Shown here one piece after another: positions 1 through 64,000 of a DNA stretch of 64,000 nucleotides. The stretch covers positions 128,001-192,000 of the forward strand of contig CAVVYZ010000002.1 of assembly GCA_963752595.1 (NCBI GenBank). The letters run 5' to 3'. Every line of letters starts with the position of its first letter. The stretch's first letter is position 1. The DNA is from an uncultured delta proteobacterium (GTDB lineage Bacteria; Desulfobacterota; Desulfomonilia; UBA1062). The translations under genes were made by a program, and so were the position numbers. Below the pieces are notes generated by a model. It did no database searches and had not been told where the DNA came from. It saw nothing but the letters and a program-made list of their open reading frames with translations.

Positions 1-2
1 TT

Positions 3-569
3 TTCACCCCTGAAGAGAGATTCGGGGCTCATGAACCGAAGCGCCGCACCACCCAGAGGCACAAGTCAAGGAAAACTCAGGGAGATATTTTTTTAGACTT
101 ATATAAAAGCAATTACATCACCCCTGGGTCGACACTGATTCAACGTGAAGCCTTTGATAAGGCTGGATTATTTGATGAAGACCTTCCTGTGGGAGAAGAA
201 CATGACCTTTTCATCCGACTTTCATATTATGGCATGGTCGGTTTTATTGAAGAAGCACTCCTGGAATACCGTTGGCATGGAGATAATACGAGTAATAGGT
301 GGTCTTCAAAATATCCTTTTGTTGAGATAAACCTCTACAGGAAATATCTCCCCTGGCTCATGGAGAGAACCCATTTATGGTGGTGGATATATAATAAGCA
401 ATGCGCTAAGGCCTTGAGAGATATGGGAATAATTACATTAAAGGAGAATAAGGCTGCCGAAGCACAAGGATTTTTGTTTGCGTCTTTTATCCGGATGCCT
501 TGGAGATATAAAATCATAAGATATCTCGTTGAGGCATTTATACGTACTCCCGGTTATGGTGAAAAGTGA
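3..569 (+). CDS. Glycosyltransferase family 2 protein, 5'-truncated by window edge
   Basis: Frame of ORF 189..569 is open back to base 3 and reads ...NYITPGSTLIQREAFDKAGLFDEDLPVGEEHDLFIRLS...YRWHGDN, a typical GT2 C-terminal half. Confidence 0.8.
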   Translation, partial: FTPEERFGAHEPKRRTTQRHKSRKTQGDIFLDLYKSNYITPGSTLIQREAFDKAGLFDEDLPVGEEHDLFIRLSYYGMVGFIEEALLEYRWHGDNTSNRWSSKYPFVEINLYRKYLPWLMERTHLWWWIYNKQCAKALRDMGIITLKENKAAEAQGFLFASFIRMPWRYKIIRYLVEAFIRTPGYGEK

Positions 570-572
570 ATA

Positions 573-1247
573 ATGCGTATGAATTCAGAAAAATTAAATG
601 AGAATGACTATTATAAAAGCTGCCGTGATGAAATGCTAGCCCATGTCCCCCTGGATAGAAAGAGGGTTTTAGACATCGGCTGCGGGGCCGGCTCCTTCGG
701 CAAGATTGTGAAAGACCGTAACATGTGTGAAGTGTGGGGTATTGAAATGAATACTCAGCAAGCACAAAACGCTTCAAAGGTCCTGGATAAGGTGGTTATT
801 GGGGATGCTGTGATCAAGATTTCTGAAATCCCATACACATTTTTCGATTGCATTGTCTGTAATGATATTCTGGAACATTTAGTCAATCCCTTTGCTTTCT
901 TATCTGAATTACGGAAATATCTCACCCCTGGCGGGGTATTGGTAGCTTCGATACCGAATGTCCGGTATTATAGAGTTCTCAAAGATCTCATTATACGTGG
1001 TGATTGGAGATATAAGGATTCGGGAGTGCTGGATATCGATCACTTGAGATTTTTTACAAAAAAAAGCATCGAAAGAATGTTCAGAAATACCGGATGGACA
1101 ATAAAGACAATCGAAGGAATCAACCCGACATCATCAAAGACCTACAGAATATTGAATGCTTTGTTATTGGGGATCATACAGGATATTCAATATCGCCAGT
1201 TTGCTCTTCAAGCAGAAATTACAGAAAATGTTCCTGTCTGCGAATAA
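573..1247 (+). CDS. Class I SAM-dependent methyltransferase (glycan-cluster type)
   Basis: VLDIGCGAG SAM motif, FDCIVCNDILEHL, PGGVLVASIPN, HLRFFT; directly follows the GT2 gene. Confidence 0.85.
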   Translation: MRMNSEKLNENDYYKSCRDEMLAHVPLDRKRVLDIGCGAGSFGKIVKDRNMCEVWGIEMNTQQAQNASKVLDKVVIGDAVIKISEIPYTFFDCIVCNDILEHLVNPFAFLSELRKYLTPGGVLVASIPNVRYYRVLKDLIIRGDWRYKDSGVLDIDHLRFFTKKSIERMFRNTGWTIKTIEGINPTSSKTYRILNALLLGIIQDIQYRQFALQAEITENVPVCE

Positions 1248-1305
1248 AAGCTCTCGCCGCATAGATCGAATCACTATCAGACTTCGGGCAAGGAAGAGAT
1301 GACGA

Positions 1306-3006
1306 TCATAAAAGTTCCACGATCTCGCTTATCTTATTCATTTCCTGCCAGATGCTGATCCCCATGCTCCGGTGGTCGTTGAGAACCTTTCTGAGCATAT
1401 AGGGCTCTGTATTCGGGTTGACCGTAATGGCGCGCAGGACAACGATCTTTCTTGGAGCATATCTGGTGGATTCCAATCTGGTCCTGGACACGAAAGAGGT
1501 GTCATGCTCTCTGATGGTTTTATGAAGCTCAATATTAATGGTATTTATGATTTTATTGATATGAGAGATCTTTTCAACATTATCTCTGGGATCTTCCATG
1601 AGCTCGTCGAGCTTGAGTTTGAGCTCTTCGGGTACGAATCGGTAATTGATGATAAAAAGTTCGGGCTTGTTCAATAATTCGAAGAGCGGATCCTTCTCGA
1701 TAAGATCAACGAATGTTCTCTGCAGATCATTGGCATGGTTGAAGATCAGCTTGTATCCGTTTTTCCCTAAGATCTTGAGTGAGGCCCACGGCTTTAGGCA
1801 GGCAAAAGGCCGGGACCCTTCGATAGTAAACCTACCCTGATCGACAGACCCTTTCCTAATGATGTAATTCGACGTATGGTAGATGAGTTTCGAGTCCTTT
1901 ACGTCCTTGAAAAGACATATTCCCATACAGTTGGGAGCATAAAGGAGTTTGTGAGCATCAAGGGACACGGTGTCCGCCTTCTCGATACTTTTCATCATCT
2001 CCCTGCCTGAATCCATGATCAAAGCCCCGCCACCCCAGGCAGCGTCAACATGGAAATGGGCTCCTATTTCCTTTGCAATTTTAGACAGCTGCTCAAGGTC
2101 GTCAATATTACCCGTCTCCGTAGTTCCTGCAATACCAACGATGGAAACGAATTTTGTCGGTTTTCCTGCAGCTTTGTCTTCCTTGCGGGTCTTTTCAATA
2201 ATCTGAAGGAGTTTAGAGATATCTATCCTGTTCGTATGCGGGTGAACAGGGACATGGATGACCCCATTTTCTCCGATGCCGAGGATTGTTCCTGTCTTAC
2301 AGATCGAGTAATGGCCTCTTTTCGACACCAGGATCTTAGCCTGTCTGTATCCATAGTATTCCAATGCGCGGACAAGGCCTTCAAGGCGGATTCCCTTGAA
2401 GGCTTTCCCATCTGCAGGAAAAGCCTTTGCCATTGCCAGGGTCAGAGCGGTAAGATTCGCTAACGTGCCGTCCGAAGTAATGTTGCCCAAAGCAATATGA
2501 GGATTCTGGATGTTGGAATTATAGAACTCATCCGTATCCTGGTATATGAGCTTATGCATCCAGCAGAGGAATTCCCTTTCAACAAACGATGAGGCTTTGG
2601 CGCTCTCGATTTTCACCTGGTTCTGATTGAGGCTTACTGCGATCATTTCGAGGAGTATCATGAAATAGGGAATGGCACTCGTCATGTGCCCGATGTAATA
2701 GGGATTTGCGACTTTGACCGAATGCTTGATGACGTTATTCTTGATCTCGAACAGGACATCTTTGATCAGCTTCGGCTCCGAGGGCATGCTGATGTTGTCG
2801 AAGATCCGTGAAAGATCTTCCATGGAGATAGAGGAGTGGATGCCGCCTTTTTCTTTGAAAAAGTCATGGATCATATCCAGAAGATGAACGCCGAATTCAA
2901 CGAACCTGTCCGAGGAATCCGGCATGATGAAAAGCTTCTTCATATATTCGGTAGTGCTTGAAATCCTCTTGAAGTGTGCCTCGATGTCGAGCTTTAAAGA
3001 CTCCAT
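1306..3006 (-). CDS. panP: PLP-dependent group II decarboxylase, PanP-like aspartate 1-decarboxylase
   Basis: YIGHMTS, LNQNQVKIESAK, GIAGTTETGNID, HFHVDAAWGG, SLDAHK (PLP lysine), TIEGSRP. Confidence 0.7.
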   Translation of the reverse strand: MESLKLDIEAHFKRISSTTEYMKKLFIMPDSSDRFVEFGVHLLDMIHDFFKEKGGIHSSISMEDLSRIFDNISMPSEPKLIKDVLFEIKNNVIKHSVKVANPYYIGHMTSAIPYFMILLEMIAVSLNQNQVKIESAKASSFVEREFLCWMHKLIYQDTDEFYNSNIQNPHIALGNITSDGTLANLTALTLAMAKAFPADGKAFKGIRLEGLVRALEYYGYRQAKILVSKRGHYSICKTGTILGIGENGVIHVPVHPHTNRIDISKLLQIIEKTRKEDKAAGKPTKFVSIVGIAGTTETGNIDDLEQLSKIAKEIGAHFHVDAAWGGGALIMDSGREMMKSIEKADTVSLDAHKLLYAPNCMGICLFKDVKDSKLIYHTSNYIIRKGSVDQGRFTIEGSRPFACLKPWASLKILGKNGYKLIFNHANDLQRTFVDLIEKDPLFELLNKPELFIINYRFVPEELKLKLDELMEDPRDNVEKISHINKIINTINIELHKTIREHDTSFVSRTRLESTRYAPRKIVVLRAITVNPNTEPYMLRKVLNDHRSMGISIWQEMNKISEIVELL

Positions 3007-3091
3007 GGATAGCCCTTCCTTTTATTTTTCGCAACAAGTATATATATCATGTTTAATGAACCGGACAAAAGAAGAAAAAAGGCCCCAATGC

Positions 3092-3916
3092 ATGAGCAGT
3101 ACAACGCTTTTTCTCATTCCAACACCTATCGGCAATTTGAGGGATATAACATTACGAGCCCTCGATGTGCTGAAAGAGGTAGATCTGATAGCCTGTGAGG
3201 ACACCAGGCACACACGCAAGCTGCTGTCTGCATATGGGATCCACAAGCCGCTTGTTTCGTATGAGAGATTCAGCGAGATGAAAAAAATTTCTCTCATCAT
3301 AGAGGCCCTGGAGGCAGGGAAAAACGTTGCATTGGTGAGCGATGCGGGCACCCCGCTGATCAGCGATCCGGGATCTGTGCTCATATCCCACGTCCGTGAG
3401 AGAGGTTTACGGGTAGAAGCGCTTCCGGGCCCCAGTGCAGTAATCACAGCCGTGTCAGCATCCGGGTTCGGGGGTGGATTCCGGTTTATCGGATTTTTCC
3501 CGAGACAGAAGAGCGTTGCCGAGCGTGAGACGATCAGAATGGCTTTGTCCTCAGAGCATACTGTTTTTTACGAGTCTCCGCACAGGATAATGGCTACTTT
3601 GAAGCTCCTGGAAAAGAATGTAAACGACAGAACCATATGCCTGGCACGCGAGATATCAAAGATACATGAGGAGTACCTTGTCGGCCATGCAGGAGATCTG
3701 ATCGAGAAACTCAAGGACAAGAATCCGATCGGTGAGGTTACCGTGATCGTCAAAGGGTCGTCCCAAGAGGATTCGCTCGATGAAAGTGCATTGAAAGAAA
3801 GGGCAGTCTCCCTCATCAAGGCTGGCCACACAAAAAAAGATGTGCTTCGAGTGCTCTCCGAGGAAACAGGAATAGGAAGAAACAGAATTTATGAAATATT
3901 ACTCACATTGCAGTAA
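3092..3916 (+). CDS. rsmI: 16S rRNA (cytidine1402-2'-O)-methyltransferase
   Basis: LFLIPTPIGNLRDITLRAL, ACEDTRHT, VSDAGTPLISDPG, FYESPHR, AREISKIHEE; start trimmed to ATG 3092. Confidence 0.93.
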   Translation: MSSTTLFLIPTPIGNLRDITLRALDVLKEVDLIACEDTRHTRKLLSAYGIHKPLVSYERFSEMKKISLIIEALEAGKNVALVSDAGTPLISDPGSVLISHVRERGLRVEALPGPSAVITAVSASGFGGGFRFIGFFPRQKSVAERETIRMALSSEHTVFYESPHRIMATLKLLEKNVNDRTICLAREISKIHEEYLVGHAGDLIEKLKDKNPIGEVTVIVKGSSQEDSLDESALKERAVSLIKAGHTKKDVLRVLSEETGIGRNRIYEILLTLQ

Positions 3917-3940
3917 AGGTTTTTTTTTGCATGCCGATAA
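3914..3940 (+). promoter_or_regulatory. Sigma-28 (FliA)-type promoter
   Basis: TAAA(3914-3917)-N15-GCCGATAA(3933-3940), exact canonical consensus, 32 nt upstream of ATG 3973. Confidence 0.85.
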
Positions 3941-3972
3941 AGGATTTGTAGAACTCCGGGAAGGGGAAACGT

Positions 3973-4236
3973 ATGAAAATAAATTCTGAAATATCGAATG
4001 TTATTAATCTGGTGAAGAAAGAGGAAGATTATCAGAAAAAGACAAGGGAGAAAGAGGAAAGCCAGGATAGGGTTACTGATATCGTATCCGTAGAGAATAG
4101 GGCAGCTTCCCGCTCCGATGTCGAGAATGTTGAGGAGGCCCGTGTATTGTTATCAGATGTTATGAAGGGAATGGAAAAATCTACATCATCCCCGCATAAC
4201 CTCAACCAATACAGGATTTCTCAGCTTATCAGTTAA
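3973..4236 (+). CDS. Small hypothetical protein with flagellin C-terminal-like segment
   Basis: 87 aa ORF with GGGGA SD and a sigma-28 promoter; ENRAASRSDVENVEEA...HNLNQYRISQLI resembles flagellin C-terminal ENxxAAxSRIxDxD...QxVLxLL. Confidence 0.7.
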   Translation: MKINSEISNVINLVKKEEDYQKKTREKEESQDRVTDIVSVENRAASRSDVENVEEARVLLSDVMKGMEKSTSSPHNLNQYRISQLIS

Positions 4237-4256
4237 TATCTTGCCAAGTTAGATCC

Positions 4257-4288
4257 GGGGGAGAGACGAATCATGGATACTCTCCCCC
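4257..4288. terminator. Hairpin between convergent genes (possible terminator)
   Basis: GGGGGAGAG(4257-4265)/CTCTCCCCC(4280-4288) 9-bp inverted repeat; no clear U-tract. Confidence 0.4.
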
Positions 4289-4318
4289 ATCCGTACTATT
4301 TCCACATCCGATCATCTC

Positions 4319-5407
4319 TTATTTGTGAGCGGATCCATCCGGCTGTTCTGGTGAATCCGTGCTTTTCGTCTCACCAAGATGCTTTATCCGGTTGAGATCC
4401 CGAGTTATTTCGGGCATGAGGACGCTTTCCATCTTTGGGGCCTTTTTGATGTACCGATAATAATCATCGCCGATATAAATGCCTGATAGTTCCTGCGTGA
4501 AATTTTTAGCGGCTATATCGGATATACTCAAGATTGCTAATTCCTTCATAGTGTCGGGAGAGATCTGTCCGACTTCCCGCAACGGCCAGAACAGGGGCCA
4601 GTGGTGCTGCGCAATAGCCTTGCTTAACTTGTCCGGCATTCTCCACTGTCTTGCCAGTATGCCGCCTAAGGCTGCATGATCAATGCCGTAGAATTCCGTT
4701 TCCTGTCTCAGCCTCTCCCTGGGATCAGAGGAAAAGCCTCCCTCTGGCTGAGAAAGGGATCTGGCCATTATGGTCTTGGCAATATCATGGAGCATTCCCA
4801 GGGTAACCATGGTACCTCCTGGTACACCAATCCTTGCCGTGCTTGACAGGTATGCTGCGATAGTGGATGTGAGATTCGCATGAATCCATTCTTCGCGAGT
4901 CGGCTTGATTCCGATTCTGGAAGCCCTTTCCTCCATAACGATCCTGTAGATTTCGTTGTATCCGAGAATAACTATGGCATTAAAAATGTTGTCAACTTTC
5001 TGATAAAGGCCATAATAAGGGGAATTCACACGCTTTAAAATAAAAGACGTGAGACCCTGGTCTGTTATGATGAGCTTGCTGATCTCTTTCGGATTGATAT
5101 CCGGGTCGTTGAGCTTTGACGAGAGCTCGGTAACCAGGGGTGATATCGATTCGATGCCGTTAATTACCTTTGCTATACGTTCCGGCACCTCTTTGGACAG
5201 CTCTCTATCAGGTTTCCAATCAAGGTTATATATATTCATGAATGCATCGTCGATATTATCGTTCGTTGATATGCTGACATAGTGAGCAGCTGATTTCTTT
5301 AACGGAGGGGAGGCCTTCTCTGCCATAAGCTTAACTGCAACGACAGCTGCAGTGATACATATGACCGCATAGAAAATTATCCAGAAAAGATGTCCCATTT
5401 CCATCAT
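4319..5407 (-). CDS. HDOD domain protein with N-terminal transmembrane helix
   Basis: DQGLTSFILKRVNSPYYG, AIVILG, GMLHDIAK, GIDHAALGGILARQWRMP, AIAQHH; hydrophobic N-terminus. Confidence 0.85.
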   Translation of the reverse strand: MMEMGHLFWIIFYAVICITAAVVAVKLMAEKASPPLKKSAAHYVSISTNDNIDDAFMNIYNLDWKPDRELSKEVPERIAKVINGIESISPLVTELSSKLNDPDINPKEISKLIITDQGLTSFILKRVNSPYYGLYQKVDNIFNAIVILGYNEIYRIVMEERASRIGIKPTREEWIHANLTSTIAAYLSSTARIGVPGGTMVTLGMLHDIAKTIMARSLSQPEGGFSSDPRERLRQETEFYGIDHAALGGILARQWRMPDKLSKAIAQHHWPLFWPLREVGQISPDTMKELAILSISDIAAKNFTQELSGIYIGDDYYRYIKKAPKMESVLMPEITRDLNRIKHLGETKSTDSPEQPDGSAHK

Positions 5408-5413
5408 CTTAAC

Positions 5414-5441
5414 TTATCGGGAATATAAAAATCCCTCTTAA
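5414..5441 (-). promoter_or_regulatory. Sigma-28-like promoter (likely leaderless)
   Basis: Minus strand TTAAG-N15-CCCGATAA, 6 nt before ATG 5407. Confidence 0.65.
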
Positions 5442-5581
5442 ATATAATTTCTCACAGGTTCGCTATTGTCAATAAGGATCCAGGGTTTGATCAACGGAAG
5501 ATATCAAGGAACGGTTAGGGCAACCGGCTTTATTATGGAAATATCACCGAAGTATTTCAAGAGAAACATGGTGAAAGGGTG

Positions 5582-5609
5582 TAAAGAAAGCAACCCATAT
5601 TTCCGAATG
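5582..5609 (+). promoter_or_regulatory. Sigma-28-like promoter (likely leaderless)
   Basis: TAAAG-N15-TCCGAATG, 8 nt before GTG 5618; shares TAAAGAAA-N11-TTCCGAAT with the site at 56679. Confidence 0.6.
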
Positions 5610-5617
5610 ATTCACTA

Positions 5618-6514
5618 GTGGAAGGAAAACTCTATCCAGATCAAAATAAAGAGCATGTCTTTAAGCTTCTTTCGAGGTGTAAGGACATACTCGACCTGCC
5701 TCCTGTCATGAAAGGCATCCTGGAAGTGACATCCGGGAAGAATTCCTCTGCTTCGAACCTCATTACCCTGATCGAAAAAGATCCTGTGCTGTCTACAGGT
5801 ATCATCACCATGGCAAATTCCCCATACTTCGGTTTTTCAAAAAAGGTAGCTGCTGCTTCCAATGCAGTAGCTCTATTAGGATTCAAAGAGATACGGAATC
5901 TTGCATTAAGCATATCCGTTGTTCGTTTATTCGATCAGAAAAGTTCGGATATTCTGGATAAGCTCTGGAGACACAGTTATGCCGTGGGTTTGGCTACCCG
6001 GATGGTTGCAGGATATTTCAAACTCAAGATCGAGGGGAGGTTCTTCGTGGCCGGGCTCCTCCATGACATCGGGAAGGTATTTCTCTGCGAATACCTCCCC
6101 GGGAAGTTCAGGGAAATGTTATCCATGCTGGAGAGGAATGACAGCAAGATCACCTATCATGCGCTGGAAAAAGCCTTTTTCGGAACATCCCATACCGATG
6201 TTGCAGTGAAGCTCCTTGAAACATGGAATTTTCCGCAAGATATCATGGATGCGATCTCATGGCATCATGAGCCATCACGGGCACAGTCGGATCGAGTCCT
6301 GGCTGCATGTGTCCATATGGCAGATCTGATCTGCACGTATAAATCCTTATCGCCTCTGGGTGATCGTCATTTCTTAAGCATTCAAAAGGAAATACTGCCT
6401 GTCCTTCAAGGATTGAGGGAAAACTTCTCTTCAGAAGACATAAGGATTCTCATGGGACAGCTCGATCTTGAGATAGACAGGCAAAGCGCATTTGTTTCAG
6501 CCTATAAGCGCTGA
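5618..6514 (+). CDS. HDOD domain protein
   Basis: LPPV, IEKDPVLSTGIITMANSPYFG, AVALLG, LWRHS, AGLLHDIGK, HTDVAVKLLETWNFP, AISWHHEP. Confidence 0.88.
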   Translation: MEGKLYPDQNKEHVFKLLSRCKDILDLPPVMKGILEVTSGKNSSASNLITLIEKDPVLSTGIITMANSPYFGFSKKVAAASNAVALLGFKEIRNLALSISVVRLFDQKSSDILDKLWRHSYAVGLATRMVAGYFKLKIEGRFFVAGLLHDIGKVFLCEYLPGKFREMLSMLERNDSKITYHALEKAFFGTSHTDVAVKLLETWNFPQDIMDAISWHHEPSRAQSDRVLAACVHMADLICTYKSLSPLGDRHFLSIQKEILPVLQGLRENFSSEDIRILMGQLDLEIDRQSAFVSAYKR

Positions 6515-6554
6515 TCACAACACGCCCCTTTATACTTCTCAAAGCAAACGATCC

Positions 6555-7748
6555 CTAGGCAAGGAGTCTGCTCAGGAGCGTATACCCGTTCTCGACGAAT
6601 ATGCCGGATTGAGAGGCATCTTTTTCATTGAATCCCCAGTCGTTGTCCCTGGGACTTGTACTGTCATATATGACAAACGGCACCGGGTTTGAAGTATGCG
6701 TTTTCTTTGCTATGGGTGTGGGGTGATCGGGAAGCAGGAGAACCCTGAAAGGTTCAGACCGCTCTTCCATACTCGTCAAGATCTGCCCGACAACCATTTC
6801 GTCAAAACTCTCGATTGCCTGGATCTTCTCACGGATAAGGCCCGCATGCCCTGCTTCATCAGGGGCTTCCACATGCACGAATGCCATATCAAGATCCGAG
6901 AGTGACTTTAGCGCTGCCTGAGCTTTGCCCGAATAATCGGTATCTATCCAGCCGGTGGCGCCCGGGACTTTGATTACTTCCATACCCCTGAGAATGCCGA
7001 GGCCTTTCAGGAGGTCGACGGCAGATATCATACTCCCTGAAATGCCGTACTCTTTCTGCAACGTCGGGACCTTCAGTCCCTTTCCTTCACCCCATGGCCA
7101 TATGGATGTGGCCTCTTTCTTGCCCTGGCTCCTCCTGAGGAGATTGACAGGGTGATCCTTGAAGACTTCCATGGATCTCTCCATGAGGCCCTTTAACAGC
7201 TCATCATTCGGGAGAAATGGATCAATATACTCTCCGGTTATGTCGTGGGGAGGTTTTGTTTTCAGGTCCGGATTTCCGTATCCGTTCACTACCATAAGGT
7301 GCCGGTATTCTATCCCAGGATAGACGCTGATGCCCCGGTATTCGCGTACGATTCCCTTCAATGCCTCTATAAGCTCCCTGGCCTCCTTGGTCGATATATG
7401 GCCCGAAGAGTAATCTTCCATTATCAGGCCTTTCTCACGCCGGCCCAGTGTGACCAGGTTGATCCTGAAGGCGGTATCGTCTTCTTTCAAATGTACGCCC
7501 ATACTGGTCGCTTCGATGGGAGCCCTGCCGGTATAATAGAGGCTCGGGTCGAGCCCGAGGACAGACATATTCGCCACATCACTGCCGGGGGGAAATCCCG
7601 GCTTTACGGTACGGACCATCCCCAGCTCCCCGCGTGCAGCCAGTCTATCCATGTACGGGGTATTGGCAACATCGAGTGGAGTCCTGTTTCCAAGCTCTTC
7701 AATAGGCTCATCTGCCATTCCGTCACCGAGTAGTATAATGCTCTTCAA
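6555..7748 (-). CDS. apgM: Cofactor-independent phosphoglycerate mutase family (ApgM type; proposed homoserine kinase group)
   Basis: LLGDGMADEP, TPYMDRLA, PPGSDVANMS, YTGRAPIEA, HVEAPDEAGH, LPDHPTP, THTSNPVPF; downstream of hom. Confidence 0.85.
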   Translation of the reverse strand: MKSIILLGDGMADEPIEELGNRTPLDVANTPYMDRLAARGELGMVRTVKPGFPPGSDVANMSVLGLDPSLYYTGRAPIEATSMGVHLKEDDTAFRINLVTLGRREKGLIMEDYSSGHISTKEARELIEALKGIVREYRGISVYPGIEYRHLMVVNGYGNPDLKTKPPHDITGEYIDPFLPNDELLKGLMERSMEVFKDHPVNLLRRSQGKKEATSIWPWGEGKGLKVPTLQKEYGISGSMISAVDLLKGLGILRGMEVIKVPGATGWIDTDYSGKAQAALKSLSDLDMAFVHVEAPDEAGHAGLIREKIQAIESFDEMVVGQILTSMEERSEPFRVLLLPDHPTPIAKKTHTSNPVPFVIYDSTSPRDNDWGFNEKDASQSGIFVENGYTLLSRLLA

Positions 7749-7841
7749 AATCTCTTCCTCCGCCCCAGGTAATAAGCCTAAACAATATCTTAAGGCTTTA
7801 ATACCTTTCCTGTGCCTGCTTTGCGGGCAGAAACAGGAGAT

Positions 7842-9164
7842 TTATGAATTTTTTTTCAGATTCCTGTCTTCAACCCTGATGACAACCGGTTTGCCCCCGA
7901 CTTCCTCAAGGGCTTCGACCTCTTTCATGGCGTTTCTGACGTTCGATTCTTTTGCCTCATGGGTGAGCAGGACGATAGAAACATGCCCGTCCATGAGCAC
8001 GCCCTTCTGAATAACGGAAACGATGCTGATGTCCCTGTTCCCGAGGATACCGGATATTTTTGCAAGGACCCTGGGTTTATCCTGTACCTGGATCCTCAGG
8101 TAGTAATTGGTAACAATGTCATCGATCGCCATATACCGCTTCGGTCTGGAAATATCTTTCCGGTAACCGAGGTGCGGAATCCTGCCTGCAATGCCTGCAA
8201 GGATGTTTCTGCCTATGTCGGCAATATCGCTCACTACAGCAGATGCAGTGGGCATCATGCCTGCTCCCCTGCCGTAGAAGAGGGTTGAATCAACGATATC
8301 TCCCCGTACATAGAAGGCGTTGAAAACGCCGTCCACCTTGGCAAGGAGGTAATTTAAGGGGACGAGGGTGGGATGGACCCGGGCCTCCACCTGGTCACCG
8401 CGATCAATGGTCAGGGCGAGCAGCTTCACCTTGTATCCAAGTTCGCGCGCATACCCTACATCGAGATTGTCAAGAGTGGAGATACCTTCAACATAAATGC
8501 CCGACATATCGGGCGGCACGCCATAGGCAAGGCTCGTGATGATAGCCAGCTTATGGGCGGAATCCACACCTTCCACATCCATGGTGGGATCGGCCTCTGC
8601 ATAGCCGAACTCCTGGGCTTTTTTCAAGGTATCCCCGAAAGAAGAACCTTTTTCGCTCATCTCGGTGAGGATGAAGTTGCAGGTACCATTAAGAATCCCA
8701 TAGATGAACTTGAAGTTGTTCGCAACGAGTGATTCTCTCAGGGCCTTGATGATGGGCACTCCTCCGCCCACTGACGCCTCGTAGTAGAGATCTTTTCCGT
8801 ACGTCTGCGCCGCGTCGAAGAGTTCTTTGCCCTTGGAAGCAAGTAGGGCCTTGTTCGCTGTCACGACGTGCTTGCCGGACTTCAGGGCACCCAGAATGAA
8901 TGTTCTGGCCGGTTCAATCCCGCCGATGAGTTCAACGACGATATCGATATCGGGATTAGTGATAATCGTGTTCGCATTCGTGGTGAGCAGTCCTTTGGGT
9001 ATGGCGATGCCCCGGTCTTTCTCGATGTCGATATCTGCAATGGCAGTCAATTCCAGGGAAAAGCCCAGACGCTCTTCGAGAAGGGCCGTATTCTCCAGAA
9101 TGGTCTTGGCTACACCGGTCCCGATGGTTCCCAGACCGATCATTCCTATTCTGATCTTATCCAT
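7842..9164 (-). CDS. hom: Homoserine dehydrogenase with C-terminal ACT domain
   Basis: GLGTIGTG, HVVTANKA, YEASVGGGVP, GILNGTCNFIL, GYAEADP, GRGAG..PTASAV, ACT domain (YYLRIQVQDKPRVLA). Confidence 0.95.
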   Translation of the reverse strand: MDKIRIGMIGLGTIGTGVAKTILENTALLEERLGFSLELTAIADIDIEKDRGIAIPKGLLTTNANTIITNPDIDIVVELIGGIEPARTFILGALKSGKHVVTANKALLASKGKELFDAAQTYGKDLYYEASVGGGVPIIKALRESLVANNFKFIYGILNGTCNFILTEMSEKGSSFGDTLKKAQEFGYAEADPTMDVEGVDSAHKLAIITSLAYGVPPDMSGIYVEGISTLDNLDVGYARELGYKVKLLALTIDRGDQVEARVHPTLVPLNYLLAKVDGVFNAFYVRGDIVDSTLFYGRGAGMMPTASAVVSDIADIGRNILAGIAGRIPHLGYRKDISRPKRYMAIDDIVTNYYLRIQVQDKPRVLAKISGILGNRDISIVSVIQKGVLMDGHVSIVLLTHEAKESNVRNAMKEVEALEEVGGKPVVIRVEDRNLKKNS

Positions 9165-9253
9165 ATATTCTCCTCTTGTGTCGCAAAGGAATCATTCCGG
9201 CAGCATTTTGACTGCCTGTGAAGCCCCCGTTTCATTGGAAAATGAGAGCCTCA

Positions 9254-10190
9254 TCATGCACCTTTGTCCTTCCCGCCAACGAAGGAACCGTTTTGTTCGC
9301 GTTCGTGACGAATCTCTTCAAGAATTTCCTTCGCCTTGTACGAACTTCTCACCAAAGGTCCTGAGATAACATAGCGGATACCTATGTTTTTCGCAAGATC
9401 TGAGAATCTCTGGAAATCCGATGGATGCCAATAACGCATAACCTGAACGTTCGATATCGTCGGCTGAAGGTACTGACCGATGGTGATGACGTCGCATCCT
9501 GAACGCTTCAGATCGCTCAGGAGCGAAGCGATCTCTTCTTCCTCCTCTCCCAAGCCGACCATAAATCCTGATTTTATTATGAGATCACGTGAATATTCGC
9601 GGGCAATACGGAGAACTTCCAGGTTTGTTTTCAGGCTTGCCTGGGGCCTGATGGCTCCATAGAGCCTGCCCACCGTCTCCACGTTATGGTTGAATACATC
9701 GGGCTTCTCGCTCAGCACCATTTCAACAAGGTCACGCCTTCCTGAAAAATCCGGGACCAGGACTTCAATTGTGGAGCCCGGCAGTTCCTTCCTGATTTCC
9801 CGGATCGCACGGGCAAAGGCTCCTGCTCCTTTATCCCGGAGGTCGTCCCTGCTCACCGAGGTGATGACAACGTGCTTGAGCCCCAAGGAAAGAGCTGTCC
9901 GGGCAACGGTTATGCCTTCATCCTCATCAGGCGGGGCAGGTATACCCTTTGAAACCGAGCAGAATCTGCACGACCTGGTGCAGACATTTCCCAGGATCAG
10001 GAAGGTAGCAGATGGCTTGGAAAAACACTCCGTAATATTCGGGCAGCGGGCCTCCTCGCAGACAGACGCGAGACGGCCGTTACGAAGCACTGATTTCACG
10101 GCATGCAGATCTTTAAGGGTGAGACTCTTCTTGGCCCACGAAGGAATCCTTCCCGTCTGTACTTCTTCCTTTAAAGCAATCTTCGCTCAA
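9254..10190 (-). CDS. lipA: Lipoyl synthase (start inferred at TTG 10190 across a probable 1-nt insertion; in-frame GTG at 10099)
   Basis: CEEARCPNITEC and CTRSCRFC cluster motifs, VVITSVSRDDL, FNHNVETV, TIGQYLQP, GPLVRSSY; N-terminal RIPSW motif lies upstream of 10099. Confidence 0.9.
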
Positions 10191-11140
10191 GCCAGATTCC
10201 TTGCTATTTTATCCCTTGTCTTAAGGATATGCTCCGAGATAACGCCTACGTCTCCAAGAACAGGCATAAAATTGGTGTCACCGTTCCATCGGGGGACCAC
10301 ATGCATATGGAAGTGATCGGCAATTCCCGCCCCGGCCACGGTCCCGATATTACACCCGATGTTGAAACCGTCGGGCTTCATCGTCACGCGGATTGCAGAC
10401 ATGAGTTTTGTCACCAGACTCATCGTCTGCCGCAGTTCTTCATCGCTCATCTCGGCAAGATCTCCTACATGCCGGTAGGGCACTACCATGCAGTGACCGG
10501 TCGTATAAGGGAAACGGTTCATGATGGCATAACAGTCCCGTTCGTTCACAATGATAAGGGGATCATCGTTTTTGTGTGCCTCGCAGAGTATGCAGGAGGA
10601 CGTTTTCGGGCTTGCAATATATTCCATCCTCCAGGGAGCCCAGATGTCTTTCATAAGCGGGATAATTTCTCCTTGTATCAGATGCCTATTAATTTTTATT
10701 ATACCCACGGAACATGGCGTTGTAAACCGGGAGTCTGTGGGGGAGCCGGGGTTGAAGAAGAATATGCCCGCCTCCATACCGGAAAAGGCCTGGTGAGTAT
10801 GCCCGTAGATAATGGCATCAATGGTGCCGAAGGAATTCCTTATGCGTGAGCGGATGCCGTTCGGAGCCCCCCAGCCGTGGATGATCCCGATGTGAACGTC
10901 CTCAACCCTGATCGTGCGGCTCAAAGGATAGGTCCTCTGAACATCTGCATGGTCCATGTTTCCGCACACGGCGATGACCTCTTTGTCCATGAGGAGCAAG
11001 GGATCGAGCACGCTTTCATGGGTCATGTCACCTGCATGGATGATCATATCGACGTCGCTGAAGTACTGTGCGGCCATGGTTTCGAAATATTTGTCCGGCC
11101 CCGGCAGGTGTGTATCAGAGAGGACGCCGATTTTTGTCAT
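10187..11140 (-). CDS. YfcE-like metallophosphoesterase joined in frame to a HIT-family hydrolase (real fusion or two genes merged by an indel)
   Basis: N-part: LSDTH, HAGD, GNMD, IHG, YGHTH, NPGS. C-part from ATG 10654: IWAPWRMEYI, CILC, HFHMHVVPRWNGDTNFM. Confidence 0.8.
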   Translation of the reverse strand: MTKIGVLSDTHLPGPDKYFETMAAQYFSDVDMIIHAGDMTHESVLDPLLLMDKEVIAVCGNMDHADVQRTYPLSRTIRVEDVHIGIIHGWGAPNGIRSRIRNSFGTIDAIIYGHTHQAFSGMEAGIFFFNPGSPTDSRFTTPCSVGIIKINRHLIQGEIIPLMKDIWAPWRMEYIASPKTSSCILCEAHKNDDPLIIVNERDCYAIMNRFPYTTGHCMVVPYRHVGDLAEMSDEELRQTMSLVTKLMSAIRVTMKPDGFNIGCNIGTVAGAGIADHFHMHVVPRWNGDTNFMPVLGDVGVISEHILKTRDKIARNLA

Positions 11141-11206
11141 TTCGTAATTTTAAGATCTCTCAAGGGAGAAAGGATACCTTTTACAGTCATCTTAAAGACC
11201 CTTCTC

Positions 11207-12464
11207 CTAGAGATACTCGTCCGAACTATCGTACACATGCTTCACATCGTAGACGACGCAGCCGTTCGCCTTATACTTTGATATATCGATCTTCTTGAAT
11301 TCATCGTGACTAACCGCAACCATGATGCCTTCATAAAGCGGCTTTAAATCGGCCTCGGAAGTGATGATGTCGATCCCGTACTCATGCCGTACTTCATGGG
11401 GATCGGCAAATGGGTCAAAGACGTCGATGTTGCAGGCAAAATCCTTGAGCTGACGGATGATGTCGATGACCTTTGAATTCCTGATGTCAGGGCAGTTCTC
11501 CTTAAAGGTGATCCCCATTACCAGGACGTTTGCATCCGTGATCCGGTGAGCCTTTTTCACCATCATCTTCACGAGCTGGGTCGCAACGTATCTTCCCATG
11601 CCGTCGTTGAGTCTCCTGCCCGAAAGGATGATCTGGGGAATGTAACCCAGGCTTTCTGCCTTATGAGTGAGGTAGTATGGGTCGACCCCGATGCAGTGGC
11701 CGCCGACGAGACCAGGCTGGAAGTTCAGGAAATTCCATTTCGTCGACTGCCGCTTCAAGCACATCCTTGGTGCAGATGTTCATGCGGGCAAAAATCATCG
11801 AGAGCTCGTTGATGAAGGCAATGTTAATATCCCTTTGCGCGTTCTCGATAACCTTTGCCGCCTCTGCGACCTTTATCGAAGGTGCGAGATGGGTTCCGGC
11901 GTTTACAATGGATTTGTAAAGCGCATCCACGACGGCTGCAATCTCCGGGGTGGAACCCGAGGTCACCTTTTTAATGGTAGGCAGCCGGTGATATTTATCT
12001 CCTGGATTGATCCGCTCCGGACTGTAGCCGCAGAAGAAATCGACATTGTACGTGAGCCCTGAGACCTTCTCCATGACCGGCACGCAATCTTCCTCTGTTG
12101 CCCCCGGATATACCGTGGACTCGTAGATGACGATATCGCCCATCGAGAGATTTTTTCCGACTGTCTCGCTCGCCTTGAGCAGGAGGGTAATGTCCGGTCT
12201 GTTATAGGCATCGATGGGTGTCGGGACCGTAACAATATATGTATTGCATGATTTCAGCAGCCCTTCATCGCTCGTATACGTCAGGTGTGCGGCAGATACC
12301 AGCTCTTTCGGCTCCATTTCCCGGGTCTTGTCAAAGGAATCCTTGAGTTCGCCGATCCTCTTAACATTAATATCAAACCCTATGACGGGGTATTTTTTTC
12401 CGAATTCAACAGCAAGGGGGAGCCCGACATAGCCTAACCCGATGATTGCAATCCTATGCTCCAT
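11207..12464 (-). CDS. UDP-N-acetylhexosamine 6-dehydrogenase (TviB/WbpO-like nucleotide-sugar dehydrogenase), frameshift near 11745
   Basis: [41 protein letters not shown] in one frame; [25 protein letters not shown] and [14 protein letters not shown] in the next. Confidence 0.85.
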
Positions 12465-12651
12465 TCTTATCCTCCCAATGTACAATTGTCTTGCAAGATA
12501 GCACTCTTCTCGGCCTGAAAAAAGAATATCCTTAAGTAACATGCTTTACAAGGGTAGTTCCTGCTCTCTGCTTGACACATCATTACAAAAAACATAGACA
12601 AGGAAGGGCCGCTCGCCTTCAGCTGCGGTTCGATGCGGAGAATCTTAAAAG

Positions 12652-13443
12652 ATGCAGAACACAAGAATAGGAATTTTTGATTCGGGCATTGGGGGCATCA
12701 CGGTACTCAAGGAGATACTCGATCTGTTGCCCCAGGTGGATGTTGCATATCTTGGTGACAGCGCCCGGCTTCCCTACGGCACGAAATCTTCGAAGACCAT
12801 CGTCCGCTACAGCATTCAATGTGCCGACTTCCTCGTTTCCAAAGGGATCGACATGCTGGTTGTGGCATGCAATACCGCCAGCTCTCATGCTATCCCTGCT
12901 TTGAAAGAGGCACTGGATATTCCTGTTGTCGGTGTGGTGGAGTCAGGCTCCCGGGCGGCGATCGAAGCCGGAGGAGAGCGGATCGGTGTAATAGGCACCC
13001 CGGCCACGATAAAAAGCGGTTCGTATGACAGGGCACTGCACGCCATAAAGCCGGGCGTGGAGGTCTTTTCGAAAGCCTGTCCCCTCTTCGTCCCACTGGT
13101 GGAAGAGGGATGGTGCGATGATGCCATTACCGAGCAGGTTGCCCGCAGATACCTGGATGAGTTTCTGAAGAGAGGCATAGACACACTCGTGCTCGGATGC
13201 ACCCATTACCCCTTGCTGAAAGGCGTTATCGCCCGCGTCATGGGGGAGAGCATCCGCATCATCGATTCTGCGGGATCCACCGCTAAAATGGTAGCGGATA
13301 TGCTCGGAGAGGTTCAAAGCGGGGAAATTGATCCATCGGTCGCCTATTATCTCTCCGATCTTTCGCCCGTGTTCATTAAGCTGGGAGAAGTTTTTCTGGG
13401 AAAGAAAATGGAGTATGTATACGAGGTTGATCTTTGTGTATAA
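12652..13443 (+). CDS. murI: Glutamate racemase
   Basis: IGIFDSGIGG, PYGTKS, VVACNTAS, LVLGCTHYP. Confidence 0.96.
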   Translation: MQNTRIGIFDSGIGGITVLKEILDLLPQVDVAYLGDSARLPYGTKSSKTIVRYSIQCADFLVSKGIDMLVVACNTASSHAIPALKEALDIPVVGVVESGSRAAIEAGGERIGVIGTPATIKSGSYDRALHAIKPGVEVFSKACPLFVPLVEEGWCDDAITEQVARRYLDEFLKRGIDTLVLGCTHYPLLKGVIARVMGESIRIIDSAGSTAKMVADMLGEVQSGEIDPSVAYYLSDLSPVFIKLGEVFLGKKMEYVYEVDLCV

Positions 13444-13478
13444 TAATTCGTAGTATACGATGAAATCAGGATGCGCAT

Positions 13479-15504
13479 ATGAGCAGTAAGAGGCTTGCAA
13501 AAATACGGAATATGGGGTTTGTCGCCCATATCGATGCGGGGAAGACCACGGTGACCGAGCGCGTCCTCTACTATACGGGCAAGATCCACCGGATGGGCGA
13601 GGTGCATGATGGCCAGGCAACCATGGACTGGATGCCCCAGGAGCAGGAGCGCGGAATCACCATAACCTCGGCTGTTTCTACCTGCAGCTGGAACAATCAC
13701 GAGATCCATATTATAGATACCCCCGGCCATGTTGATTTTACCATTGAGGTGGAGCGGTCATTGAGAGTCCTGGATGGGGCTGTGATGATCCTGTGCGCGG
13801 TGGGCGGGGTACAGGCTCAGACCGAAACGGTATGGCAGCAGTGTCAGCGGTACCATATCCCCACGGTTGCTTTTATCAACAAGTTGGATCGTATGGGGGC
13901 TGATTTCGATTCCGTCATCAGGCAGATGAATGAACGGCTGGAGGTCAAGCCCCTGCCGGTCCAGCTTCCCTATTATGAAGGCGATACGTATAAAGGGGTA
14001 ATCGATCTTATCGGACGGCGCATCCTCGTTTGGGATGAGGACACCCTTGGTGCGACCTTCAATGTAATGACGGTGCCTGAGGATATGGAACCGGCTATGG
14101 ATACGGCAAGGGATTTCATGCTGGAAACACTGGCCGATTTTGATGATGAGCTCATGGAAACCTATCTCGCCGGCCGGGACCCCGATGAGAAAAAGATAAA
14201 GGAAGTCTTGAGGAAGATAACCCTGGATACCAGGGTCATTCCTGTCCTCTGCGGTTCTGCTCTGAAGAACAAGGGGATACAGCCGCTCATCGATGCCATT
14301 ATCGATTTCCTTCCGTCTCCCCATGAGGTCAAACCGATCATTGCCCATGACAAGAAAACCGGCGAAGAAGTGCCCGTTGAGATCACCGCTGACGGTCCTC
14401 TTGTCGGGTATGTATTCAAGGTCTATATGGATGAGGGCAGGAGGATGGTCTACTTGAGGCTCTACTCCGGCGTCCTTAATGTGGGAGACGAGGTGTACAA
14501 TACCACCAGGGACGGAAAAGAGAAGATAGCCAGGCTTTTCGAGATGCATTCCCACAACAAGCAGCGGATAGACAAGGCCATTGCGGGTGATATCGTAGCT
14601 GCCGTGGGGTTGAAGGACTCGATCACCGGTGATACCCTCGTCTCTTCATCCGAGGAAAGGGCTCTCGTGCTTGAACCCATCATGGTCCTCAAACCCGTCA
14701 TTTCGGTAGCCATCGAGCCGAAGAGCTCCGAGTCTTCTTCCAAGCTTGAACAGGGCATGCACAAAATCATGGAGGAAGATCCTACCATCAAGGTGAGCGA
14801 AGACCCTGACACCGGCCAGGTCATTCTTGCCGGGATGGGTGAGCTTCACCTGGAAATAGCGGTGGACAGGTTCAAGACCGCTTTCGGGGTGGATATCAAT
14901 GTGGGAAAGCCGCAGGTTCTGTACTGTTCGACGGTTGAACAGAGCGCGCCAGGCCGAAAAGATTTTCGATAAGAAGATCGGCGAGGTTGAACATTCGGGC
15001 CATGTCATGCTTTCCGTCAAGCCGAACAAGAGGGGAGGGGGGAACACCTTTACCCTGGACGGGAAGGTGCCGCCCGATATGGAAACATATGTCAGGGCCG
15101 GGCTCGAGGAGGCTTGCCTCTCAGACCCCGTATACGGATATGAAATCCTTGATATCGACGTGGTCGTCGATAAAGTGACCATTGATGATAAAACGACCCA
15201 CCAGGGATTGAAGATAGCTGCCCAGATGGCCTTGCAGGATGCCATGGTCAAGGCAGGTCTGGTGCAGCTGGAGCCCGTTATGGATCTTGATGCCTTGTCT
15301 CCGGAGGAGTATATTGGCGACGTGGTCGGAGATTTAAGTTCCCGGAAGGCGAGTATTGAAGGCGTTGTCATCAAAGGCAAATATCATCAGGTTCATGCAT
15401 ATGTCCCGCTGTCGAAGACCTTTGGTTACTCTACCGTACTGAGATCGCTTACCCGCGGAAGGGGAAGCTTCAGCATGAGGTTCCATGGATTTGACAAGGT
15501 ATAA
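13479..15504 (+). CDS. fusA: Elongation factor G paralogue (outside str operon), frameshift near 14950
   Basis: AHIDAGKTT, EQERGITI, IDTPGHVDF, NKLD, GMGELHLEI; domains IV-V (LEPVM, GYSTVLRSLTRGRG) continue in ORF 14899..15504. Confidence 0.88.
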
Positions 15505-15658
15505 CGTTCTGTGGAAGAATGAGTTATATATTTGCAATGTGGTCGGAGGAGGTCGGTATACACACCATGGTGAGACGGAAGCCCGGCAGGAAATATCAAG
15601 GCCTTGGGGGCTTAAACTAGGCCATCGGCTATGATGGCAGGGGAATGAGAACACCGGA

Positions 15659-16519
15659 ATGAACATTACGAGGCGGTTTACGTGGCTCATACAGCTCACG
15701 GTGCTCACCCTCTTTGCCTGGGTGATTGCAGGCATCGTCACCACTGTTGCAGGGTATTATCTCTATGATGTGCCCGCCCCCAGGGAAAAGGTCTTACTAC
15801 AGGAATCCCAGAAGAAAGAAAAAAAGCGGTCAAGGGAAGAATACAATATCATTCCAGCCCGCGATCTCCTGAAAATCACAAAGTCCGGACCGGTCTCAGG
15901 ACAGGAAGGGATCGATAAGGATGCCGTTCGTCCCATCGCGGAGCTCGGGCTGATATTGAAAGGCACCATTGCCGGGCCCAAGGAGATAGCCAGGGCTATC
16001 ATCGAAAGCAAGAACGAGCAGAAAATTTACAAGATCAACGATGAAATCATGGGAGCTACGCTGCTCGCCATCTTCCGCAACAAGGTGATCATGAATGTGA
16101 ATGGGCAGGAGCAGATGCTCGTCATGGAGGAATCTCCATCAGGGGGCAAGGCCCCCGGGGTTTCCGGCCCGGTAAGTCCCTCCGGGATGCCCCGCGGTCT
16201 CGGCCCTATGGGCGCCTCTTCCGGCATGACTTCCGTGATGAAGAACCTGGATCAATATATCGGTAAAGCAAGGGTCATCCCGTACTTCAAAGGTGGTGAG
16301 CCCTATGGTTTCAGGGTAAGCAACCTCGGGAGCGACGCAATGGTCTACGAGCTTGGTGTACGTGCGGGCGATGTCATCAGGTCTGTAAACGGCACGCCTA
16401 TCCGGACGCCCGAAGACGCTTTCAAGGTGTATCAGCAGTACCAGAACGAATCCAGTGTTCAGATAGAGCTGGAGAGGAACGGACAGCCTGTTTCGGTTAA
16501 TGTTCCCCTAAAAAAGTAA
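15659..16519 (+). CDS. gspC: Type II secretion protein GspC (TM, HR domain, PDZ)
   Basis: N-terminal TM, LILKGTI..ARAIIE HR domain, GFRV..LGVRAGDVIRSVNG PDZ; upstream of gspD/gspE. Confidence 0.8.
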   Translation: MNITRRFTWLIQLTVLTLFAWVIAGIVTTVAGYYLYDVPAPREKVLLQESQKKEKKRSREEYNIIPARDLLKITKSGPVSGQEGIDKDAVRPIAELGLILKGTIAGPKEIARAIIESKNEQKIYKINDEIMGATLLAIFRNKVIMNVNGQEQMLVMEESPSGGKAPGVSGPVSPSGMPRGLGPMGASSGMTSVMKNLDQYIGKARVIPYFKGGEPYGFRVSNLGSDAMVYELGVRAGDVIRSVNGTPIRTPEDAFKVYQQYQNESSVQIELERNGQPVSVNVPLKK

Positions 16520-16569
16520 AAGGACAATAGGTCTGATGCAACGAATAGGATGGATCATGGATGGCAATA

Positions 16570-18081
16570 ATGTTTGAGGTATTTTTCGGGCTCTCGGAAA
16601 ATCCCTTCAATCTCACGCCCGATCCGAAGTTTCTCTATCTTTCGGAGGTGCACCAGGAAGCATTGTCGCATCTCCAGTATGGGATAGAGCAGAGGAAAGG
16701 GTTCGTCCTGATCACCGGTGAAGTGGGAACGGGCAAGACGACCATATGCCGCTCCCTACTCTCTATGCTCTCCAACAAGACGCGCACGGCTTTGGTCCTG
16801 AATCCCTCTCTGTCCGACATCGAGTTGCTGCAGACGATCAATCAGGATTTCGGCATAGACTACTGCTCGAACTCAAAAAAGGATCTCCTGAACAAGCTGT
16901 ATGATTTTCTCATCGATGTCTTCGTCAAAGGTGAAAACGCGGTACTTATTATCGACGAATGCCAGAACCTCACGCCTGAGGTGCTGGAGCAGATCCGCCT
17001 GCTTTCCAACCTGGAGACCGAAAAGGAAAAGCTCCTCCAGATCATCCTGATCGGACAGCCGGAGTTGGCCAAAATGCTTCAATCGCCGGGATTGAGGCAG
17101 ATAAACGACCGAATCGTCCTGCGATATCACATATGGCCGTTGAGTCTTCCTGATACGAAGAATTATCTCCGCCACCGGATGGCAGTGGCAGGGGCGTATC
17201 GGACAGATGTCTTCACGCCGGGTGCGGTCCGGGCCATATACCGATACTCCCAAGGGCTTCCCCGCAAGATGAACGCAGCGGCCGAACGGTCTTTGCTCAT
17301 CGCATACCTTAAAGGGAAACAAAAAATAACCAAAAATATTGTTTCCGCAGCCATCGAGGAACTCAAGGGAAATTACGGCGAGAATCTCCGCCGGAACAGA
17401 TGGTTCATTCCGGTATTCGCCGGCGTCACAGCAGCTTCGGTTATCGTTCTTGTGTTATGGCCGGGAATCTTCTCGAAATTTACCGAATATACGGCCGCCC
17501 CTGTGGTTGCTATCGAGAAGGAAGTGCCGAAAACCCCTGATCTGAAGGTGGCAACCATCAAACCGTCCCGGATTGATTTTACGATTCTTAACTATGAAGA
17601 CGCACTGGAGATGCTCAGCATGATTCCGGACGGAATTCCCGGTCCGGAGGTTCTGAATCTCCACCCTAACCCCGGCAGTTTGAAGTATCTCAACAGGCCT
17701 GCTATTGCCTCTGTTGAAAAAGGATACGTGATTCTGGTATATGCTACGGATGATTTTGTCCGGATTGTCGGCAAGGACAAGGCGATTGTCGAAATCCCGA
17801 TGCAGGAATTCAAGTCGATTTACAAATGGAATATCGTTGTTGCATATGCAAGGGGGCTGGAAAGCGAAACCTTAATCAGGGGCGACTCCGGGCCGGAAGT
17901 CGAGCGGATACAGGCTATCCTGTCGCAGGCGGGATATCAGGCGGGACGTTCCGGATTCTTTGATGTGAAAACTTCCTCAGCCATTGAACAGATGCAGGAG
18001 GATTTCGGCCTGAAGAGGGACGGAGTGGCAGGGCAGGACACTATGGTGCTCCTGGCTATGCTGGATAAGGAGCCCAAGTGA
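16570..18081 (+). CDS. ExeA/GspA-like AAA ATPase with TM and C-terminal peptidoglycan-binding domain
   Basis: FGLSENPFNLTPDPKFLY, GEVGTGKT, LIIDECQNL, LIGQPEL; C-terminal GDSGPEV..IQ..L..AG...GL..DGVAG. Confidence 0.85.
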   Translation: MFEVFFGLSENPFNLTPDPKFLYLSEVHQEALSHLQYGIEQRKGFVLITGEVGTGKTTICRSLLSMLSNKTRTALVLNPSLSDIELLQTINQDFGIDYCSNSKKDLLNKLYDFLIDVFVKGENAVLIIDECQNLTPEVLEQIRLLSNLETEKEKLLQIILIGQPELAKMLQSPGLRQINDRIVLRYHIWPLSLPDTKNYLRHRMAVAGAYRTDVFTPGAVRAIYRYSQGLPRKMNAAAERSLLIAYLKGKQKITKNIVSAAIEELKGNYGENLRRNRWFIPVFAGVTAASVIVLVLWPGIFSKFTEYTAAPVVAIEKEVPKTPDLKVATIKPSRIDFTILNYEDALEMLSMIPDGIPGPEVLNLHPNPGSLKYLNRPAIASVEKGYVILVYATDDFVRIVGKDKAIVEIPMQEFKSIYKWNIVVAYARGLESETLIRGDSGPEVERIQAILSQAGYQAGRSGFFDVKTSSAIEQMQEDFGLKRDGVAGQDTMVLLAMLDKEPK

Positions 18082-18803
18082 GTTCGATATATGATGCTCT
18101 TCAGAGGATTCAGGAGGAGAAAGGTGCATGGTCTTCACCTGTGATCCGGGAGAGGCCCCATGCTAAGAGAAAAACGGTCTGGTTGATAATATCTGCCATA
18201 ATCATCAGTTCATTGTGTACCACCGGCGTCTTCTACGGCATCAAGGCATTCGGGGAAAGGAAAACCGGTGTCCGGACGGCTTCGCTGCTCGGGGTCTCCT
18301 CCGGGATCAAGGAAGCCGGGCTCACGGAGCAGAGTACCCCGACAGCCCAGGGAAGCCGGCCTTCAGTAGTACCGGTCCAGACACTCTCCATGCCCGCTGC
18401 GCCCGCATCAGAGACTGTTGACGGCTATCTGAAGCTGGGAGAGCAGTACTTCACCGTAAAAGACTATGATAAGGCTTTGCTGACCTATACGAAGGCTCTG
18501 CACTACTTTCGAAAGGATGCACGGCTCCTGAACAATATTGGGAGCGTGTTCCTTGCCAGAGGCCAGGCAGACAAGGCCATTCATTATTTTAAAGAATCAA
18601 GCAGTATCTCCAATGCCAGTGTGGAGCCCGTGTATAATCTGGCATGCGCGTATGCTGTAATGGGTAACAAAGCCAAAGCTATCTCGTATCTGAAGCAGGC
18701 ATGCATCAAGACTCATGAGGCGAAAACATGGGCAGCTTCAGACCCCGATCTGGCGGACTTGAGGGGCACCAGAGAGTTCGATCGAATTATCGGCGCGCAC
18801 TGA
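18078..18803 (+). CDS. ExeB/GspB-like membrane-anchored TPR protein
   Basis: MSSIYDALQR N-terminus typical of ExeA partners, one TM, TPR repeats (LLNNIGSVF, VYNLACAY); GTGA overlap with exeA-like gene. Confidence 0.65.
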   Translation: MSSIYDALQRIQEEKGAWSSPVIRERPHAKRKTVWLIISAIIISSLCTTGVFYGIKAFGERKTGVRTASLLGVSSGIKEAGLTEQSTPTAQGSRPSVVPVQTLSMPAAPASETVDGYLKLGEQYFTVKDYDKALLTYTKALHYFRKDARLLNNIGSVFLARGQADKAIHYFKESSSISNASVEPVYNLACAYAVMGNKAKAISYLKQACIKTHEAKTWAASDPDLADLRGTREFDRIIGAH

Positions 18804-18819
18804 GGGAGAAGGGGGAAGA

Positions 18820-21105
18820 ATGAATATCCGGAATATTGCCACCATAGTCGTAATTACGTGTATGCTCGGTTCTTCAGGAGTGTGGGGAGCTCGACTGATC
18901 AAGAGCCAGCCGCAGGCGGGAACAGAGCAGACGCAGAAAGCGGATAATACCATCGGGAAGAAGACCCAGATGCAGAATAAGAGTATCCAGCCCTCTGCCT
19001 CCTATTCAGGCCGACCTCCGGCGTCGCCCCCCTCTCCAACGCCTCCTTCCCGCACCATGACGCCGTATCACCCGTCGCAAACGGCTCGTACGGACCGCGA
19101 AAATGTGTCACAGCCTCCGGTTTCTCCAGGGTCCCGCTCAGGAAAAGGAGATGCTTCAAAAGACGAGATATCGAAAGACGGCAAACAGTATGTCACCATG
19201 GATTTCGATGGGGTCGACATCAAGGTTTTCGTAAAATTCATTGCAGACATAACCGGCAAGAATTTCATCCTGGATGATAAGGTTGCGGGCAAAATTACCG
19301 TGATATCACCCCGGAAGATGTCGCTGGATGAAGCCTATCAGGTCTTCTTGAGCGTGCTCGACGTTAATGGATTCGGGACGGTCAATATGGGGGGCGTGAT
19401 CAAGGTCGTACAGGCAGCTGATGCTATCACCAGAAGCATCGGGACATCCATGGATCCTCCGAAGAGGAGGGAAGACGTGCTGATCACACAGATCATCCCG
19501 ATGAAGCACGTCGACTGCAATGACATGAAAACACTCTTCACTCCGCTTCTCACCAGGGGAAGCTCGCAGCTCCTCGCGTATCCCCAGAGCAATATCCTCA
19601 TCATCACGGATACGAAATCCAACATCAAGAAGATGATGGAGATCCTCAAGTTCATCGATGTGAGCGGTTTCAGCGAGGAATTCCGTATCTTCCCGCTCAC
19701 CCATGCATCAGCGGCTGATCTGGGTGCGAAGCTGCAGGATATCCTTTCCGATGACAGTTCGAACCGTTCCCAGCGTGTACGTGCACCGGGCCAGCGCGGG
19801 AATCTTTCCGAGCGCGGCAAGGCCAAGATCATTCCCTACGAGAGGACGAACTCGCTGATCATCCTTGCATCTGCAACCGATATTGCGGGGGTCGAATCAC
19901 TTATCTCGAAGCTCGATATACCTACCCCGACCGGGAAGGAAGACATCCATGTCTACTACCTCCAGTATGCGAATGCGGAAGCCCTTGCCAAGGTCCTGAC
20001 CGATATGCCTACGCCGGCCAAGGCGGAAGGCACTGCCTCGCCCTCGATAACGCCTGATGGAGTCCAGAGGGGGATGCGTAGCGTAACGAACAGCGAGAAG
20101 GTGAAGATTTCTTCCGACAAGGAAACGAACTCACTCATAATCTATGCAGATCCCGATGACTATCAGAGCATGGTGGAGACCATAAAATATCTCGATATCC
20201 CCAGGAAGCAGGTCTTTGTCAAGGCAATGATCATGGAGGTAAACCAGGACAAGGACTTCAAAGTCGGCGTGGAGTGGACACTTTTCGAAGACTTTTCCTA
20301 CGACAGCAAGACCGGTAGCGACGGTACGCGGCAAAGGCGGACCGGCGGCGTGTTCGGAAGAACCGGCGAGAAGTTCGTGACCAGTCCGGCGGACGTGCCC
20401 TCAGGGGCTATCCTCGGCATCGTGGGAGAGGCGATCACGATCGGCAGCGGCAGTTCCCAGATCACCTTCCCGAATATCACCTCGTTCATCAATGCCATGG
20501 CGCACGATACCGATGTGAATATCATTTCAACCCCGCAGATCATCACCATGGACAACAAAGAGGCCGAAATAAGGGTCGGTGCCAATGTGCCCTATCTGAC
20601 CAGGGAGGATACCGACTCGACGAACATCGACAGGACCGTCCGCACCTTCGATTACCGGGATGTGGGTGTAACCCTGCGCATGACCCCGCAGATCAACCAA
20701 CAGGGCAATATCCGGCTCGAACTGTTCCAGGAGAATACCAGCCTGGTGACGGGCCAGGGGGAGCAGCAATTTGCGCCCACTACATTGAAGCGCTCCGCGA
20801 AAACAACGGTTACGGTCAAGGACGGCTCCACCATGGTCATCGGCGGGCTTATCGGCCAGACCCTGACTCTCGGAGAAACAAGGGTGCCGCTCCTCAGCAG
20901 GATCCCTATCCTTGGCTATCTCTTTAAATCCATGTTGAATAAACATGAAAAGACCAATCTCTATATCTTCCTAACCCCCCGTATCATCGACACGGAAGAA
21001 AAGGTGACCGGACTCTATAAGGAGAAATACGGCGAAATGGGCGGCAAAGGCGGAAAACTCATAGAAAAGGAAAAGGGCAAGGCCGATGAAAATCCCAAGC
21101 CTTGA
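18820..21105 (+). CDS. gspD: Type II secretion secretin GspD
   Basis: Signal peptide, N0 (MDFDGVDI..F..ITGKNFI), N-domains, QVFVKAMIMEV, STPQIITMDN, VPLLSRIPILGYLF. Confidence 0.92.
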   Translation: MNIRNIATIVVITCMLGSSGVWGARLIKSQPQAGTEQTQKADNTIGKKTQMQNKSIQPSASYSGRPPASPPSPTPPSRTMTPYHPSQTARTDRENVSQPPVSPGSRSGKGDASKDEISKDGKQYVTMDFDGVDIKVFVKFIADITGKNFILDDKVAGKITVISPRKMSLDEAYQVFLSVLDVNGFGTVNMGGVIKVVQAADAITRSIGTSMDPPKRREDVLITQIIPMKHVDCNDMKTLFTPLLTRGSSQLLAYPQSNILIITDTKSNIKKMMEILKFIDVSGFSEEFRIFPLTHASAADLGAKLQDILSDDSSNRSQRVRAPGQRGNLSERGKAKIIPYERTNSLIILASATDIAGVESLISKLDIPTPTGKEDIHVYYLQYANAEALAKVLTDMPTPAKAEGTASPSITPDGVQRGMRSVTNSEKVKISSDKETNSLIIYADPDDYQSMVETIKYLDIPRKQVFVKAMIMEVNQDKDFKVGVEWTLFEDFSYDSKTGSDGTRQRRTGGVFGRTGEKFVTSPADVPSGAILGIVGEAITIGSGSSQITFPNITSFINAMAHDTDVNIISTPQIITMDNKEAEIRVGANVPYLTREDTDSTNIDRTVRTFDYRDVGVTLRMTPQINQQGNIRLELFQENTSLVTGQGEQQFAPTTLKRSAKTTVTVKDGSTMVIGGLIGQTLTLGETRVPLLSRIPILGYLFKSMLNKHEKTNLYIFLTPRIIDTEEKVTGLYKEKYGEMGGKGGKLIEKEKGKADENPKP

Positions 21106-22783
21106 GCAGGTCCTTCAAGACATGCAGCTCGTCGATGAAGCCGGGCTGAACAAGGCGAGAACCATGCAGAAGGAGAAGGCCCTGCCTCTCCATGACGCCC
21201 TGCTTGCCTCCGGGGTGCTCAGCGATCACGATATACTGCAGGCCCTTGCTAGGTTGTGGAATATTCCGCTTCTGAGCAGGATCGAAGAGATCGAGGTAGA
21301 CCCCTCCATTATCGATGTCCTGCCCATATCGTTCCTCAGAAAATATACCATGCTCCCCGTAAAGCTTCATGAAGGAGTCCTGATCGTCGCCGTGAACGAT
21401 CCGACCGACCAGGAGCCGTTATTCGATATCGCCAAGATCCTGGGTATCAAAGAAATCAAGCGCGTGCTCACTCCCAAGCAGGAGATCCTCAGCGCGATCA
21501 ACAGGCTCGTGGACATGAAGAACGAGAGCGCCAAAGATATCATGGAAGACATGGAGGAAGAAGACGACGAGATCCTTAAGGATCTCGAAAGCATCCAGGA
21601 TATCACCCTCATGGAGACCGAGGCGCCGATCATCCGGATGGTAAACCGGCTCATGGTCCAGGCATACAAGGAGCGGGCTTCCGATATCCACGTAGAGCCC
21701 TATCAGACGGATGTGAAGGTCCGGTATCGTATCGACGGCATCCTCCATGACGTCATTACCCTTCCCAAGAGGATCCATTCATCCGTGGTATCCCGCATCA
21801 AGATCATGGCATCGCTCAACATCGCCGAGAAGAGGCTTCCCCAGGACGGCAGGATCGGCATCAGGCTCGGCGACCATTCCATCGACTTGCGAATATCCGT
21901 GGTTCCTACGGTAAACGGGGAGCGGGTGGTCATGAGGATACTCGACAAGTCCAGCGTGCTGTACGGGCTCGAGGAGCTCGGCTTTTATCCGGATGACCTT
22001 GCCATGATGGAGCGTCTCATCCGGCAGGAGCACGGCATCATTTTGGTTACGGGCCCCACCGGCTCGGGCAAAACAACCTCGCTGTACTCCATGCTGAGCA
22101 AGATCAATTCGCCGGACAAAAACATCCTCACCATCGAGGATCCCATCGAGTATCAGCTCAAAGGGATCGGGCAGATCCCGGTGAACACCAAGGTGGGGCT
22201 CACCTTTGCCTCCGGCCTTCGTTCCATCGTACGGCAGGACCCTGACGTGATCCTCGTGGGGGAAATCCGTGACCTGGAGACCGCGGAGATCGCCATCCAG
22301 GCAGCCTTGACAGGCCATCTCGTCTTTTCCACGCTCCATACCAACGATTCGTCCAGTGCAGTCACGAGGCTGATCGATATGGGCATAGAGCCTTTTCTCG
22401 TAACCTCTTCCGTGAATGCCATCGTTGCCCAGAGGCTCGCCCGGGAGATCTGCTCTTCATGCAAGCAGGAATACTATCCCGAGGATGAGAGCCTTCTGGA
22501 GATAGGCCTTTCCAAAGAAATGCTTGCCCGTGATGGATTTCTCTACAGAGGAGCCGGGTGCAGCGAATGTCTCGGAACAGGCTACAAAGGCAGGACCGGG
22601 TTATACGAGATCCTGCTCATGAGCGACACCATCAAGAGTACGATATTGAAGTCTTCGGATTCGAACATCATCAAGAATACGGCCGTTCAGGAAGGCCTGC
22701 ACACACTGCGCCAGGATGGCGCCCGGAAGGTCGAGGACGGCCATACCACAATCGAAGAGGTCTTACGGGTAACCCAGCAGTAA
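21086..22783 (+). CDS. gspE: Type II secretion ATPase GspE
   Basis: ASDIHVEP, RYRIDG, AEKRLPQDGR, GPTGSGKTT, TIEDPIEY, RQDPDVILVGEIRD, GHLVFSTLHTN, CxxC...CxxC. Confidence 0.93.
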   Translation: MKIPSLEQVLQDMQLVDEAGLNKARTMQKEKALPLHDALLASGVLSDHDILQALARLWNIPLLSRIEEIEVDPSIIDVLPISFLRKYTMLPVKLHEGVLIVAVNDPTDQEPLFDIAKILGIKEIKRVLTPKQEILSAINRLVDMKNESAKDIMEDMEEEDDEILKDLESIQDITLMETEAPIIRMVNRLMVQAYKERASDIHVEPYQTDVKVRYRIDGILHDVITLPKRIHSSVVSRIKIMASLNIAEKRLPQDGRIGIRLGDHSIDLRISVVPTVNGERVVMRILDKSSVLYGLEELGFYPDDLAMMERLIRQEHGIILVTGPTGSGKTTSLYSMLSKINSPDKNILTIEDPIEYQLKGIGQIPVNTKVGLTFASGLRSIVRQDPDVILVGEIRDLETAEIAIQAALTGHLVFSTLHTNDSSSAVTRLIDMGIEPFLVTSSVNAIVAQRLAREICSSCKQEYYPEDESLLEIGLSKEMLARDGFLYRGAGCSECLGTGYKGRTGLYEILLMSDTIKSTILKSSDSNIIKNTAVQEGLHTLRQDGARKVEDGHTTIEEVLRVTQQ

Positions 22784-24138
22784 TGGCAAAACAGAAACGG
22801 ATCTATCGCTGTTCTTCCTGCGGTCAGCTTCACACCCAGTGGATGGGAAAATGCACTCAGTGCAACGAGTGGAACACCCTGGCCGAGGATATTGTCTCGG
22901 GCACGAAAAGCTCTCCCTCCGAGGGCTCCAGGAAAAGCAAGCCCATCCCGTTAAGCGCGGTTACCGCTTCACCTTCCATGAGAAGGAAATGCGGGATCGA
23001 TGAACTGGACCGCGTCCTCGGCGGGGGCGTGGTCGAAGGGTCGCTCGTGCTCATCGGTGGAGACCCTGGAATCGGGAAATCGACCATCATGCTCCAGATG
23101 GCCAACAACCTTTCCATAACGGGTTTGCACGTTCTCTATGTAAGCGGAGAGGAGTCCGCGGTCCAGATCAAGATGAGAAGCGAGCGTCTCGGGGTCGTAT
23201 CCGAAAATATCCTGATCTATTCCGAAGTAGTCTTAGAAGAGATCCGCGAACAAGTTATAGCTTTACGGCCCGACGTGGTCATTCTCGACTCCATTCAATC
23301 CGTGTTCTCATCACAGATCGATGCGCCCCCCGGCAGCGTTTCGCAGATTCGCGAAAGTGCAGGCGTCTTTATGGAGATCGCGAAAGGCATGAACACCGTG
23401 GTCTTCGTCGTAGGCCATGTGACGAAGGAGGGATGGATAGCCGGGCCCAAGATGCTGGAGCACATGGTCGATACCGTGCTCTATTTTGAAGGCGATACCT
23501 CCGGGGTGTACCGGATATTGCGTGCGGTGAAGAACCGGTTCGGGACATCCGGAGAAATCGGTGTGTTTGAGATGAAGTCGGCCGGCCTTGAAGAAGTGCA
23601 CGATCCATCATCCATCTTTATCAACGGATTGGGAGGCGATGTGGCTGGGAGCTCCATCATGGGCGCAATCGAAGGGAGCCGGGCGCTCCTGGTAGAAGTT
23701 CAGGCCCTGGTGAGCAGGACGAGCTACAGCATGCCGAAGCGCATATCCATAGGGTCCGACCAGTCCCGGATGTCGGTGCTTCTGGCAGTGATGGAAAAGC
23801 GTGCCGGCGTGTTCCTGTCCAATTCGGACGTAGTTGTCAATATCGCAGGCGGGATCAAGGTAAGTGAACCTGCGGTCGATCTCGCCGTTTTTATGGCAAT
23901 CGCCTCAAGCGCCCTGGATAAGCCTTTGAAGAAGGGAACGGTCTGCATGGGAGAAATCGGGCTGAACGGCGAACTGCGGCCTGTGAACCACATGGAATCG
24001 AGGCTCAAGGAAGCCATCCGGATGGGATTCTCCCATGCGCTCATTCCTTCATCCAATCTCGATTCTCTTGGCGTGCTCAAAGGAATCAAACCCATTGCCC
24101 TGACTCACGTCCGTGAAGCACTGACAATTTTTTCCTGA
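22783..24138 (+). CDS. radA: DNA repair protein RadA/Sms
   Basis: Starts at TAATG overlap with gspE stop; CSSCG..WMGKCTQC zinc finger, GGDPGIGKST, KNRFG, Lon-like C-terminus. Confidence 0.96.
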   Translation: MAKQKRIYRCSSCGQLHTQWMGKCTQCNEWNTLAEDIVSGTKSSPSEGSRKSKPIPLSAVTASPSMRRKCGIDELDRVLGGGVVEGSLVLIGGDPGIGKSTIMLQMANNLSITGLHVLYVSGEESAVQIKMRSERLGVVSENILIYSEVVLEEIREQVIALRPDVVILDSIQSVFSSQIDAPPGSVSQIRESAGVFMEIAKGMNTVVFVVGHVTKEGWIAGPKMLEHMVDTVLYFEGDTSGVYRILRAVKNRFGTSGEIGVFEMKSAGLEEVHDPSSIFINGLGGDVAGSSIMGAIEGSRALLVEVQALVSRTSYSMPKRISIGSDQSRMSVLLAVMEKRAGVFLSNSDVVVNIAGGIKVSEPAVDLAVFMAIASSALDKPLKKGTVCMGEIGLNGELRPVNHMESRLKEAIRMGFSHALIPSSNLDSLGVLKGIKPIALTHVREALTIFS

Positions 24139-24218
24139 TGCATATTTATTAAGTTCATCAAGGTCCGTAAAACCATCGATATCCCTTGTTTCAGCCATGT
24201 TAAGCCTTATGTATATAT

Positions 24219-24246
24219 TAAAGAACGGGAAGCGTTATGACGATAG
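24219..24246 (+). promoter_or_regulatory. Sigma-28-like promoter (likely leaderless)
   Basis: TAAAG-N15-GACGATAG, 8 nt before in-frame ATG 24255. Confidence 0.6.
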
Positions 24247-24254
24247 TTTTGGAT

Positions 24255-24602
24255 ATGAGACGATACAATGTTTACACATTCATGCCGGGCATGGGAAGAT
24301 ACGAGATCATCAAAGAAAACCAGAAACAGTCCGGACGATCAGAAGAGGATTACTGGAATGAATGTTTTTCCTGGGAAGACTTAAAAAAAATCGTCCCGTT
24401 TTTGCGATCTCAGGGATGGAAGGTAACCATCGAACCATTGATCAGAGAAGATGCGTTCGGTAAAATACACATTTTTTCGTTCACTTATGGTATCAACCAT
24501 GATTTCAGGATCTTGAATATATCAGGAATACGGGTCATCATAGCCCGGGATTTCGGTATCCACAGATCATTAAAAGAGTCTTTTAATCCAATAGGGTATT
24601 GA
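24255..24602 (+). CDS. Hypothetical protein (115 aa)
   Basis: ORF fills the radA-IHF gap; start moved to ATG 24255 because ATG 24237 overlaps the promoter motif. Confidence 0.6.
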   Translation: MRRYNVYTFMPGMGRYEIIKENQKQSGRSEEDYWNECFSWEDLKKIVPFLRSQGWKVTIEPLIREDAFGKIHIFSFTYGINHDFRILNISGIRVIIARDFGIHRSLKESFNPIGY

Positions 24603-24671
24603 CTTCTCCCTACTACGGTATTAATAATTTTATATAGTTATACTAAGTAGTGTTTTTCAAAGGAGGGTTAC

Positions 24672-24962
24672 ATGAGTACCTTAACCAAGAGCGGAATTAT
24701 TGACGAAATAGTTCTCAATACCGGGCTTTCCCGAAAAGAAGCGAGCGACGGGATCGAGACGTTTATTGAGGTTGTTAAGGAGACCCTTGAGAAAGGAGAC
24801 CCTGTGAGCATTTCCGGTTTCGGAAAATGGAAGGTCAGGGGGAAGTCGGCAAGGAGAGGCCGGAATCCCAAGACAGCCGAAGAGATCACGATATCTCCCC
24901 GTACAGTGGTTACCTTTTCCTTATCGAATGTGCTGAGGTCGAAGCTTTCAGGTAGGGATTAA
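24672..24962 (+). CDS. ihfA: Integration host factor alpha / HU-family DNA-binding protein
   Basis: LTKSGII, VSISGFGKW, RRGRNPKTAEEITISPRTVVTF; AGGAGG SD. Confidence 0.8.
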   Translation: MSTLTKSGIIDEIVLNTGLSRKEASDGIETFIEVVKETLEKGDPVSISGFGKWKVRGKSARRGRNPKTAEEITISPRTVVTFSLSNVLRSKLSGRD

Positions 24963-25233
24963 ACTAAAAAAGAAAAGTTATTACCCACCAAGAACATGGA
25001 GGAACGCAAATTACGGTTCCTTCTTCACAGGATCAGCGTGTTAATACCTATTCCCCGTACGCTTTATGCCTGGTAAGTCAAAGCCGGGCAAGCTGCCATA
25101 CTGGGGAGCTATTGATTTCTTATCGGAAGGAAAACAGAACCCGGAGAACATCTGATCGGAAAAACACCGATGCCCTCCGGATATGAAAAGCTCTTGTTAA
25201 AAAATCTGCAAGAGCAAAAGCGAGTAGGTATAT

Positions 25234-25253
25234 AAAGCCCTATAGTAAGGGCT
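25234..25253 (-). terminator. Probable intrinsic terminator of ferredoxin gene
   Basis: AGCCCT/AGGGCT inverted repeat followed on the minus strand by a short T-rich tract, just after stop 25264. Confidence 0.4.
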
Positions 25254-25263
25254 GGACTGTCTC

Positions 25264-25437
25264 TTATTCCCCGGGCTCTATTGCATCGGTTGGACAGACG
25301 TCGGCGCAGGCACCGCAGTCTGTGCAGAGTTCAGGATCAATGGTATACTTATCATCACCCTCGCTGATAGCCTCGGCAGGACATTCATCGATGCAGGTAC
25401 CACAACAAATACATTCATCGGTAATTACATAAGCCAT
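25264..25437 (-). CDS. 2[4Fe-4S] ferredoxin (clostridial type, 57 aa)
   Basis: MAYVITDECICCGTCIDECP...CTDCGACADVCP; AAGGAG SD upstream of ATG 25437. Confidence 0.93.
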   Translation of the reverse strand: MAYVITDECICCGTCIDECPAEAISEGDDKYTIDPELCTDCGACADVCPTDAIEPGE

Positions 25438-25623
25438 TGTTGCTCTCCTTTCCATATATTCTGCAAGGTTGGTATAGAAATTATTGATAAATGGCAAGTC
25501 TTTTTTTGTGTTTTTCATACACATATGGTATCTCCGGGGAGCCGGTGAAATGAACGTCCCTCCCGGCCGTCAAGGAAGCTTGCCTTGAGATGAGGCAAAG
25601 AATACCAAGAAGGCGGTGGTGCG

Positions 25624-26091
25624 ATGGATCCCCTCATAAAGAATCTCAGATCTCGATCGTATTTCTTCGACGAGGGCATTAGATTTGAATGTCAGAAGTG
25701 CGGCACGTGCTGTACAGGAGAACCTGGCGTCATCTATGTAGATGAAGAAGAGATAACCCGTATTGCAGACCATATCGAGATCCCCCGGGATGTATTCGTG
25801 GAGCGGTGCCTTTATCTTCTCAAGGAGAGCTACAGCATCAGGGAGACCAATGACGGGAGGTGCATATTCTTTGAGAACGGCTGCGCCATATATCCTGTCC
25901 GGCCCCTGCAGTGCAGCACCTTCCCGTTCTGGTTCCAGAACATGCGTTCTCCCGATTCATGGGAGAGCGTTGTCCTTAAATGTCCGGGTATCGGGAGAGG
26001 GCCGGTTCATTCAAAGGATCACATCCTCGATAGCATCGGACAGAGCTATCCCATCTATAAAACCCTGGTGAAAGAGGTCATCCTGGAATAG
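25624..26091 (+). CDS. YkgJ-family cysteine cluster (CxxCxxCC) protein
   Basis: FECQKCGTCC, CIFF..GCAIYPVRPLQCSTFPFW, CPGIG. Confidence 0.85.
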   Translation: MDPLIKNLRSRSYFFDEGIRFECQKCGTCCTGEPGVIYVDEEEITRIADHIEIPRDVFVERCLYLLKESYSIRETNDGRCIFFENGCAIYPVRPLQCSTFPFWFQNMRSPDSWESVVLKCPGIGRGPVHSKDHILDSIGQSYPIYKTLVKEVILE

Positions 26092-26173
26092 CCCTGCTTT
26101 TGTGAACTTGGGTAGGAAACATTGAAGCACTATTATTGATAGTGTAGCCACCCAGTTTGCCAAGGGGGATGTC

Positions 26174-27544
26174 ATGGACCTGAAACCGCTGTTCGAACCG
26201 GAGTCACTGGCAGTTATCGGTGTATCTCTGCATAACGATATGCACCCCTCGAATATCATTTTTTATAAGAACCTCTACCGCTACCCTGTGGAGACATATC
26301 CGGTTAACCCCAAGGCCGGGGTGTTGAAGGGGGAAACGGCTTATCCGAGCGTGAAGGATATTCCCCACCATGTGGATCTGGCGATCATCTCTGCACGGGC
26401 AGAGGCTGTTCCAGGGATATTCGAGAATTGCATAGAATCAGGAGTCAAGGGGGCTGTCATCATCTCAGGGGGGTTTGCAGAAGTCGGGAATGTGGAATCC
26501 CAGAACCGCATCGTCGGCATTGCCAGAGAGGCTGACTTCCCCTTTATCGGACCGAACTGCCTGGGTATCTATTCCCCGGCGTACTACGACAGCTTCTTCT
26601 TTGCACCGGAACGCTTCAGCATCCCGAAAATGGGCAACGTTGCGATGATCAGCCAGAGCGGAGGCCTTCTCATGGATCAGATGATCGGTTTCTCTGTCGA
26701 AGGCGTGGGGCTCTCTCTTGCGATAAGCACCGGAAACAAGGCCCTTGTCAGGGAAGTCGAATTGCTGGACTATCTTGAAAAAGACGGCCACACGAAGGTA
26801 ATCTGCCTGTATGTCGAGGGGTTCAAGGAAGACGAGGGCCGTGAGTTCCTGGAAAAGGCAAACCTATGCAGAAAACCCATTATCCTGTTAAAGGCGGGTA
26901 AGAGTCCCGGGGGCAGCAAAGCTGTATCGAGCCACACCGCATCACTGGCAGGGGATTACCGGGTGTTCTCCTCACTGCTGAAACAAAGCGGGATCGTGGA
27001 GGCAAAGGACCCCTCCGAGCTCATGTACTTCAGTGAGGCCTTGAGTGCTTACCAGACCCCGATAAAGGGCAATATCAGCATTGTTACTCTAAGCGGCGGG
27101 CATGGCGCCCTTGCGACGGATCTCTGCTATGAGTACGGGATAAACGTTCCGGCATTCAAGCCGTATGAGCAGGATATGATACGCCAGAGGTTAAAACCCG
27201 CAATCGCTTCCATTGCTACGTGCGTCAATCCGGTTGATCTGACCGGGACCTCGACGGATGATGATTATGTCGAGGCCGCCCGGGTAATCGGTTCTTTTCA
27301 AGAGATCGACTGCCTCCTGATGCTCCTCCTGCCATATGCTCCGGGATTGTCATCCGATCTCGGTGCACGCTTGAGCATAGTCAGCCGGCAGATTGCAAAA
27401 CCCATGATTGCCTATGTGCCGAGGCTTGAAAGATACCGTATGCTTGTGGAAGGTTTCGAAATCTACGGGGTGCCTGTTGCACACACTGTCGAAGCAGCCG
27501 TACAGATGGCTGTCGCACTATCGAGTTACCGGAAAAGATCGTGA
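26174..27544 (+). CDS. Acyl-CoA synthetase (NDP-forming) alpha-subunit-like CoA-binding protein
   Basis: LFEPESLAVIG, YPVNPK, IISGGFAE, IGPNCLG, SQSGG, SHTASLAG (phospho-His), NPVDL. Confidence 0.85.
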   Translation: MDLKPLFEPESLAVIGVSLHNDMHPSNIIFYKNLYRYPVETYPVNPKAGVLKGETAYPSVKDIPHHVDLAIISARAEAVPGIFENCIESGVKGAVIISGGFAEVGNVESQNRIVGIAREADFPFIGPNCLGIYSPAYYDSFFFAPERFSIPKMGNVAMISQSGGLLMDQMIGFSVEGVGLSLAISTGNKALVREVELLDYLEKDGHTKVICLYVEGFKEDEGREFLEKANLCRKPIILLKAGKSPGGSKAVSSHTASLAGDYRVFSSLLKQSGIVEAKDPSELMYFSEALSAYQTPIKGNISIVTLSGGHGALATDLCYEYGINVPAFKPYEQDMIRQRLKPAIASIATCVNPVDLTGTSTDDDYVEAARVIGSFQEIDCLLMLLLPYAPGLSSDLGARLSIVSRQIAKPMIAYVPRLERYRMLVEGFEIYGVPVAHTVEAAVQMAVALSSYRKRS

Positions 27545-27640
27545 TGGTAAATGACGGAGCCTGCCCCTTTTGACCCTTCAGGCTTGCATAGAAACGATAT
27601 TTATGGAAGAGCATCATTATCTTTTTGAAAGGATAATGAT

Positions 27641-28294
27641 ATGGGCAGCAAAAGGGCAATCATCTTCGATCTCGACGGTACTCTGCTGGACACCTTGTCC
27701 GACATTGCAGACTCCATGAACGAAGTCCTCGCACGCTTTGGTCTCCCCCTTCATGAGCGTGACACCTATCCGGCATTTGTCGGCGGCGGCATTGACGTGC
27801 TCGTATATCGCGCCCTGCCCGAAGACAGGCGTGATGAAGCGACCGTATTCCGGGCTGTAGCCGCGATGAAGGAAGAATATGCCAGGCGGTGGTCGGATAC
27901 ATCCCGGCCATACCCGGGAGTGCCTAAGCTTCTCGATAAGCTTACGCACAAGGGGATAATCCTTGCTGTTCTATCCAACAAATTGGAATCCTTTACCAAA
28001 ACAATGGTCAAGGCCCTCCTCGGATCATGGAACTTCTTTCAGGTGCGGGGGCTTGAATTCGGCAGGTCCAGAAAACCTGACCCTTCGCAGGCCATTGCAA
28101 TCGCTCAGGATATGCATCTTGACCCGGAGCAGATTATCTTTGCAGGGGATTCGGACGTCGATATACAGACAGCCCTCCGGGCCGGCATGTTTCCCGTGGG
28201 TGTTTTGTGGGGCTATCAATCACGTCAACAGCTTATTTCAAGCGGGGCAGGAGTCCTCATTGAAAAGCCCGAGGATCTTCTCGGATATATCTAA
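27641..28294 (+). CDS. HAD-family hydrolase (phosphoglycolate phosphatase-like)
   Basis: FDLDGTLLDT, VLSNK, KPDP, GDSDVD, GVLWGY. Confidence 0.88.
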   Translation: MGSKRAIIFDLDGTLLDTLSDIADSMNEVLARFGLPLHERDTYPAFVGGGIDVLVYRALPEDRRDEATVFRAVAAMKEEYARRWSDTSRPYPGVPKLLDKLTHKGIILAVLSNKLESFTKTMVKALLGSWNFFQVRGLEFGRSRKPDPSQAIAIAQDMHLDPEQIIFAGDSDVDIQTALRAGMFPVGVLWGYQSRQQLISSGAGVLIEKPEDLLGYI

Positions 28295-28306
28295 AGGAAT
28301 AGGGAA

Positions 28307-30103
28307 ATGTTACCTGATGGAACAATGGGCAGATCCCCTCTGAAGTATGCGCAGGAGATAATCGCGGTTTCGATTCTCGTCCTCGCCGTTGCATGTGTAT
28401 ATGCTCAGGTAGCCGCATTTGACTTCATATCCCTTGATGACAGTACATACGTCAAATACAACCATTCGATATGGGAAGGACTTACGCTGAAAGGCGTTTC
28501 ATGGGCATTCACTTCCATGTATGCTTCCAACTGGCATCCTGCAACCTGGCTTTCTCATATGGCGGACATCCAGCTGTTCGGGTGGCAGCCCGGGATGCAT
28601 CACCTCATGAATGTCTTTTTCCATGCAGCCGGAACAGTGTTGCTGTTCCTCTTCCTTCGCTTCTGCACCGGTGAATGCTGGAGAAGCTTCGGGGTAGCAG
28701 CGCTCTTTGCCCTGCATCCTCTCCATGTAGAATCCGTAGCGTGGATTTCGGAGCGCAAAGATGTCTTGAGCACCTTCTTCTGGATGCTTACCCTGCTGGG
28801 ATATGCCTGGTATGCAAAAAAGCCGAGCTTGCAAAGATACCTGCTCGTAGCGTGCTCCTTTGCCCTCGGCCTCATGGCAAAACCCATGCTGGTGACACTT
28901 CCTTTTGTCTTGCTGCTGCTGGACTACTGGCCCTTGAGAAGGCTGTCGCAGGCGAACGTGTCTTTACCATTGAGAAGAAAGGGCATATGGGCATCCGGCA
29001 TATCCGGGGCCGGCTTGAGGCAGCTTCTTATAGAGAAGATTCCCCTTTTTATCATGGCTGGGGGGTCTAGCATAATAACGTTCACAGCACAGAAAAGCGG
29101 CGGTGCAGTGAACAGCCTTGAAACCGTTCCGGTGTTTTTCAGAATTTCAAATTCCCTTACTTCATATACAGCTTATCTTTTTAAAATGGTATGGCCCGTT
29201 GACCTTGCGGTTTTTTACCCGCTTCCCCATTCCATCAGCCCGCTGTCGGCGGCAGGCGCGTTCGTACTTTTACTCGCCATAACAGCTCTCGTGCTTTGGG
29301 CCCATAAAAAGTTCTCCTATCTTGCCGTGGGATGGTTCTGGTATCTGGGAACACTTGTGCCGGTCATCGGGCTTATCCAGGTTGGTGGACAGTCCATGGC
29401 CGACCGGTACACGTATGTGCCGCTTATCGGGATTTTCATTATGATTACGTGGGGTCTTGGCGATCTTTTCGCCAGATGGCGGTATGGGCAGATGATGCTC
29501 GGTGGAGCTTCTTTACTCCTACTTGTCCTGCTTGTGAGCCTCACCTGGAACCAGGTAGGTACATGGAAGGACAGCATCTCCCTGTTTACTCACGCTATCC
29601 GCATCACCCAAAATAACTATCTTGCTCATCACAACCTGGGATGTGCTTTTTACGAGAAAGGGCGCATGCAGGAGGCAGTAGATCATTATGCTGAAGCGAT
29701 CAGGATATACCCGGATTACGGCCTTGCACATATGAATCTCGCCCTTGCCCTGGAGAAGCAGGGGAAATATAAGGAGGCGCTGAGCCATTATTATAAGGCA
29801 TCAAGTCTGAACCCAAAGTCTGCTCTGTCTCACTATTACATCGGAAAAGGGATATACAAGCTCGGCAACAACCTCAAAGAAGCGCATCGGGAGTTTACCA
29901 AGGCGCTGGTATTGAACCCTCATTATGTTGAAGCATGGAATAATCTCGGCATGTGCTTTACCTTGCAGGGCAAGGTTGAAGAGGGAAAGTTCTGCTACAT
30001 GAAGGCATTAAGAATTAATCCTGATTTTTATCCCGCTAGGGTCAATCTTGCCGGCCTGCTGAAAAGACAAAAGCATGCACATAAAGTGTTCCCGCCCCGT
30101 TAA
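28307..30103 (+). CDS. TMTC-like GT-C membrane glycosyltransferase with C-terminal TPR repeats
   Basis: Loop-1 DD (SLDDSTYV), NWHPATWLSHM, HPLHVESVAWISERKDVL, ADRYTYVP, many TMs, TPRs (AHHNLG, AWNNLG); start may be 28325. Confidence 0.8.
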   Translation: MLPDGTMGRSPLKYAQEIIAVSILVLAVACVYAQVAAFDFISLDDSTYVKYNHSIWEGLTLKGVSWAFTSMYASNWHPATWLSHMADIQLFGWQPGMHHLMNVFFHAAGTVLLFLFLRFCTGECWRSFGVAALFALHPLHVESVAWISERKDVLSTFFWMLTLLGYAWYAKKPSLQRYLLVACSFALGLMAKPMLVTLPFVLLLLDYWPLRRLSQANVSLPLRRKGIWASGISGAGLRQLLIEKIPLFIMAGGSSIITFTAQKSGGAVNSLETVPVFFRISNSLTSYTAYLFKMVWPVDLAVFYPLPHSISPLSAAGAFVLLLAITALVLWAHKKFSYLAVGWFWYLGTLVPVIGLIQVGGQSMADRYTYVPLIGIFIMITWGLGDLFARWRYGQMMLGGASLLLLVLLVSLTWNQVGTWKDSISLFTHAIRITQNNYLAHHNLGCAFYEKGRMQEAVDHYAEAIRIYPDYGLAHMNLALALEKQGKYKEALSHYYKASSLNPKSALSHYYIGKGIYKLGNNLKEAHREFTKALVLNPHYVEAWNNLGMCFTLQGKVEEGKFCYMKALRINPDFYPARVNLAGLLKRQKHAHKVFPPR

Positions 30104-30135
30104 GTGAAGCAGGTAGTCGTGGTGAAGAGTTGTTT

Positions 30136-31299
30136 TCAGACAAAAGATCTTTTGATACGCATGAGCTCCTGGCGGGGCGGCTCTTCCATCACGAGCCTGT
30201 TCTTTCCGTTTGTTTTGGCTCGATAGAGTGCTGTGTCAGCCCTGGCGATGAGCGTATCGATTGATTCCGGTGGAACGTAACGCGTAAGTCCCATGGAAAT
30301 GGTGACCCTGAAATCTTCAGGCAGCCCGGGGAAACTGGTCTGTGAAGCGAGATCTTTGATCCGGTCGGCGCAGATGATCGCTTCATCCATATCAGGGTAA
30401 GCGAGGATAACGACGAATTCCTCGCCGCCGTAGCGCGCTATGTAGTCCTGTTCACGGATATCTTTTTTTACTGCCTGGACCAGTGTTCTGAGCACCGTAT
30501 CGCCGATCTGGTGCCCGAAGGTGTCATTGACGTGTTTGAAATCATCGAGATCGAAGATGCAGAAAGAAAAAGATGCCTCACCACGGTCGGCCAGAGCTTT
30601 TTCCCTCTCGAGGATCTTGATCATCTGGCGGCGGTTGTATACCCCAGTGAGCTCATCGATGATTGCCGACTGCCGTATCCTCTCATTGGCCTGGCTCAAC
30701 TCGACATTGGTCTTCACGAGTTTTTCCCTGAGGTGATTGATGTAGCTTCCAATGGCTGCGAACCATGAGAGTACTGCTGCCAGGACGATCCAGTAAAGAA
30801 TGGCCTCCTGGAAGTTGATTTCATCAGGATGATTGGCGAGCAGCAGCACGATTACATAGCCGTACCCGGCCAGGGCATATAGGGCGAGGATGAAAAACTG
30901 CCGGAGCTGCAGTCTGAAAACGCCGAAAATGAACACGACCATGTAGAGAAGCAAGACGATCCCTCTGACGTGATCGGTATAGTAAGCCACGATCATGGCG
31001 CCGAAGGTGGCCTGGATCATCTGGTACATTGTAAGGCTCGGGTCTTTGAAACGTTTGTTCAGGCCGATCCTGAATACGAAAAAGATAATCAGGTTGAGAA
31101 CCAGAATCGCGACAATAGTCGCTATCAGGCCGTACAGGGACATCCTGAACCATCCCTGGAAATAACAGTAGATTATGAGCAACATCCACATGATGTACGC
31201 AGAGAATGCCATGAAGAAACGGCGCATCCTCAGTGCCTGATTCGGATCGTCATGCGGCAGAATATTGTACATGAGTCCCTGATGCCTTATTTTTGTCAT
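30136..31299 (-). CDS. Membrane-bound diguanylate cyclase (GGDEF)
   Basis: About 6 TMs, DELTGVYNRR, DLDDFKHVNDTFGHQIGD, intact I-site REQD and GGEEF, ADTALYRAK. Confidence 0.92.
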   Translation of the reverse strand: MTKIRHQGLMYNILPHDDPNQALRMRRFFMAFSAYIMWMLLIIYCYFQGWFRMSLYGLIATIVAILVLNLIIFFVFRIGLNKRFKDPSLTMYQMIQATFGAMIVAYYTDHVRGIVLLLYMVVFIFGVFRLQLRQFFILALYALAGYGYVIVLLLANHPDEINFQEAILYWIVLAAVLSWFAAIGSYINHLREKLVKTNVELSQANERIRQSAIIDELTGVYNRRQMIKILEREKALADRGEASFSFCIFDLDDFKHVNDTFGHQIGDTVLRTLVQAVKKDIREQDYIARYGGEEFVVILAYPDMDEAIICADRIKDLASQTSFPGLPEDFRVTISMGLTRYVPPESIDTLIARADTALYRAKTNGKNRLVMEEPPRQELMRIKRSFV

Positions 31300-31397
31300 T
31301 GGTATTTTTTGCTATATCGGAATAACCGAAAGAAAGGACAACTATATTCTAACAAAAAATCGGAAGTTATCCGGGGCGGATGGAAAAATATTTTACA

Positions 31398-31751
31398 TCA
31401 TTCCTGAAGGTGTTCGAATCCCTGGGCCAGGACATTTTTTATATGCTTGTCGCTCAGGGAGTAGTATACATGTTTGCCGGTCTTCCTTGACTTTATCAGG
31501 CGGGATCTGCTCAACAACCGCAGCTGGTGGGAAATGGCGGAATGGTTCATGGCGAGCAGCTCTGCAATGTCTCCCACGCATAATTCCGAAGCCCCGAGGG
31601 CAAACAGGATTTTTATACGGGTAGGATCACCGAAGAGTTTAAAGAAATCCGCAAGCTCGTCCGCTACCCGCTCGTCAGCAGGAAGAAGCTCCTTGATCCT
31701 GCCTATCTTCAAGGCCCTATCCGCAGGATCTGATGGATGTGCAGTATCCAT
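31398..31751 (-). CDS. ArsR/SmtB metal-sensing repressor
   Basis: FKLFGDPTRIKIL, ELCVGDIA, SAISHQLRLL, alpha5 site D-x-H-x10-H-x2-E; start uncertain (ATG 31751 or TTG 31787). Confidence 0.88.
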   Translation of the reverse strand: MDTAHPSDPADRALKIGRIKELLPADERVADELADFFKLFGDPTRIKILFALGASELCVGDIAELLAMNHSAISHQLRLLSRSRLIKSRKTGKHVYYSLSDKHIKNVLAQGFEHLQE

Positions 31752-31901
31752 TGGTAAGAATGTAATTTTATCCGAGCAGGATGTCAATCAGAAGATTCCC
31801 GGCGGCTTGGCTTAAGGGATTACTTCATGATCTTTGTGATTGACGGGACAAGCCGACCTTCTGTAGAAACTTCCAGCATAAGAAGGAAGGTGGGAATAGG
31901 T

Positions 31902-32579
31902 GTGATAGGAACGCTGGTAAATGCCTCGGCCGTGGTAGTCGGTTCGGTAGTCGGTATCTATGCCGGAAGGCGTATAACGGATGATATCCGGGAAACCCTC
32001 ATGCACGCCCTCGGCCTGGCTGTGGTGGTGATCGGTCTGGAAATGGCATTAACTGCCCATGATCTCATCCCTGCAGTTGCCTGCCTCCTCTTGGGCGGGA
32101 TTACCGGGGAAATCTTACGGATCGAGAGCGGCATCGCATGGATCGGGAACCGTCTGAAGGAACGTTTCCGGTCGGGGTCCGCCACCTTCGTGCAGGGTTT
32201 TGTCTCGGCAACGGTCCTCTATCTTGCCGGGGCTATGACTATCGTCGGGTGCATCCAGGAAGGCACAACCGGTGATGCGAGCGTCCTGTATCTGAAATCC
32301 CTGCTGGACGGGGTAGCATCGATCGCGCTTACCTCTACGCTGGGGATCGGGGTTGCCTTTTCGGCATTGTCCGTTCTGGCGGTTCAAGGCAGCCTCACGA
32401 TCATTGCTTCTTACCTCGCTTTTCTCCAGGAACCGGCTGTTCCGGCTTCCATAACCTCAACCGGAGGCCTGATCATCTTAGGCATCGGCATCAACCTGCT
32501 TGGGATACTGAAGATACGGGTGGGAAATCTCGTGCCTGCGCTTGTCTACGCAGTGGCGTATCCGTTACTTTTCTCATAA
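31902..32579 (+). CDS. DUF554 family membrane protein
   Basis: GTLVNA..VVVGS, GFVSATVLY..GAMTIVG, LYLKSLLDG, GIGVAFSA, IRVGNLVPAL. Confidence 0.8.
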   Translation: MIGTLVNASAVVVGSVVGIYAGRRITDDIRETLMHALGLAVVVIGLEMALTAHDLIPAVACLLLGGITGEILRIESGIAWIGNRLKERFRSGSATFVQGFVSATVLYLAGAMTIVGCIQEGTTGDASVLYLKSLLDGVASIALTSTLGIGVAFSALSVLAVQGSLTIIASYLAFLQEPAVPASITSTGGLIILGIGINLLGILKIRVGNLVPALVYAVAYPLLFS

Positions 32580-32715
32580 TCGTCTCAGCTCCGAACGCTT
32601 CCATCCTGAACGTCTGTTCCTTAAGCAGTGTTCCTGTTCTATTCTTTGCATTGCAAAAATGTTTTCATCTGTACTAAGAGAGAGCCACACCCAAATCAAT
32701 ATTGAGGACAGGCAT

Positions 32716-33273
32716 ATGAATTCATATCTGTTGCGTGCGGAAGACTGCATGCTGATGGTGATCGATATCCAGCAAAGGCTGTACAGCGCCATGGAGAAAG
32801 GTTTCCGTGAGACATTCCTCAAGAACAGCATTATCCTTCTTGAGGCGGCGCATGCTTTCGAAATGCCGGTCCTCGTGTCCGAGCAGTATCCGAAAAGGCT
32901 TGGCCGAACCATTGACGAGATCGGCGCCCATATCGCCGGGATACCGGCATATGAAAAGATGCATTTCAGCCTCTACCGCGATTCCGTTATCAATGGCCGG
33001 GTGGATTCACTTGCCAAGAAGACCGTGATCGTAACCGGGATCGAGGCTCATGTCTGCGTTTTCCAGACCGTCATCGACCTGCTCATGGCCGGGTACCGTG
33101 TTGTCGTAGCCGACGATGCCGTGTGTTCGAGGAGGTCTCATGACAGGCATACGGCCTTAGCTCAGATGGGCAGGGCAGGGGCAATGATCTACTCTGCGGA
33201 GATGGTCGCATTCATGCTCCTTCAAAAGGCAGGTACGCAGCAATTCAAAAAGCTTGCCCCTCTTTTTCGATGA
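32716..33273 (+). CDS. Isochorismatase-like cysteine hydrolase
   Basis: VIDIQQRL, SEQYPKRLG, EKMHFS, GIEAHVCVFQT, DAVCSR; GAGG SD before ATG 32716. Confidence 0.88.
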   Translation: MNSYLLRAEDCMLMVIDIQQRLYSAMEKGFRETFLKNSIILLEAAHAFEMPVLVSEQYPKRLGRTIDEIGAHIAGIPAYEKMHFSLYRDSVINGRVDSLAKKTVIVTGIEAHVCVFQTVIDLLMAGYRVVVADDAVCSRRSHDRHTALAQMGRAGAMIYSAEMVAFMLLQKAGTQQFKKLAPLFR

Positions 33274-33360
33274 GAAAACGGGTATAAGGGAAAAATAATC
33301 GCTCATAATAATATTTAAGACCTTGATACCGTGAGCCTTGTATGATAAAGGGCTCACCAA

Positions 33361-33439
33361 AACACACGTCCTTCTTTATAAGCAGGGTCTTGGTGTCCTT
33401 ATCAGTTAAGGATTGATCCTGTTGGACGGAGGAAAAACC
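33361..33439 (+). ncRNA. rpsB 5' leader (S2-binding, t44-like structured RNA)
   Basis: ACACAC...GGGT...GGAGG..AACC landmarks with nested stems CGTCC/GGACG, CAGGGTC/GATCCTG and TCCTTA/TAAGGA directly upstream of rpsB. Confidence 0.65.
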
Positions 33440-33453
33440 AGGAGGAAACAGGA

Positions 33454-34353
33454 ATGGCAGTAGTAACAATGAAGCAACTTTTAGAGGCCGGGGTACATTT
33501 CGGGCACCAGACTCCGAGATGGAACCCCAAGATGAAACCCTACATTTTCGGATCCCGTAACGGCATCCATATCATTGACCTTCAGAAGACGGAAAAGCTT
33601 TTCGAGAAGGCATGCGATTTCATCAAGGAAGTCACGGCAACCGGTGGCAAGGTTCTGTTCGTAGGGACAAAGAAACAGGCCCAGGATGCCATCGAGGAAG
33701 AAGCGGCCAGGGTCGGCGCATTTTATGTGAACTTCCGCTGGCTGGGCGGTACTTTGACCAATTTCGAAACGATCAAAAAGAGTATCGAAAAGCTCAAATG
33801 GCTCGAGAACATCATCGATAACGGGACAATCGAAGATTATCCCAAAAAAGAGCAGATTGCCATGAAGCGGCACAAGATAAAGCTCGAGCGCTCCCTTCAT
33901 GGGATCAAGAATATGGAGGTTCTCCCGAACCTGCTTTACATCGTTGACCCGTCACGTGAATACATCGCCGTGAAAGAGGCTCGGAAGCTGGGCATCCCGA
34001 TTGTGGGCATCGTGGACACCAACTGTGATCCCACGCTCATTGATTACGTCATTCCCGGCAACGATGACGCCATCAGGGCCATCCGGCTCTTCAGCTCCAA
34101 GATTGCCGACGCCGTCAGCGAAGGCAACGCGGTTCACGTAGAGAAGCTCCAGTCCGAAACCAAGGAAGAGGTCGCACCGGAAGGTGGCGCAGTCAAAGAA
34201 GAGGGCGCTCCCAAAGAAACCATGGGCAAGGGTCTCGAGGGTGAGATTGAAATCATTGTCAAGGAAGGAAAGAGCCGGAGAAAGCCCAAAGGCGTAGGTT
34301 CCGATGCCCTGGCACCTGAAAAAGAGTCGGGCGACGACGAAGGATCAGTGTAA
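33454..34353 (+). CDS. rpsB: 30S ribosomal protein S2 (acidic C-terminal extension)
   Basis: [42 protein letters not shown]. Confidence 0.98.
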
Positions 34354-34374
34354 AAACCGAGGGAGGGAAGAACG

Positions 34375-34974
34375 GTGCAGATTTCATCAGAGGATGTAAA
34401 GAAGCTGAGAGAGAAAACCGGTGTAGGAATGATGGATTGCAAGAAAGCCCTGCAGGAGTGCGGCGGGGATTTCAATAAGGCAGTGGAGTACTTGCGGAAA
34501 AAGGGTATGGATGTTGCCAACAAGCGCCAGGGAAGGACAGCCTCCCAGGGCGTGGTGTCATCCTATATCCACATGGGTGGCAAGGTCGGCGTGCTTGTGG
34601 AGGTCAACTGCGAGAGCGATTTCGTCGCCAAGTCCGAAAACTTCGCCGGCTTTGTCAAGGATGTGGCAATGCACATCGCTGCCGCCGGTCCTGAGTGGGT
34701 ATCCCGCGAGGATGTTCCGCAGGATGTGCTCAGCAAGGAAAAAGAAATCTATAAAGAGCAGGCGCTGAAGTCCGGCAAACCTGAAAAGATCCTGGATAAG
34801 ATCGCTGAAGGGAGACTTGCCAAATTCTATTCCGAGCGGTGTCTGCTTGAGCAGCCCTTTGTGAAGGATACGGATAAGAACATAAAGCAACTCCTGGATG
34901 AGCTGATGGGCAAGACCGGAGAGAAGTGCGAAATCAGGCGTTTTGCACGCTATCAGCTGGGAGAAGAAATCTAA
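34375..34974 (+). CDS. tsf: Elongation factor Ts (short form)
   Basis: VKKLREKTGVGMMDCKKAL, EVNCESDFVA, LLEQPFVKD. Confidence 0.97.
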   Translation: MQISSEDVKKLREKTGVGMMDCKKALQECGGDFNKAVEYLRKKGMDVANKRQGRTASQGVVSSYIHMGGKVGVLVEVNCESDFVAKSENFAGFVKDVAMHIAAAGPEWVSREDVPQDVLSKEKEIYKEQALKSGKPEKILDKIAEGRLAKFYSERCLLEQPFVKDTDKNIKQLLDELMGKTGEKCEIRRFARYQLGEEI

Positions 34975-34978
34975 GGAA

Positions 34979-35704
34979 GTGTCTGTGCTCTATAAGCGTA
35001 TTCTCCTCAAGCTCAGTGGCGAGGCCCTTGCCGGCAGCAGGGGATACGGATTCGATCCCGCAACGCTGGATTCATTCGCTTCGGCCATATCCGACGCTGC
35101 CGCCATGGGTATACAGATCGCCATCGTAATAGGCGGAGGGAACATCTTCCGCGGGCAGGATTCTGCCCTTGCCTCCGACAGGGTATCGGCAGACCAGATG
35201 GGGATGCTGGCAACGTACATCAACGCGTTAGCGCTCAAAGGATCTCTTGAGCGCACAGGCCTTTCTTGCACTATCTTGGGATCGATAGGCATCACATCCG
35301 TTGCGGAAGCATTCAACGCCGCTTCAGCAAGAAGATTGCTGGAACAGGGACACGTGCTCCTTTTTGCAGGTGGCACCGGATGCCCGTATTTCACCACGGA
35401 TACGGCAGCTGCCCTGCGAGCCCTGGAGGTGCGGGCGGATATCCTGGTGAAAGCCACCAAGGTGGACGGCATCTATGACAAGGATCCGGTCAAGTACCCG
35501 GATGCGGTATTCTACCCGGAACTCGACTATGACCAGGTGTTGCATATGAACCTCAAGGTAATGGATTTGACAGCCATTAGTCTCTGCCGGGACAACGCTC
35601 TGAAGGTAAGCGTGATCAATATCAGAGAGCCTGAGAACCTTAAAAAGCTGCTCGGCGGAGAAAAGATCGGTTCGATCGTGACTTCAGGAGGGACTAAGAG
35701 ATGA
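34979..35704 (+). CDS. pyrH: Uridylate kinase
   Basis: RILLKLSGEAL, IGGGNIFRG, DQMGMLAT, FTTDTAAALRA, VDGIYDKDP; GTG start 34979 or 34985. Confidence 0.97.
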   Translation: MSVLYKRILLKLSGEALAGSRGYGFDPATLDSFASAISDAAAMGIQIAIVIGGGNIFRGQDSALASDRVSADQMGMLATYINALALKGSLERTGLSCTILGSIGITSVAEAFNAASARRLLEQGHVLLFAGGTGCPYFTTDTAAALRALEVRADILVKATKVDGIYDKDPVKYPDAVFYPELDYDQVLHMNLKVMDLTAISLCRDNALKVSVINIREPENLKKLLGGEKIGSIVTSGGTKR

Positions 35705-36258
35705 TCAAAGATGTTCTTGACGAATTGAAAAAAGAAATGGACAAGACCATCGATTCCATGAAGCTCGCCCTGCAGAAGGTGCGGACAGGGAGGGCATCCA
35801 TCGGGATCCTGGATAGTATCATGGTGGATTACTATGGGACAATGACCCCTTTGAAGCAGCTTGCCACGCTGGCGGTCCCGGAGCCGAGGCTCATCACTAT
35901 CTCCCCGTGGGACAAGGGCGCCATTTCACCCATAGAAAAGGCCATCATGAAGTCGGAGATCGGCCTGACGCCGGCAAATGACGGCAAGCTCATCCGCGTA
36001 CCCATCCCGCCTCTGAATGAAGAAAGACGCCGTGATCTCGTGAAAATGGTGAAAAAGATGGCTGAAGAATACCGCGTCGAGGTCCGGAACCATCGCAGGG
36101 ATGCCAATGCCCTGCTCAAAGAACTGGAAAAGGAAAAAGAGATCAGTCTGGATGAGCAGAAATCGGCCCAGGACAAAGTCCAGGATCTCACAGACGAGCA
36201 CATCAGGAAAATCGATCAGATCCTTGCCGACAAAGAAAAAGAAATTATGGAAGTATGA
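35701..36258 (+). CDS. frr: Ribosome recycling factor
   Basis: VRTGRAS, VDYYG, PPLNEERRRDLVK, VRNHRRDA, KEKEIMEV; ATGA overlap with pyrH. Confidence 0.98.
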   Translation: MIKDVLDELKKEMDKTIDSMKLALQKVRTGRASIGILDSIMVDYYGTMTPLKQLATLAVPEPRLITISPWDKGAISPIEKAIMKSEIGLTPANDGKLIRVPIPPLNEERRRDLVKMVKKMAEEYRVEVRNHRRDANALLKELEKEKEISLDEQKSAQDKVQDLTDEHIRKIDQILADKEKEIMEV

Positions 36259-36367
36259 GGCGAGCACAAGCGAACTCCATCAAAGGAAACATCAGGGGAC
36301 ACACGTACAGCCGGTCTATGCAGGTAAGGAATGAGGTCTGTCCCGACACATCCAAGGAGGTCCATCT

Positions 36368-36883
36368 TTGAATTCAAGGGAAATAGACAATAAATCTTCA
36401 CGGTTCATGATGTATTTCAAGCAGAATAACCTCAACGAGCTCAGGGTTATATCACGCTTGCTCAATATCGCGATGGTCGACTTCGTATGTGCTGCGCTCG
36501 ATGCCTATGTCTTCAAGAAAGAGCAGGAGTACGGGGGAAGCATTCCCGGCCGCCAGAAAAAGCGATATGTCGGGCCAAGGACCGATACCTCTGAAAAAAG
36601 GATCCGCTACGTGATGAGGCTCGATAAGGAAACGGTGGAGAAGGTCAGGGATATCGCGTTTCTTGACAACCGGAGATTCACCCATGTCTGCGACGAGGCC
36701 CTGTCAAACTTTATAGAATTCACCAAGCAGGAAAAGAATTTCAAGAATATATGGATATCCAGATCTGACGTGGAGGCTGTGCGGGGAAGGAAAAGCGTAA
36801 AATCGTCACTCGAGATCGAGACCCTGCTCAAACAGTACAAGTCATATGAAAAGGCGACACGCCCGGGACGGACACTGAAATAA
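36368..36883 (+). CDS. Hypothetical protein with two ribbon-helix-helix-like repeats
   Basis: AAGGAGG SD before TTG; repeats RFMMYF..LNELRVIS...FVCAALDAYV and RYVMRL..VEKVRDIA...VCDEALSNFI. Confidence 0.7.
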   Translation: MNSREIDNKSSRFMMYFKQNNLNELRVISRLLNIAMVDFVCAALDAYVFKKEQEYGGSIPGRQKKRYVGPRTDTSEKRIRYVMRLDKETVEKVRDIAFLDNRRFTHVCDEALSNFIEFTKQEKNFKNIWISRSDVEAVRGRKSVKSSLEIETLLKQYKSYEKATRPGRTLK

Positions 36884-36896
36884 GAAAGAAATATTA

Positions 36897-38450
36897 TTGA
36901 CGAATTACGACCGCCAGTTCGAATGCGTCCAACCCCTTCAGGAGGCTGAAGAAAGCCCCCGGTCCATATTATCTTTAAGCAACTGCAGGGACCTTACCCA
37001 GTGGTTCCGGGCATCGTTTTGCGGGGCACTCGCCTGTATCGCCCTCTACACCCTGTTCGGATTCATTCTGGTGAGCCGTCATGCAAGCCGGCTTTCCTCG
37101 CAGATGCAGCTCCTTCTCTCTGCCGGCATGCACCCGCTGGTCATGCCGGACGACCCATACCTGGCAGACTCCGTTCACAGGCTCGGCAGCGGACTGTTCT
37201 TCGGTTCCACCCTCGGGGTTCTGATTGCAGTCATTGCCATGATCTTCTCGGTGATCCCCTGGTACACGGGACGATTTTCCATAAAAGACGGTTTTTCATA
37301 CCTGGCCGTCGGCGCATTGAACACGTACCTGGGCTACAGCGGCGAGGCACCGGTCCTGTCGTTCTTCTTCGGTTTCTTAAGCCCGCTTTTCTTTTTCGTT
37401 CCCTGGGCCCTGATCATCCGGAAGAGCATACCACGTGAAGTCGCTGTGAAAAGGTGGCTCGTCATTGCCTGCATGGTGTCATCGCCGTTCGCAGTGCTCA
37501 TGACTTTCGGGTCAGCCTCCTTCGAGATGATCCGGGATTCCATGGTCACCACGCCGGTCATGCGGAGCCTCTCGGACTTCTACTACAACCATACCCTGCT
37601 CGCCGCACATGTCATCAAGCCTATAGCAGACCAGGAACAGAAGGTAATCGCAGTCTCGGACACGATACGCCGGATCGGCCCCATACCCCATGGAAGCCTG
37701 TGGGTCATTACCCCCGATCCCTGCAATCTGAAAGGAAAGAGCCTTACGGTGAGTAGAGACGAGCTTCCTTGCAAATCGATCATACTCCCGGATGAAAGGC
37801 CTGCAAATGCAGCTAACAGGGTCATCAGAGAATATAGTACAGCATATGACGTGAACGGGAAAATGAGACAGGGCATCGGGCTGTTTTTCTTCCGCGGGCC
37901 GCTGCTGCTCGTGCCTGTCCTGTTCATGCTCTGGTTTGCACTCTTCCTGTCGAACCTCTTTGCGAGGTCCGCTGTTATCTCCCTTCTCATCCTTTCGGGG
38001 TTTATAGCGCTCTTCATCCCTGCTGGAAAGAATCTGTACGAAAACTACCAGCTTATCCGGCATCCGGACCGCCTTGCCCAGTACATCCTGTCCGAGCATG
38101 AAGACCTGCGCTACCTGGCCTTAAGCTTCTTCCCGGATGAGCTTACAAACCGTGAGATCATCAGGTTTTCCCGGGACGAGAGCCCGAGGATCAGGCTTCG
38201 GGCCCTTCTCGAAGCAGGGGAGAGGGGGAACAAGGATTTCCTCGGGATTTTTGAGAAGGCAATACACGATCCCCAGCTCAACGTGAGGACAAAAGCCTGC
38301 TGGGCACTCGGAAAGATCGAGTCCGGGAAAGCATCGGACCTGCTTGAACAGGTATTCCTGAACGATACATCCTGGTATGTACGGGGGTACGCCTACCGGT
38401 CATTGGGAAAGACCCGGCCGGTTGCCGGGATTATCAGGACGGAGATGTAG
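36897..38450 (+). CDS. Multi-pass membrane protein with C-terminal HEAT-like repeats
   Basis: Several hydrophobic segments; D.SPRIRLRAL, DPQLNVRTKACWALGKI, D.SWYVRGYAYRSLG; start uncertain. Confidence 0.7.
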   Translation: MTNYDRQFECVQPLQEAEESPRSILSLSNCRDLTQWFRASFCGALACIALYTLFGFILVSRHASRLSSQMQLLLSAGMHPLVMPDDPYLADSVHRLGSGLFFGSTLGVLIAVIAMIFSVIPWYTGRFSIKDGFSYLAVGALNTYLGYSGEAPVLSFFFGFLSPLFFFVPWALIIRKSIPREVAVKRWLVIACMVSSPFAVLMTFGSASFEMIRDSMVTTPVMRSLSDFYYNHTLLAAHVIKPIADQEQKVIAVSDTIRRIGPIPHGSLWVITPDPCNLKGKSLTVSRDELPCKSIILPDERPANAANRVIREYSTAYDVNGKMRQGIGLFFFRGPLLLVPVLFMLWFALFLSNLFARSAVISLLILSGFIALFIPAGKNLYENYQLIRHPDRLAQYILSEHEDLRYLALSFFPDELTNREIIRFSRDESPRIRLRALLEAGERGNKDFLGIFEKAIHDPQLNVRTKACWALGKIESGKASDLLEQVFLNDTSWYVRGYAYRSLGKTRPVAGIIRTEM

Positions 38451-38525
38451 CAAAGCTGCAAGATCGAGATTATAAATTCTGCAGGAAAAGCTTCATTAAG
38501 CGATCCCTGCTTGAACGGAGAACCC

Positions 38526-39368
38526 ATGTCAGATAGTGAGATGAACGGCCCGGGCCGGGAAGAAGATGCGGCCAGGTTGAAGCTCCAGCTTTCAAAAATC
38601 AGAAACACCATCATGGTCATGAGCGGAAAAGGCGGGGTTGGGAAGTCCACGGTCTCTGCCAACCTCTCTTTGAGCCTTGCACGGGAAGGCTACAAGGTAG
38701 GGGTGCTCGACGGCGATATCCACGGCCCGGACATACCGAAAATCCTGGGTGTTGAAGACAGGAAGCTGGTCTCCGACGAAGAAGGGAAAATCCGCCCGGT
38801 GGAGGCATATAACAATATCAAGGTGATCTCCGTTGGCTACCTGCTCGAGAGCCGGGATACGCCCGTGATCTGGCGCGGCCCCATGAAGCATTCGGTGATG
38901 AGGCAGTTCCTCAGGGATGTAAACTGGGGCGAGCTCGATTTTCTTATCGTCGACCTTCCGCCCGGAACCGGTGACGAGCCTTTGTCCATAGCCCAGCTCA
39001 TCAAGGGGGCGGACGGGGTGAATGCTCCCAACGCGGTCATCGTGACCACTCCCCAGGACGTCGCCCTCCTGGATGCGCGCAAGAGTGTCGAATTTGCCAG
39101 AGCCCTGGGCTTAAACCTGTTAGGCATCATCGAGAACATGAGCGGGTTCTCATGTCCCCACTGCGGGCATGAAATCGATCTGTTCAAGACCGGCGGAGGC
39201 AGAAAAGCAGCAGACGAGCTCGGCGCTCGTTTTCTGGGAGTGGTGCCCATCGACCCGAGAATCGTCCGGGATACCGATGCAGGCAGGCCCTTTGTCATAT
39301 CAAACGAGGAGTCCGAGGTGAACAGGGCGTTTGCCCGGATCGTCGCAGATATCCTCGCGCAGATGTAA
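38526..39368 (+). CDS. Mrp/NBP35 (ApbC) Fe-S cluster carrier ATPase
   Basis: [50 protein letters not shown]. Confidence 0.93.
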
Positions 39369-39388
39369 CCCGGCTAAGGCCCTCTTTT

Positions 39389-40237
39389 ATGCGCACCCAT
39401 CACGAATGCATTCCATGCCTCGTAAGGCATGCGCATGAGCTCGCAGAGGAAAATCTCCCTGCCCACGCACGGGATGATTTTGTCACAGACATCCGGAACC
39501 GCATCGGCCGGTTCGATTTTGACAACCCGCCCCCCATCTTTGCCATGGAGATGTACGGAGTGCTGAAAAGAATGACCGGGACCGATGATCCCTATGCAGA
39601 ACATAAGGCCCGGTATAATCGGAAGGCTCTTGCCCTCTACCCTTTGCTCGAAAAAATGATATCCGGTTCCGCCGATCCTCTGGATACGGCTCTCCGCATT
39701 GCAGTCGCAGGGAATATCATTGATTTCGGCGTTCATGACAAAAGTAACATCGAGATCGAAGAGACCGTGCAGGCATCGCTCCAGGCCGTCTTTTTCCTCG
39801 ATCACACGGAAGAGCTCAAAGAGAGGCTGAAACGTTGCAGGAGGGTCCTGTATATTGCCGACAATGCAGGCGAGATTGTCATGGACCGTCTTTTCATCGA
39901 ACAGATCGGTCCGAAGCGCGTCACCTGCGCCGTGAGGTCGGCGCCGATCATCAATGATGCAACGAAGCTCGATGCCGCCCAGTCCGGCCTTGATAAGGTC
40001 TGTACGGTGATCGGCAGCGGGTCGAAGGCATCGGGAACCCCGTTGAGCCTCTGCAATGACGAGTTCGGAAGCATCTTCGTTTCCTCAGACGTGGTCATCG
40101 CCAAAGGTCAGGGCAACTTCGAAACCCTCACCTCCACAGGCCGTGATGTATTTCACCTCTTGATGGCCAAGTGCCCGGTCATCGCTCGGGAGACAGGCGC
40201 TCCCCTCGGAAGTTTCCTTGCCGTGAAGAAAGGTTGA
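39389..40237 (+). CDS. ARMT1-like / DUF89 damage-control phosphatase
   Basis: ECIPCL, AGNIIDFG, IADNAGEIVMD, PIINDAT, IAKGQGNFETL, AKCPVIA. Confidence 0.88.
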   Translation: MRTHHECIPCLVRHAHELAEENLPAHARDDFVTDIRNRIGRFDFDNPPPIFAMEMYGVLKRMTGTDDPYAEHKARYNRKALALYPLLEKMISGSADPLDTALRIAVAGNIIDFGVHDKSNIEIEETVQASLQAVFFLDHTEELKERLKRCRRVLYIADNAGEIVMDRLFIEQIGPKRVTCAVRSAPIINDATKLDAAQSGLDKVCTVIGSGSKASGTPLSLCNDEFGSIFVSSDVVIAKGQGNFETLTSTGRDVFHLLMAKCPVIARETGAPLGSFLAVKKG

Positions 40238-40335
40238 TCGCCATAGTTCCTTTTTTAAGAGAATCAAACAAAGCCCTGCCTTGGAGTATACCGCATGACA
40301 AGTAAAGCCTTGGAAAACGATACATACAAAATACT

Positions 40336-40364
40336 TTTACATTCATATCTTATGACGATATAAT
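40336..40364 (+). promoter_or_regulatory. Sigma-70-type promoter
   Basis: TTTACA-N17-TATAAT in AT-rich intergenic DNA upstream of ORF 40433. Confidence 0.65.
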
Positions 40365-40432
40365 ACAATAATACTCTCAATGAGTTAAAGTGAGGGAGCT
40401 TTGATGTTATCCATTTCAGGGAGAGGTACCGT

Positions 40433-40963
40433 ATGAAGAAGCATGCAAGAAGATTAAGCATTATTCTGGCAGTCCTTTTTATATTTTCCATCGGATGCTC
40501 ATCAGGTGTTGCCTATGCAGCTTCGAAGGCCAAGAAAGCGACCTTGCCCGAGAACCCTTCGCTCATAGGCCTCCGGTACGGGCCGGGCGTGCCGAAGGGA
40601 TACGAAGATCTGGGCGGCGGCGTTATGGCTGATGAAAAACATGCACTGACTGAATTCGGCCTCCAGTATGTCCGCTACAGGAAAGCCGAGATGATGTGGC
40701 TTTGCCGCGTTGTCGGCACAGGCCGGTCGGGGAAGCCCGTCTTTCAGATCATGGATGTCCTGGCACTCCCCCAGAGGCAGAAAAACGAGATTGTCGCATG
40801 GTTTGCCTGTTTCTTCAATGGAAGAAGAAATGAACAGATCATCACCTATACCGACAAATATTATTTCAAAGTCCACAGGGCCTGGCTTGCAAACAGGCAG
40901 ACCGGCAAGATCCAGGAGATTTCTCCCCGGGGCATCGTCTGTGCGGACCCGGCACGGGAATGA
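40433..40963 (+). CDS. Hypothetical exported protein
   Basis: Basic N-terminus, hydrophobic core, possible cleavage at AYA (or lipobox-like SIGC); GGAGAGG SD. Confidence 0.7.
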   Translation: MKKHARRLSIILAVLFIFSIGCSSGVAYAASKAKKATLPENPSLIGLRYGPGVPKGYEDLGGGVMADEKHALTEFGLQYVRYRKAEMMWLCRVVGTGRSGKPVFQIMDVLALPQRQKNEIVAWFACFFNGRRNEQIITYTDKYYFKVHRAWLANRQTGKIQEISPRGIVCADPARE

Positions 40964-41157
40964 GTATAGGATAATTTTCAAGGGGATGTTCTTCTCAGGT
41001 TTCACTCCATGTGCGGATACGGTTTTGAAACAATCATTTTCATCGATCCGTCATACGGCAGGTGGAGTTCATTCCTCGCGATAGAAGGCCTTCCTGCCTG
41101 ACATGCCCATGCTTCAGAGGATCCCTGATCTGTTCTTTTTTATTGGAGTATTAGCGC

Positions 41158-41186
41158 TTGACTGTGGAGATTCTTTCCCCTAGATT
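41158..41186 (+). promoter_or_regulatory. Sigma-70-type promoter
   Basis: TTGACT-N17-TAGATT upstream of the GH13 gene. Confidence 0.5.
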
Positions 41187-41297
41187 CTACTCTAATTTCA
41201 TGGATGATTCTTTGCACCGGTGATTTTTTGTCAATGGATGATGGCACTGCCTCTTGCAGGGGCGGTAGTATCCGTTTAATACAGAGAGTAAAAATAC

Positions 41298-44200
41298 ATG
41301 TTTGAATTCCATATATCGAGAGAAGCCCGGGATCTGTATCAATTTGACCAATCGCTGTTTTCCTCTACGGGCAATGTAATCCTGGCGGATTTTTATGCAG
41401 CCAGGAGGTTTGCAGAGAGGATGAACCAGGTTCGCCAGGTGTCCATACATCCCGAACGCGCCGTTTCGGCAAGTGATATCTATGCCATGGGGCTTATCGA
41501 CGAGATCCTGCACTTCATGGTCGAGCAGTATCGAAGGACCGTGCGGCCCACCATCATGTCGGAAGCCTATTCATGGGTACAGTCAAAGGTGGACGGCACG
41601 GATCTCACCCTGGAACAGTTCGTTGACCTCTTCCCGCCTGTGGCGGTCTACCAGGGCAAGATCTCCATCGATGCCTATCTCAAGGGCGAGACAAAAGGCA
41701 CTTCCCATAAACACATCAGCCTCGAAGAGATGATCATGCTCTTCCTGTCAAATGAGAACCCTGCCTTCCAGCCCTACATCGAGCTCTTCGACGATACGCT
41801 GCTGGAAAAGCGGACCCGATACCCGGAAATACTGAAGAACCTGGAGGAGTTTTTCAGGGGCCGGCCGGTCTTCGGACCCCAGGGCCAGACCCTGCTGGAC
41901 CTTCTGAGAGCGCCTGCCAAGGCTTCTCCGAACTCTCTCTACGGCCAGCTGGAGTATATCCGGACCCACTGGAGATACATCATCCAGGACCTGCTGCTGC
42001 GCATCCTGGGGGGCATGGACTTTATCAAGGAAGAGCACAAGCCAAGGTTTTTCGGTCCCGGCCAGGCCATTGCGCCGAAATTCGGGATGCGGGACTACGC
42101 AGAGCTCGAGCGGTTCAGTCCCGACCTCGACTGGATGCCTCACCTCGTGCTCATTGCCAAGAGCACCTATGTGTGGCTTTTCCAGCTCTCGCAGAAATAC
42201 GGCCGCACCATCTCCCGGCTCGATGAGATCCCGGATGAGGAGCTCGAACAGATGGCCCGGTGGGGCATCACCGGCCTGTGGCTTATCGGTATATGGGAGA
42301 GGAGTCCTGCTTCGAAAAAGATCAAGCAGCTCACCGGCAATCCTGAAGCAGCGTCCTCTGCGTATTCGATCTATGACTATGTGATCGCAGGGGAGCTCGG
42401 AGGCCATGAAGCCTTCGAGAACCTGAAAGCCAGAGCTTTCCGCTACGGGGTACGGATGGCTACCGATATGGTCCCCAACCACATGGGCATCTACTCGAAA
42501 TGGGTGATCGAGCATCCTGACTGGTTTATCCAGCTCGATCACAGCCCGTTTCCGTCGTACCGGTTCACCGGCCCCAATCTGTCCGAGGAAGACCGCGTCG
42601 TGATCCAGCTCGAAGACGGCTACTGGGACCGTACGGATGCCGCAGTCGTGTTCAGACGCCTGGACAGCTACACGGGCAGTACGAGGTTACATCTATCATG
42701 GAAACGACGGGACGAGCACCCCATGGAACGACACGGCCCAGCTCGATTTTCTGAAAGCCCAAGTGCGGGAGGCGGTCATCCGAAAGACCATCGAGGTGGC
42801 AAAGCTCTTCCCCATCATCCGGTTCGATGCGGCCATGACCCTGGCCAAGCGCCACTTCCAGCGGCTCTGGTACCCGCTTCCCGGATACGGCGGGGATATC
42901 CCGTCCCGCTCCGGCCACAGTGTTTCACAGGAGGAGTTCGACAGGATGTTTCCCGTGGAGTTCTGGCGGGAGCTCGTGGACAGGGTGGCCCAGGAAGTCC
43001 CGAACACCCTGCTCCTTGCGGAAGCCTTCTGGCTCATGGAGGGCTATTTCGTCAGGAGTCTCGGCATGCATCGCGTGTACAACAGCGCCTTCATGAACAT
43101 GCTGAAACGCGAAGAGAACAGCAAGTACCGGGACGTGATGAAGAATGTCTTAAGGTTCAACCCCGAGATCCTCAAACGGTTCGTCAATTTCATGAACAAC
43201 CCTGACGAGGAGCCGGCAGTAGCCCAGTTCGGCAAGGATGACAAATATTTCGGGGTAGCCACCATGATGGTGACCCTGCCGGGGCTCCCCATGTTCGGCC
43301 ACGGCCAGATCGAGGGCTTCGGCGAGAAATACGGCATGGAATACCAGCGCTCCTACTGGGAAGAGGGTGTCGATACCCACCTCGTGGACCGTCACGTGAG
43401 AGAGATCTTCCCGCTGCTCCGGAAGAGATACCTCTTCAGCGAAATGGACGACTTCGTCCTCTACGATGTGATGCAGGACGACGGCCATATCAACGAAGAC
43501 GTTTTTGCCTACTCCAACCTCGCAGGCGATGAGCGGGCCCTTGTCATGTACAACAACCGCTATGCCGAGGCACGTGGATGGATCAGGCGCTCTGTGGGCA
43601 CAAACGTGGACATGGGCCACGGGAACCGCAAGGTCCTGCAAAAGAGTCTGGGCGAGGGATTGAAACTTAAAAACGATGAAGCGGTCTACTACATCCTGGA
43701 AGATTTCCGCGAGGGGCTCCAGTACCTGAGAAACGGCCGGTCACTCTGCAATGAAGGCCTGCGTATTCACCTCGGGGCGTTCAAGTCCAACGTGTTCATG
43801 AATTTTCATGAACTGGAAGACCGGGACGGCCAGGTCAAACGGCTGCATGAATACCTGAACGGGCGGGGCGTGCCCGATGTCCTCTCCGAGCTCCAGGAGC
43901 TGTATCTCAAGAAGATCCTTGACCCGTTCAGGATCGTGGTCAACGAATCCTTCCTGAAACAGACCATATCCGAGGCAAGGAAAGAAGGCGATATTTCCGA
44001 TGCAGTCTTACTGGCGCTTTCCGGCTTCCTGAAAGAGGTGTGGGAATACCTCTACTCTTGGCGTGAAGGGGCCGATGCCGCTGATGTGACCGATGCCGCC
44101 TATTCGCTTCTCAAATCGGTCTGCTCTATCGAAAAGCTTCGGACCAAGAGAAAAAAGGATACGCCGGCCTGGGATACCTACCTCTTCAGCCGAGTCCCGG

Positions 44201-44757
44201 AAAATGTTCCCGAGGATCTTTCCTGGTGGAGGGTTCCGGTTCTCTGGAGCATTGTCTGCAGGGTCGGCTCCCTGGTCAGCCGGGAATCCGTCCCGGTCAA
44301 GAGCAGAGCTCTCATGGATGAGCTGCTTCTCTCCAAAGCCGTGAGGGAGACCCTGCTTTCTTTAGGCTTAAACGATGGCGAGGCACGGTTCGAGCTCCTC
44401 CTCATCCAGGTGCTCACCGCCTATCAGGACTGGAATGAGGACACAGGCCGAGAAGGCGGCCTCCCGGAAGTAGTCGACACGATGCTCGGCGACACCGATG
44501 TGAGGTTGTTTCTCGGGGTAAACGAGTTCGGAGGCAAGGTCTGGTTCAACAAGGAATCTTTCGAAACGTTGTTGTATTGGCTCTTCGCCATAACCGTGAT
44601 CCGATCCGTTGCCGTGATCGACGGAAAGGTAAAGGTAAACACGAAGACGGTTGTAGAGAGCTTCACATACGTGAATACCCTGCTGAAGGCATCGGAAAAA
44701 GCAAACTATGATCTCGGAGAATTCCTGCTGATGCTGAAGGGAAGCTGGACCAGCTGA
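41298..44757 (+). CDS. Large alpha-amylase family (GH13) glycoside hydrolase, frameshift near 42687
   Basis: LWLIGIWE, SAYSIYDY, DMVPNH in the first frame; WNDTAQLDF, IRFDAAM, LAEAFW, NNPDE, LPGLPMFGHGQ in the second. Confidence 0.85.
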
Positions 44758-44857
44758 AACGCTCTGCACGGTCATGGTGGAAGCCCGGTCCGAGCTCTGC
44801 TGCCGGAAGATCGCCGACGTCATCACCGGAATGATCGGGGTGAGGCAGGTTTCATAG
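44747..44857 (+). pseudogene. 3'-terminal remnant of phosphoglucosamine mutase (glmM-like)
   Basis: Intergenic frame reads GPAETLCTVMVEARSELCCRKIADVITGMIGVRQVS*, resembling the GlmM C-terminus (SGTEPxxRVMVE...IAxVI); its stop is 9 nt before the GlmU-like ATG. Confidence 0.55.
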
Positions 44858-44866
44858 GAGTGCAGG

Positions 44867-46105
44867 ATGGATAAGAAGATGAAAAGGCTCATTGAGAGAG
44901 GGGTAGCAGTCCTGAATCCTATGACGGTTGATATCGGCGACGATGTCGACCCGGATATGATATCTCCCGGCGTCACCATCCACAGCGGCTGCCGCATCCG
45001 GGGGAAAAAGACCGTTATCCTGGCGGGAACGGTTCTCGGAGAAGAGGCCCCGGTCACGATCCAGGATTGCCAGATCGGCAAGGGCGTAGAGCTCAAAGGC
45101 GGGTTTTTCAAGAAGTCGGTATTCCTGGACAAAGCGAGCATGGGTTCGGGCGCACACGTGCGTGAGGCCTGCATCCTCGAGGAAGAGGCCGGCGGCGCCC
45201 ACGCCGTGGGGCTCAAGCATACCATCCTGCTGCCGTTCGTCACCCTGGGGAGCCTCATCAATTTCTGCGACTGCCTCATGGCGGGCGGGACGAGCAGGAA
45301 GGACCACAGCGAGGTCGGGAGCTCCTACATTCACTTCAACTACAGCCCGAGCCAGGACAAAGCCACGCCTTCCCTCATCGGAGATGTGCCGAGGGGGGTC
45401 ATGATCTCCGAGCGGCCCATATTCCTCGGCGGCCAGGGCGGTATCGTGGGACCCTCGATCATCGCGTACGGCACGGTCATCGCCGCAGGTACCATTGTGC
45501 GAGATGACATTACGGAAGAGAGAAAACTCGTGCTGGACCAGTTTCCGAAGCCCGAGATCAGGGATTTCCACCCCGGCATCTACTGGTCGACGAAGCGCAA
45601 AGTGCGGAACAACGTTGCCTATATCGCAAATCTTATCGCCCTGAAGGCATGGTACCGCCTCGTGCGCTCGCAATTCTTCGGAGCGGATGTTCAGGGGCAG
45701 GCAATGTTCAAGGGCGCACTCGAAAAGCTCGACATGGCTATCGACGAGCGCATCAAGCGCCTCGGAGCGCTGGCCATGAAGATGAAGGAATCCATCCGTC
45801 TGTATACCTCCCTGATGATGGAAGGCGTAAATCCTGCCCTTGTGAAGCAGAAGCAGGAACTCTTCGAGAACTGGGAGGCGGTCGGAGAAAAGTTGGGCGC
45901 GTCAAGGTACTATACGGGAGAAGAACCCTTGAGAGACGATTTCCTCGCAGAAATTATTACAAACGGCAATGATAATGCAGGAGGATACGTCAAGGCAATC
46001 CAGGCTCTTGATCCTCGAACCAGAATGAGCGGCACCCGCTGGCTCGGCAGTGTCGTGAGCCATGTAGAGGGATCGATCTATTCGCTTATTCCCTCATACC
46101 GCTGA
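44867..46105 (+). CDS. GlmU-like left-handed beta-helix protein lacking the uridyltransferase domain
   Basis: GVAVLNPMTVDIG, hexapeptide repeats, AHVREACILEE, IFLGGQGGIVGP..IAYGTVIAAGTIVRDD; helical C-terminal extension. Confidence 0.7.
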   Translation: MDKKMKRLIERGVAVLNPMTVDIGDDVDPDMISPGVTIHSGCRIRGKKTVILAGTVLGEEAPVTIQDCQIGKGVELKGGFFKKSVFLDKASMGSGAHVREACILEEEAGGAHAVGLKHTILLPFVTLGSLINFCDCLMAGGTSRKDHSEVGSSYIHFNYSPSQDKATPSLIGDVPRGVMISERPIFLGGQGGIVGPSIIAYGTVIAAGTIVRDDITEERKLVLDQFPKPEIRDFHPGIYWSTKRKVRNNVAYIANLIALKAWYRLVRSQFFGADVQGQAMFKGALEKLDMAIDERIKRLGALAMKMKESIRLYTSLMMEGVNPALVKQKQELFENWEAVGEKLGASRYYTGEEPLRDDFLAEIITNGNDNAGGYVKAIQALDPRTRMSGTRWLGSVVSHVEGSIYSLIPSYR

Positions 46106-46177
46106 CGTGATCACTGCCGTTGCGCAGGAACCGGCTATAAAAGCAAGCAGCTACCCTTTCATCCTCTCAGGGGTTCG

Positions 46178-47581
46178 CTAGCAGTAGCTGCTTCCGTCCC
46201 AGCAATGCGTGCAGAGCTTTTCCTTCGGCAGCCCTATTGCCTCCACGAGGTCTTCCATGGTCTGGAACTTGAGCGAGGTTAGGCCGAGGCGCTTTCTGAT
46301 CTTCTCCACCATGTCGGCGTGCTTTGCGGAGCAGGCGCTGGCATATTCTTCCAGTGGCACATGGTCGGTGCCCTCGATCTCGCAGATGGCTTTGCGGCCT
46401 GCAAGGTCGAGCGTGGAACGGGAGGTGGAGAAGTTGAGGAACTCGCAGGGATAGATCAGCGTCGGGCAGGCGACACGCATGTGTACTTCCTTGGCTCCAT
46501 ACTCGAAGAGGATCTGGACATTGTCTTTGAGCTGGGTGCCCCGGACAATGGAATCGTCGCAGAATATGAGGCGCTTCCCTCCGATGACGGCTTTGTTGGG
46601 TATGAGCTTCATCCTTGCCACAAGGTCTCTCATCGCCTGGTTCTGGGGCATGAAGCTCCTGGGCCAGGTCGGTGTGTATTTCACATAGGGCCTCATGTAG
46701 GGGATACCCTTCTCGTTTGCATATCCTATGGCATGGCCGATCCCTGAATCCGGGATCCCGGAAGCGAGATCCGCTGAGACGGTGTCATTTCTTGCCAGGG
46801 CCTTGCCGCAGTTGTACCGGACCGATTCTACGTTGATATGTTCGTAATCCGATGACGGGTACCCGTAGTAGACCCACAAGAAAGAGCAGATCTGCATCTT
46901 GTTTTCCGGGGCCTTCAGTCTCTCGTATCCCTCCGCGGTGATCGAAACGATTTCTCCCGGCCCCAGGTAGTAATCCGTCTCATACCCGAGATTCGGGAAG
47001 GCGCAGGTCTCCGACGACACTGCATATGCCCCGTCCCTCCTGCCTATCATCAGCGGCGTTCTGCCCAGCTTGTCCCGTGCCGCGATGATGCCCTTTTTGG
47101 TGAGAAGAAGGATCGAGCAGGAGCCCTTGACGGAATCGTAGACGTTTCTGATTCCTTCCTCGAACGAACCTTTGTCGCAGATGAGCATTGCGATGAGTTC
47201 TGTGGGGTTGATCCGGCTCCCGGAAGTCTCGGAGAAGTATTTTTTCCGTGCAAAGGCCGCCTTCCCGAGGGATTCGAGATTTATGATCTTGCCCACCGTG
47301 ACGATCCCGAACGTACCCATGTGGGAATTGATGATAAGCGGCTGTGCATCATAGTCGCTGATGACCCCGATGCCGTGATCCCCCTTGAAATCCTTGAGCT
47401 CGGGCTCGAACTTCGACCTGAAATAGGAGTTCTCGATGTTGTGGATCGAGCGGGTAAAGCCCTTCTTATTGACTACCGCAAGCCCTCCCCGTTTCGTGCC
47501 GAGGTGGGAGTGGTAATCCGTGCCGTAAAAGAGATCCCCTACACAATCTTCCCTGGATATGATTCCAAAAAGTCCGCCCAT
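46178..47581 (-). CDS. purF: Amidophosphoribosyltransferase (variant without N-terminal Cys)
   Basis: MGGLFG start, ARDKLGRTPL, GIPDSG, DDSIVRGTQ PRPP loop, Fe-S cysteines (ICSF, YPC, CTHC). Confidence 0.88.
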   Translation of the reverse strand: MGGLFGIISREDCVGDLFYGTDYHSHLGTKRGGLAVVNKKGFTRSIHNIENSYFRSKFEPELKDFKGDHGIGVISDYDAQPLIINSHMGTFGIVTVGKIINLESLGKAAFARKKYFSETSGSRINPTELIAMLICDKGSFEEGIRNVYDSVKGSCSILLLTKKGIIAARDKLGRTPLMIGRRDGAYAVSSETCAFPNLGYETDYYLGPGEIVSITAEGYERLKAPENKMQICSFLWVYYGYPSSDYEHINVESVRYNCGKALARNDTVSADLASGIPDSGIGHAIGYANEKGIPYMRPYVKYTPTWPRSFMPQNQAMRDLVARMKLIPNKAVIGGKRLIFCDDSIVRGTQLKDNVQILFEYGAKEVHMRVACPTLIYPCEFLNFSTSRSTLDLAGRKAICEIEGTDHVPLEEYASACSAKHADMVEKIRKRLGLTSLKFQTMEDLVEAIGLPKEKLCTHCWDGSSYC

Positions 47582-47729
47582 GGATGGCTCCCCGTTCTTG
47601 TATTATTTCCTGATGCTATCACTTATACCTGCCTGAAGAAATTTATTCTGCAGGTAACATAAGCTTTTCATCCAGTTGCCTGGTCGATCGAATCCTGCTT
47701 GCTGATTTTACAAAAGGAAATTTCGATCC

Positions 47730-49284
47730 CTATTCCCATTCGATAGTGCTTGGCGGCTTCGAGCTGATGTCGTAGACCACCCGGTTCACGCCCTTGACCT
47801 CGTTGATGATCCTCGTGGATATCCGGGCCAGGGTCTCATAGGGCACCTTCACCCAGTCTGCGGTCATGCCGTCCATGCTCGATACGACGCGGATGGCGAT
47901 CACGTTTGCATAGGTGCGTTCGTCGCCCATGACTCCGACACTCTTGACCGGAAGAAGCACTGCGAAAGACTGCCAGATATCCCCATAGCCTTCCCACTTC
48001 CTGATCTCTTCCTGCACGCGCAGGTCAGCCTGCTGGAGGATGGCAACATTCTCCGCCGTGACTTCTCCGAGAATCCTCACCGCAAGGCCCGGGCCGGGGA
48101 ACGGCTGTCTGTGGACAAGGCTGTCCGGCAGGCCGAGCTCCCTGCCCACGATCCGTACTTCGTCCTTGAACAGTTCCTTCAGCGGCTCGATGAGCTTGAA
48201 TTTAAGGTCTTTGGGCAGTCCTCCTACATTATGGTGGCTCTTGATGGTGGCGGACGGGCCTCCCTTGGCAGATCTGCTCTCTATGATATCCGGATACAAA
48301 GTCCCCTGGGCGAGGAAATCGGCACCGCCGATACGGCGGGCCTCTTCGGAAAATACGTCGATAAAGATCTTCCCGATGGTTTTTCTTTTCTGCTCCGGTT
48401 CGACAACGTCTTTCAGGCCGTCGAGAAACTGCTTGCCGGCATCCACGATATCCAGATTCAGGGGATAGTCATGGGTAAACATATACCCGATCTCGTCTAC
48501 CTCGTCGCCGCGCAGCACGCCGTTGTCCACGAATATGGCGGTCATCCGGTTTCCTATGGCGCGATGGATGAGCGCGGCCGTCACCGCGGAATCAACACCG
48601 CCCGAAAGCCCGCAGATAACCCGGCCGTCTTTTACCGTATTTCTGATGGCTTCCACGGATTCCTCGATGAATCCTGCCATGGTCCACCCGCCTGTGCAGC
48701 CTGCGATGCCGAAGAGGAAGTTCTTGAGGATCTCTTTGCCCCGGGGCGTATGCACAACCTCGGGATGAAACTGGACACCGTAGAGCTTCTTTTCCACATG
48801 TCCCCATGGCGGAAACCGGGCAGGCATCGGTACGCGCCAGGATTTTGAACCCTTTGGGAACTTCTACCACATGGTCGCCATGGCTCATCCATACGTCGAT
48901 CTTGTGACCCAGGCGGGAGAAGAAGGCGCCGTCCTCGATCACTTCGATATATGCCGGGCCGTATTCACCGCCTCGTCCCTTTTCAAGGGTGCCCCCCAGG
49001 ATCTGTGCAATGAGCTGCATCCCGTAGCAGATGCCCAGGACCGGTATCCCGGAATCGAGGAGGGCGGCGTCCATGCCGGGATGGTTCGCATCCATGACCG
49101 AGCTCGGCCCTCCGGAGAGCACGACGGCTTTCGGGTTGAGCTTCCTTAAATCGGAGAGCGATATTTCATGGGGAAGGATTTCGCAGTATACCCCGCACTC
49201 CCTGATGCGGCGAGCAATAAGCTGGGCATACTGGGAACCGAAATCGAGGACGGCAACGAGCTCACGCATTTCTCTTAACTCCAT
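47730..49284 (-). CDS. guaA: GMP synthase (glutamine-hydrolysing), frameshift near 48803
   Basis: [21 protein letters not shown] in one frame; [41 protein letters not shown] in the next. Confidence 0.93.
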
Positions 49285-49352
49285 TTAAGCATGATGAAGA
49301 ATACACAGGATTTTCTTCCGGAGCAATCTTTTAAGCCCCGGAAATGACGAAC

Positions 49353-50171
49353 CTAGAAGGTGAGGGTGCCGGTAAAGATGAAGGACACTTCTCCAGTAAG
49401 CCATACATCTCGATACTCTCCATTATGCGTTGTAAATTCTATCTTCAGATTTCCTCCGGGCATATTCACCTGTACGGGAGCCCCGGTTACATTTCCGGTT
49501 GCATGGCTGACGATGGCAGAGGCTATGGCACCTGTTCCGCATGCAAGGGTCTCGGCTTCAACGCCCCGCTCGTACGTGCGCACCCTGATCCGGTCGGGCC
49601 CGACCGCCTGAACGAAATCCACATTGGTCCCGGCCGGCGAAAAGCGGGAATGCGTTCTGACCGTTCTTCCCAATGTGTCTACAGGGACCGCATCGAGGTC
49701 GTTCGTAAAAAGGATGGCATGGGGGACACCGGTATTGATGAAATGCACATCGGCAGTTCCGTCATCGATGCTGATGCTGATATCCTTACAGAGGTCGCGC
49801 GGCTCGGTTACCCTGATAGATACATCTTCTGGGTTTACCTTTGCCTCTACGATCCCTGCCAACGTATTGAACCGCATGGACGAGCCGGCGATGTTATGCT
49901 TCAAGGCATATGCTGCCGCGCAGCGGGCACCGTTGCCGCACATCTCAGCCTCGCTTCCGTCCACATTGAAAATCCGGTAATTGAAGTCGACCGAATCGCT
50001 CGGGCCGAGCACCAGAAGGCCGTCCACCCCGACACCGGTTCGCCTGGGACAGTATTTCCCGGCAAATCCTGCCCAATCCATATCAAAGGCAAGTCGATAG
50101 GCATCGACGACAATGAAATCATTGCCGGTTCCGGACATCTTGGTAAATTCTATGGTGCGGTCATTCTCCAT
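49353..50171 (-). CDS. dapF: Diaminopimelate epimerase
   Basis: FTKMSGTGNDF, AEMCGNGARC, NTGVPH, RTYERGVEAETLACGTGA. Confidence 0.96.
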   Translation of the reverse strand: MENDRTIEFTKMSGTGNDFIVVDAYRLAFDMDWAGFAGKYCPRRTGVGVDGLLVLGPSDSVDFNYRIFNVDGSEAEMCGNGARCAAAYALKHNIAGSSMRFNTLAGIVEAKVNPEDVSIRVTEPRDLCKDISISIDDGTADVHFINTGVPHAILFTNDLDAVPVDTLGRTVRTHSRFSPAGTNVDFVQAVGPDRIRVRTYERGVEAETLACGTGAIASAIVSHATGNVTGAPVQVNMPGGNLKIEFTTHNGEYRDVWLTGEVSFIFTGTLTF

Positions 50172-50344
50172 ACTTCTTTTTAGGACCTCTCATGTAAAAG
50201 CCGGAATCCAAATCATAAAGTTGTATTGTATCCGTCTGGAGTGTGCATGCATTAACAGACTCTCTTTTTTAAGTCAAGGAGATTGGGGCACAGGCAGGAA
50301 AACAGCGGCCCTTCCATGCACGCTGTGACTTTTGCGACATATTA

Positions 50345-51571
50345 TCAGGCTGCCAGTGCCTGACCGATTCTCTCCATGGCCTCGCGGACATTTTCGAAAT
50401 TATTGAAAGCGCTGATTCTGATATACCCTGCACCGCACTTCCCGAAACCTTCCCCCGGTGTGCATACGACACCGGCCTTCTGGAGGAGGAGGTCGAAGAA
50501 TTTCCAGGAGTCCGTCTTCGTATTCACCCAGATATAGGGGGAATTCTCGCCGCCGGTGCACTCATAACCAAGCTCGATCATCTTCGTGCGGATATGGGCG
50601 GCATTATTCAGGTAATAATCAATGAGGTCCGATACCTGCCTTTTCCCTGCAGAGCTGTAAACAGCCTCTGCTGCTCTCTGAACGGGATAGGATACACCGT
50701 TGAACTTCGTGGTCTGGCGCCTGTTCCACAGGGCATGGAGCGGATGCCTGCTGCCGGCGCTGTCATAAGCGCAGCAGGTTTTGGGGACCACGGTAAATGC
50801 GCACCTGGTCCCGGTGAACCCTGCGGTTTTCGAGAAGCTCCTGAATTCGATCGCCACTTCCCGGGCGCCTTCTATCTCATAAATGGAGCGGGGCAGCTCA
50901 TTGTCCCGGATAAAGATTTCATATGCGGCATCGAAGAGGATGAGAGCCTTGTTCTCATGGGCGTATCTTACCCACTGAGCCAAACGGTCTTTTGTGATCG
51001 TTGCACCGGTCGGATTGTTCGGAAAGCACAGATAGACGAGGTCAACCTTTTCCTTCGGGAGGCCGGGGACAAAGCCGTTCCCGGCGGTGCTATCAAGGTA
51101 TGCGATGTTTCCGTACCGGCCGTCTCTCAAGCTCCCTGCCCTGCCTGCCATCACATTCGTATCCAGATACACGGGATATACCGGGTCGGGGATCGCCACC
51201 TTGATGTCTCCGGCGAAAAGCTCCTGGATATTTGCCGTGTCGCACTTTGCCCCGTCACTGATGAATATCTCGTCGGCAGACACGTTTGCATTGCGGGAGC
51301 GGTAATCGTTTTCTGCAATGGCCTCTCTGAGAAATTCATAGCCCTGTTCGGGACCGTATCCTTTAAACGTGCGCCCATCGGCCATTTCGTCGACCGCCTT
51401 GTGCAGTGCTTCGATGCAGACTCCGGGAAGCGGGAGCGTGACATCGCCGATGCCCAGCTTGATGACCTTGTTTTCCGGGTTCCGGTCCTGGAATGCTGCA
51501 AGGCGTTTTGCGATCTCCGAAAAGAGATATGATGATTTAAGATCAAGATAACTCTCGTTAATTTTAATCAT
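50345..51571 (-). CDS. dapL: LL-diaminopimelate aminotransferase
   Basis: [59 protein letters not shown]. Confidence 0.95.
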
Positions 51572-51696
51572 GACTGCAATTACCTCATTTTCTCTCGATT
51601 TTTCCACCGCACCCGGCACATAAAGGGGAATGGTTTTTTGGTTTATCTAACATACCTGATTTGCTTTGTGGAATAGTTTCTCGCTGAATATAGGTA

Positions 51697-51724
51697 TTAA
51701 GAAATAAAAGAAATATGTCGAATA
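51697..51724 (+). promoter_or_regulatory. Sigma-28-like promoter
   Basis: TTAAG-N15-GTCGAATA, 32 nt upstream of GTG 51757, which has a GGAG SD. Confidence 0.55.
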
Positions 51725-51756
51725 ATACTATCACAGAAACCAGTAATGGAGCCAAA

Positions 51757-52113
51757 GTGAAAAAGGACAAGAGAAGACATTCCAGAAAGCTGCTGCGAAT
51801 CGAAGCCAGGTACCAGGATCCTCAGACCAAGGTATTGAAGGGAACGGTTCGGAATATAAGCCTCAGCGGTGTGTTTATCGAGACACCGAACCCTTTGGAT
51901 ATGCAAACTGTAGTGCATGTCAGCCTTGATGCGAAGTATCTCGGCAAGGTTATCGATGTTACCGGCAAGGTGGTAAGGGTCGAAGAGAATAGGGGAATGG
52001 CCATCCAGTTTGAAGACCGGGAGAACCGCGATATCCGGCTCCTCCTCGGCGCGCTGAGAAGGCTGGATCAGGCCTCTATGCTTGCGCTGAGCCGCTCCGC
52101 CCTGGGTGACTGA
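51757..52113 (+). CDS. Single-domain PilZ protein (c-di-GMP receptor)
   Basis: RxxxR (KRRHSR) and NxSxxG (NISLSG), GKVVRV, GMAIQF; GTG 51757 preferred over ATG 51715. Confidence 0.85.
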   Translation: MKKDKRRHSRKLLRIEARYQDPQTKVLKGTVRNISLSGVFIETPNPLDMQTVVHVSLDAKYLGKVIDVTGKVVRVEENRGMAIQFEDRENRDIRLLLGALRRLDQASMLALSRSALGD

Positions 52114-52205
52114 AGATCTCAACTTGGCAGTGCTTATCCTAAAAACAGCAGCTTTGCTTACCTTCTTGAAATAGAGCATTACCCTTAAACAGCTCTCTCG
52201 AATAC

Positions 52206-52246
52206 AAAAAGGCATCCCCTTTTAGAATCGGGGATGCCTTTTCTTT
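52206..52246. terminator. Bidirectional intrinsic terminator
   Basis: AAAAAGGCATCCCC...GGGGATGCCTTTT inverted repeat with A/T tails between convergent genes. Confidence 0.85.
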
Positions 52247-52297
52247 GCATGATCAGTTGGGTGCGGATCACGCCTCCCGTTCTATAACGGGGGTGAA

Positions 52298-53026
52298 TCA
52301 AAGTTTTGAAAGAAGTCTCTTTGCCCAATCGCTGAAATATGTTTCGTTGGAGGATGAAGCCCTCTGGAGCACTGACTTTGCCTCATCCGTATTATTGGTG
52401 TCTATCAAAACTTCTCCGAGGAAGACCTGGCCTTCAGCGTCATTCGGGAAGAGCTTCTGGTATTCCCGAAGATAGGTGAGCGATTTTTCCTTGTTGTTCA
52501 AAGGCCAGGGAAGCACATACCAGAAACGTCCCAATGCCTTGATCGGGCCTCCGTTGTCATACATCTTGTTGATGGAATAAGACTTCTCGAAGCTCGACTG
52601 GGTTTTATCCTTCAACCCTTCCTTCAGGGCAGTGAGGATGCTCACGCCGTCTGAATAATTTCCTACTGAGCAGCCATACCAGAAATTTCCCTCGATCTTG
52701 TTCGGTTCCAGCGCGATCGCCTTCTCTCCGTAGTTCATTGCAACCTGCCCGTATTTCTTGCAGGTGTCCTGCCAGCCGCTGACATCTTTCTCCTTGGATT
52801 CGTTGCAGTACTCGCGATACGCGTGGCAGGCCTTCCAGGCAGCCTCATAGCTTTGCGGGCTTGCATCCGAGGCCTGTGCATACAGGTCGCCCGCTTTCAG
52901 AAGGTTATCAACGCCTCCCTGTTCAAACAACGAATCGGCCTTGACGATCGTTTCATCCGCCCTGGCATAGCCGGGCAACATGAAAACTATGTATAACAGG
53001 AATACTCCTACGAGAACTCTCCTCAT
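52298..53026 (-). CDS. Exported TPR-like protein
   Basis: Signal peptide ending ARA, helical repeats (KAIALEP...GNFWYG, ALGRFWY.LPWP, GQVFLGEVL); GGAGGG SD before ATG 53026. Confidence 0.72.
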   Translation of the reverse strand: MRRVLVGVFLLYIVFMLPGYARADETIVKADSLFEQGGVDNLLKAGDLYAQASDASPQSYEAAWKACHAYREYCNESKEKDVSGWQDTCKKYGQVAMNYGEKAIALEPNKIEGNFWYGCSVGNYSDGVSILTALKEGLKDKTQSSFEKSYSINKMYDNGGPIKALGRFWYVLPWPLNNKEKSLTYLREYQKLFPNDAEGQVFLGEVLIDTNNTDEAKSVLQRASSSNETYFSDWAKRLLSKL

Positions 53027-53325
53027 GGTACTACACCCTCCTTCATAAAATATTATTGATATACATAGTATAATGCTCACAGCAGGTTATCAAGAGGGGG
53101 AGGATAGGCATAAATCCTAAGAATTAATAGTCAATTGAAAATAAATAGAAACGTTGAGAAATGAACACTTGCTGTGCATATTAAAGCTGTATGAAGCGGT
53201 TGGGGAAGGCAAGGGACAGGAAAGGTGTCATGTCCCTGATGATAAGTCATTTTTTCACCTTGCAATATTACACAAATAAGCGTACCACGCTTGTAATGCC
53301 GTATGGTGACCCCTTTCCTCAACTC

Positions 53326-53667
53326 ATGGATATGAAAGGGATTGCAGTAGAGCTTCCTTTTCTGCGCTTCAAATATGTCAACATCAAGGGCAGCCCCTCC
53401 CAGAAAACATATTCAGACAATAAAGTAAGCGTTCTGCCTTCTTCGGAGAAGCTCTGCCAGCAAACAGAACCCATCCGGATCAACTACACGCAGGCCGAGC
53501 CTGAAGAGATATCTTCTTTGGGCATCGATCCGATGGTATCCAGCGCATCGGTTATCCATGAGCTTGCCTATGGCAGGCCGGCCAAAAAAACGCAAGTTTC
53601 AGGAAGTGTTCAGGAATATCCGGTCCCGAGGGAATTCCGGCGGCACGATCTGGACATCGTCGTGTGA
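53326..53667 (+). CDS. Hypothetical protein ending LDIVV
   Basis: Open frame directly upstream of the deacetylase gene; start uncertain (53326, 53332 or 53296). Confidence 0.5.
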   Translation: MDMKGIAVELPFLRFKYVNIKGSPSQKTYSDNKVSVLPSSEKLCQQTEPIRINYTQAEPEEISSLGIDPMVSSASVIHELAYGRPAKKTQVSGSVQEYPVPREFRRHDLDIVV

Positions 53668-53682
53668 AGAGCTGAATCAGGC

Positions 53683-54702
53683 ATGATCGGTATCGTCTCA
53701 GACCCCGTCTTCATGAAACACGACACCGGCGGATATCATCCCGAGAGCCCTTTGCGGATCCAATACCTTCACACCCTCTTTGCCCCGAAGAATGACCCGC
53801 AGATTCTGCTCCTGGATCCTGTGCCTGCAACGATCGAAGATATTGCGCTGAACCATGGCCGGGCCTATATCGACATGATTTCCCGCACCGCCTTGTCAAA
53901 TGCCTCGGTAGATCTGGACCCTGATACGGTGTGTTGTCCGGAATCATATCACACCGCGCTGCTCGCGGCAGGATCGCTTGTGGAACTTACCAGGATGGCC
54001 CTGGAAGGCGAGATTCAGACAGGGCTCGCCTGTGTAAGGCCCCCGGGGCATCACGCGAGGAAGAATGACGCCATGGGGTTCTGCATCTTCAACAATATAG
54101 CCATCGCGGCATCCAGGGCAATAGAGTCCTTCGGTGTCGAGAAGGTCGCCATCATCGATTTCGATGTCCACCATGGGAATGGGACCCAGGAAAGCTTCTA
54201 CGCAAGAGACGATGTGCTCTATTTCTCCACCCACCAGTATCCTTTCTATCCGGGTACCGGCGCCGTATCGGACACCGGTTCGGGAGAAGGGAAGGGATAT
54301 ACCGTGAACTGCCCCATGCAGGGAGGGAAGAACGACGGACACTACGCGGCCGTTTACCGCTATATTCTCAAGCCGGTCATCGAGGCCTTCGAGCCCGAAC
54401 TGATCCTGGTATCGGCAGGCTTCGACGCCCATGCCATGGACCCGATCGGCGGGATGCAGCTCAGCTCCCGCGGGTTTGCAGACATTACCTCGACCATACA
54501 GGACTCCGCGCATGAAGTGGGTGCCCCGGTGGTCTATGCACTCGAGGGAGGCTACAATCTGAACGCCCTGAAGGAGTCCGTGTCCCATATGATCGGAGCG
54601 CTGAAGGGGGACCGGGCCCCTGTGATCGACCCGGTACCTTTCCCTGAGCTGGAGACATTCATAAATACTCAAGCTCATATGTGGCCGCTTGTATTAAGGT
54701 AA
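53683..54702 (+). CDS. Histone deacetylase-family (Zn-dependent) deacylase
   Basis: HPESPLR, RPPGHHA, GFCIFNN, DFDVHHGNGTQ, SAGFDAH..DP, LEGGY. Confidence 0.93.
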   Translation: MIGIVSDPVFMKHDTGGYHPESPLRIQYLHTLFAPKNDPQILLLDPVPATIEDIALNHGRAYIDMISRTALSNASVDLDPDTVCCPESYHTALLAAGSLVELTRMALEGEIQTGLACVRPPGHHARKNDAMGFCIFNNIAIAASRAIESFGVEKVAIIDFDVHHGNGTQESFYARDDVLYFSTHQYPFYPGTGAVSDTGSGEGKGYTVNCPMQGGKNDGHYAAVYRYILKPVIEAFEPELILVSAGFDAHAMDPIGGMQLSSRGFADITSTIQDSAHEVGAPVVYALEGGYNLNALKESVSHMIGALKGDRAPVIDPVPFPELETFINTQAHMWPLVLR

Positions 54703-54704
54703 GT

Positions 54705-54732
54705 TTAAGTTTCCTATACTTATTGCCGAAAG
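54705..54732 (+). promoter_or_regulatory. Sigma-28-like promoter (likely leaderless)
   Basis: TTAAG-N15-GCCGAAAG, 7 nt before ATG 54740; no SD. Confidence 0.65.
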
Positions 54733-54739
54733 GCCTTGT

Positions 54740-55483
54740 ATGTTAGAGCCGAGGATTATCGAGGCGGTTTCAGTTAAGGAATATCGGCCTGGAGAGGTCA
54801 TTGTACGGGAGGGCGACTCCAACCAATACTTCTACGCGATACTCCAGGGAGAGGTGCAGATCTACCAGATGGAAAAGCCCATCCGCATCCTCACCGACAG
54901 AGACGTGTTCGGCCTCGAGAACTATTATCGCGGCATTCCCTACAGCACCACGGCAAAGTCGACAAAGGTCTCTCGCATCGCCACGTATGAATCCGATTGC
55001 ATCGAAGACATCGTTTTTTCGAAGCCGGGACTGGTGAGCATGGTCTTGAGGTCTGCTTATCTGCAGCTGGAGCAGACGACGTCGGTCGCAGAATGCAATA
55101 TCCCCTACAGCGAAGTCATCAACCTCGATGTGCGGGAGTATGCGGACGGAGATACCATTATCGAAGACGGCACGTACGGCACGGAGATCTATAAGCTCTG
55201 CCAGGCGGAAGTGGGCCTGGAGGTACTGAAGAAAAACGTCCGTGTAGGCATGATCACGAAGCCGGGAGAATATTTCGGCGAGATGAGTTTTATCCTGAAC
55301 GAACCCAGAGGCGCCACGATCCGTTCCGTAGGCAGGAGCGTTGTCGAGGTTATCCCGGTGGACGAAGGGGGTCTCGAGAGGCTCATCAGCGAGAACCCGG
55401 AAGTTGCAAATAAGATCATCGATGCGCTGGCGCACAGGCTCAAACAGGCCAACCTCATGATTGTAAAAGAGCCGGGAGCCTGA
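54740..55483 (+). CDS. Protein with two cyclic nucleotide-binding domains
   Basis: YRPGEVIVREGD..FYAILQGEV..FG; second domain PGEYFGEMSFILNEPRGATI; no output domain. Confidence 0.85.
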   Translation: MLEPRIIEAVSVKEYRPGEVIVREGDSNQYFYAILQGEVQIYQMEKPIRILTDRDVFGLENYYRGIPYSTTAKSTKVSRIATYESDCIEDIVFSKPGLVSMVLRSAYLQLEQTTSVAECNIPYSEVINLDVREYADGDTIIEDGTYGTEIYKLCQAEVGLEVLKKNVRVGMITKPGEYFGEMSFILNEPRGATIRSVGRSVVEVIPVDEGGLERLISENPEVANKIIDALAHRLKQANLMIVKEPGA

Positions 55484-55494
55484 AAAACAGGATT

Positions 55495-56598
55495 TTAGAT
55501 ACCCTGCGCCCGGTCCAATAACCTGCTTTTCTCCTCGATGAGGGCTTTGATCGCAGGAACGGCTTGAAGGGCTTTTTCCCTCCCTTCGGCAATCGTGCTC
55601 TCTCCTTTGTTGAACTCTAACGCACGGACCTGATCGATCACCGGCTCTATGAGAATATCCGGTTTTATGTACATGAGCATGAGGCGGTTCTTCTGGTATT
55701 GCTGGATATTCGTTGCACTGAGCATGATCTCGAAGATATTGAGCATATCCGCCTTGTCCTTCTTGGTGAAGCTCTTGTTTATCAGAGAACCGATCTTGTC
55801 CCTGCTCTCATGCATCTGATCCTTGAAGGCGGCGAGCAGATCATGGTCACGGACCGGACCGGCCGTGTCGCCCGGTGTGCTCCTGAACATGCCCCGCAGT
55901 CCTTTTATGCCGCCGATTATCTTTTCCGTAGGGAGGGCGGCAAGCATGCGGTCTATGAGCCAGGAAGAAATATCTTCATCCCCTTCTTTTTTCTGGGCTT
56001 TTACGATCGCACTGCTCAGAGAGGAAGAAAGCTTGTCGGGAAGCCTTGAGTGGAGGTTGCACGCGATGGTGATATCGGGCGAGAATGATCTCAGGATATC
56101 CAGGGGCAGGGGGTCCGAGACGCCTCCGTCCGTGAGTATCTGTTCACCGAGGACAACGGGTTTGAAGATCCCGGGCATGGAAATGCTCGCCATCACGGCA
56201 TCGACAAGGAGACCCCGGGAGATGGGCACGATTTCTCCCGTGAGGATATCCGTAGCCACTGCCGTATAGGCAAGGGGGAGTTCTTCTATTCTGGTGTCAT
56301 GAAGCAGCGTCGCGAGGAATTTCCTGGCCCTTTTGCCTGCGAAGAGCCCGGAAACGGGAAAGACCGGATCTGCATAGAAACGCAATGTCTCGATGAAGTT
56401 CAGGTCCGAGATGAGCTCCTTGAAGATCCCGAGTGAGCCTGCTGCGTAAAAGGCTCCTATTGCGGCGCCGGCGCTGGAACCGACGATTATGTCCAGCGGT
56501 ATATTGTTTTCTTTCAGGACATCGAGGACCCCGATATGCGCCCCTCCCATTGCCCCGCCGCTGTCCAGGGCGATCCCGACAATAGGTTTTCTGCTCAT
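55495..56598 (-). CDS. Patatin-like phospholipase
   Basis: SGGAMGGAHIGVL, GSSAG, ASISMPGIF, DGG. Confidence 0.9.
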   Translation of the reverse strand: MSRKPIVGIALDSGGAMGGAHIGVLDVLKENNIPLDIIVGSSAGAAIGAFYAAGSLGIFKELISDLNFIETLRFYADPVFPVSGLFAGKRARKFLATLLHDTRIEELPLAYTAVATDILTGEIVPISRGLLVDAVMASISMPGIFKPVVLGEQILTDGGVSDPLPLDILRSFSPDITIACNLHSRLPDKLSSSLSSAIVKAQKKEGDEDISSWLIDRMLAALPTEKIIGGIKGLRGMFRSTPGDTAGPVRDHDLLAAFKDQMHESRDKIGSLINKSFTKKDKADMLNIFEIMLSATNIQQYQKNRLMLMYIKPDILIEPVIDQVRALEFNKGESTIAEGREKALQAVPAIKALIEEKSRLLDRAQGI

Positions 56599-56678
56599 GG
56601 GTTTTTCCTACTGGATTCATGATGGAGATGCAATTCATTTTAAAGAAACGAGCCGGGAAGGATTAAGATTTCCGGCAG

Positions 56679-56706
56679 TAAAGAAAATCATAAGAAATTC
56701 CGAATA
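56679..56706 (+). promoter_or_regulatory. Sigma-28-like promoter (likely leaderless)
   Basis: TAAAG-N15-TCCGAATA, 7 nt before in-frame ATG 56714; no SD. Confidence 0.6.
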
Positions 56707-56713
56707 TTTTTCT

Positions 56714-58102
56714 ATGGATGCATATTGGCTGGGAAGCTCGCCACTGAAAGGACTGACAGGGATCAAACAGGTGGACACCCTTGACGGAGTATCCGAGAGC
56801 AGCCTGGTATTCGTCGATGACAAGACCCGTATCAGGTGGAAAACGGTCAGCGGCCAGAGGGTATACATCGTATCGGATCTGCCCATATCGACACCTCTGC
56901 CGGACAAGGTGGCAGGCGTTATTCCGCGGGATGTTATGGCCATAAACTCAATCGCGGCATTGTACTCGGAAATGCGCGAATGTTACGATGTGGAGGACAG
57001 GCTCATCAAGGCCCTGAATGAAAAGGAGCTTGCCATCCAGGAAAAGCAAAAAATTCTCCTGCGGGACAGCAAACGATACCAGGCCATGATCAAGAATGCC
57101 ACCGACCTTATTTTCACCCTTGGACCTGCCGGCAAGATCACCTTCAGCAACGAAACCATGAAACGGTACCTTCGCGACGGCCAGGGCTCGCTCATCGAAA
57201 AATCATTCTCCGATTTCGTGGTCGATGAGGACAAGAAAGCCATCACTGATATGGTCAGGAAAGGCTTCAGCAAAGGGGTGCCTACGAAGATCGAGGCAAG
57301 GCTGCACCTCTCCGGGGGAAATACCGGGATCTTCTCGCTGATGAGCACTCCTCTCTCCGAAGACGACCATGTCTATGCCCTCTCCGTAATAGGCCGGGAC
57401 ATTACGGATATACGCGCGATGCAGCATAGGCTTTTCCTCCAGGCAAGAGACCTCACGCTGATGATCAACGGCCTCTCGCACGAGCTGAGAAACCCTCTCA
57501 TGGTCATCGGCGCCTATATGAAGAGGATAGAAAAGAAGGGAAGCTCAAGGCAGGCCGATTCGATACATGGCGCACTGACCGGCATCAATTCATCTATCCA
57601 GAGGATTGAAGAGATGATCGGAAGGATCGAACAGTATGAGGCAATGGTGAAGCAGAAGGTCATATACGCTGAGGTCGATATCCGGGAGCTCATCCGTGCT
57701 GCATTGAAGGTGCACCAGGTGCATGCCAAGGTATCCCTGAAAGGCTGCGCCGGACTGAAAGCGTTCACGGATGCGGATCACATCAGGGCGGCTTTCCTCA
57801 GGATCCTGGAAAATGCCGTTGAGTCAGGCACGGGAAGGATCGATATCCATTTTTCTCACCGTGAAGGGTGCGCCTATGTCTCGATCCGGGATTACGGCCC
57901 GGGTATTTGGGAAGATCCTGAAACCCTGTTCGCGCCTTTCTACTCCGGAGACCCCATGAAGATCGGGCTCGGCCTTACGGAAGCCCGGATTGCCATGGCC
58001 AAGATAGGATCGGACATAGAAATCATTCCTCAGGCCGATCCCGGAGCCGTATTCACCATGAAGATCCTGCTCGACAGGAGAAATTCCTTAAGGGACGAAT
58101 AG
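56714..58102 (+). CDS. Cytoplasmic PAS-domain sensor histidine kinase
   Basis: PAS (ATDLIF...GRDITD), H-box SHELRNPL, N-box ILENA, DYGPGI, LFAPFYS, GLGL; start trimmed to avoid overlap with patatin gene. Confidence 0.85.
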   Translation: MDAYWLGSSPLKGLTGIKQVDTLDGVSESSLVFVDDKTRIRWKTVSGQRVYIVSDLPISTPLPDKVAGVIPRDVMAINSIAALYSEMRECYDVEDRLIKALNEKELAIQEKQKILLRDSKRYQAMIKNATDLIFTLGPAGKITFSNETMKRYLRDGQGSLIEKSFSDFVVDEDKKAITDMVRKGFSKGVPTKIEARLHLSGGNTGIFSLMSTPLSEDDHVYALSVIGRDITDIRAMQHRLFLQARDLTLMINGLSHELRNPLMVIGAYMKRIEKKGSSRQADSIHGALTGINSSIQRIEEMIGRIEQYEAMVKQKVIYAEVDIRELIRAALKVHQVHAKVSLKGCAGLKAFTDADHIRAAFLRILENAVESGTGRIDIHFSHREGCAYVSIRDYGPGIWEDPETLFAPFYSGDPMKIGLGLTEARIAMAKIGSDIEIIPQADPGAVFTMKILLDRRNSLRDE

Positions 58103-58291
58103 CCCTTTCATCGATTCCTTCACCTGGACATTATCATTCTTAACAAGCGTATGAGTCTCGCTGTCCGGATCCGGCTCAGGATGAATAGCAGGATGGAAAC
58201 GGTGGAACCGTTTAGTTTACCGGTTCTCATTTCTCAACAGGTCTTGTTCTGTGATATGATTTTTTTATCTTTGATCTTTTGAGGAGGTTCT

Positions 58292-58984
58292 ATGGGTGAA
58301 GCCCACTTGATCCATGAAGGAGTTTATCTGGTCGGCGGATCTTCTCTTTCGCATTTTCAGGATGCGAGTGTTTTCATCGTGGACTGCGGGGAGGAAATGG
58401 TGATGATCGATTCCGGCGCAGGCAAGGGAGCGAAGACCATTGAGAGGAACATCCACGACATACCCCGCGACCCTTCCCGTATATCAACCCTTATCCTGAC
58501 CCACTGCCATGTGGATCACATCGGGTCTGCAAAGTACTTCAAGGATACCTGTCCGTGCAGGATCATAGCCCATGATCTCGATAGCGACGCCATAGAATCC
58601 GGGGACCCGGTCAGGACCGCTGCGTCCTGGTATAATACAAGACTGCCCAGGCTTACGGTCGATACGCGTCTCCGCGGCGGTCTTGAAACGCTCGGTATAG
58701 GAGGCGAGGAAATCCATTGTATCCATACCCCCGGGCACACCCCGGGCTCTATCTGCGTGTACCTCGACAGGAACGGAAAACGCGTCCTATTCGGCCAGGA
58801 CATTCACGGACCTTTCAGCGAAGATTTCGGCTCGGACATCGGAAGGTGGCGGGAATCCATGGAGAAACTCCTGGCGCTGAAGGCAGACATCCTCTGCGAA
58901 GGGCATTTCGGAATCTTCACCGGCAGGAAACGCGTGGAGGACTATATCCGGGGATATCTTGACCAGTACGCGAGCGAATACTAG
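58292..58984 (+). CDS. MBL-fold metallohydrolase
   Basis: IDSG, THCHVDHIG, TPGHTPG, LCEGH; GAGGAGG SD. Confidence 0.9.
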   Translation: MGEAHLIHEGVYLVGGSSLSHFQDASVFIVDCGEEMVMIDSGAGKGAKTIERNIHDIPRDPSRISTLILTHCHVDHIGSAKYFKDTCPCRIIAHDLDSDAIESGDPVRTAASWYNTRLPRLTVDTRLRGGLETLGIGGEEIHCIHTPGHTPGSICVYLDRNGKRVLFGQDIHGPFSEDFGSDIGRWRESMEKLLALKADILCEGHFGIFTGRKRVEDYIRGYLDQYASEY

Positions 58985-59012
58985 CTTCAAGGTCGGATCA
59001 GGAAAGATTAGA

Positions 59013-59834
59013 TCAGTCCAGGAAAGAATGATTGTAATCCATCCTGTTGATGAAGAGCCCGTTTGAATCCATGTCGCGCAGGTTCCGGAGAATCGATGCG
59101 TCATCCGGCCTGAACTCAAGGGCCTTAAGAAAAACGCTTTGGGCCTGCTGGATATCGCCGAGATAGCTCAGGGCTAAGCCCAGGCAGTTATAATAAGAGC
59201 CGATGTTCTTGCGCAGGATCTCCTTGAGGTTGTCATCAATGAATATGTAGGCATTCTCGCTCAAGTCTATTGCTTCTTTCAGATAGGTCGTGCCGGAATC
59301 GAGAAGCATAACATCAAAGTCGCTGAACCCGATGAACGAAGATCCTTCAACGGTTTCCGATATGTCACGGAGAATGAACGCGGAGAGGTCGTACAGAACC
59401 CGTGCATGGAGCGGGTCGTTCCCATAGGTTATCTGGGGGTCGGCATCTGCTGCAAGGTTTGCGCGCTTGACCTTTTCGAACATGTACTGGGTCGTCTTGT
59501 TGCCCTCGACAACCTGATCCATTTCCTTTTCCGATGGAATGCCGGACTGGGACAAAACCCGCTTGTTCTGATTCAGGGTGAGAAAGAGCGCGTACTGGGC
59601 AGAATCCTTGAACTGCTCATCGTTCCAGCCGGAAAAGAATGAGGTGATATTTCCCGGGTAGTAGCGGATTCCCCTGGAGAGGACATCGAGCCAGTACGGA
59701 TGAGTTTCTTCGCCGGCCCCTGGTTTTGGAAGAGGAATGGACACGGGTATGAACGAATAAAGGCCTGTACCGGCAATGATTTTCATCAGCCCTGATAGGA
59801 ATCTCCGGCGCGTAACTGCCTCATCGATGACCAT
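59013..59834 (-). CDS. Twin-arginine-signal protein with C-terminal TPR
   Basis: TRRRFL motif followed by hydrophobic stretch; YYNCLGLAL..LG....A..VF.KALEFRPD; GAGGAGG SD. Confidence 0.7.
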   Translation of the reverse strand: MVIDEAVTRRRFLSGLMKIIAGTGLYSFIPVSIPLPKPGAGEETHPYWLDVLSRGIRYYPGNITSFFSGWNDEQFKDSAQYALFLTLNQNKRVLSQSGIPSEKEMDQVVEGNKTTQYMFEKVKRANLAADADPQITYGNDPLHARVLYDLSAFILRDISETVEGSSFIGFSDFDVMLLDSGTTYLKEAIDLSENAYIFIDDNLKEILRKNIGSYYNCLGLALSYLGDIQQAQSVFLKALEFRPDDASILRNLRDMDSNGLFINRMDYNHSFLD

Positions 59835-60032
59835 CCCTGGTCCTCCTCGCCATATGCTTCTTTCTTATTTTCTCTTCGGCGGTTTTCATTTCATTCATGA
59901 ATCAAAAACCCTTACACGCAGAACGGGAGAAGGTTTGTCTTGACATTGGAAAGCATGTACGATATCGACCGTAAAATTGACTACTTGCATGCAATGTCTT
60001 GCAAAGAAAAAACGAGAAAGAGGTCATGAATC

Positions 60033-61104
60033 ATGGGGAAGTCGTATGATATCGCGTTGATACCAGGTGATGGAACAGGGCCGGAGGTGTTGAAGGAAGG
60101 CGTCAAGGTGCTCGATGCGGTTGCCGCTGTCGAAGGGCTGAAGCTCAATTTCACTTCCTATGATTTCGGGGGGGAGCGGTACCTGAGGACCGGTGAGATC
60201 CTACCCCAAAGCGCAATCGGCGAGCTTGGTAAGTATGATGCCATCTATCTCGGCGCCATCGGCCACCCGGACGTCAAGCCGGGCATCCTGGAAAAGGGCA
60301 TCCTTCTGACGATCCGGTTCGAGCTCGACCAGTACATAAACTTACGGCCCGGTGAAGCTCTATCCGGATGTCGAGACCCCGCTGAAGGACAAGGGCCCGG
60401 AGCATATCGATTACGTCGTGGTCCGGGAAAATACCGGCGACCTCTATACCGGAGCCGGCGGCGTCACCATGAAGGGCACGCCCGCACGAGGTGGCGGTCC
60501 AGGACGATGATCTACAGCCGCTACCAGGTGGAGCGCTGCCTCCGATATGCCTTCGAGTACACGAGAAAGAGAAACAGGAAGAAGAACTTGGCCCTCGTGG
60601 GCAAGACGAATGTCCTGACCTATGTGTACGACCTGTGGGAACGGGCATTCCACGAAATCGGCGAAAAGGAATACCCGGACATCAAGCGTGAGTACTACAA
60701 CGTGGATGCGACCTGCATGTGGATGGTCAAGAACCCGGAGTGGTTCGATGTCATGGTGACCGGCAACATGTTCGGCGACATCATCACGGATCTCGGCGCC
60801 ATCACCCAGGGCGGGATGGGCATCGCCGCCGGCGGGAACATCAATCCCGAAGGCGTGTCCATGTTCGAGCCCATCGGCGGCTCCGCACCCAAATACACCG
60901 GGAATGAACATCATCAATCCCCTGGCAGCCATCAGCGCAGGCCAGATGATGCTGGAGACCCTCGGAGAAGATAAGGCGGCTGCGCGGATCGAAAAGGGAG
61001 TCATCAAGGTTCTCGGGAACGACATCGGATCTCTTGCGGCAGGCCACATGGGCCTCTCAACGACCGAGGTCGGGGACAGGGTCGCTTCTTATGCAGCGGA
61101 GTAG
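60033..61104 (+). CDS. leuB: 3-isopropylmalate dehydrogenase family enzyme, four apparent +1 frameshifts
   Basis: [22 protein letters not shown] (shifted frame), [38 protein letters not shown]. Confidence 0.8.
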
Positions 61105-61226
61105 CTGGTGCTTTGTCAACTTTGCCGCCTCTCCCCTCGCTCTTCCCTGAAAACGGATGACAGGCCAAGGGAGCGGGGGGCATGCTCGCCTGCGGGATGA
61201 AAACCGGCGAGGCGCCGGGTTGAAAA

Positions 61227-61994
61227 TCAGCCGGTGAAGCCCAACTGGGTCGAGACCTGCTGGGACGTGAACTTGACGGCGTCGATGATGTCTTCGCGGC
61301 GCTTTGCGATTGTGTCCGGGTTGCCCGTAATTGCAAAGCCCGCAATGACCACGCCTGCATGGTTAAAGATCGGGCTGCCGATGCCTGCCAGGCCATTGAT
61401 GGACTCCTGGTTGTCGAAGCTTATCCCTGCCGCCTTTACCCTGTCGAGCTCCTCGACGAAGCGCTCCCGCGAGGTGATGGTGTTCGGGGTGAAACATTCA
61501 AAGGGATACCCGGCCAGGAGCGTATCCCGCTTGGCCCCATCCATAAAAGCCAGAAGCACCTTGCCGATGCATGTGGAATGCAAAGGAATAACAGAGCCTG
61601 CCTGGGGGAAGACCATGTAGCGGTTCGCCGGCTCGATACGCATGACTATCATGACCTTGTCGCCCACGAGCATGCCCACGTTGACCGGCTCCATGAACTG
61701 GAAACAGAGACGCTCCATCCATGCACGGGCAATGGTGACGAGGTCCATGTTCGTGGCGCATTTCATCCCGAGCTGGAAGATCTGGGGCCCGAGGCGGTAT
61801 TTGCCCGTAAAAGGGTCTTTCTCCAGATAGCCTATTGAGTCCAGCGTTGACACGATGCTCGCAATGGTCGTTTTCGCCAGGCCGAGCTTCCTGGAAAAAT
61901 CGGTGATACCGAGCGGCTTCTTCTCGTCGATGAACAGGGCGAGGATATCGGATGCCCTCTTGATGGATTGGATCAGTCGCTTCTGTTTTTGCAT
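61227..61994 (-). CDS. IclR-family transcriptional regulator
   Basis: IQSIKRA..IL HTH, GYLEKD..TGKYRLG, PLHSTCIGKVLLA, FTPNTIT. Confidence 0.92.
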   Translation of the reverse strand: MQKQKRLIQSIKRASDILALFIDEKKPLGITDFSRKLGLAKTTIASIVSTLDSIGYLEKDPFTGKYRLGPQIFQLGMKCATNMDLVTIARAWMERLCFQFMEPVNVGMLVGDKVMIVMRIEPANRYMVFPQAGSVIPLHSTCIGKVLLAFMDGAKRDTLLAGYPFECFTPNTITSRERFVEELDRVKAAGISFDNQESINGLAGIGSPIFNHAGVVIAGFAITGNPDTIAKRREDIIDAVKFTSQQVSTQLGFTG

Positions 61995-62083
61995 AGATCT
62001 CTTTTCTTCCGGTCTTGCTTTTCCCCGATGATGAGAAACTTTGATATCTCTTTAGGGAAGCAATTGGTATTATAACAAATTAA

Positions 62084-62112
62084 TTGACTCGCTTGCAAGG
62101 GAAGCATAAAAT
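62084..62112 (+). promoter_or_regulatory. Sigma-70-type promoter of the dehydratase-family operon
   Basis: TTGACT-N17-TAAAAT. Confidence 0.65.
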
Positions 62113-62123
62113 AAATGGAACAC

Positions 62124-62142
62124 TGTACGACAATATCGAACA
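62124..62142. promoter_or_regulatory. Candidate IclR operator
   Basis: Imperfect palindrome TGTACG-ACAATAT-CGAACA, similar to GTNCG-Nx-CGNAC sites of PcaR/PobR-type IclR regulators, just downstream of the promoter. Confidence 0.55.
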
Positions 62143-62163
62143 ATAAACTTTGGAAGGTGGGCT

Positions 62164-63278
62164 ATGGAAGGTATAGGGGCATTTCAAAGGGTTGTCGATG
62201 ATCCGGACGGGTATCTTAAGTCTCTCAAGGCCGGGAAGAACATTCTCGGTTACTGCTGCAGCTACACCCCGGAGGAAATCATCCATGCGGCAGGCATCCA
62301 CCCGGTAAGGCTCTTCGGATCAAGGGAGGAGAGCAATCTCTCGGACAAGCACCTCCAGTCGTACTGCTGCTCGCTGGTGAGGAACGTCCTCTCCGATGCG
62401 CTCTCGGGCAGGCTCGATTACCTGGACGGTGCGGTCTTTCCCCATACCTGTGACACCATCCAGCGGCTCTCGGATATCTGGAGGCTGAATACTTCCTTCC
62501 GGTTCTTCAGCGATATCGTGCTCCCGGTCAAGCTCACCACGGACAGTGCCCGGGAATACTTCGAGGCCGTTTTAAGAAAATTCAAGTCCGAGCTGGAAAA
62601 AGGCTTCTCCATCACCATCACGGATGATGCCCTCCGTGCATCCATCCGCACCTATAACGCCATCCGAACAGCACTCAAAGAAATTTATGAGCTCCATGCG
62701 AAAACACCGGGGTTAATCCCGGGCAGTGCTTTGAATGCTTGTACAATGGCATCCATGATCCTCGATCGAAATGAAGCGGCGGCAATGCTGAAAGATTTCG
62801 CCGATGAGTTGAAGGTCAAGGCCGCGGTTCCCGATCCTTTACGGAAGCGGGTCATGCTCGTGGGAAGCATCTGCAGCCAGCCGGATGTCTATTCTCTGAT
62901 CGAGCGTTCGGGAGCCGATGTAGTCTGGGATGACCTGTGCACGGGCTCCAGGTACTTCGAGGGGACTGTCAGCGAAGAGGTCGACCCCATAACGGCCATT
63001 GCAGAGAGGTATTACAGCAGGATCATCTGCCCGGCCAAGCATTCCTCCGTGACTGCACGGGGCAACAACCTCCTGAAAAGCGCAATCGATCACAAGGTTC
63101 AAGGCGTCATCTTTCTCATGCTGAAATTCTGCGATCCCCATGCCTTCGATTATCCCTATCTCAAGGAGTATCCTGGACAGGGAAGACATTCCCAGCATGC
63201 TCCTGGAGATCGAGGGCCGGCTCCCGCCGGAAGGGCCAGCTCCTGACCCGGTTCGAAACCTTCGTTGAAATGCTCTAA
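62164..63278 (+). CDS. 2-hydroxyacyl-CoA dehydratase / class I benzoyl-CoA reductase family subunit, frameshifted near C-terminus
   Basis: CSYTPEEIIHAAG, CSLVR, FPHTCD, DDLCTGSRY, KFCDPH; ends QLLTRFETFVEML in another frame. Confidence 0.85.
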
Positions 63279-63325
63279 AACTAGGAGAAACAGCGGCATA
63301 GAGAGCCGCGACCAGAGGTGATGCG

Positions 63326-64000
63326 ATGAGCGAAACGGCACGGATAAAAAGAAGAAAAAAATCAGATCCGCTACACCGGATGCGCGAGATCATGACCGAG
63401 TACTATATCAATGCCAAGACCGCGTCGCCAGACCGGGAAAAAGGTTGCCTGGATCACCAGCGGAGGCCCTGTGGAGCCCCTCATCGTCATGGATGTCATC
63501 CCGGTATATCCCGAAAACTACGGCGCCATGATCGGTGCTTCGCACATGGGCGGCGACCTCTGTGCCAAGGCCGAGGGCATGGGCTACAGCACCGACCTCT
63601 GCTCTTACGCCCGTGCCGACATCGCCTGTGCCATCGAGAACGGCGGGCCCATCGGCGGCCTGCCCAGGCCCGACATGCTGATCTGCTGCAACAACATCTG
63701 CGGCACCGTGCTCAAATGGTACGAGGTCCAGGCCCGATACTTCAATGTCCCGCTCTTCATCCTCGATACCCCGTTCTGCCATACCGAGTTCCCCGACGAG
63801 GCCAGGAATTACGTGCGGAAGCAGTTCGACGAATACATCGCCTTCCTCGAGAACGCCTGCGAGAAGCCTTCGATATGGAAAGGAGCATGGAGGTGGGCCA
63901 GGCTCTCCGTGGAAGGCCAGAGGCTCTGGCAGGCCGTCCTCGATACCGCCGCCCACAAGCCCGCTCCCATGACCGCCTTCGACGCCTTCTTCTTCCTGGC
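63326..64000 (+). CDS. Second 2-hydroxyacyl-CoA dehydratase-family subunit, frameshifted, runs off window
   Basis: Manual translation: KVAWITSGGPVE..PVYPENYGAM..AEGMGYSTDLCSYAR..GGLPRPDMLICCNNICGTVLKWYE..ILDTPF; GAGGTG SD before ATG 63326. Confidence 0.8.
   Translation, partial: MSETARIKRRKKSDPLHRMREIMTEYYINAKTASPDREKGCLDHQRRPCGAPHRHGCHPGISRKLRRHDRCFAHGRRPLCQGRGHGLQHRPLLLRPCRHRLCHRERRAHRRPAQARHADLLQQHLRHRAQMVRGPGPILQCPALHPRYPVLPYRVPRRGQELRAEAVRRIHRLPRERLREAFDMERSMEVGQALRGRPEALAGRPRYRRPQARSHDRLRRLLLPG

What the first reader, a model, noticed from the sequence alone, without database searches (positions are those of the whole stretch)
3914..56714. Dispersed sigma-28-like regulon of signalling genes, mostly with apparently leaderless mRNAs
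Seen: one bipartite motif, T(A/T)AAG-N15-NNCGA(A/T)NN, occurs with exactly 15-nt spacing before six genes: HDOD (5441-5414, minus), HDOD (5582), orphan (24219), PilZ (51697), tandem cNMP protein (54705) and PAS kinase (56679). A canonical TAAA-N15-GCCGATAA precedes the 87-aa ORF (3914). Two sites 51 kb apart share TAAAGAAA-N11-TTCCGAAT. In five cases an in-frame start codon lies 6, 8, 8, 7 and 7 nt after the -10 box with no usable Shine-Dalgarno. Known: FliA/SigD recognise TAAA-N15/16-GCCGATAA, start transcription about 6-7 nt downstream, and often control chemotaxis and c-di-GMP genes. Inference: a sigma-28 regulon whose signalling members are translated from leaderless transcripts. I do not know this to be described for this lineage. 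It also corrects three start calls.
Basis: partly seen in the sequence, partly recalled or inferred. Interest (0 to 1): 0.8.

Follow-up and report, generated by a model that had tools for sequence, protein, structure and literature searches.

The report
Leaderless sigma-28 promoters in Desulfomonilia

Summary
All seven sites are present; six share TWAAG-N15-NNCGAWNN (6 observed, 0.4 expected in shuffled intergenic DNA). The genome encodes one FliA and FlgM. The motif also precedes flgM, fliS, flgL, cheR and three chemoreceptors, and flagellin in relatives. For five window genes, orthologues down to 43-61% protein identity keep the site and a start codon 7-10 nt downstream while the bases between vary. 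A 7-nt gap puts the A of ATG at +1, as judged from Pseudomonas and Bdellovibrio start sites. No sigma-70 leaderless peak was seen in this genome. Corrections: only 12 of 43 top sites genome-wide have this layout; PilZ, chemoreceptors and MshEN genes have leaders; the first HDOD start is probably 5404, not 5407; cNMP and flgL have SD-like overlaps. Novelty is limited: in a published Bdellovibrio table 21 of 92 FliA starts fall exactly on the start codon, Streptomyces whiH is a precedent, and this scan noted similar layouts in other genomes. No RNA data were available, so leaderlessness is inferred. Verdict: a new, well-supported member of a known kind.

The parts
3914..3940 (+). sigma-28 promoter, TAAAG-N14-GCCGATAA, leadered (about 25-nt leader with strong SD)
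   Evidence: site kept in 27 of 27 loci with the orthologue, 21 N14 and 6 N15
3973..4236 (+). 87-aa conserved protein of unknown function, SD-led
   Evidence: no Pfam or NCBIfam family; found in 27 of 30 loci; SD -12.0 kcal/mol
5414..5441 (-). sigma-28 promoter TTAAG-N15-CCCGATAA for the first HDOD gene
   Evidence: 30 of 30 orthologue loci
4319..5404 (-). HDOD protein; conserved start is the second ATG (gap 9, predicted leader 1-2 nt); 5407 is an alternative
   Evidence: PF08668; ATG at gap 9 in 21 and gap 8 in 9 of 30
5582..5609 (+). sigma-28 promoter TAAAG-N15-TCCGAATG for the second HDOD gene (divergent from the first)
   Evidence: 23 of 24 true orthologues
5618..6514 (+). HDOD protein, GTG start at gap 8
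   Evidence: PF08668; gap 7 in 11, 8 in 11, 9 in 1; GTG in 21 of 23
24219..24246 (+). sigma-28 promoter TAAAG-N15-GACGATAG for the 115-aa gene
   Evidence: orthologues
24255..24602 (+). 115-aa family-conserved protein of unknown function (not a true orphan); ATG at gap 8
   Evidence: 34 of 40 family genomes; gap 7-8 in 22 and gap 18-22 with SD in 8 of 30 loci
51697..51724 (+). sigma-28 promoter TTAAG-N15-GTCGAATA for PilZ, leadered
   Evidence: site score above 9 in 27 of 30 loci, no in-frame ATG or GTG at gap 6-11 in any
51757..52113 (+). PilZ protein, GTG start at gap 32 after GGAG
   Evidence: PF07238; SD -5.6 kcal/mol
54705..54732 (+). sigma-28 promoter TTAAG-N15-GCCGAAAG for the tandem cNMP-binding protein
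   Evidence: 34 of 34 checkable orthologues
54740..55483 (+). tandem cNMP-binding protein, ATG at gap 7 (predicted +1)
   Evidence: PF00027 twice; gap 7 in 32 and gap 8 in 2 of 34; pyrimidine before ATG in 30 of 30
56679..56706 (+). sigma-28 promoter TAAAG-N15-TCCGAATA for the PAS histidine kinase (divergent from patatin gene)
   Evidence: 28 of 29 orthologue loci
56714..58102 (+). PAS-HisKA-HATPase kinase, ATG at gap 7 (predicted +1)
   Evidence: Pfam; gap 7 in 24 (one read by eye across a frameshift) and gap 8 in 4 of 28

Best explanation
These seven conserved sites are likely promoters read by the genome's single FliA (sigma-28), and five of them are predicted to start transcription at, or 1-3 bases before, the start codon, so those mRNAs would be translated without a Shine-Dalgarno leader. 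Shown: the motif, its fixed spacing, FliA and FlgM genes, the motif before classical late flagellar and chemotaxis genes, and conservation of site and gap across the family. Inferred: FliA binding; +1 at the eighth base after the -10 box; release from FlgM switching these genes on with the motile programme (established model, recalled); initiation by ribosomes binding the 5' start codon directly (established model, recalled). About a quarter to a third of the regulon has this layout (HDOD x3, cNMP protein, PAS kinase, a receiver protein, FlgL, FapA, several unknowns); the rest, including flagellin, flgM, fliS, MCPs and PilZ, has ordinary leaders.
For: FliA above cut-off in flhB-flhA-flhF-flhG-fliA-cheY and found in 39 of 40 family genomes. 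Motif before flagellin in 24 of 25 relatives' loci at score above 11, before flgM, and before fliS, flgL, cheR, three MCPs and three MshEN genes. Fixed gap with variable bases in orthologues: cNMP 34 of 34, PAS 28 of 29, HDOD1 30 of 30, HDOD2 23 of 24. Six genes outside the window behave alike in five genomes from five genera: HDOD3 5 of 5, FapA 5 of 5, receiver 5 of 5, 108-aa 5 of 5, 444-aa 3 of 3 found, FlgL 4 of 4 found, gaps 7-10. Motif plus ATG at gap 7-8 versus 13-14: 771 vs 374 in 46 family genomes (45 higher), 338 vs 398 in 45 genomes of the sister family. Position of +1: Pseudomonas fliC -10 box is -15 to -8 (PMC12784957); in Bdellovibrio 18 of 21 exactly leaderless FliA starts have gap 7 and 3 have gap 6 (read by eye); at the leadered 87-aa gene the seventh base is T in 63% and the eighth a purine in 96%. 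The 115-aa gene is bimodal: gap 7-8 or gap 18-22 with an SD, nothing between. The one PAS orthologue without the site has GAAGGG before its ATG.
Against: No transcript end was mapped for this lineage. cNMP has a possible SD in the -10 box (-7.4 kcal/mol; 50% of orthologues at or below -4.4, against 31% in the null and 69% in ordinary genes) and lies 37 nt behind a same-strand gene. FlgL and 8 of 22 short-gap orthologues of the 115-aa gene have AGGA-like runs. HDOD2 orthologues reach -4.4 in 48%. HDOD2 and FapA start with GTG, which is a poor leaderless start in E. coli (recalled). In this genome alone the short-gap peak is modest: 20 starts at gaps 6-10 against 12 at gaps 0-3 and a second peak at 19-21 with a looser pattern. 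Orthologues are kin, not independent samples. No flagellin gene was found in this 84%-complete assembly.
Confidence: 0.8

Rival explanations
1. The sites are FliA promoters, but protein is made mainly from longer transcripts (read-through or a second upstream promoter) using a weak SD that overlaps the -10 box or the gap; the short FliA transcripts are poorly translated.
For: SD-like pairing for cNMP (-7.4), FlgL (-7.5) and 8 of 22 short-gap orthologues of the 115-aa gene, all downstream of same-strand genes in this genome; GTG starts in HDOD2 and FapA.
Against: PAS kinase and both HDOD genes are divergent, so there is no read-through, and their SD medians (-2.7, -1.3, -3.6) are at the null median of -3.1. 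It does not explain why the promoter-to-ATG gap is held at 7 in 32 of 34 cNMP orthologues.
Confidence: 0.13
2. The N15 sites are read by another factor (a different group-3 sigma or a repressor whose operator abuts the start codon), and only the N14 sites are FliA promoters.
For: Spacer classes differ: flagellin (22 of 25), flgM, fliS and the 87-aa gene (21 of 27) mostly use N14, whereas every short-gap gene uses N15. One weaker sigma match (60.8 bits, below cut-off) exists in the genome.
Against: Orthologous promoters switch between N14 and N15 (6 of 27 for the 87-aa gene, 3 of 25 for flagellin). The mapped Bdellovibrio FliA consensus TTAAG-N16-CCGATA is the same N15 geometry (PMC3627812). 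N15 targets include MCPs, cheR and flgL. The motif is not a palindrome.
Confidence: 0.05
3. Chance matches in AT-rich intergenic DNA.
For: The motif is short and was defined from the sites themselves; loose patterns have a large background.
Against: Spacer-specific enrichment outside the window and conservation of both boxes while spacer bases vary.
Confidence: 0.01

Closest known systems
Attack-phase FliA regulon of Bdellovibrio bacteriovorus HD100 (Karunker et al. 2013, PMC3627812; passages and the TSS supplement read)
   Same: Same promoter geometry (TTAAG-N16-CCGATA); broad non-flagellar regulon; 21 of 92 FliA-marked starts fall exactly on the annotated start codon (4 of 48 non-FliA; Fisher p=0.04), mostly at gap 7 after a pyrimidine; similar share of leaderless targets.
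   Different: Bdellovibrio leaderless targets are mostly surface-anchor and hypothetical proteins; here they are signalling proteins (HDOD, cNMP, PAS kinase, receiver) plus FlgL and FapA. There the starts are mapped; here they are inferred. The paper's main text never uses the word 'leaderless'.
Class-3 flagellar sigma-28 (FliA/SigD) promoters, e.g. Pseudomonas aeruginosa fliC (PMC12784957; passages read)
   Same: -35 TAAAG, -10 GCCGATAA, FlgM present, targets flagellin, flgM, fliS, flgL, chemoreceptors.
   Different: Spacer is mostly one base longer (N15 after TAAAG, against N14); a sizeable subset has no leader.
Streptomyces coelicolor whiH, leaderless from a sigma-WhiG promoter (GCCGACAA) (cited in Zheng et al. 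2011, PMC3160421; passage read)
   Same: A sigma-28-family promoter placed directly at a start codon.
   Different: A single gene in a phylum where sigma-70 leaderless genes are common; here it is about a dozen genes in a genome with no sigma-70 leaderless peak.

Membership tests
sigma-28 (FliA) regulon | A FliA-family sigma factor is encoded | tested here: met
   TIGR02479 276 bits, cut-off 189.6, one copy, in the flhB-flhA-flhF-flhG-fliA-cheY cluster
sigma-28 (FliA) regulon | Bipartite TAAA(G) / GCCGATAA-type promoter with constrained spacing | tested here: met
   Refined matrix T(A/T/C)AAG-N15-(G/T)CCGATA(A/G); spacer-specific enrichment
sigma-28 (FliA) regulon | Motif precedes flagellin, flgM and other late flagellar or chemotaxis genes | tested here: met
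   Flagellin in 24 of 25 relatives' loci; flgM; fliS, flgL, cheR, MCPs. Own flagellin not found in the assembly
sigma-28 (FliA) regulon | Anti-sigma FlgM present | tested here: met
   PF04316 58.6 bits at G000:C5:247359
sigma-28 (FliA) regulon | Transcription from the sites depends on FliA | not testable with these tools
   Needs in vitro transcription or genetics
leaderless mRNA | Mapped 5' end at or within a few bases of the start codon | not testable with these tools
   No RNA run was listed; position inferred from promoter geometry
leaderless mRNA | Start codon at the distance from the -10 box where +1 lies | tested here: met
   Gap 7 for cNMP and PAS, 7-9 for the HDODs and the 115-aa gene, against gap 7 for mapped starts
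leaderless mRNA | No Shine-Dalgarno upstream | tested here: inconclusive
   Met for PAS, both HDODs and the 115-aa gene in this genome; SD-like overlap for cNMP, FlgL and some orthologues, though upstream of the predicted +1
sigma-70 (TANNNT) leaderless class | TANNNT peak about 5-8 nt before start codons genome-wide | tested here: not met
   Counts at gaps 5-8 are 9, 17, 12, 3 against about 15-20 elsewhere in 1244 genes; 43, 53, 64, 35 against 60-80 upstream over 4567 candidate starts; a small TGnTANNNT bump at gap 7 (9 against 1-9) is within noise

The most novel reading that the evidence does not exclude
Leaderless initiation is a selected, FliA-specific second control layer: in a lineage whose housekeeping genes use Shine-Dalgarno leaders, the motile-phase sigma factor splits its regulon into high-output SD-led genes (flagellin, flgM, fliS; N14 spacer) and a leaderless set of low-dose signalling proteins (HDOD, cNMP, PAS kinase; N15 spacer) that respond separately to ribosome state. 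The FliA-FlgM pair and at least one leaderless target persist in a genus where no flagellar export or flagellin genes were found, so the circuit would have a role beyond flagella.
Probability: 0.25. Interest if true: 0.7.

Novelty: new member of a known kind. Interest (0 to 1): 0.45.

Why it matters
It gives a first regulon map for an uncultured Desulfomonilia family, ties three HDOD proteins, a tandem cNMP protein, a PAS kinase and several unknown proteins to the motile programme, and fixes start codons. It also shows that leaderless genes driven by an alternative sigma factor are missed by surveys that look only for the sigma-70 box, a limit Zheng et al. 2011 state themselves. With the Bdellovibrio table it suggests that a quarter or so of FliA targets being leaderless is a recurring and little-discussed pattern, which can be tested in a cultured organism.

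Tried and rejected
My first pattern search used the wrong spacer and found 2 hits at chance level; it was replaced. No RNA holder was listed for window 50000-59000, which is no evidence either way; read laying was therefore not used. A GNRA-type hairpin at the cNMP site (GCC-GAAA-GGC) was considered and rejected because the downstream arm varies freely in orthologues. The -10 box alone gives no peak at gap 7 genome-wide; both boxes are needed. HDOD2 count: of 30 loci I set aside 6 whose best match was the neighbouring HDOD1 (23-31% identity); one real orthologue (L092) lacks the site and was left out of the tallies. Phylum scan (160 genomes; no matched gap control was run): of 40 hand-picked best-looking hits, 10 open a frame of 150 aa or more and about 6 look like real starts, so the layout may occur sporadically elsewhere but I saw no comparable regulon; this is not evidence of absence. 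The 87-aa protein has no Pfam or NCBIfam family, and the Atlas gave only hypothetical clusters and a weak flagellin C-terminal lead at 0.90; it is not the FlgM, which lies on C5. Literature: searches listed no paper describing a leaderless FliA regulon or this family's promoters (listings and abstract openings only). Passages of PMC5243855, PMC11064477, PMC7438776, PMC11955535 and PMC4183435 were read and did not link leaderless mRNAs to FliA. Subscription papers and bioRxiv supplements were not searchable, and one .doc supplement of PMC3627812 could not be read.
Full report
Source. The window is C2:128001-192000 of a 4.12-Mb, 84%-complete assembly. Named relatives of the cNMP protein are labelled Desulfomonilia, Syntrophaceae UBA6087/UBA1062 or Deltaproteobacteria, so this is an uncultured Desulfomonilia family (f1 in the tool's tables).

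Observation. All seven sites are present. Shuffled intergenic DNA gives 0.43 on average, maximum 3 in 300 (post hoc). Outside the window the spacer is specific: 35 intergenic hits with a gene start within 60 nt for N15, 3-9 for every other spacer from 10 to 21. A matrix seeded on the six sites converges on T(A/T/C)AAG-N15-(G/T)CCGATA(A/G) and gives 38 such hits at score 15 or more, against 1-6 for other spacers. Gene calls in these counts come from my own dicodon model, not a standard annotator.

Which sigma. One FliA lies above the family cut-off in a flhB-flhA-flhF-flhG-fliA-cheY cluster; FliA was found in 39 of 40 family genomes; FlgM is present. Among 40 genes picked from the scored list, Pfam names FlgL, FliS, FlgN, FapA, CheR, three MCPs, three MshEN proteins, an HDOD, receiver, STAS and PAS kinase proteins, along with unrelated-looking transport and metabolic genes that may include false sites. 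No flagellin was found in this assembly, but in relatives 24 of 25 flagellin loci carry the motif at score above 11, about 120-150 nt upstream, with a GAGGA SD. flgM carries it too. The mapped Bdellovibrio FliA consensus has the same geometry (PMC3627812). This is a sigma-28 regulon on every test I could run.

Orthologues. cNMP gene: 34 of 34 checkable loci (of 35 matches; one is cut by a contig end) keep the site, with ATG at gap 7 in 32 and gap 8 in 2, down to 61% protein identity; the seven bases vary except the last, a pyrimidine in 30 of 30 tallied, against 63% for ordinary genes. PAS kinase: 28 of 29, gap 7 in 24 and 8 in 4, down to 43% identity; the one locus without the site has GAAGGG before its ATG. 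First HDOD: 30 of 30 loci shown (31 matches), conserved ATG at gap 9 (21) or 8 (9), so the start is probably 5404. Second HDOD: 23 of 24 true orthologues, gap 7-9, GTG in 21. The 115-aa gene is no orphan (34 of 40 family genomes) and is bimodal in the 30 loci shown: gap 7-8 in 22 (SD median -2.9) or gap 18-22 in 8 (median -8.1), nothing between. PilZ and the 87-aa gene are leadered in orthologues. Six candidates outside the window keep gaps of 7-10 in up to five genomes of five genera.

Where +1 lies. The Pseudomonas fliC -10 box is numbered -15 to -8 (PMC12784957), so gap 7 is +1. In the Bdellovibrio supplement 21 of 92 FliA-marked starts equal the annotated gene start, and by eye 18 of these have gap 7 and 3 have gap 6, all with a pyrimidine before A (one 'yes?' row left out). 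Inside this family the leadered 87-aa promoter shows T at the seventh base (63%) and a purine at the eighth (96%). I infer exactly leaderless mRNAs for cNMP and PAS kinase and leaders of 0-3 nt for the other short-gap genes.

Breadth and limits. Motif plus ATG at gap 7-8 outnumbers gap 13-14 by 771 to 374 in 46 family genomes (45 higher) but not in the sister family (338 to 398; 15 of 45 higher); kin are not independent. In this genome only 12 of 43 N15 sites scoring 15 or more with a downstream gene have a start at gap 6-11, so 'mostly leaderless' describes the window, not the regulon. There is no sigma-70 leaderless peak, and 69% of unambiguous genes have an SD at -4.4 kcal/mol or better. 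Against the clean picture: cNMP, FlgL and 8 of 22 short-gap orthologues of the 115-aa gene have SD-like runs upstream of the predicted +1 and lie behind same-strand genes, so they may also be translated from read-through mRNA. The divergent PAS and HDOD genes cannot be, and their SD energies are at the null. A hand-picked look at 40 hits elsewhere in the phylum gave about 6 plausible starts.

Mechanism. Shown: motif, spacing, FliA, FlgM, target set, conservation. Inferred: FliA holoenzyme, freed from FlgM once the hook-basal body is built (recalled model), transcribes late flagellar genes with SD leaders and a set of signalling genes whose mRNAs begin at the start codon and are initiated by direct ribosome binding to the 5' end (recalled model). 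Confidence 0.8. All short-gap genes use N15, while flagellin, flgM, fliS and the 87-aa gene mostly use N14; orthologous promoters interconvert, so one sigma probably reads both.

Comparison and novelty. FliA regulons with signalling targets are well known. A sigma-28-family leaderless gene is documented (whiH; PMC3160421), and the Bdellovibrio table shows about the same leaderless share, though that paper's main text does not mention it. Earlier notes of this scan report the same layout in Bdellovibrio-like bacteria, an Acidimicrobiales lineage and phages (unchecked, except the Bdellovibrio paper they led me to). My ten literature searches listed nothing on this family's promoters or on a leaderless FliA regulon. 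New here: the lineage, the signalling targets, the leader-gain or leader-loss switch between orthologues, and the contrast with an SD-led genome. Verdict: new member of a known kind, interest 0.45.

Noticed in passing
Genus g9 (G019, G027, G034, G061); L179-L181, L355-L358: In four 93-97% complete genomes neither FlhA nor a flagellin/FlgL domain was found, yet fliA is kept in a small flhG-fliA-cheY-X unit, a longer, diverged FlgM-like gene keeps its own sigma-28 site (3 of 4 over the cut-off), and the cNMP gene keeps its gap 7-8 site in the three checked. How FlgM would be released without export is open.
   Followed up: partly
L100-L125, L070-L099, L353-L358 versus short-gap genes: Spacer classes: flagellin, flgM, fliS and the 87-aa gene mostly use N14; every short-gap gene uses N15.
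   Followed up: partly
window 3973-4236 (+): 87-aa protein conserved across the family with a near-consensus sigma-28 promoter and strong SD; no family match; weak Atlas lead to flagellin C-terminal domains. Possibly an abundant late flagellar or secreted protein.
   Followed up: partly
G000:C2:322962-323288 (-): 108-aa unknown protein with a top-scoring site and ATG at gap 10 in 5 of 5 orthologues; no Pfam or NCBIfam family.
   Followed up: partly
G000:C13:139445 (-): A 648-aa gene with TCAAG-N15-AACGATAA and ATG at gap 8, a further candidate whose N-terminus looks HDOD-like by eye; not tested.
   Followed up: no
G000 whole assembly; G004, G003, G009: Only FlgL, no flagellin, was found in this assembly and in some close relatives; may reflect incomplete assembly.
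   Followed up: no
PMC3627812 supplement 3: 14 of 20 FliA starts that map inside annotated Bdellovibrio genes are a multiple of 3 from the annotated start, suggesting more leaderless genes with mis-called starts.
   Followed up: partly
L256-L285 (PilZ orthologues): In some genera the PilZ gene appears as a tandem two-domain protein in one open frame.
   Followed up: no
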